Assembly: GCF_000143415.4 (NCBI RefSeq)
Contig: NW_003314447.1
Location: forward strand, 65,608 to 100,184
Direction of reading: 5' to 3'
DNA from: Selaginella moellendorffii
Lineage: Eukaryota > Plantae > Lycopodiophyta
Length of the DNA stretch: 34,577 bases
The position numbers and the translations under genes are program-made. Below are positions 1 through 34,577 of the stretch, piece after piece. Under the pieces are notes generated by a model. It was given only the letters and a program-made list of their open reading frames with translations, made no database searches and was not told the DNA's origin. How positions within the stretch are numbered: the first letter of the stretch is position 1; every line of letters begins with the position of its first letter.

Positions 1-2310
1 TGACGATGTCCCATATGCCCACCTAGCAGTATGACCAACCAAGTCCTTCCACTTCAATAATGAAGTAATGGCAGCATGGTCACCTTCAAATAACGTCTGA
101 GAACCATGTAGATATGCATGAAGTTTCTCAAAACCTAAGACTGCTAGTAAACACTCCTTCTCTATTGTGGAGTGGTTCATCTCTACTGGTTGTAATGTAT
201 GGCTTATATACACAATGGGATGGCATTGACTATGTAAACTTGAGTTTTCTTGCATCAACACTCCTCCAAGACCAATGTCAGAAGCATCCACGTGCAAAAT
301 AAAAGGTCGAGTATACTCAGGATATGCCAAAACCGGAGGAGTTGTCAATAGCTCTTTGAGATCCACGAATGCCCATTCATAATCCGAAGACCAGATGAAA
401 AATAACGTTGATGACTTTAGCAATGCTCGCAATGGTGTAATGCGATCAAAAAGATGATCTACAAAGTGACCGAGATATTGCACTTTGCCCAAGGAGAGCT
501 GCACATCATTTACACACTTCGGAGTAGAGAACTTTAAAATAACCATAAGTTTGTTAGGATCAACTTACAAACCCTCACAAGAAATATAGTACCCAAGATA
601 AGTTCTGTTCTTGGACCCAAACACGCACTTTGACCGCTTTAGCTTTAAACCAACCTCTCGTAGCCGATTGTAAGCTCCTGAGTTTGGACTTCCCGAGAGG
701 TCACCCAGCCCAGTACTATTCAAACCCAAGGACGCTTAACCCCAAGTATCCCAAGACCCTTAACTGATTGGAAAAGGGGGTGCACTCTTGTTCATGGGCC
801 CTTTCCCTCTATATTTGAACCCCAACGGATCGTCTCTCGAGTCGTTCCCTTTGGTTGCTTACACCGATCCAACACTTTACGAACATCACGAACATGCTCC
901 TCCCACATCCCCTTCGAGTGGATCAAGATATCATCAATGAAGTTAACAGTCACCTCCAACATATCGCAAAGAACCTCATCTATCATCTGCTGGAAAGTTG
1001 CTAAAGCATTGTTCAAACCAAATAACATCACCAAGAACTCGTACAATCCAAATGGTGTATGAAAAACAATCTTAGAAATATTTTCTTTGGCCATTGGTAC
1101 TTGCCAGTACCTAGAAACAAAATCTAGCTTGGTGAACCAACAATTTTGCCCTAGACGATCCAAAAGATTAATAGTGTGAGGAAGAGGGTACATATCCGGG
1201 AATGTCACTTCATTTAACGGATGATAGTCAATGCAAAAACGAATACTCCCATCAAGCTTCATCACAAGATGAGGTTCACATGCCCAAGGACACCGTGACT
1301 TCCGAATAACACCCCTTCTCCAACATCTCCTTAACGTTTGCGCATAAAATCTTGATCTCTTTGCGAGACTGATGACGAATAGGAACCTTGATTGGACGAG
1401 CATCCCCGGTTGCAATCAGATGACGTGTGGCAATCTTGGCCCCAGATGATGTGTCAAAGTCAAAAAGATCAGAATACTCCTTTATGAGTTGGTCAACCGC
1501 TGCAACACAAAGATTGTTGAAGGGACNNNNNNNNNNNNNNNNNNNNNNNNNNNNNNNNNNNNNNNNNNNNNNNNNNNNNNNNNNNNNNNNNNNNNNNNNN
1601 NNNNNNNNNNNNNNNNNNNNNNNNNNNNNNNNNNNNNNNNNNNNNNNNNNNNNNNNNNNNNNNNNNNNNNNNNNNNNNNNNNNNNNNNNNNNNNNNNNNN
1701 NNNNNNNNNNNNNNNNNNNNNNNNNNNNNNNNNNNNNNNNNNNNNNNNNNNNNNNNNNNNNNNNNNNNNNNNNNNNNNNNNNNNNNNNNNNNNNNNNNNN
1801 NNNNNNNNNNNNNNNNNNNNNNNNNNNNNNNNNNNNNNNNNNNNNNNNNNNNNNNNNNNNNNNNNNNNNNNNNNNNNNNNNNNNNNGTAAACGGCAACTT
1901 GTGGCAATAGGTTGAGCAATAGAAGATAAACTCGAATCTGTATCAACCAATATAGAGAGAATAATAGGAGACCTCTTGTTATAAAAACGAGTTTGGAAAA
2001 TAAACACTAAATGAACCAATGCCGAGTGAACCCCTTGATGATACTCCCGAAAGAAAGATGGAGGGGTCACTAAATTATTCGCGCAAGGTCCCTCCATTAC
2101 TCGCACGACTCCTCGTTTCCCGGATGCATTGCAGTGTCTAGACCTTCCACTACAGTAGCACCAATAGGACATTGTTGATGCCAAAGTCTCCACTTAGGAA
2201 ATGGAGGTTGCCAATCTAGAAAATGCTGACAAAGTCAATAAATGTGCCCAACTTCATCACATGCCCAACAGCGAATGTCACAGCCATGACCATGTCCTCG
2301 ACCCTGTCCT
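1..2310 (-). mobile_element. Degraded Ty3/gypsy LTR retrotransposon internal region (gag zinc knuckle, protease, RT, RNase H)
   Basis: Minus-strand translations give CWACDEVGHIY*LC (zinc knuckle, ~2230-2280), ILVDTDSSLSS (protease, ~1920-1960), RFCIDYHPLN...LDFVSRYWQV...FGLNNALATFQ...FIDDILIHS (RT) and RNase H-like sequence toward position 1. Contains frameshifts, stops and an N gap. Confidence 0.9.
669..863 (-). mobile_element. Cassandra-type (5S rRNA-bearing TRIM) solo LTR, 195 bp
   Basis: TGTAAG...CTTACA termini and a perfect CCGAT TSD (664-668/864-868). The minus strand has GTTAAGCGTCCTTGGGTTTGAATAGTACTGGGCTGGGTGACCTCTCGGGAAGTCC, matching the plant 5S rRNA internal promoter region. Removal rejoins RT (KVLDR|LREVGLKLK). 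Confidence 0.92.
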
Positions 2311-2859
2311 TGGACTCTCGTGTGTGTGTGGTTTTTCAACAGTAGAATGAAGAGTTATTAATGTTATAGCATAATATATGTTTTCAGTTTCACTAAAGAG
2401 TAAAGATTGATATATTCTTACTGCTTTTTCTAAATGCAACACTATTGAAACTTGATTGGAGCACTTAAATAAAATTTTATAAACTATAAATTTATTATAT
2501 AAAAAAAATAAATTTATGATATAATTTTTATGTTTACAATTATCTAAAGCAAAAATAAATTATTAAATTCAAAAAGATATATAAGTTTCTTTTGAAGTCA
2601 ATATAATAGTTAATCCTTGTTCTAACTTTTTAAATTAATTGTAATCTAAAATAAAAAAAGAGTAAATTTATAGAGTTTTTAGTTTAACAACTATAGTAAA
2701 GTGATTTTTCTTAGAAGACAATTGTAATTGACATTGTTGTAAGTAACAAAATCAAACTACTTACCAAATAGGAGGATCTTTGCATAGGATAAATAAACCT
2801 CCTTAAATGGAATGATCTAGAAAGCAACAGTTGAATTATGCCATAAAATCTTAAATTCA

Positions 2860-3250
2860 CAAATACTAAAACTAACAAGATATACCTGACTAAGATGTAC
2901 ACTATCTATAAGTATATATATTTCCNNNNNNNNNNNNNNNNNNNNNNNNNNNNNNNNNNNNNNNNNNNNNNNNNNNNNNNNNNNNNNNNNNNNNNNNNNN
3001 NNNNNNNNNNNNNNNNNNNNNNNNNNNNNNNNNNNNNNNNNNNNNNNNNNNNNNNNNTAAAGGTATTAGTTCTATTCTCATTGAGCTTAACAAATGGCAC
3101 TATACACATGTCCCAGAAGTGCAAGAAAATTTGTTATCTATGAAAAGCCTTACTGATACTAGTGTTCAATTTTCTGGAGATCAACACAGTATTACTTTTT
3201 ATTTTGATGTGGTCAAGGTGATGCACAGTACCTATTTACAAGTTTGATGC
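2860..3250 (+). mobile_element. Ty1/copia pol (protease region) relic, left-arm copy
   Basis: Mirror of 20131-20520; HVPE.QENLLSMKSLTD resembles the copia V.HVP...NLLS motif. Partly within an N gap. Confidence 0.45.
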
Positions 3251-3988
3251 TATTTTAGTGCCTCTCCTTGTCAAAGAATCTAAGATGCACTGATTCTAGC
3301 ATAAAAAGTATGAAAGTAGAAATGTCGCATACACTTTGGGATTGCTTGCTGATCCTGTATCCCACCTCCTATTGGTTATGGACAAGATCAGGCTTTTTTC
3401 ACATTAAAGCCTTCCGTTCTTAATAATGTTATGAAAGATCAGTAGTCCAGTGGTGCCTTGGTTTGAGCTATGCAAAAGAATATTTGTGATAGTTACTCAT
3501 TTTATGCCCTAGAAAGTTCGTGGCATTTGGTGCGGTGACAACTGGGATGCTTCCAGATAGAACAGAAAGTGGTAGTTCTGCACCATCAAGCTCCTGCTGC
3601 TCTCACTAGCAATAATCAAGAGGCACGAGAGATTTAGTTCTCCTGTGACAGATCAATGCGGGGGTGATCCTAGGGAACTGTAATCACCCCTTTGGCGCTT
3701 GTCAAAAGCCTCGACCACGCTCTTGCTGAGAAAGTGTTAAAGCTGACAGTGAGGGTGGCGCCCTCCTTCGCATAAACCTTTCATGTAGACACCATGGAAG
3801 TCTGGCTAGTAAATATCCTTGATGCGTCTCAAGAATCGGGGTGATTTTTGGGTGCTAAAATCGGGAGGAGTATCAAGCTCGGGAGAAAAAGCGGGCTTGT
3901 TTGATTCCCCCAAACCCACCAGGCACATGGAGAACTTCGTCCACTTGAGCTGCCTGAGGATGGAATTGCCTGTTCGTGACAGGAATGG

Positions 3989-4369
3989 ATGGTGAATGTG
4001 TGGCGTCGATGCTCCAAGCACAGCCCTGAACCTGGAAAGATCACACCGAAAGCTTACAAAGTCTACTTCTCTGGAAGTTCATACCTCTCAACCTTGGTCC
4101 CTGAAAACGTATCCCGCCGCCAGGGCGCCAAACACAAGGTCAGCGTCGAGAAAGCTACACTGCGAGGAGGAGGAGGAGCGACAGGAGGAGCGCCTGCGAT
4201 CGATCATGTCTTGTCAATGGAATCAGACGAGACAAGAGAACCAGCTGCCAGGGCTGGAGCCGCCGCTGCGCCGATAGGCCAGGAAATGGATTATCACAGC
4301 AGTCTCCAGCTTGCCCACGTCAATCTGCGCAAGGCTGAGGTGCTCCCGATGCCAGAGCATCCGCATTGA
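3989..4369 (+). other. Unassigned 126-aa ORF in GC-rich sequence, possibly a gene fragment (identical copy at 19009..19389 on the - strand)
   Basis: Open frame with ATG in gene-like composition; no family recognised. Confidence 0.25.
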
Positions 4370-4405
4370 TGATCGACGATGATTCAGTATTTGGTATTTA
4401 CAAAT

Positions 4406-4620
4406 ATCGGGAAGAGAATCGAACCCGAAACGTTTGTTCTGGGAGACCGATGTCCTAAATGACTGGTCTAAGCTGTTTTTGTGAGCCGGCGAACCAGAAT
4501 AATGGCTCCTTATTTAGCAAAATTTTTGCATAAAAGTCCTTGTTGAGTGGACCCTTCGGCATCGAACCCGGGTCTTCTACAACGGTTTACCTCTACACTT
4601 ACCTGATAGCCATCATCTCG
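4406..4620 (-). other. Two degenerate tRNA-like (Pol III A/B-box) relics, left-arm copy
   Basis: Reverse complements of GGTTCGATTC and ACCCGGGTTCGATGCC B-boxes; no intact cloverleaf. Confidence 0.4.
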
Positions 4621-4804
4621 GCAACCGGGTTCCCGGAATAAAAAAATCATACCATGTACTTGAACCATATGACAGGGGTCTTTGCGAAATCCATGGCGTT
4701 TTTGTTAGATCGCCCACCAGACGAGATTATCCCCCGCATTCGTGCTGCTCGGCGTTTCGTCCTTGGCAAAGCCCCCTCTTGGGTTGTGAATCGAAATGGA
4801 TCGT

Positions 4805-5915
4805 CAAGAGTTATGGCCTGGGTTGCAATAGAAACTCGCAGAGCAATCTCCACAGCCGCAGGAGCTTTGCGATCTTCTGCTGGTGTGAATCTCATCAGTC
4901 CCAAAACTCCACGTTTCGGCAATCCAACGAAACCTGTAGCGTGTGGCCATTCAAACGAACATACCTCGGTATCATCCTCGCCTGCCTCGATGCCTGGAGA
5001 GTAACAGTCCCGGGAAGAACCATCATTTGCCCGAAACGAAATGACGATGGATCCCCTTGCATTCCCGCTGCCAGCCAAGTACCAGCTTGTGTAGAACTGA
5101 GCCCGAGCCGGAGACCAATCCACCGGGGCTGAGCTCGCTGTGTGTGCCAGAAAAAGAGAGCCTGAAGAGGACGCGAGCACCCGACTTGGAGCAGGGCTGA
5201 GACTGAAAACACGACTGTCCGCGAAGTTGATGCCTGTTTCTTCGCTGAGATCTCCAGCCAAGTGCTTCGCCAAGCTCTCCTCCAGCTCCAGATAGACACT
5301 ACTTGTAGTTGCAAGCGGGCACTTGCCTACCAGCTTTGAGCCAAACATGCTGGAGAGTGTCCAGTCTTGCAGCTTTCGGAAAACAACCTGCTCCAATGTC
5401 GTGCCTTCTTCGTCCCGATCGAAGTCACCGGAAGTGATAAGCAGCCTCTGGGAATGGTACATACCACTGTAAATCGTCTGCCTGTCCAGGAGCGTCGTGA
5501 GCCCAGCCTTGTCTCTACATGGGAGAAGCGTGAGCCATGGCGTGAGCCGTGGCATTCTACAGAGTGCTTCTCTCGGGAGTGCTCGCTCTTGCTCCATTTC
5601 TTTCCTTTCACCACCCTCTTCATGCCAGGAGCGTCGAAAGCTCCTCCTCCTCCTGTCCGGTTTGCCTCGGGCCTCGACGAGAACCACGGCCCCAAGAACG
5701 TAGTTGGCAATTCGAGGAAGTTGATCGATGCGCAAAAGAGGCCCGAGAGAGCGTGCGTGAGGTTTCCCCACGTCGAATCCACCTCTGCCTCTGGAAATGC
5801 CATGAGCTCCACTCCCACTGGCTTGGCGGCGAGCTGCGCGATCGGATCGCCCACGCCCCAGCGCTCGTTGTTCCATCGCCCTTGCCATGTCTTTGATTCG
5901 AAACTTCCGGACCTG
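4805..5915 (-). pseudogene. GPI16: GPI transamidase subunit PIG-T/GPI16 pseudogene fragment (left arm)
   Basis: Motifs split across frames: VRKFRIK.M / QGRWNNERWG..DP / AKPVGVEL...W.NLTHALSGLFCASINFLE / LPREA.C / LTPWL.LLPCRDKAG...YHSQRL / DWTLSSMFG. Small deletions and frameshifts; truncated before the C-terminal GFLHID region. Confidence 0.88.
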
Positions 5916-6684
5916 TTCCAAGCGATTCTTTCATCATCGTTTCGGGATTTGAGGATGGAAGATCGACAAAAGAAAGGGCAAAAGGAGGATAGGGTTGGAT
6001 TTTACCTCTCAAAAGCCTCGACCACTGAGAAACGTACTTGGAGTAAGAGTTCGCAGCCTTGGAGGCATGGAGGGCAATGAGATCACTCTTCTGAAGGCCA
6101 TGGGTGTTTGCACTGTGCTGGGAGATTCTCTCCAAGGGCAAGTAAATGTGTGCTTGAATTCTTTCTAGTAGTTGAGTTTATATGTATGGAAAGTGTGGGC
6201 TCATTGAGATGCATTTGATTGAGCAGGATGAAACATGATGATCAGTGTGTACGTGTTGCATGAGTGTGGTAAGCAAGCAATCCACCTCTATGCATACTTA
6301 TGTACAAAATGAGTTGATGTTTTGCCAATGCTTGCTCAATGTTGCATGACCATTTGTTTGGTTGCAATTTTGTCTACCCAGATTGTTCTTATTAGCATGT
6401 ATATTGAGTGCAATAGTCTTGAAGTGCAATTATCTTTTAGTGGAGTTTTGAGCCTTGGACGATTGTCATTTAGCGCATATACTTGCAAGACAATTACCAA
6501 GTAGGAAGGCCTGAGATAAAAAAAGATCACCTTCTCATGGTTTTAGATGCTTGTTTTTCTCTTGAAGTTCTTTGAACTGATAATCACATTTATAAGCTAA
6601 ATGTATAAATATACATTTGTGATACATTTCTGTTTTGGTTGAGATGTCTCTATTGCCTAAGAAGTAAAGCAAGTCCTCATACCA

Positions 6685-8010
6685 CAAAAAGGCGATGGAT
6701 GTCTCCATCAATTGTTGAAATGCTCTTTTAAGGACTTAAGAACTACTAAAGAAAAGTGCAAGACATTTGGGAAGGAGAGATGTGAATAGGACCTTGCATG
6801 TTATTTTTGGTGTTGGATTAGTGATTGCTAAAGGAGCTATCTTGCCATCAATTTTCTGTTGATCAGTTTTTTTTTTTTTGTACTTATGTGGTTGTTATCT
6901 TTGCAAACTCTTCCTCAAAATCTTGATTGCATTGATCTATCCCATTGGAGCCTTTTGCTGGAAGATGACAAAGGTACATTCTCGATTGCACATTGCTTAA
7001 GCTGCTATTAATAGCAATCCGTCCCTTGTGTTACAATGCTATTATCAATGAATGGTTGTTTCTAGACATGTTAAAAACGTGGTGGTCATAGCTCTGGATG
7101 AAGCTTCCAACACCTCTTTGTGCTGTGAGTCTTGATGTTGCAATGGGACCAATACCAAGAGTGTGGAGCACATTGTGGCTTCTCAGACTGTTGTAAGCAG
7201 CAAGTATAGAATTTTTGGAACATTTTCTTTTGGATTTACTACTACTACTTCTAGATGATTTCCTTGTACCTTATAAGCTCCATCAAAGACTTTTTGATCA
7301 CTGTAAGAATTTCATCATCAATAGCGGTAGAAGCAGTAGGTATATGAGAGATAGTTGCATATAAAGCTTCCAACAAGAGAGGGAGGAAAGCCCCCTCAAC
7401 CCTAGAGATACTGAGCTCCTGGAGAAAAGCACGCTCTAAAATCTTAGCAACTACAAAAGTTTTATGACATGTCCAAAAACTACAGTTCCACACACTCCTT
7501 TCAGTAGGCACTAAAACACATTACATACTCTAGCATTGACTCGCAAGCTCTTTGTCAAAAGGTAAACAAGTCTATGAGCAAACAATTTACTACCCATTAT
7601 TGATCAAAATATGATTTGAATGAAGCCTTGAACATGGTGTAGTCCACTATATCTGCCTTCAAAAGAGTCTTTGCCTATATTGTTGCTCGGCTGATAAGCG
7701 ATCGAGAGGTCTCGAAACTTGTCATCATCATTGCCAATGTCATTTGATGCATAATATTACTTATGTGTGTCTTGGGCAAGATGTCTCCATTGCCTAAAAA
7801 GTAAGGCAAGTTCATCCTATATTGCACAATATGGATTTGAAGATGAACTGCTATAGGTAATAGATGCCAACACTCACTATTTGCCGAAGTCTCTAAATCC
7901 TTAGCTGAAAGAGCCATTTGATATTATAGCTCATAATGGATACGTGAATAATGACTATTAACTTGAGGAATATTGTTGATAGTAAGCAGACATTGAATAT
8001 GTGTGGATCT
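6685..8010 (-). mobile_element. Ty3/gypsy gag relic, inverted homologue of 11235-12627
   Basis: MNLPYFLGNGDILPKTHI matches 11435 onward; clear reverse-complement similarity along its length (e.g. 7090-7190 vs 12125-12230). Confidence 0.75.
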
Positions 8011-8181
8011 CAAATATCCCAAAACCTTTTATAACAAGAGGTTTCCTATTATTCTCTCTGTGTTAGTTGATACAGGTTCAAGTTTATCTGAAAAAGGGAT
8101 GCATTCTGATATATATGCCCTTTCCCTTTATATTTACACTTTATGAATTGGCTTTCAAGGTGTTCTCTTTAGTTGTTTACA
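8011..8181 (-). mobile_element. Degraded partial Cassandra LTR with a ~60-bp gypsy protease filler
   Basis: CAAATATCCCAAAACC...GAAAAAGGGATGCA...GCCCTTTCCCTTTATATTT...TTTAGTTGTTTACA aligns with 742-863. The insert at ~8027-8089 encodes PIILSVLVDTGSSLS. Confidence 0.6.
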
Positions 8182-8187
8182 CTTTAC

Positions 8188-9297
8188 TATGAGACATAAA
8201 ATCCCTAGGCCCCAAAGTGGAGTTGAAAGGGTGCCACGTGGTAGTGGCCGAAGTGAAAGCTAAACAAGCATAACTCATTTGGACTAAAAGCTCTAACTTG
8301 AAAAGTTGAGAGGGGGAGTGGAACTCCCAACGAAGGGCTTAAGTAACAAGCACGAAGCGAGCTATGAGTGAGTCTCTAAAAAAGGGGCTAGTTTGGCCAG
8401 GAAAGGCCAGTTTGGCCCAGGAATGCCATACCCAGCTGTTGGTTGATGGGATGACCATTGAAAAGTCCAAGGCTAGAGTGAATACAAACCGACAAGTGGG
8501 GTAGCTTGGTGAAGTGTTCAAGAGCCAACTCTAGTTCCCTCGGGAGATCGAATGATCGATGCTCCTAGTCCAAGTGTGGGTGGCATTACCTACTTGGATA
8601 CCTGGCGTGGCTCAACAGAACCTCGCTCTAAGCCCATGGCTAGAGCACCCAAAGGTGGAAGGCGAGGAGAGTACCCAAGAGGCTCACGTAGGCCCATGGT
8701 GTTCCGAAATGTTGTCCCAAAGTCCCAGACTGTGGAAAGGAAGAGGTGTAGTCTTCTACAATGGTGATCAAGGATACAGTCACACTGTGAGGAAGTCCTA
8801 GTGGACAGTGGGACTTGGTGGTTGGGCCTGCAGGCCTTAATCCAGTGGTAGTATTGGCAAATACGGCCATAGACAAAAAGGGACTTGGTGGGGACAGGAA
8901 AAGAGATATTGGGGAAGGTTATTCCTCTTGTCTGCGAGCATCCTAAACATGTTAAGGAGTGGATCTAGGATGATCACTTATGGATGGATGGCTCAGTCTT
9001 TGAGAAATGGGACTGTGATGTAAATGGTGTTAGATCACCGGTGTGACCAAGGTGAATGGGCATCGCCTTAGCGTAACGGGCTGATATGTCGGTGGTACCG
9101 TGGGGTGTCGGTCATGGGATCGGACACGTGGAGCACTTGGACCAAGTGTAATGGTTGAGTGGCCTGGATGCCATTCTTGGGGCTAGCAAGTCCTTAAGTT
9201 CAAAATAAGACTTATGGAGGTTGTGAGTGAGACTCCTCCAAGTGGTCAGAAGTGTGGTTAAGTGACTAAAGTAGAATTGAAAATTTAGTCGCTTACA
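8188..9297 (+). mobile_element. Solo LTR (~1.1 kb) with TSD
   Basis: T(A)TGAGAC...GCTTACA termini, TTTAC TSD at 8183-8187/9298-9302, and homology (inverted) to 12633-15336. Strand is relative to that copy only. Confidence 0.85.
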
Positions 9298-9575
9298 TTT
9301 ACTTCAAATATCAAATCATGCATTTTCATGGACAATCCATCTACTAATTTTTTTTTCTCAATTGGTTCTAAAACTATTAAGGCACTAATTTAATTAGTAT
9401 TTGAAGGAACAAAAACTAATGAAATGATGTTCCAAAATGACAAAGCAACAATGATCAGTGATAAAACCATATGTTTCCTTTAAAGGAGTAGCTTGCACTA
9501 CCCTAGCTTTTCAATTTTTATTTCTACAAATGTAGCAAGTGTTAAATAATTATACTCCCATAATATATGTATTAT

Positions 9576-9835
9576 TGTGAGGAATCAACTCCCCGAAGTT
9601 GTTGTAGGCGAAAAGATTCCAAAATCAAAACTAGAACAATAAAAAGTTCATCAGATAAGATTGAGACTAAGTTTGAAACTAAGTCTGAGATTTGAGATTG
9701 GGTTTGAGACTGAGTTCAAAACCGAGTTTGAGATTCAAGTCAAAGATCAAATTCAAGATTGAATCCAAGGTTAAATCCAAGGTTGAGTCTAAGATTGAGT
9801 CTGAGATCGAGTTTGAGACCAAATTTGAAGTACAT
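9576..9835 (+). mobile_element. LTR 5' portion, same family as 29832-30576, with degenerate 6/12-bp repeats
   Basis: TGTGAGGAATCAACTCCCCGAAGTTGTTGTAGG resembles TGTAAGGAACCAACTCCCCAAGGTGTTGTAGG and is followed by GAGTCTGAGATC-like repeats. Confidence 0.6.
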
Positions 9836-11234
9836 TAAAGAGAGCAAGTGTGACTTTATTAAGATGGAGAGCATAGTTTAGAGCATTAGGAATATTTTGA
9901 TTCCTAAAATATTCCCCTATCTTTGTGTGCAAGAGAGCAAGGGCAAAGAGGGTATTTAGGGTAAATGGAAAGAGCTTATGGAGGCTTTTAGAGCTAGAAT
10001 TAGAGATGTTAGGAAAAACCCCTCATCTCCCAACAAATGGTGAACTTAGTGTGACAAGTTAATCTAGCTTTCTTTGGAGAATAAGAGAATTTTCTAGATG
10101 GATAGAGAGATTTTGGAGTTTTAGTGGCTAGATTCATGTTTGGGGGATCTCTAGCACTGATAAAAACTCCCCTTGCACGAATTTGAAACATAGACTTATA
10201 AATCTAGAGTTCTTGGTGTTGTTTTTCCACTTCACTTTATTTCACACGATTTTGAAGACATTTTTACTGATAGAAGCATTCACTTTGGTTGTGCCTTATT
10301 TGAGTCAAACCAGCTTCTCCTCCTCTTTCTAGAGAGTTAAAGAACACTTGATTTGGTGGAGAATCAAACTGCGTGCAAGCATTTTTCTTTCACAATTTAC
10401 CCTTGTTTTCACAATTTATTTTTAGAGGTTTAAACTTGAGATTTTAGCATGGATTTGGAGAATTGCATGAGTGGGCATTTAGATCTGGTCATGAGGATTC
10501 CAAAAAGTGCTTTTTTGATAAATAAAGTTTAAAAACTGGGGAGATTTTTCATTTTTTCTTGCTCCTTTTCTTCTTTTCTTTTTACAATTGAGTTCTAAAA
10601 CTCTAACAATAAGATTTCCTAAGTGTTTTGTGAAATTCTTTCTTGAGTTTCTCCCTTTGCTTCTCAGCTTTCATAAAAGTCCTTTCTTGCAAGGGAATTT
10701 GCAAAGAATCATGAGTTTTGGTGTTGTTTTTATTACATATTACACAGTTGTGATTTTAAAGGGATTATTCTTTCTAGTTTCAACATCACTTTCATCTTTC
10801 TTGAGTGTTTTGGATAAATCCTCATTAGATCTTTTCATTGTGTGCTTGCATGAAACATTTAATAGCAATATAAAAAGTTTGAAACAATTTCCCACTTGTT
10901 CATTTATTTTGAGTACAAGGGGTGGTTTCAGTTATTTTCGCTCAATTTTGGGCAATTTTGGTCAATTTTTCTTTTTATGGCTATGTAGATGGAATCAATG
11001 GTTTTCTGATGCACTATTGCTCATGCTTTTTGGCACTCTAGAGATTGAGATATTCACATTTTTGTCTTTGCAAACTTGTGAATATTGGTGAGTGATAATT
11101 TTTAGGGTTCTTAAATTCTCTAGCTTTTTTTTTTTGCTATGAGATCTTTGCATTAGATTTAAAGCATTCCAAAAGCCAAGAAGTTTTTACTCTTTAGGAG
11201 CATTTATTGCATGTAGTGACAGCTTGTTTATAGT

Positions 11235-12632
11235 AGATCCATACATATTCGATGCTTGCATATTATTAGCAATATTTTTTAGGTTTAACAGTCATTATAC
11301 ACATATCTATTATAAACTATATTATCAAATGGCTCTCTCAACTGAGGAGGATTCAGAGTCTTAGGCAAATACCAAGTTTGGGCATCCATTATTATAGTAA
11401 TTCCTCCTGTAATCCATATTGTGCAACATGGGATGGACTTGCCTTACTTCTTAGGCAATGGGGACATCTTGGCCAAGATACACATTCTACAGTTTGAGCA
11501 ATATTATGCATCAAATGACATTTGTGATGATGATCATAAGCTTCGAGACTTCTCTCAATCTTTTACTACCTAAGCAACAGCATGGGCAGAGACTCTTTTG
11601 GAGGCAGATATGGTGGACTACACCACATTCAAGACCTTATTCAAATCACATTTTGATTAGCAGTGGCTGGCAAATTGTTTATTTATGGACTTGTTTGCCT
11701 TTCAACAAAGAGCTCGTGAGTCAGTGCTAAAGTATGTGATGCATTTTAGTGCCTATGGGAGTGTGTGGAGCAGCAGGTGATCACCAATGAGCCTCATAGT
11801 ATCACGGCATTCATCTCTACACTCAAGAGGAATTTCTAACACAAGATGCTCAAGAGGCAATTTTGGATATGTCACGAGACTTTTGCAACTGCTGAGACTT
11901 TAGAGTGTGATCTTCTCTAGGAACTTAGTATCTCCAAGGTTGAGGGAGTTTCATATGCAGCTATCTCTCATATAACTACTGCTCCTGCTGTCGTTGATGA
12001 CAAATTTTCTATAGTGATTAAGAAGGCTTTGATGGAGCTTGTAAGGTACAAAGAGATCATTTAATAACAATAGCAAATGCAAGAGAAAATCCTTCAAGAG
12101 CTCCATACTTACCACTTATAGTAGGTTGAGAAGCCACAATGTGCTCCACACTCTTGGTATTGCTCCCATTGCAACATCACAACTCACAGCATAGAGAGGT
12201 GTTGGAAGCTTTATCTAGAGCTGTGACCACCACATTTTCAATGTGTCCAATTCACTGATAATAGCACTATAACACAAGCAAAGGATTGCTACTAACAACA
12301 ACTTGAGCAGCATGCAATCTAGGATGTACCTTCATCATCTTCCAACAAAGGAAAATCTCTAATGGGACAAGTTAATGCAATCAAAATCCCAAGGAAGAGT
12401 TTGCAAAGACAATAGCCACATGAGCACAAAAGAAGAAAACAACCAATCAAGAGAAAATTGATGGCGATCTAGCTCCTTTAGCAATCACTAATCCAACACT
12501 AAAGGTGGCATGTAAACTCCCATTCACGTCTCTCCTTCCAAGATATCTTGCACCTTCCTTTGGTAGGGACTTGCAGTGTGCACTTCAACAATTGATAGAA
12601 ACATTTGTCACCTTTTTGTGGTGTGAGCTTTC
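11235..12632 (+). mobile_element. Ty3/gypsy gag relic; continues after the LTR insertion into protease at ~15480-15780
   Basis: MDLPYFLGNGD...FEQYYASNDI.DDDHKL..F...ATAWAE...FK.LFKSHF...QQRARESVLKY (retrotransposon gag) and zinc knuckle CSHCNITTHSIERC at ~12158-12200. Confidence 0.8.
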
Positions 12633-12771
12633 TGTAAATGACTAAATTTTCCATTTTACTTTAATCACTTAACCACACCTCCAACCACTTGGAGGAATCT
12701 CACTCACAACCTCTATAAGTCCTATTTCGGACTTGGGTTTGCTACCCCCAAGAATGGCATCCTTGCCACTC

Positions 12772-14610
12772 AACCTTTGCACTTGGTCCAAGTGCTCCAC
12801 ATGTCCAGTCCCATGACCGACACCCTAAGGTACCATCGACATATCAACTTGTTACGCTAAAGCCATACCCCTTCACCTTGGTTACACCGGTGGTCTAACA
12901 CCACCTGCATCACAGTCCCGTCTCTCAAAGACTGGGCCATCCATCCATGAGTGATCATCCCAGATCCACTCTTTAGCATCCTTAGGATGCCCACAAACAT
13001 GGGGGTTAGCATTCCCCAATATCCCTTTTTCGGTCCCCACCAAATCCCTTCTTGCTCATGGCCATGTTTGCCAACACTGCCACTGGATCGAGGCCTACAA
13101 GCCCGACCACTAAGTCTCATAGTCCTCTGGGACTTCTTCACCACTTGACTGTATCCTTAGTCACTACACCAAAGGACTATTCCTCTACCTTTCTACAGTC
13201 TGGGTCTTTGGGACAACAATTCGGAACACCGTGGCTTTACACGAGCCTCATAGGTACTCTCCCCACCTTCTGCCTTTGGGTGCTCTAGCCATAGGCTTAG
13301 AGTGAGGTTCCATTGAGCCACACCAGGTATCTAAGTAGGTAGTGCCACCCACACTTAGACTGGGAGCATCGGCCAGTCGATCTCCCAGGAAAACTAGAGC
13401 CAACTCTTGAACACTTCACCAAGTGACCCCGCTTGTCGATCCGTGTTCACTTTAGTCTTGGACTTCCTAGTGGGCAACTCATCACCCAACACTAGGTACA
13501 GCCTTCATGTGCCAAACTGGCCTTTCCTGGCCAAATTGGCTCCACTATAGTCCTCCCCCTTACTATACTTTTGGAGCTCACCAAACCCCTTAAACCTTTG
13601 CACTTGGTCCAAGTGTTCCACGTGTCCAGTCTCATGACCGACACCCCAAGGTACCATCGACATATCAACTTGTTACACTAAAGCCATACCCCTTCACCTT
13701 GGTCACACCAGTGGTCTAACACCACCTGCATCACAGTCCCGTCTCTCAAAGACTGGGCCATCCATCCATGAGTGATCATCCCAGATCCACTCTTTAGCAT
13801 CCTTAGGATGCCCACAAACATGGGGGTTAGCATTCCCCAATATCCCTTTTTCGGTCCCCACCAAGTCCCTTCCTGCTCATGGCCATATTCACCAACACTG
13901 CCACTGGATCGAGGCCCACAGGCCCGACCACTAAGTCTCATAGTCCTCTAGAACTTCTTCACCACACGACTGTATCTTTGGTCACTACACCAGAGGACTA
14001 TTCCTCTTCCTTTCCACAATCTGGGTCTTTGGGACAACAATTCGGAACACCATGGCCTTACGCGAGCCTCATGGGTACTCTCCCCACCTTCTGCCTTTGG
14101 GTGCTCTAGCCATGGGCTTAGAGCAAAGTTCCGTTGAGCCACACCAAGTATCCAAGTAGGTAGTGCCACCCACACTTGGACTGAGAGCATCGGCCAGTCG
14201 ATCTCCCAGGGGAACTAGAGCCGGCTCTTGAACACTTCACCAAGCTACCCCACTTGTCGGTCCGTGTTCACTCTAGTCTTGGACTTCCCAGTGAGCAACT
14301 CATCACCCAACACTGGGTATAGCCTTCCTGGGCCAAACTGGCCTTTCCTAGCCAAACTAGCTCCATTGCAGTCTGTAAGCAACCAAAGGGAATGACTCGA
14401 GAGACGATCCATAGGGGTTCAAATATAGAGGGAAAGGGCCCATGAACAAAAGTGCACCCTCTTTTCCAATTGGTTAAAGGTCTTGGGATATTTGGGGTTA
14501 AGTGTCTTTGGGTTTGAATAGTACTGGGTTAGATGACTTCTCGAGAAGTCCAAACTCAGGAGCTTATACAGTCCTCCCCCTTACTATACTTTTGGAGCTC
14601 ACCAAACCCC
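12772..14610. repeat. Direct tandem duplication, 821-bp unit (second unit carries a 200-bp insertion)
   Basis: 12857 vs 13678 offset is 821; near-identical ORF translations; junction CCAAACCCCT|TAAACCTTTGCACTTGG at ~13590. Confidence 0.92.
14374..14568 (+). mobile_element. Cassandra-type solo LTR, 195 bp
   Basis: TGTAAGC...GCTTATA termini, perfect CAGTC TSD (14369-14373/14569-14573), 5S-like segment at ~14497-14551, and the empty site visible in the first tandem unit (~13545-13560). Confidence 0.92.
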
Positions 14611-14649
14611 CTAGGGTTTAGGAGACGAACGCTTTGGGCTTTCACCCTC

Positions 14650-15095
14650 TCAGACTCGGGCTCAAACTCGGGCTCGGACTCAGACTTGGACTCGGACTCG
14701 GGCTTGGGCTCAGTCTCGGCCTCGGCCTCGGTCTCAGTCTCGGTCCCGATCTCGGTGTCGACCTCGGACTCCATCTCAGGTCCATCTTGAACTCCATCTT
14801 AGACTCCATCTCAAGTCCATCTCGGACTCCATCTCGGACTCCATCTCGGGTCCATCTCAGGTCCATCTCGGACTCCATCTCGGGTCTATCTCAGACTCCA
14901 TCTCGGACTCCATCTCGGGTCTATCTCAGACTCCATCTCGGACTCCATCTCGGACTCCATCTCGGACTCCATCTCGGGTCCATCTTGGACTCCATCCTGG
15001 GTCCATCTCGAACTCCATCACGGATCCATCTTGGGTCCATCTCGAACTCCATCTCAAATTCATCTTGGGTCCATCTCGGACTCCATCTCAGACTC
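14650..15095. repeat. Minisatellite of 6-bp (GACTCG/GGCTCG) and 11-12-bp (GGACTCCATCTC/GGGTCCATCTC) units
   Basis: Directly visible tandem array. Confidence 0.95.
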
Positions 15096-15479
15096 CTTTT
15101 TAGACACTTCCACATGTCATGTGTTGGTCCTTTTGAGTCCCTTTTTGAAGCTTTGCTTATTGCTCGCTTTGTGCTTGTTCCTCGAGCACTTTGTTGGGAG
15201 TTCCACTCCCACTCTTGACCTTTCAAGTCGGAACTTTTAGTTCAAACATGTTACGCTCGTTTGGTTTTCGTTTCGGCCACCACCACATGGCACCCTTCCG
15301 GCTCCACTTTGGGGCCTAAGGATTTTGTGTCTCACACTTTTATGTATGATTCCTAGCTTTAGATAGCATCTAAAGGACTTTACAAGGTCTACTAAAGCCA
15401 TAGCCTCTTTCCTATAGGATGTGCACATCATTGACATAGCCTCCTCTTCTAATCTAGATGCAATTTTTGCACTTATAGG

Positions 15480-15780
15480 CTTTGGCAATAGTTCTCCCAT
15501 CATCAATGCTCTTGTTGATTTTGGATCTGGGAGTAATGTGATCTCTTCAGCCACAAGAGTAGGTTTTCAAGTCTTTAGAAGCACAACTCTAATCCTAAAG
15601 ATGTTTGCAAACTACACTGTTATCCCCACGGGCATTTGACGTAGTGTTCAAGTTTACATTAATGGGGTGGAATCTTTTTTGAACTTTGTGGTGGTAAACT
15701 ACCAAAAGTTCAGCTCCACACCTTTGAAGGACTCTCTCATCATTGGATAAGTTTGGCATGATTAGGTTTGACGCATCACA
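15480..15780 (+). mobile_element. Retrotransposon aspartic protease relic
   Basis: PIINALVDFGSGSNVIS...LKMFANYTVIPTGI. Confidence 0.7.
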
Positions 15781-17465
15781 AATTGGTCACTCGGCATAAT
15801 AGAGATTAACGACAATCACTGAACTTCTTATTTCTATAATGCTTGTGGACACTCTTTGTTGGGAAAGCTTCAAAAATAGCCTTTAGGACTATCTCAAAGC
15901 CAATCAATATCCTTCGAGCCAATATTATCTTCCTTGACACCCTTTCCCCACTCACTGACTATTATCTTTCTTGAGTTGATCAAAGATCCATCACAGCTTA
16001 AGTTCAACATGTTCCAGTGCAATACTAATACAGGCTTCCCCAATTTTCATAGCAAACACTCAGTTTGATCAGAGTGATGGCCAACTTCAAGAGTCGCCAA
16101 TCTTCCTAGTGGAGGCTCTTCTGATGACATCATTTCTTTTCAAGTGTGGACCTTATATGGAGGATCTCCTCTCAATTGCAGCTTAGTCTTAGAGCCTTCA
16201 TCATGGTACTCCAATGAAGCATGTGCATTCTATGGCATCCATGACCTTTGAAGTGGGAACAATGATTATGAGTGAGAGTAGCCCAGCCTCTTTATTTGAT
16301 TAGACTACTTGTACTTTCATAGATTTCCAAGTATTATTGCTTGCGCTATCTTGCGCCATACTACAAACTTCCAACTTTCCAACATGGACAAGCTTCATGC
16401 TTGTGACATGGAGATCCTTGCCCTTGATGAGCAATGTAGGGCTTCAATTGAGCAAACCAAGGCAGACATTGACTCCAAAGTTCCTAGTTTAATCATCTTT
16501 TCTCCTGAACAACTTGTCATCCTCCAAATTTTCTTTACAGTGGCTTAGCCTCTACTTCATCTAGTGCTAAGTGGAGGGTGGTTCCTATATGCTTGCCAAT
16601 AAAATTGGCCATGAGCTTCCACATGCTCACAATCATCACCACCTCAAAGCATTAATGTAATGACTTCTTTTTTCTTTTTTCCCCATTTTCTTTCACCTCT
16701 TCTCTTTTGTCTTCAGGTTTTACTACCTTGGTGCATGGGTTCCAGCTTGGATTTCAGCCACAAGGTTGCATCAACTTTTTTCATATATGAGCTTTTACGA
16801 TTTCTTGGTGAGTTCTCAATTGTTTTCTGGATCTATCACTTTCACTTTATCCCATCATTCATCACTTTTTTTTTATCTCAAGCCTTCCTAGTGCATTTTG
16901 CTCTATCACAAATGTATATTGCAACTTTCCATGCCAACTATATGTGCTAAATGACAATTATCCAAGGCTCAAAACTCCACTAAAAGATACTTGAACTTCA
17001 AGACTATTGCACTCAATATACATGCTAATAAGAACAACCTGGGTAGAGACAAAATTGCTACCTGGCAAAACATCAACTCATTTTGTCCCTTCTAGACATA
17101 AGTATGCATAGAGGTGGATTGCTTGCTTACCACACTCAATCATCGTGTTTCATCCTGCTCAATCAAATGCATCTCAATGAGCCCACACTTTCCATACATA
17201 TAAACTCAACTACTAGAAAGAATTCAAGCACACATTTACTTGCCCTTGGAGAGAATCTCCCAGCACAGTGCAAACACCCATGGCCTTCAGAAGAGTGATC
17301 TCATTGCCCTCCATGCCTCCAAGGGTGCGAACTCTTACTCCAAGTACGTTTCTCAGTGGTCGAGGCTTTTGAGAGGTAAAATCGAACCCTATCCTCCTTT
17401 TGCCCTTTCTTTTGTCGATCTTCCATCCTCAAATCCCGAAACGATGATGAAAGAATCGCTTGGAA

Positions 17466-18573
17466 CAGGTCCGGAAGTTTCGAATCAAAGAAATGGCAAG
17501 GGCGATGGAACAACGAGCGCTGGGGCGTGGGCGATCCGATCGCGCAGCCCACGTCGTTGGCTGGACGTCGACGTCCACCTCTGGAAATGCCGTGAGCTCC
17601 ACTCCCACCAGCGGCGGTTCGGTATGCTCTCTCGGGCCTCTTTTGCGCATCGATCAACTTCCTCGAATTGCCAACTACGTTCTTGGGGCCGTGGTTCTCG
17701 TCGAGGCCCGAGGCAAACCGGACAGGAGGAGGAGGAGCTTTCGACGCTCCTGGCATGAAGAGGGTGGTGAAAGGAAAGAAATGGAGCAAGAGCGAGCACT
17801 CCCGAGAGAAGCACTCTGTAGAATGCCACGGCTCACGCCATGGCTCACGCTTCTCCCATGTAGAGACAAGGCTGGGCTCACGACGCTCCTGGACAGGCAG
17901 ACGATTTACAGTGGTATGTACCATTCCCAGAGGCTGCTTATCACTTCCGGTGACTTCGATCGGGACGAAGAAGGCACGACATTGGAGCAGGTTGTTTTCC
18001 GAAAGCTGCAAGACTGGACACTCTCCAGCATGTTTGGCTCAAAGCTGGTAGGCAAGTGCCCGCTTGCAACTACAAGTAGTGTCTATCTGGAGCTGGAGGA
18101 GAGCTTGGCGAAGCACTTGGCTGGAGATCTCAGCGAAGAAACAGGCATCAACTTCGCGGACAGTCGTGTTTTCAGTCTCAGCCCTGCTCCAAGTCGGGTG
18201 CTCGCGTCCTCTTCAGGCTCTCTTTTTCTGGCACACACAGCGAGCTCAGCCCCGGTGGATTGGTCTCCGGCTCGGGCTCAGTTCTACACAAGCTGGTACT
18301 TGGCTGGCAGCGGGAATGCAAGGGGATCCATCGTCATTTCGTTTCGGGCAAATGATGGTTCTTCCCGGGACTGTTACTCTCCAGGCATCGAGGCAGGCGA
18401 GGATGATACCGAGGTATGTTCGTTTGAATGGCCACACGCTACAGGTTTCGTTGGATTGCCGAAACGTGGAGTTTTGGGACTGATGAGATTCACACCAGCA
18501 GAAGATCGCAAAGCTCCTGCGGCTGTGGAGATTGCTCTGCGAGTTTCTATTGCAACCCAGGCCATAACTCTTG
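17466..18573 (+). pseudogene. GPI16: GPI transamidase subunit PIG-T/GPI16 pseudogene fragment (right arm) with a local micro-inversion
   Basis: Same motifs as the left copy; the PVGVEL...W segment is inverted at ~17548-17625. Confidence 0.88.
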
Positions 18574-18757
18574 ACGATCCATTTCGATTCACAACCCAAG
18601 AGGGGGCTTTGCCAAGGACGAAACGCCGAGCAGCACGAATGCGGGGGATAATCTCGTCTGGTGGGCGATCTAACAAAAACGCCATGGATTTCGCAAAGAC
18701 CCCTGTCATATGGTTCAAGTACATGGTATGATTTTTTTATTCCGGGAACCCGGTTGC

Positions 18758-18972
18758 CGAGATGATGGCTATCAGGTAAGTGTAGAGGTAAACCGTTGTA
18801 GAAGACCCGGGTTCGATGCCGAAGGGTCCACTCAACAAGGACTTTTATGCAAAAATTTTGCTAAATAAGGAGCCATTATTCTGGTTCGCCGGCTCACAAA
18901 AACAGCTTAGACCAGTCATTTAGGACATCGGTCTCCCAGAACAAACGTTTCGGGTTCGATTCTCTTCCCGAT
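18758..18972 (+). other. Two degenerate tRNA-like relics, right-arm copy
   Basis: B-boxes GGTTCGATGCC (18810-18820) and GGTTCGATTCT (18953-18963); A-box-like TAGACCAGTCATTTAGGACA. Confidence 0.4.
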
Positions 18973-20130
18973 ATTTGTAAATACCAAATACTGAATCATC
19001 GTCGATCATCAATGCGGATGCTCTGGCATCGGGAGCACCTCAGCCTTGCGCAGATTGACGTGGGCAAGCTGGAGACTGCTGTGATAATCCATTTCCTGGC
19101 CTATCGGCGCAGCGGCGGCTCCAGCCCTGGCAGCTGGTTCTCTTGTCTCGTCTGATTCCATTGACAAGACATGATCGATCGCAGGCGCTCCTCCTGTCGC
19201 TCCTCCTCCTCCTCGCAGTGTAGCTTTCTCGACGCTGACCTTGTGTTTGGCGCCCTGGCGGCGGGATACGTTTTCAGGGACCAAGGTTGAGAGGTATGAA
19301 CTTCCAGAGAAGTAGACTTTGTAAGCTTTCGGTGTGATCTTTCCAGGTTCAGGGCTGTGCTTGGAGCATCGACGCCACACATTCACCATCCATTCCTGTC
19401 ACGAACAGGCAATTCCATCCTCAGGCAGCTCAAGTGGACGAAGTTCTCCATGTGCCTGGTGGGTTTGGGGGAATCAAACAAGCCCGCTTTTTCTCCCGAG
19501 CTTGATACTCCTCCCGATTTTAGCACCCAAAAATCACCCCGATTCTTGAGACGCATCAAGGATATTTACTAGCCAGACTTCCATGGTGTCTACATGAAAG
19601 GTTTATGCGAAGGAGGACGCCACCCTCACTGTCAGCTTTAACACTTTCTCAGCAAGAGCGTGGTCGAGGCTTTTGACAAGCGCCAAAGGGGTGATTACAG
19701 TTCCCTAGGATCACCCCCGCATTGATCTGCCACAGGAGAACTAAATCTCTCGTGCCTCTTGATTATTGCTAGTGAGAGCAGCAGGAGCTTGATGGTGCAG
19801 AACTACCACTTTCTGTTCTATCTGGAAGCGTCCCAGTTGTCACCGCACCAAATGCCACGAACTTTCTAGGGCATAAAATGAGTAACTATCACAAATATTC
19901 TTTTGCATAGCTCGAACCAAGGCACCACTGGACTACTGATCTTTCATAACATTATTAAGAAAGGAAGGCTTTAATGTGAAAAAAGCCTGATCTTGTCCAT
20001 AACCAATAGGAGGTGGGATACAGGATCAGCAAGCAATCCCAAAGTGTATGTGACATTTCTACTTTCATACTTTTTATGCTAGAATCAGTGCATCTTAGAT
20101 TCTTTGACAAGGAGAGGCACTAAAATAGCA

Positions 20131-20520
20131 TCAAACTTGTAAATAGGTACTGTGCATCACCTTGACCACATCAAAATAAAAAGTAATACTGTGTTGATCT
20201 CCAGAAAATTGAACACTAATATCAGTAAGGCTTTTCATAGATAACAAATTTTCTTGCATTTCTGGGACATGTGTATAGTGCCATTTGTTAAGCTCAATGA
20301 GAATAGAACTAACACCTTTAGCCTCATAGAATTTTGCATTGGTGACTCCACAATAGGTATTGGTGTAGGCAAGCTTACTGTTTGAAAAAAATTTAGTCAA
20401 TTTCTTAGCACTCAAAATTGTTGAATACATTGTCCTATTGAAAGGTGATCTAGGAAATATATATACTTATAGATAGTGTACATCTTAGTCAAGTATACCT
20501 TGTTAGTTCTAGTATTTGTG
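20131..20520 (-). mobile_element. Ty1/copia pol relic
   Basis: GVTNAKFYEAKGVSSILIEL...HVPEMQENLLSMKSLTDISVQF, with a decayed ILD-like protease motif upstream. Confidence 0.5.
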
Positions 20521-21234
20521 AATTTGAGATTTTATGGCATAATTCAAGTGTTGCTTTCTAGATCATTCCATTTAAGGAGGTTTATTTATCCTATGCAAAG
20601 ATTTCTCCTATTTGGCAAGTAGTTTGATTTTGTTATCTACAACAATGTCAATTACAATTGTCTTCTAAGAAAAATGACTTTACTATAGTTGTTAAACTAA
20701 AAACTCTATAAATTTATTCTTTTTTTATTTTAGATTACAATTAATTTAAAAAGTTAGAACAAGGATTAACTATTATATTGACTTCAAAAGAAACTTATAT
20801 ATCTTTTTGAATTTTAGAAATTAAAATTTAAAAGTTTTTATTTTTCAATTGTGTATAGTATAGAGTAAATAAGCTATAGTTCATTTTTGATTTAGATATT
20901 TGTAAACATAACAATTATATCCTAAATTTATTTGTTTTATATATTAAATTTAAAGTTTATAAAATTTTATTTGGGTGCTTCAATGAAGTTTCAATTGTGT
21001 GGCATTTTGAAAAAGTAGTAAGAATATCAATCTTTACTCTTTAGTGAAATTCCATAAAATTTGATTTTGCTAAACACTGGAAATATATATTGTGCCATAA
21101 CATTAGAAAGATTTAATAACTCCTTGTTCTACTGTTGAGAAACCATTCAAATATGCTAACAATTTCATAAATGTTATTTTAATATGAACATTCATATGAG
21201 CTAATTTTTATTAATATAAGCATTCGTATGAGCT

Positions 21235-22180
21235 CCTTTTTAAAATAAAAGGTCTATTATTATTCTCTCCGTATTATTTGATATAGGTTTGAGTTTATGT
21301 TCTATTGCTCAAGCTATTGCTACACATTGCCATCTACACTTGTGTCATGCAGTGGAGCTAATTTTCATTTTTTATGGCAATAGCTATACACATGTATATG
21401 CATGGGATGAGGCAGACCTAGTTGTGTGTATGGATTAACTACATGATGTTGGTTTAAAGCTAAAGCGGTCGAACTGTGTATTTGGGTATACAAGGACACA
21501 ACTTATCTTAGGTACTGTATTTCTCATGAGAATTTGCAAGTTGATCTTAACAAATTTGTGGCTATTTTAAAGTTCTGTACTTCGAAGTATGTGAATAATG
21601 TGTAACACTTCCTAGGAAGGTGCAGTATCTCAGTCGTTTTGTGGATCATTTTTTTATCACAGTACACTATTGTAAGCATTACTGAAGTTATCAAGATCAT
21701 CTTTCATCTAGTCTTCAGCTTGTGAGCGGGTGTTCATGGATCTCAAAGAGCTATTGAGGATTCTTCCAATTTTGGCATATTTTAACTACATTCGATCTTT
21801 CATTTTGAGTGTGGATGCTTTTGATATTGATTTTGGAGGCGTGTTGATGCAACAGAGTCTGAGTGTGCCTGGTCAGTGCCATCTCATTGCATATATAAAC
21901 TATACATTACAACTAACAAAGATGAATTACTCCATGACAAAGAAGGAGTGTTTAGTAGCAGTTTGGGGTTTCAAGAAACTTCATGCATATCTACATGGTT
22001 TTCGGACATTATTAAAAGGTGATTATGCTACTATTACTTCAGTATTGAAGTGGAAGAACTTAGTTGGTCATATTGCTCGGTGAGCTTTGAAGCTTCAAAT
22101 ATATGATTTTAATGTTGTTCATCACTTGGGGAGTTCTATGGCTGATGCTGATGCTATTTTTCGAGCTCCTCTTCATTCTT
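21235..22180 (+). mobile_element. Degraded Ty3/gypsy pol (protease, internal deletion, RT end, RNase H); mirror homologue of the element at 1-2310
   Basis: ILSVLFDIGLSL; VGLKLKRSNCVFG; SVDAFDIDFGGVLMQ...NYSMTKKECLVAVWG...GHIAR* (RNase H). Confidence 0.85.
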
Positions 22181-23099
22181 CACTCTTTTCTCATGTTTTT
22201 GACGAGCCTATTCTTCTAACATTTGTGGATTTTCTAGACGAGGAGGTCACACAATAATGTCCCATATATCTACCTAGAATAGGAGAATCATGGTAAGCAT
22301 GGAGAAATTGTGGAATTAATATGGAAGGTACCACCAGATGTAAATGATCATCAGGATTTGTTTCTACAAAATAAAGAAGGCCATCTTCATATTTAGGTTA
22401 TAGTTTATAAAGTTTAGTCAGTTAATAAAATCTTTTTATGCATTTTTTAGCATAATTAGATAACAATGAAAAGCTATCCCTCATCCTAATTCAAATAGTT
22501 TTCTAAAAAATTTCAACATTGTTTAACAAATAATAAAAATTACAATCAACTCTTAAGTAAAGCAGAAACACCAGCACTTGAACAACAGAAGGAAAGACAA
22601 TACTCACCTCCCTCCAGGAGTTACAGTGGAAAAGGGTGGCACTTGCAGAGGCAACATTATCCCTACTAATGTGGAACAAAAGTCCTCCACTTATACTTCT
22701 TTTACTTAAAGTTTCTCCTTATTGCTAGCTTTAATAGTAAACACAAGAAAGTGTAGCATAGCTTGCAATGCAGCAACTTTGCTACTTCATTTTTGCCAGG
22801 ATGCATGAAAGATATAAAACCAGCCAAGCACAGATCCTTCAAAGGCAAGAATGGACACTTGATCCTAAACTCCTCAAAGAAAAACCCATTTCAAGCCTAT
22901 ACAGTTATAAGTATCCAACTCAAGAAAAAAGTTTTTAACTTGTACATCTTCCTCCGTGGATCTAGCAAAGAGCAGTTTTTATCACCCGAAAGCCACAAGA
23001 GAAGCTGAAATGCAAGTGCCAATTTTCACCTTTTTTGTTCTGTCAAAATACCTCTGTGGACAGAATGATTTCTCCAAGAGCCCAGAGTGCCATCATGAT

Positions 23100-23815
23100 G
23101 AGCTCAAGTAGTGATTTACAGCCACACCAATTATCACCACCAGTATCACCTTGATCACTCTCATGTGCTTCTCGTTTCTCAGCCACTTGAGCTTTTGGTT
23201 CAAAAGCCCCGGCTTCTTCCCTTCTGCTTGTCAAGAACAAATGGCTTAAGAACAAGAGCTTGGAATAGATGGGGAGATAACTCTAGGTACCTTTTCTTTC
23301 TCGTTCTTCCTCACCTATTCTTCACCTCAGAGTGTTTAACAGCGAATCAAAGTACAAAGCAAGAACCATGCACATTAAGGTGATCACGTTACTGCATGCT
23401 GAAATCCAGTGGCCAGTTGCATCAATGAAACTTTGCTATATATTTGCATTGGATGCTGTCTCTATAAGAGGAGAGCAAAGACAAAACCCAGACTTGGAAG
23501 AAAAAAAACAATTGACGACCTGAATAACAGCCAAAATATGCGAGTACATCATCACTTTGGAACTGTTTGAACACAGAGCACCTTGGGAAAGTGATAACTG
23601 GGGAAGGCAGATCAAATCCACGGTTTGCATCCGGAGGATGCTTGTCAATGTGAAGAAATCCCTGCATGAATGGAACAGCACCATCAAGATCTTCTAGCTT
23701 TCCAGCTTTGAGCCAAACATCCTGGAGAGTGTCTAGTCTTGCAGCTTGGAAGACAGATCTTCTGAAACTTCTGGCTTTTGCAAAACAACGGTCAAGGTTT
23801 GCTCCAACATCCAAT
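23100..23815 (-). pseudogene. GPI16: Third PIG-T/GPI16 relic: middle fragment fused to the C-terminal exon
   Basis: LEQTLTVVLQ...KLQD*TLSRMFGSK, then CAG|GFLHIDKHPPDANRGFDLPSPVITFP (from 23661), then DFSM/NVITL.C.VLALYFDSLLNTLR*RIGEEER. Stops and frameshifts. Confidence 0.85.
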
Positions 23816-24199
23816 TTTGAATATTAAGTCTATTGGGAAAGAAAGAAATTTTAATCAACTTATACAAAAATAACAAGATCGTTAGTATTACTACATTTTC
23901 TATAGTATTCATTGCAATGACAAAAATCCATAGTTCATACCTATCACTATATATCATTGTAAATCTTTAGCATTTATATGTACTTTTTTAACAATGTAGG
24001 TGTCACATATAGTGAAATCATTGTAGAGAAATATTTTATTGTTTTCTTAAAAAAACTTGCAAGGTGGTGAGTGACTTTACCTATGTAATCTATAAATCAT
24101 GTGATTTTATACATCTTTGCAATTTTTCTGGAATATTGTCTCATATGCAACAAGATTGTCTTCAAATCAAAGTAACTAATACACTAGAAAAACATTAGC

Positions 24200-25760
24200 A
24201 CATTAGATGAGTTGCAATGATTGGCTAATATAGTTTTCACCTCTAGTTCTACCATTACCTAATAGCGTTGTAATGTACTTCATGGAAAGAATTTCACACT
24301 CAATTGTTTGAACCAAGTTTATTTTACCTTGCTTTTGCTTAGAGATGCTTCTAATAAATTTAACTGTCTTACCTTTTTTTGCTGGCCTCTTGTGCATTTC
24401 TGTAGGAATAGTCCTGGTTTTGTCACTCATGTCTCTAACTCTCCTCTCAAGATTGAAACCAGATTTTTCAAGGTTTTCAATCTCATCTGAGGTGAGCACG
24501 ACCCTATTAGCAATTGGCCATTTTTTAGGTATTGCATCAGATTTAGTCACTATAGTGTCTTTAAGCTACTTCATATGGTTGGCGTTGGTGTTGCAACAAT
24601 ACAGCCAACACCATCTCAAAAATCTTGTTTGCCTTCATTCCTCATAGAAACATGGGGCTGGAATAAAAGCAAATTTGTTATCACGAATCCAAACCTAACA
24701 CTTGCCCCTTGGAAACATCCCCACACACTTTACATTTGATTTTCCTAGCATACGTCGGATTGCTCATTGTTTTGGTTCCACACTATAGTAAGCAATTTCA
24801 ATATGTTATGATGCACTCTCTTCATCAGCCACTTGAGGTGGCTCGGTCCGAGAGTGGTGTATTGGAGCAAAATGGTACTCGACATCAGGCCTGTGAGGGC
24901 TTTTCACTCCAAGGTCCGTATCAACATCTTCACCAACAAAGGAAAAACAACAGTTTGAGCGAATAGTTTTCATATCACCAATAGAAGTCTGGGGAGTGTA
25001 CTCCATAAATGTGCCATGGATGGGAACAAAGCCTTCTGTTGAGATGTTACATGATAGGATGAAAAGAAAATTAATTCCACCTCCTTGAACAGTGGCAATT
25101 GCAATTCAGGAAGTTCTCCTTCCTCTTCCTCGTAGCTTGGATCGTGTATCTTTCTTCTTCAAATGCCAATGCTTTTGAAAATTACTCTATACACGTATCA
25201 AATTTGATAGACAGGTTTCATATAGACTCATCTTCACTTTCCCTACCTCAAAGAAATGCCAACTCAAGTTTTTACTTTCAGAGAGATTCACAGTTGGGAT
25301 GTATATGAGGTCCTCAAGTGGTTGATCCTAATGAAAAAGGCAATATTAAAAAGTAATAAAATCAGAAGAAAAAATAGAAACCAACTTGAAAAGAGTGATG
25401 TCCCCACTAAAATATCCTAACTTCCCACCACCCTAACCATGACTCAATTTGTGGTAGGCAACTTACATTTGTATTGCCATCTTCACGCACCACATTCGAA
25501 TCTCAGTTGTTTTTGCCTCATGCTCTTCTTTAGAAGGTGCAACATGCCATTGTTGGCACAACTCCTTAAATATTGATTAAAACTTTGGCTTGATAAGGTG
25601 GTAGTGCTGGTTTAGGTTTTGAGCCCAATGGAACTCACAAGTCCTCTCACAACCTTCTAATGGCTAACCATTCCCAAAGACTGCTTAGACACCATTCCAG
25701 TTTGCACCAGCCTCATCTGCTATAAAACCGTGAAAGTTTGCAAGCTTACTAGTCCACTTT
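24200..25760 (-). mobile_element. Putative Mutator-like (MULE) DNA transposase relic with short introns
   Basis: NFHGFIADEAGANWNGV*AVFG...ERTCEFHW (acidic residue plus CxxH, typical of MULE DDE transposases); WLGWW; IPTVNLSES. GT-AG segments at ~25329-25385 and ~25036-25080; stops present. Confidence 0.55.
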
Positions 25761-25769
25761 AGAACAATA

Positions 25770-28291
25770 TCGAACTTTTACTACAAATTCATTGATCACT
25801 ACTCTGACATTGTCCTTCCTCTCATGCATCTCACTCGCAAGGATGTTCCCTTCTCTTGGTCTGTTGCTGCCCAGCAGGCCTTCGACACACTCAAGGCGAC
25901 CTTCAGTTCTGCTCCCATCTTGATCCATGCTGATTCCTTACAACCTTTCTTCATCGAGGCTGACACTTCTGACTTTGCCATCGGTGTTGTGCTATCTCAA
26001 CTCAGAGCAGATCAAGAACTTCATCCGGTTGCTTTCCATTCTCGGAAATTTTAGCCTACGGAGATCAATTACGAAATCCACGACAAGGAGCTCCTTGCCA
26101 TCGTGGATTACTTTGGAGAGTGGCATTGTTTCTTGGAAGGGGCGGGCCATCAAACAATAGTCTAGACGGATCACAAAAATCTCAAGTACTTTGCCACTTC
26201 CCGAGTTTTGAGCCATCATCAAGCAAGGTAGGCACAATTCCTGAGTCGGTTTGACTTTGTTATCAAGTACAGACCTAGAAAGCTTCAGGGCCTTCCTAAT
26301 GCTCTTTCAAGGCGCTCCTATCTCAATCTCAGACCTAGTAATCCTGCCTTCGATCAACAGGATCAAGTTATCCTCGGTTTTGATCGGCTTCAAGTTATGG
26401 CAAATTCCTTGGCCCCTCAGGACTCCTCCTTCATGGATGCGATCAGAAACGATCTTCAATCTGATGATCTCGCTAGCGACATTTTCCCCCATCTTTAGGC
26501 TGGACACCCAGTGACTCCTGGCTACTGGCAATTTGACGAATTCAAGTTCTTAGATGGCTTATTGTACCATGGGGAGCAGCTTTACGTTCCTAAAGGTGAT
26601 GCTTGAAGGTTGGTCTTGATGGCGTGCCACAATAACCTAACTGCTGGTCATTTTGGCATTGTGAAAACCTATGAGCTAGTTGCATGGGACTTTTGGTGGC
26701 CTCATATGGATGACTACATCAAAGCTTTTGTTACCTCCTGTGACATTTGCGCCTGGAATAAGGTACCTTACCACCTTCCTTCAAGTTTGTTTCGTTCCCT
26801 CCCGGTCCCTTCAGGTCCTTGGGAATCCATCTCTATGGATTTCTTGAGTGATCTTCTGAGTTTTGGAGGCTTCAAAAGCATTTTAGTCGTGGTGGATCAC
26901 TTCACAAAAATGGCACACTTCTTGCCGTGTACCAAGGAGTTTTCGGGCGAGGACATGACAAAATTGATATTCAAGGAAATTTTCCAACTTCATGGGATTC
27001 TTATAGATGTGGTTTCGGATCGGGGGCCTCAGTTCATCTCTCATTTTTCGCAACGGTTTTTGCAGCTGCTTAGAGTGAAGGCCAACCTCTCTTCGGCGTA
27101 TCATCCTCAAACTGATGGACAGTCCGAGCGAACGATTCAGACGTTGGAACAATTCTTGAGGTGCTTCATCAATTATCATCAGGATAATTGGTTCTTGCTG
27201 AGTTCTCCTATAACAACTCTATTCACTCCTCTCTTCGAATTTCCCCTTTCTTTGCGAACTCTGGCCGAAATCCCCAATTCAATCTCTCACTTCCTTCCCC
27301 TTCCGAATCCTCTCGTTCAAATCCCCGCTCTGAGGCATTTGTCTCCAACCTCCAGGAAATCCACAATTCCATCTCCTTCCACCTCCATCGTGCTTAGGAA
27401 TCTCACAAAATATTTACCAATGTCCATCGTCAGGATTGTCCCACTTACAATATCAGGGATAAAGACTGGCTCCTCAGGCAAAATATCTCCACCACCAGGC
27501 CATGTCCCAAACTCGATTTCAAATGCCTTGGTCCTTTCCCTATCACTGCCATTATTAATTCTGTCACTTATCACTTTGCACTTCCCTCCTCATATCAAAT
27601 TCACCCCATTTTCACTCTCTCCTTGAGCTTTATATTCCCAGTCCTATTCCAAATCGGGTCATTCCTCCACCTCCACCAGTGCAGCTTGAGGATGGGTATA
27701 AGTACAAGGTTTAGGACATCCTTGACTCCAAGATCTCATGGTCTAAACTCTACTATTTGGTAGATTGGAAGGGTTACGGACTTAAGGAACGCACTTAAGA
27801 ACTTGTAGACAACCTGATTCATCTCTCGTCCCTCAACGCCCATCTCATCCTCCTCTTTGTTCTCATTCACGTCCTCGCTCCACTCGTTCTTGAGGAGGGG
27901 GTGTTGTCAGGAATCCCTCAATTCTTGCCACATTCCTGACTCTCGCCGGATTCCTGACTTACAGACCATATTCCTGACTCTCGAGACACTTCCTTATTCC
28001 TAACTCTCGAAACACTTCCTTATTCTTGACTCTTTGATTTCCTGTACGATTCCTGAGTCTTGAGCCACATTCTTGATGATGATGTGGCGCTTCCTCGACC
28101 TCAGCTATATTTAGACCTTCCTCGATCCAAAAGTGGTGGAGCTTCATCAACTTATAGTATATATAGGTTAGCTTTGTTCCATTTCTCCACAATCTGAATC
28201 AATGCCAGTCTAAAGCCTTTTCTTTGTTTCCACTAGCTTTTCTCTTTGTCTTTTGCATTTTCCAGTCTTGATCTTGTTGGGGGTCTTGCCA
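25770..28291 (+). mobile_element. 5'-truncated Ty3/gypsy chromovirus A: RNase H, integrase, chromodomain, PPT, 3' LTR
   Basis: IEADTSDFAIGVVLSQ; HNNLTAGHFG..CDIC; SMDF, SDRGPQF, YHPQTDGQSERTIQ; YKV*DILDSK..YYLVDWKGY. PPT GAGGAGGGGG at 27892-27901; LTR TGTCAGGA (27905) to TCTTGCCA (28291) with short ATTCCTGACTCTCG repeats. Confidence 0.92.
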
Positions 28292-28540
28292 AAAGGGTTT
28301 GATGCGATATTCGTGGTGGTAGACTGATTTTCAAATATAGCACATTTCATACCCACCACAACGAAAGTGGATGCGGAAAGTGTGGCAAAGTTATTCTTCA
28401 AACAAGTAGTTCGAGTGCGGGGAGGCCAAAAGAGATTATCTCAAATCGAGATAAAATCTTCACCAGTAGGTTTTGGGGAACTTTCTTGGAACAGTATCGC
28501 ACCAAGTTGAAATTCAATACAGCCTATCACCCACATATAG

Positions 28541-28587
28541 GTATTGGGTATTAAGTCAAGTTTGATGGCACTAACACTTCTTGACAG
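28541..28587 (+). other. Putative 47-nt spliceosomal intron in integrase
   Basis: GT...CACTAAC...TTCTTGACAG; removal restores TAYHPHI-D-GQT..VNRQL in frame. Confidence 0.75.
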
Positions 28588-29005
28588 ACGGACAAACAAA
28601 ATGGGTGAATAGGCAACTAAAAGATTATTTGTGATGTTATGTCTCATAAGACTAGATCGATTGGGTAAGTCATTTGGGACTTGCGGAAATATGCTATAAC
28701 AACTCACCACACTCGAGTATTGGGGTGAGTCCATGGGAAGTCATCAATAGGCAAGCTATTGAAGGTCCCGTGGAACTCGGCGTGGCCGAGTATCATGGAG
28801 AGTTATCCATAGTGGAAGCATTCATGACGGAAAGACTCAACATTTGGAATCTAATGAGGGATTCCTTGGAACGGGCTTAACAAAGGCAAACCAAGTATGC
28901 GAACCAGAAGCGTCGGGACGTAGAGTTCCAACCTGAGGAGAAGGTGTGGTTAAACACCAAGAACCTAAAACTACCAAGTGGGATCAGTCAGAAGTTCACC
29001 CAAAG

Positions 29006-29057
29006 GTAAAAATGCATGTATTTTTGGAAATGAATTGATCTTGAGTTCCTTAAGTAG
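29006..29057 (+). other. Putative 52-nt spliceosomal intron in the integrase C-terminal region
   Basis: AG|GTAAAA...TAG|GT, AT-rich; removal restores SQKFTQ-R-FMRPYEI in frame. Confidence 0.78.
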
Positions 29058-32000
29058 GTTCATGAGGCCTTATGAGATTGAGGCACGAAATGGTAAAATG
29101 GCTTACCACCTCCAACTTCCTCAAGAGATGGGGAAGATGCACTCAATGTTCCATATAAACTTACTCAAGCTATACTTTGAGGATTTGCTTCGCAAGGACC
29201 AAATGAGACTTTTACCTGAGGTTATCCAAGGGGAAGAGGAATACGAAGTCGAGGCCATCCTCAAGAGTAAACGACAAAGACGCGAGGTGAGGGAGTTCCA
29301 TGTAAAGTGGAAAGGATTTCCACACTGCAAAGCAACATGGGAACCGGAGGAGAACCTAATGAACGTGTGAGATCTAGTGGAAGAATTTCTGCAAGGCAAA
29401 ATTCTATGTACTTATGCAAAGTTTAATTAAAAGTATCAATTGGTAAAGTTGAGCAATAGCATATGTTGGGACCCGAAGGCGCCGAAAGTAAGCTAATTAG
29501 CATGGGTTAACTAAGTCGACCAGGCGTAGGGAACTACGCCTGACTCCCTGTAGGGATGTCGAATCTGTAGAAGTATTCTACAGAGGTTGGGTTTGAGTCC
29601 CAACTCCCTAGTAAAGCAAAGTTGGGTTCAACTCCCGACCCCATACTAAGGCATGGTGAGGTGAGGGGTATAGGGACACCTATATTCCGTTGTCATGGGC
29701 TCTTGGTCAGGGAGGCTAATTTAGGCACACCGCTAAGTGGGGGGATGCCCCCGGAGACATGGTCAACAAGTCGTAGGATTAAAAAGAAATGTTTGATGTG
29801 GGCATCGAACTTCTTCTATGGGTGGTAGAGTTGTAAGGAACCAACTCCCCAAGGTGTTGTAGGATAAAGGATCCCCAAGAGCACAACTGAAATTATAAAG
29901 AGTTTATCAGATGGGATTGAGTCTGAGATCGAGTCTAGGACTGACTCTAAGACCAAGTTTGAGATAGAGTCTGGGATCGAGTCTGAGGCCAAATCCAAGA
30001 CTGAGTTAAGTGCTCAAGAGCAGTTCCACTCCCAGAAGGGAAACCGACTGTAGTGCTCCTGGCTCATGTGGAGTGGTGCCTTATATGAGTACCTTGCGGC
30101 TCATTGGTCCTCACCCTTTCTAGGGGCTTGGGCCTTCCCTTCGGGATGGAAGTGGGGTGGTAGAGGTACCCATACTAGGCCATTAGGCCACGGTATTTCC
30201 CCCCGGCATCCCAAAGCAAGTGTTGCACCCAAGGCTTAGGATTTAGAGGGTCTCATGATCAAGCCTTGTTGTACCAAGGGATGTTAAGAACCTGGAGGCT
30301 TGGTGTGCTTGGCTGCTTGTGCTTGCGGGGAGTGTAGCTGAACCTTAAATCTAGTCTAACTCGGGGGAGGGGGAATGGGAGAGTTTTGCGAATCTGTAGA
30401 TGGATGGCTAATGCTCCGTTGCTCATGCAGTGAGTAACTGAAACCAAGTAGGACCAAGTAGGAGCTAGTACAATAAGTGGGAACCTTGGCGAGGGAACTT
30501 AGTAAAGGCCAAGGCGGTGTTAGTCGAATAGATGAGGTAAACTGGTAAATTGAAAAGGAAAAATTTATGGATTACATAACCATCATGAAAGATAATTAAT
30601 CATCCAATCAATAAAGAGATGTATAATCATTGTCAAATAAATAATTACCATTCTAGAAAATGACAATCATTCAACATTAACAATAATCAAGTAAAACCTA
30701 TGATAAGGGTAATCAACTATCTTAAATGATAATTAATCATTATCAATGATTGCTATATATTTGAACCCCATAGATCATCTCTCAAATTGTTCTTTTTGGT
30801 ACTTATAAGTACCTTTACTCCTTGGTTTCATGTTTAGGAGTTTGGCTCTATTCCTTCATTTAGTGGTCCAAGACCTTGAAACTTGGGTTTCATTCCACTA
30901 TCCTTGGATACATGGCATATGGCATGTGAAATGTGGCAAATGGGGGGTTTATATTTTATTTCATAGTTATCTTATGGTAAATCATTATAGGATAAAGGGT
31001 GAAAACCATATATGGTACACTCTAGCATTCCAATGCTAAGATTAATATGTAAAACAAAGTCAAATAGAGTGTAGTGCTATTTTAGTATACGTGTGGCTTA
31101 ATGCAAGGATATGGGTACTCCACAAGCTAGTATGGTATGGAATTTGAGTTTAGACCCAAGCTAGATGCAAAACAAAGATAGACATACAAATAAAAGTTAA
31201 ACTATGCCTTAAGTTGGTCAATTATGCCCAACTTACCCACTATCCCTACCATATATTTAAAACCCCCCCTCTTCCCCCTTGAGGAATGCACTTTTTGGGC
31301 TTTCACCTCAATTCCAAAAGTTAGTCTCTAGGAAAATCACAAAAAATTACTAAATATAAAATGGTGCTAGATTATAAATTTGGACTTAAGAATAACACCA
31401 TTGTGCTTTGGATAATCTCTACATTCCATAGATATGCTTAATTAATAGATTTAGACACTTTCCATAAATCCATAAATACAATAGGACTAAATGAAATGAA
31501 TATGAAGGGTGTTTAACAAATATAGTAAGCTATTATTTGACAATATTGAGGGACTAGTTTCAATACATGAAGATTCTTGTCAAGCTTATGTAAGACATAG
31601 CAAAAGAAAACTAAGAGCGAAGCCAAGTATGCTCAATAAGAAACACATAGAAGTTCCTATTTTATATTCTTCTAGCTAAGTACAGATGCTAAGACTATTT
31701 TACTAACACTTGAATAATAGGGGCTGAAAAAGGATTTAGTTATACCAACCTCTTGCCATTGTAGCAGTAAAGAAAGAATATCTAAAAGAACTCATTGACT
31801 AGTAACTTTCGATGCTCGCAATCACATTTATGCTTTATTAGTAGGCATTGTGAATTTTTAGATTCAGAATGGGTTTATTATTGCATGAGTATGGCCTCAA
31901 CATCAATGACCACATTGTATTTTATTCCCCAAACCTATGGAGTATACACATTTGGGGTTTTCGACAAGATCCTATTCCTTTACAGATTGTGGAGGAACCA

Positions 32001-32540
32001 ACACACTATAAATTGCATATAAAGTATCACTTGTAGAGGATCCTATGCGATGCAGTATTCATCACTATAGATGGTGTGATGAACACCCTTGATGCTATTG
32101 GTGGGTTCCATTTATTGGCACTAGCACCATAGGTGATGCTAGCACCCTCACACCATGGCCATTGGCTGCACAACAAGTAAGCCTTGATTGTGGCCTCTAT
32201 GGCTGCTAGTTGTTACTGCAAGCATGCCATGGCAGAGGCCATAAGCATTGAGCCTATGGCTGCAGCCACAAGGAGGCTCTAGCCTCCATGCACAACCTTG
32301 AAAAAAAACTAAGAAACAAAACTGCACAACCATGACCTAGGAGGAGAAGAAAGCATTACCCACCTAACCCTAGTGCTCAAGCTTGTGCTTGAGCTTTGCT
32401 TCTCTACCTTCGTACCCTAGCAAATGAGGGTAGAAAAATCTAAGTGTTGCTTTTATATATTAGGGGAAAATCCAACAGTTGTGATCAAATTGATAAAATG
32501 ATTTAAATTCAAATTGATTTAAGTGTTAGCTATATAATGT

Positions 32541-33136
32541 TGTAAGGTCCTGAATTTAGACTTCACTTGGGAGGTTATCCAGCCCAATATTATTTAAACC
32601 CAAAAATGTTTAACCCCAAATATCCCAAGACCCTTAATCGATTGGAAAAAGGAGTGCACTTTTATTCATGGGCCATTTCCCTCTATATTTAAACCATTAT
32701 GGATCGTCTCTTGAATTGTTCCCTTTAGTTGTTTACAATCCACCATACTTCCTTACAAATTTACACTCAATAAACGGAAGTTGAGAGCCACAGCTCTCTT
32801 GAGAGCTTTGCTTTCTTGACACCCTACCCCTTAGGTCGAACCTAGTTAGAACAAACTAGACCTGCTAAATGTCAATCAACATGTGGTGCAATTCCTTTAG
32901 TCAACTAATAGAGTTGGACTTGAAACTTCTTTGATACCAAATGTAAACTCTTGAATTTGGACTTCCCGGGAGGTCACTCAACCCAATATTATTCAAACCC
33001 AAGTATACTTAAACCCAAATATCATAAAACTTTTAACCGATTGGAAAAGGGGGTGCACTCTTATTCATGAGCCCTTTTCTTTTATATTTGAACCCTTATG
33101 GATCGTCTCTTGAATCATTCTTTTTAGTTGCTTAAA
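32541..33136 (-). mobile_element. Full-length, aged Cassandra-type TRIM (~596 bp): two LTRs, PBS, non-coding interior
   Basis: LTRs 32541-32737 and 32942-33136 are homologous to 669-863. Met-tRNA-type PBS TGGTATCAAAG (reverse complement at 32929-32939); purine-rich GGAAGTATGGTGGAT next to the other LTR; degenerate TSD (AATGT/AATGC-like). Confidence 0.88.
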
Positions 33137-33655
33137 ATGCTATCAATATTAGATAAATCTTATAAAGAATTGAATGGTATAAGGTTTTTTAAAGTTGGAG
33201 TAAAACTTAAATTAAATAGAATTAAGAATAACTATTTAATATAGCTTGCAGAAAGGTAAATATTAAGAAATTAAAATAAGTACCAATATTGGTATTGTTT
33301 TAAATTATTTATATTAAAGAATTCATATTATTCAAAATTTTTATTGCATCTTCTACAAAGCATATTTTTGGAAACTGATTTGTGAATTAAATTATCTTTT
33401 AGTTTTGGATTGTTTTTATTTTTATTTTCCTTATTTTTAACACTATTATGGAACATATTTCTAGAAAAGAGTGATATGGGCTTCTAGAGATTATCAAGAG
33501 CTTTTGTATGATATATTAAATTCCTAAAATTGCAGAAGAGATATTGTTGGTACTGAGTTGGAAAAACATGCATCTATGGCAAAATGAAAATGCATGCTGG
33601 CAAAAAAAAGTATTTACCTATTTCTCTTCTTTTTCATACTTTTTCCTGCCATATA

Positions 33656-33684
33656 TAGGGTTTAGGGTTTAGGGTTGAGGTTTA
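33656..33684 (+). repeat. Short interstitial plant telomere-type repeat (TTTAGGG)n / telo-box
   Basis: TAGGGTTTAGGGTTTAGGGTTGAGGTTTA. Confidence 0.6.
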
Positions 33685-34577
33685 AACCTACGCAACTATA
33701 AACATATTGAAGAACTTGACTGAAATAAAGTCTATGGGAGCTAAGAGACCAGACCATTTTTGTTTTGTTCCTGTCCCCAATCTTATGGCCAAGTGCATGC
33801 ATTGATTCCCTCACAAATTGTGGATAAAAGGAAACCCATTAAACCACGAGTAAGATCTAAGGAGTCTTCCCCAAGATCACATGCTTTCCTCTCTAGAAAG
33901 AACATTTAAAAGATGTTCAGCATTAAAGAATCAAAAACATTGGCCAGCATCGTGTACGAAAATATTCTTTGAATATCAATCGTTGTCCACAATGGATGTT
34001 GGTAATGTATATGCGCAGAGGCGCGGTCCGGGTCATGGTGTCGTACTTTCATTTGTCAACGTATTTTGACCGTATTTTGACTGTTGTCGTCTTTCTTTTC
34101 CTTTACCTTTCATTCTCAAGAAGTGAAGCACCAGTGAGGCTTTTCGGTTAGGCTGTATCAGCAAGAGTGTGCTCGAGTTTGGGGTTATGCCGAGTTGTTG
34201 TAAAACTTTCATGTATTTTTTTTCTCTTCGGGCTTATCAAACGAGCATGGATAGAAGAAGAAAGCCGAGAAAGCCAGGCTTAACGCCATCAACGAGACAT
34301 GGATCGGCTCGAAAGGAGCAAGGAAATCCAGGAAACAAAAAGACGATCCTGATGAAGACGGCAAGACGAATATGACCACAGACTACTAAATAGGTGGAGT
34401 AGAGCTTTATGTAAAAAGCTTGCTTGATATCACTAAGCGGTAGTGGTGGTCGATTTCATCAACTGGAGGGATAAAACCATGGAGCTGGGACGATAAATCT
34501 TATAAATTGCAGATTCAAACGTTAGGTTCAGTCTCACAGTCAGGATCAACCCCAAGACAATGCTAGGCATTGTGATT

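What the first reader, a model, noticed from the sequence alone, without database searches (positions are those of the whole stretch)
1..22180. ~22-kb palindromic locus with a steep identity gradient, suggesting arm-to-arm gene conversion
Mirror symmetry covers three layers: the outer gypsy pol (1-1990 vs 21235-22085), the arms (2330-6535 vs 16860-21145) and the inner gag relics (6685-8010 vs 11235-12627). The outer and inner TE pairs are heavily diverged with many indels, so the duplication is old. Yet ~3770-5750 vs ~17630-19610 appears identical (all mirrored ORF translations match). Mismatches rise gradually outward: about one per 100 bp at 3.1-3.8 kb and far more beyond 2.6 kb. A pseudogene should not stay identical by protein-level selection. 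This points to repeated intra-palindrome conversion or selection for pairing, perhaps with slower mutation of unmethylated core DNA.
Basis: partly seen in the sequence, partly recalled or inferred. Interest (0 to 1): 0.75.

Follow-up and report, generated by a model that had tools for sequence, protein, structure and literature searches.

The report
Inverted PIG-T pseudogene pair, gene-converted core
In the spikemoss Selaginella moellendorffii, two mirror-image copies of a broken GPI-transamidase (PIG-T) gene fragment sit inside an old, decayed inverted duplication, and their centres have been copied onto each other repeatedly (gene conversion); this is a clean but ordinary example of a well-known process.

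Summary
Arms 2329-6535 and 16860-21145 are inverted copies. 3762-5752 equals 17626-19616 with no mismatch over 1,991 bp. Divergence rises outward on both sides in steps: 0, about 1.2, 3-4, 10, then 15-23%. The 132-N gap is collinear to the base with 132 real bases in the partner arm, and both cores lie in one gap-free contig.

The arms carry a frameshifted genomic copy of PIG-T/Gpi16 (residues 72-483). The window belongs to a 108-kb Selaginella moellendorffii scaffold with five near-identical copies.

- Four flanking layers share one old distance (K2P 0.18-0.23).
- Stratum edges fall on heterologies, including a ~77-bp micro-inversion exactly at the core's inner edge.
- The right arm is a chimera: it has another subfamily's inversion but the left arm's core residues.
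- Protein sites among the paralogues fail the four-gamete test.
- Identity covers 888 non-coding bases.

The "gag" label is unverified, the inner layer is mirrored but not collinear, and exchange probably involves the whole cluster. Exact zero divergence still needs long reads.

This is a known kind of event. The scan noted similar partly homogenised inverted duplications elsewhere in this genome (s1-363765, s1-334462, s1-403004).

The parts
2329..6535 (-). Left arm of the inverted repeat (gene sense on the minus strand)
   Evidence: Collinear alignment with the reverse complement of 16860-21145
16860..21145 (+). Right arm of the inverted repeat (gene sense on the plus strand)
3762..5752 (-). 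Zero-mismatch core, left copy (1,991 bp): 888 bp non-coding, 156 bp ORF tail, 947 bp PIG-T-derived
17626..19616 (+). Zero-mismatch core, right copy
3058..3761 (-). Outer ~1.3% stratum (9 mismatches, 8 of them transitions); partner 19617-20320
5833..6242 (-). Inner ~1% stratum (4 mismatches), bounded by the micro-inversion and an 18-bp indel; partner 17139-17548
5753..5832 (-). Patch in ancestral orientation; it encodes the native PIG-T peptide in the sense frame
17549..17625 (+). Derived ~77-bp micro-inversion (with small indels) of the same patch. It is the marker of a paralogue subfamily (P0003, P0046-50) and forms the inner edge of the identical core
4806..5914 (-). PIG-T/Gpi16 fragment (residues 72-483 of P0007), frameshifted, with internal deletions; runs into intron sequence after residue 483
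17467..18572 (+). PIG-T/Gpi16 fragment, right copy
4650..5888 (-). 413-codon ORF identical to P0041 (the annotated protein this window encodes); scrambled PIG-T reading
17493..18728 (+). Right-arm ORF; its first 318 residues equal P0045 and its last 316 equal P0039
1..1415 (-). Ty3/gypsy pol relic on the left: RNase H 1-564, RT 795-1415
   Evidence: Pfam RT_RNaseH_2 8e-29 and RVT_1 4.5e-18
21233..22085 (+). Ty3/gypsy pol relic on the right (RNase H 21712-22080; RT region deleted); K2P 0.22-0.23 to the left copy
1527..1886 (.). Assembly gap (360 N) inside the left pol; continuity not testable because the partner has a deletion there
2926..3057 (.). Assembly gap (132 N), exactly collinear with 20321-20452 in the partner arm
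6676..8010 (.).
11235..12627 (.). Inner relic G', inverted relative to G but displaced next to the spacer
8190..9297 (.). Blocks X (8190-8389) and Y (8381-9297). Partners are X' 15136-15334 and Y' 12633-13543 and 13593-14367 (Y' is tandemly duplicated, K2P 0.08)
15335..16859 (.). Block U, present only in the right half; no similarity to G or to the spacer
9298..11234 (.). Unique central spacer
23096..23807 (-). Third, separate PIG-T relic (residues 252-287 and 485-639, with an intron-sized insert), outside the palindrome

Best explanation
An old inverted duplication in a transposon-rich part of the Selaginella moellendorffii genome copied a block made of a truncated Ty3/gypsy pol, a broken genomic copy of the PIG-T gene with its surroundings, and further repeat relics. 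The two halves then diverged to about 0.22 substitutions per site and were rearranged on the inner side.

The middle of the arms has since been homogenised several times by homology-dependent, non-reciprocal copying (non-allelic gene conversion). This happened between the two arms and probably also with the three other near-identical copies on the same 108-kb scaffold. Each tract ended where homology was interrupted by an indel or by a ~77-bp micro-inversion. The region still able to convert therefore shrank from about 4.2 kb to 3.9, then 3.2, then 2.0 kb. That leaves nested strata of about 10%, 3-4%, 1.2% and 0% divergence.

Shown here: the anatomy, the strata, the heterologies at their edges, the chimeric right arm, and the mosaic pattern among paralogues. 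Inferred: the conversion mechanism itself, the order of events, and the donor of each tract.
For: (1) Age of the frame. Four independent flanking segments on both sides give one distance: pol 0.23 and 0.22, G 0.22 and 0.22, X 0.23, Y 0.18. Pol and arm are collinear across their junction in both halves.

(2) Significant steps. 0/1,991 against 13/1,114 gives Fisher p = 1.6e-6; the 1% against the 3-4% strata gives p = 0.002; 3% against 10% gives p = 0.002. The permutation maximum was 569 bp against the observed 1,991 bp.

(3) Step edges sit on heterologies: a 53-bp indel at 2565, the micro-inversion at 5753-5832, an 18-bp indel at 6243 and a 13-bp indel at 6481.

(4) Chimera. The inversion is shared with P0003 and P0046-50 on other scaffolds. 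Those copies have T, M and L at three core sites where the right arm has the left arm's M, A and F.

(5) Four-gamete violations among paralogues at M/T x G/A, T/R x G/A and inversion x M/T. In the inner stratum the left arm shares a derived D with copy E while the right arm keeps the ancestral E.

(6) Identity covers 888 bp outside any ORF.

(7) The assembler kept copies C, D and E apart although they differ from L and R by only 1-2 residues in 413. That argues against consensus collapse.

(8) GC and CpG o/e peak in the converted core, including its non-coding part, as expected with GC-biased repair or open chromatin.

(9) The pattern matches the published signature of interlocus conversion (PMC3966223).
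Against: - All paralogue evidence is therefore at protein level and comes from gene models.
- No reads were available, so a few true differences in the core could be hidden by consensus calling in a Sanger assembly where no read spans 1,991 identical bases.
- The left arm abuts an N gap whose length equals the partner's to the base, which is unexplained.
- The two subfamilies differ by only a few percent in the core, so the patch's high divergence may come from the inversion event itself rather than from age. It is a weaker internal control than it first seemed.
- With five near-identical copies, a recent duplication burst could explain part of the similarity.
Confidence: 0.65

Rival explanations
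1. Assembly or consensus effect. The palindrome and most of the gradient are real, but the exact 0% core arises because reads lying wholly inside a near-identical 2-kb repeat could not be assigned to an arm. Both consensus sequences then took the same majority base.
For: The assembly is a Sanger-era, two-haplotype assembly (PMC3442193; scaffold sizes). The left arm starts right after an N gap. The gap length equals the partner length exactly, which hints that scaffolding of this arm was not independent. Similar near-identical cores are reported at other inverted duplications of this assembly.
Against: Both cores lie in one gap-free contig. The assembler resolved 9 differences in the adjoining 704 bp and kept three further copies apart that differ by 1-2 residues in 413. 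Even at worst this hides only a low divergence. The step from about 20% to 1% or less, the chimera and the heterology-bounded strata all remain.
Confidence: 0.12
2. Nested younger duplication or insertion rather than conversion. A young 2-4-kb PIG-T repeat unit, a member of a dispersed family, was placed independently (transposon-like or by templated insertion) into two old copies of the same decayed element. The core is then young because it arrived late.
For: The unit is multi-copy: five copies on this scaffold and many models on at least six others. A perfect 17-nt direct repeat brackets a 2.3-kb block in both arms. The standard caveat that a partial recent duplication mimics conversion is stated in PMC3966223.
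Against: There is no sharp young/old boundary; four nested strata appear on each side. No terminal inverted repeats, target duplications at stratum edges or LTR hallmarks were found. The direct repeats do not coincide with any stratum edge. Two independent insertions at the same point of two old copies are unlikely. The right arm's chimeric state still needs an exchange. The retrocopy variant is rejected because the arms keep intron sequence.
Confidence: 0.12
3. Constraint rather than exchange. The core stays identical through selection (on the 413-codon ORF, or on arm pairing for a hairpin RNA) and/or through a much lower mutation rate in unmethylated DNA.
For: A 427-codon stop-free run exceeds all 1,000 dinucleotide shuffles (maximum 358). 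RefSeq annotates the copies as proteins with isoforms. The core keeps its CpGs (o/e 0.82) in a CpG-depleted neighbourhood.
Against: Identity is complete at every site, including 888 non-coding bases. The ORF reads PIG-T in three different frames. A rate difference cannot give 0/1,991 beside 1.2%, nor make the right arm chimeric. The two gene copies diverge from an 11.9-kb spacer, so their own transcripts are identical and not complementary. There is no Rfam match.
Confidence: 0.04

Closest known systems
Non-allelic (interlocus) gene conversion between linked paralogues, e.g. C. elegans hsp16 inverted modules and col-12/col-13 (reviewed in PMC3966223)
   Same: A near-identical core covering coding and non-coding sequence, with strongly diverged flanks; an identical tract longer than the flank divergence allows (the GENECONV criterion); close linkage; inverted orientation is permitted.
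   Different: Here the converted unit is a frameshifted gene relic in transposon debris. Several nested strata are visible, one tract edge is a micro-inversion, and no cross-species confirmation was possible.
Sex-chromosome palindromes with arm-to-arm conversion (human/primate X and Y, willow; PMC8981503, PMC7023750)
   Same: Inverted arms around a unique spacer; homogenisation by intrachromosomal conversion; raised GC in the converted sequence.
   Different: Those arms are tens to hundreds of kb long, more than 99% identical along their whole length, and carry functional genes. Here only about 3.2 kb of 4.2-kb arms is 98.7% identical or better, the frame is about 20% diverged, and nothing links the locus to a sex chromosome.
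Gene conversion between LTRs and other repeats in plant genomes, including S. moellendorffii (PMC7251063)
   Same: Same genome type and the same process acting on repeats. It shows that identity is not a reliable age measure for repeats in plants.
   Different: That work concerns direct LTR pairs of single elements, not an inverted segmental duplication carrying a gene relic.
Inverted duplications of target genes as hairpin-RNA or proto-miRNA loci in plants (from my own knowledge: Allen et al. 2004)
   Same: Inverted duplication of a fragment of a host gene (PIG-T), with perfectly pairing arms.
   Different: The spacer is 11.9 kb, the copies are divergently oriented, no fold-back transcript is evident, and no small-RNA data were available. 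I do not file the locus here.

Membership tests
Non-allelic gene conversion between paralogues | Identical tract significantly longer than expected from the divergence of the flanking aligned sequence | tested here: met
   1,991 bp against a permutation maximum of 569 bp; P = 7e-11 at the adjacent rate
Non-allelic gene conversion between paralogues | The duplication is demonstrably older than the identical tract | tested here: met
   Four flanking segments at K2P 0.18-0.23, collinear with the arms on the outer side
Non-allelic gene conversion between paralogues | Mosaic or incongruent relationships among copies along the sequence | tested here: met
   The right arm combines another subfamily's inversion with the left arm's core residues; there are three four-gamete violations. 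This is protein-level evidence only.
Non-allelic gene conversion between paralogues | Paralogues within a genome group together against orthologues or alleles (concerted evolution) | not testable with these tools
Ampliconic palindrome of the sex-chromosome type | Arm-to-arm identity above 99% along essentially the whole arm | tested here: not met
   Only 3058-6242 is 98.7% identical or better; the arm ends are 3-15% diverged
Ampliconic palindrome of the sex-chromosome type | Two inverted arms around a unique spacer | tested here: met
GPI transamidase subunit PIG-T / Gpi16 (functional gene) | Full-length Gpi16 domain in one frame, with N-terminal signal and C-terminal membrane anchor | tested here: not met
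   Pfam Gpi16 2e-21, but only residues 72-483 of P0007 are present, read in three frames with deletions. It is a gene relic.
Ty3/gypsy LTR retrotransposon (outer and inner layers) | RT and RNase H of Ty3/gypsy type | tested here: met
   RVT_1, RT_RNaseH_2 and RT_RNaseH on 1-1415(-) and 21712-22080(+)
Ty3/gypsy LTR retrotransposon (outer and inner layers) | A gag domain in the 'gag relics', and flanking LTRs | tested here: not met
   No credible Pfam hit in eight G/G' ORFs; no LTR or PBS hallmarks at X-Y; U is unrelated to G
Hairpin-RNA / proto-miRNA inverted duplication | Arms transcribed as one fold-back RNA that yields small RNAs | not testable with these tools
   No expression data. The geometry (divergent copies, 11.9-kb spacer) argues against it; no Rfam family matched.
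False duplication (haplotig or misjoin artefact) | The two copies differ only at allelic level and are joined across gaps | tested here: not met
   The flanks are about 20% diverged with many indels and a rearranged inner layer. Both cores lie in one N-free contig.

The most novel reading that the evidence does not exclude
The perfectly pairing 2-kb core is kept identical because the palindrome acts as a long hairpin-RNA/siRNA source against the PIG-T gene family: an inverted duplication of a target gene caught at the proto-miRNA stage in a lycophyte. Conversion or selection would then preserve the pairing.
Probability: 0.04. Interest if true: 0.6.

Novelty: new member of a known kind. Interest (0 to 1): 0.3.

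Why it matters
The locus is a tidy natural record of how a duplicate pair escapes concerted evolution. It shows nested conversion strata with measurable ages (K2P about 0.11, 0.03-0.04, 0.01 and 0, against 0.22 for the duplication). The edges of those strata sit on indels and on a micro-inversion. This illustrates that small structural heterologies set the limits of conversion tracts.

For annotation of this genome it matters in two practical ways. First, identity between repeats is not a clock in Selaginella. Second, the five 'uncharacterized protein' / 'PIG-T-like' models on this scaffold are scrambled relics of PIG-T. It does not reveal a new mechanism.

Tried and rejected

(2) Each half as a composite LTR retroelement (LTR-gag-PIG-T-pol). 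The order on the left is suggestive. However, G has no gag domain, X-Y shows no LTR or PBS hallmarks and has no second copy beyond the pol, and U is unrelated to G. Not supported.

(3) Retrocopy or gene capture by the gypsy element. The arms lack intron-sized inserts over about 400 codons. However, they keep the 84-nt intron retained in isoform X2 and run into the intron after residue 483. The third relic also keeps an intron. This indicates a genomic-DNA origin, so the idea is rejected.

(4) A DNA transposon carrying the fragment. No terminal inverted repeats or target duplications were found at arm or stratum edges.

(5) The micro-inversion patch as a pure 'age control'. This is weakened because the inversion is a subfamily marker and the subfamilies differ by only a few percent in the core.

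(6) Haplotig misjoin. Rejected because of the ~20% flank divergence.

(7) A structured-RNA explanation. No Rfam match.

(8) Earlier notes for neighbouring parts of the scaffold. The tool only accepts coordinates inside the window, and the look-up by relatives came back blank, which means nothing.

(9) Banks et al. 2011 (the genome paper) is not held. The two-haplotype statement is taken from PMC3442193.

Pieces were searched by reference only. The contig is a plant contig, not human.

Full report
**Observation**

The window has two N runs, 1527-1886 and 2926-3057, and 41.5% G+C. Inverted-repeat search and BLAST of the left part against the right part show a mirror structure:

| Left | Right | Identity |
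|---|---|---|
| 17-663 | 22085-21439 | 79% |
| 1887-1991 | 21337-21233 | 81% |
| 2388-2925 | 21049-20453 | 85% |
| 3058-6485 | 20320-16935 | 96% |
| 6676-8010 | 12627-11235 | 75-79% |

3762-5752 equals 17626-19616 with no difference over 1,991 bp. There are 9 mismatches in 3058-3761, and divergence grows further out.

**Gaps**

The 132-N gap is matched by exactly 132 real bases in the partner arm, with homologous sequence on both sides. The flanks are therefore consistent with continuity. The exact equality is itself unexplained.

The 360-N gap lies in the left pol, where the right copy has a deletion, so its continuity cannot be checked from the partner.

From 3058 to the window end there is no N. 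Both cores, the spacer and all inner strata therefore sit in one contig. Only 1-2925 depends on scaffolding.

**Shape of the gradient**

The profile is stepped and roughly symmetric:

| Left coordinates | % mismatch |
|---|---|
| 2329-2564 | about 10 |
| 2565-2925 | 3.05 |
| 3058-3761 | 1.28 |
| 3762-5752 | 0 |
| 5753-5832 | a special patch (see below) |
| 5833-6242 | 0.98 |
| 6243-6485 | 4.2 |
| 6486-6600 | about 15 |

Each step is significant: core against the 1% strata, p = 1.6e-6; 1% against 3-4%, p = 0.002; 3% against 10%, p = 0.002. The identical run exceeds the longest run in 20,000 permutations (569 bp).

Most steps coincide with a heterology: a 53-bp indel at 2565, the patch at 5753, an 18-bp indel at 6243 and a 13-bp indel at 6481. 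The step at 3761/3762 has no indel. The 3%-to-1.3% step falls in the N gap.

**What the arms are**

Each arm carries a ~424-codon ORF with a Pfam Gpi16 (GPI transamidase PIG-T) match, E = 2e-21. All close relatives are from Selaginella moellendorffii.

Mapped against the full-length PIG-T (P0007), the arms hold residues 72-483. These are read in three different frames, with several deletions. The copy keeps an 84-nt intron that isoform X2 retains, and it runs into the intron after residue 483. It is therefore a copy of genomic DNA and not a retrocopy.

A third, separate relic (residues 252-287 and 485-639, with an intron-sized insert) lies at 23096-23807 on the minus strand.

**Scaffold context**

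Cluster look-up flags P0039 and P0041 as encoded by the window and places them on a 108,019-bp scaffold. That scaffold carries five such genes:

| Copy | Models | In window? |
|---|---|---|
| L | P0043/P0041 | yes |
| R | P0045/P0039 | yes |
| C | P0044/P0001 | no |
| D | P0002/P0042 | no |
| E | P0036/P0038 | no |

C, D and E match the window at only 99.3-99.8%. Further relatives sit on scaffolds of 507, 523, 54, 1,263 and 1,905 kb. The arm unit is thus a member of a locally amplified, dispersed family of PIG-T relics.

**The old frame**

The outer layer is Ty3/gypsy pol: RT 795-1415 and RNase H 1-564 on the minus strand, and RNase H 21712-22080 on the plus strand.

The inner layer is mirrored in orientation but not in order. 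The left runs arm-G-X-Y. The right, mirrored, runs arm-U-X-tandem repeats-R193-Y-Y-G.

All old layers nevertheless have nearly the same distance: pol 0.23 and 0.22, G 0.22 and 0.22, X 0.23, Y 0.18. Pol and arm are also collinear across their junction in both halves. This argues for one old duplication, followed by rearrangement, rather than independent insertions.

The homology reaches window base 17, so the palindrome may extend beyond the window.

**The micro-inversion**

The patch at the inner edge of the identical core aligns in direct, not palindromic, orientation. The left arm encodes the native PIG-T peptide there. The right arm shows that peptide only on the reverse complement. The right arm therefore carries a derived ~77-bp inversion with small indels.

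The same inversion is present in P0003 and P0046-50 on other scaffolds. That subfamily has its own core residues (T in CR.P, M in INF.D, L in SL.LAH). The right arm instead has the left arm's M, A and F. The right arm is therefore a chimera: one subfamily's inversion joined to the other's core.

Among all copies, three pairs of characters show all four combinations. In the inner 1% stratum, the left arm shares a derived D with copy E while the right arm keeps the ancestral state. These are the marks of sequence exchange among paralogues.

One caveat applies. The subfamilies differ by only a few percent in the core, so the patch's ~20% difference may come largely from the inversion event itself rather than from age.

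**Alternatives**

- *Protein-level selection* fails because identity covers 888 non-coding bases and the ORF is a frame-scrambled reading.
- *A lower mutation rate* fits the CpG profile: core o/e 0.82, including the non-coding part at 0.83, against 0-0.35 around it. But it cannot give 0 in 1,991 bp beside 1.2%, and it cannot build a chimera.
- *A hairpin function* is unlikely. The two copies diverge from an 11.9-kb spacer, so their own transcripts are identical rather than complementary, and Rfam gives nothing.
- *A transposon-like insertion* of a young unit lacks termini and predicts one sharp boundary, not four nested ones.
- *A composite retroelement or retrocopy* is not supported.
- *A haplotig misjoin* is excluded by the ~20% flanks.
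- *A consensus effect on the exact zero* cannot be excluded without reads. However, the assembler resolved 1.3% divergence next door and kept apart three copies that differ by 1-2 residues in 413.

**Mechanism proposed**

After an old inverted duplication, double-strand breaks in one copy were repaired from the other copy, or from a neighbouring copy. Heteroduplex extension stopped at indels and at the inversion. As the edges decayed, the convertible region shrank. This left strata whose distances (about 0.11, 0.03-0.04, 0.01 and 0) date the last homogenisation of each shell, relative to 0.22 for the duplication.

The G+C and CpG peak in the core fits either GC-biased repair or open, unmethylated chromatin that both mutates less and breaks more. 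The data cannot separate these two.

**Context**

The signature and its caveat are textbook for interlocus conversion (PMC3966223). Arm-to-arm conversion in palindromes is known in animals and plants (PMC8981503, PMC7023750). Conversion between repeats has been analysed in plant genomes including this one (PMC7251063). The assembly's two haplotypes are documented in PMC3442193.

Earlier notes of this scan describe similar partly homogenised inverted duplications at other loci of this genome. I did not test them.

**Limits**

The contig is from a plant.

**Verdict**

This is a new member of a known kind, of modest interest.

Noticed in passing
window 3702-3718 and 6009-6025 (minus strand); 17356-17372 and 19660-19676 (plus strand): A perfect 17-nt direct repeat (24 nt if an 8-nt insert is allowed) brackets a 2.3-kb block containing the PIG-T relic, in both arms. 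About 6e-4 such matches are expected by chance in 4.6 kb. It may be a footprint of how the block was first inserted or tandemly duplicated. It does not coincide with any identity step.
   Followed up: partly
window 2926-3057 vs 20321-20452: The estimated assembly gap of 132 N equals the length of the partner-arm sequence to the base. That is unexpected for a mate-pair estimate and hints that the gap was sized or masked in some other way.
   Followed up: partly
window 671-863 vs 14374-14566; 12772-13552 vs 13593-14373: A 193-bp piece of the left pol has a much closer copy (K2P 0.09) in the right half's inner region than the pol pair itself has (0.23). It lies next to a tandem duplication of block Y of the same age (K2P 0.08). 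This suggests a secondary templated rearrangement at roughly 0.4 of the duplication's age, which would explain the non-collinear inner layer.
   Followed up: partly
window 23096-23807 (minus strand): A third PIG-T relic, just outside the right pol, holds residues 252-287 and 485-639 with an intron-sized 57-nt insert. It carries the C-terminal part that the arm copies lack, and it keeps residues (TLT, KPEVSEDLSS) that are deleted in the arms.
   Followed up: partly
window 4650-5921 (minus strand), 17460-18728 (plus strand): A stop-free run of 427 codons crosses a relic that reads PIG-T in three frames. It is longer than in any of 1,000 dinucleotide shuffles (maximum 358). The ORF is shared by all five scaffold copies, and RefSeq annotates it with isoforms. 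Whether it is expressed or constrained is unknown.
   Followed up: partly
window 14645-15096: An array of about 450 bp of a 12-nt unit (CTCGGACTCCAT, with higher-order periods of 23-35 nt) is present only in the right half, between X' and the R193 piece.
   Followed up: no
window 25734-29367 (plus strand): A second, separate Ty3/gypsy (chromovirus-type) pol: RNase H 25734-26051, integrase 26607-27623, SH3 and chromodomain 28969-29367.
   Followed up: no
108-kb scaffold outside the window (proteins P0001/P0044 and P0038/P0036): Copies C and E are identical to each other over 413 residues and differ from L and R by one residue (A instead of G). They might form a second homogenised pair on the same scaffold.
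   Followed up: no
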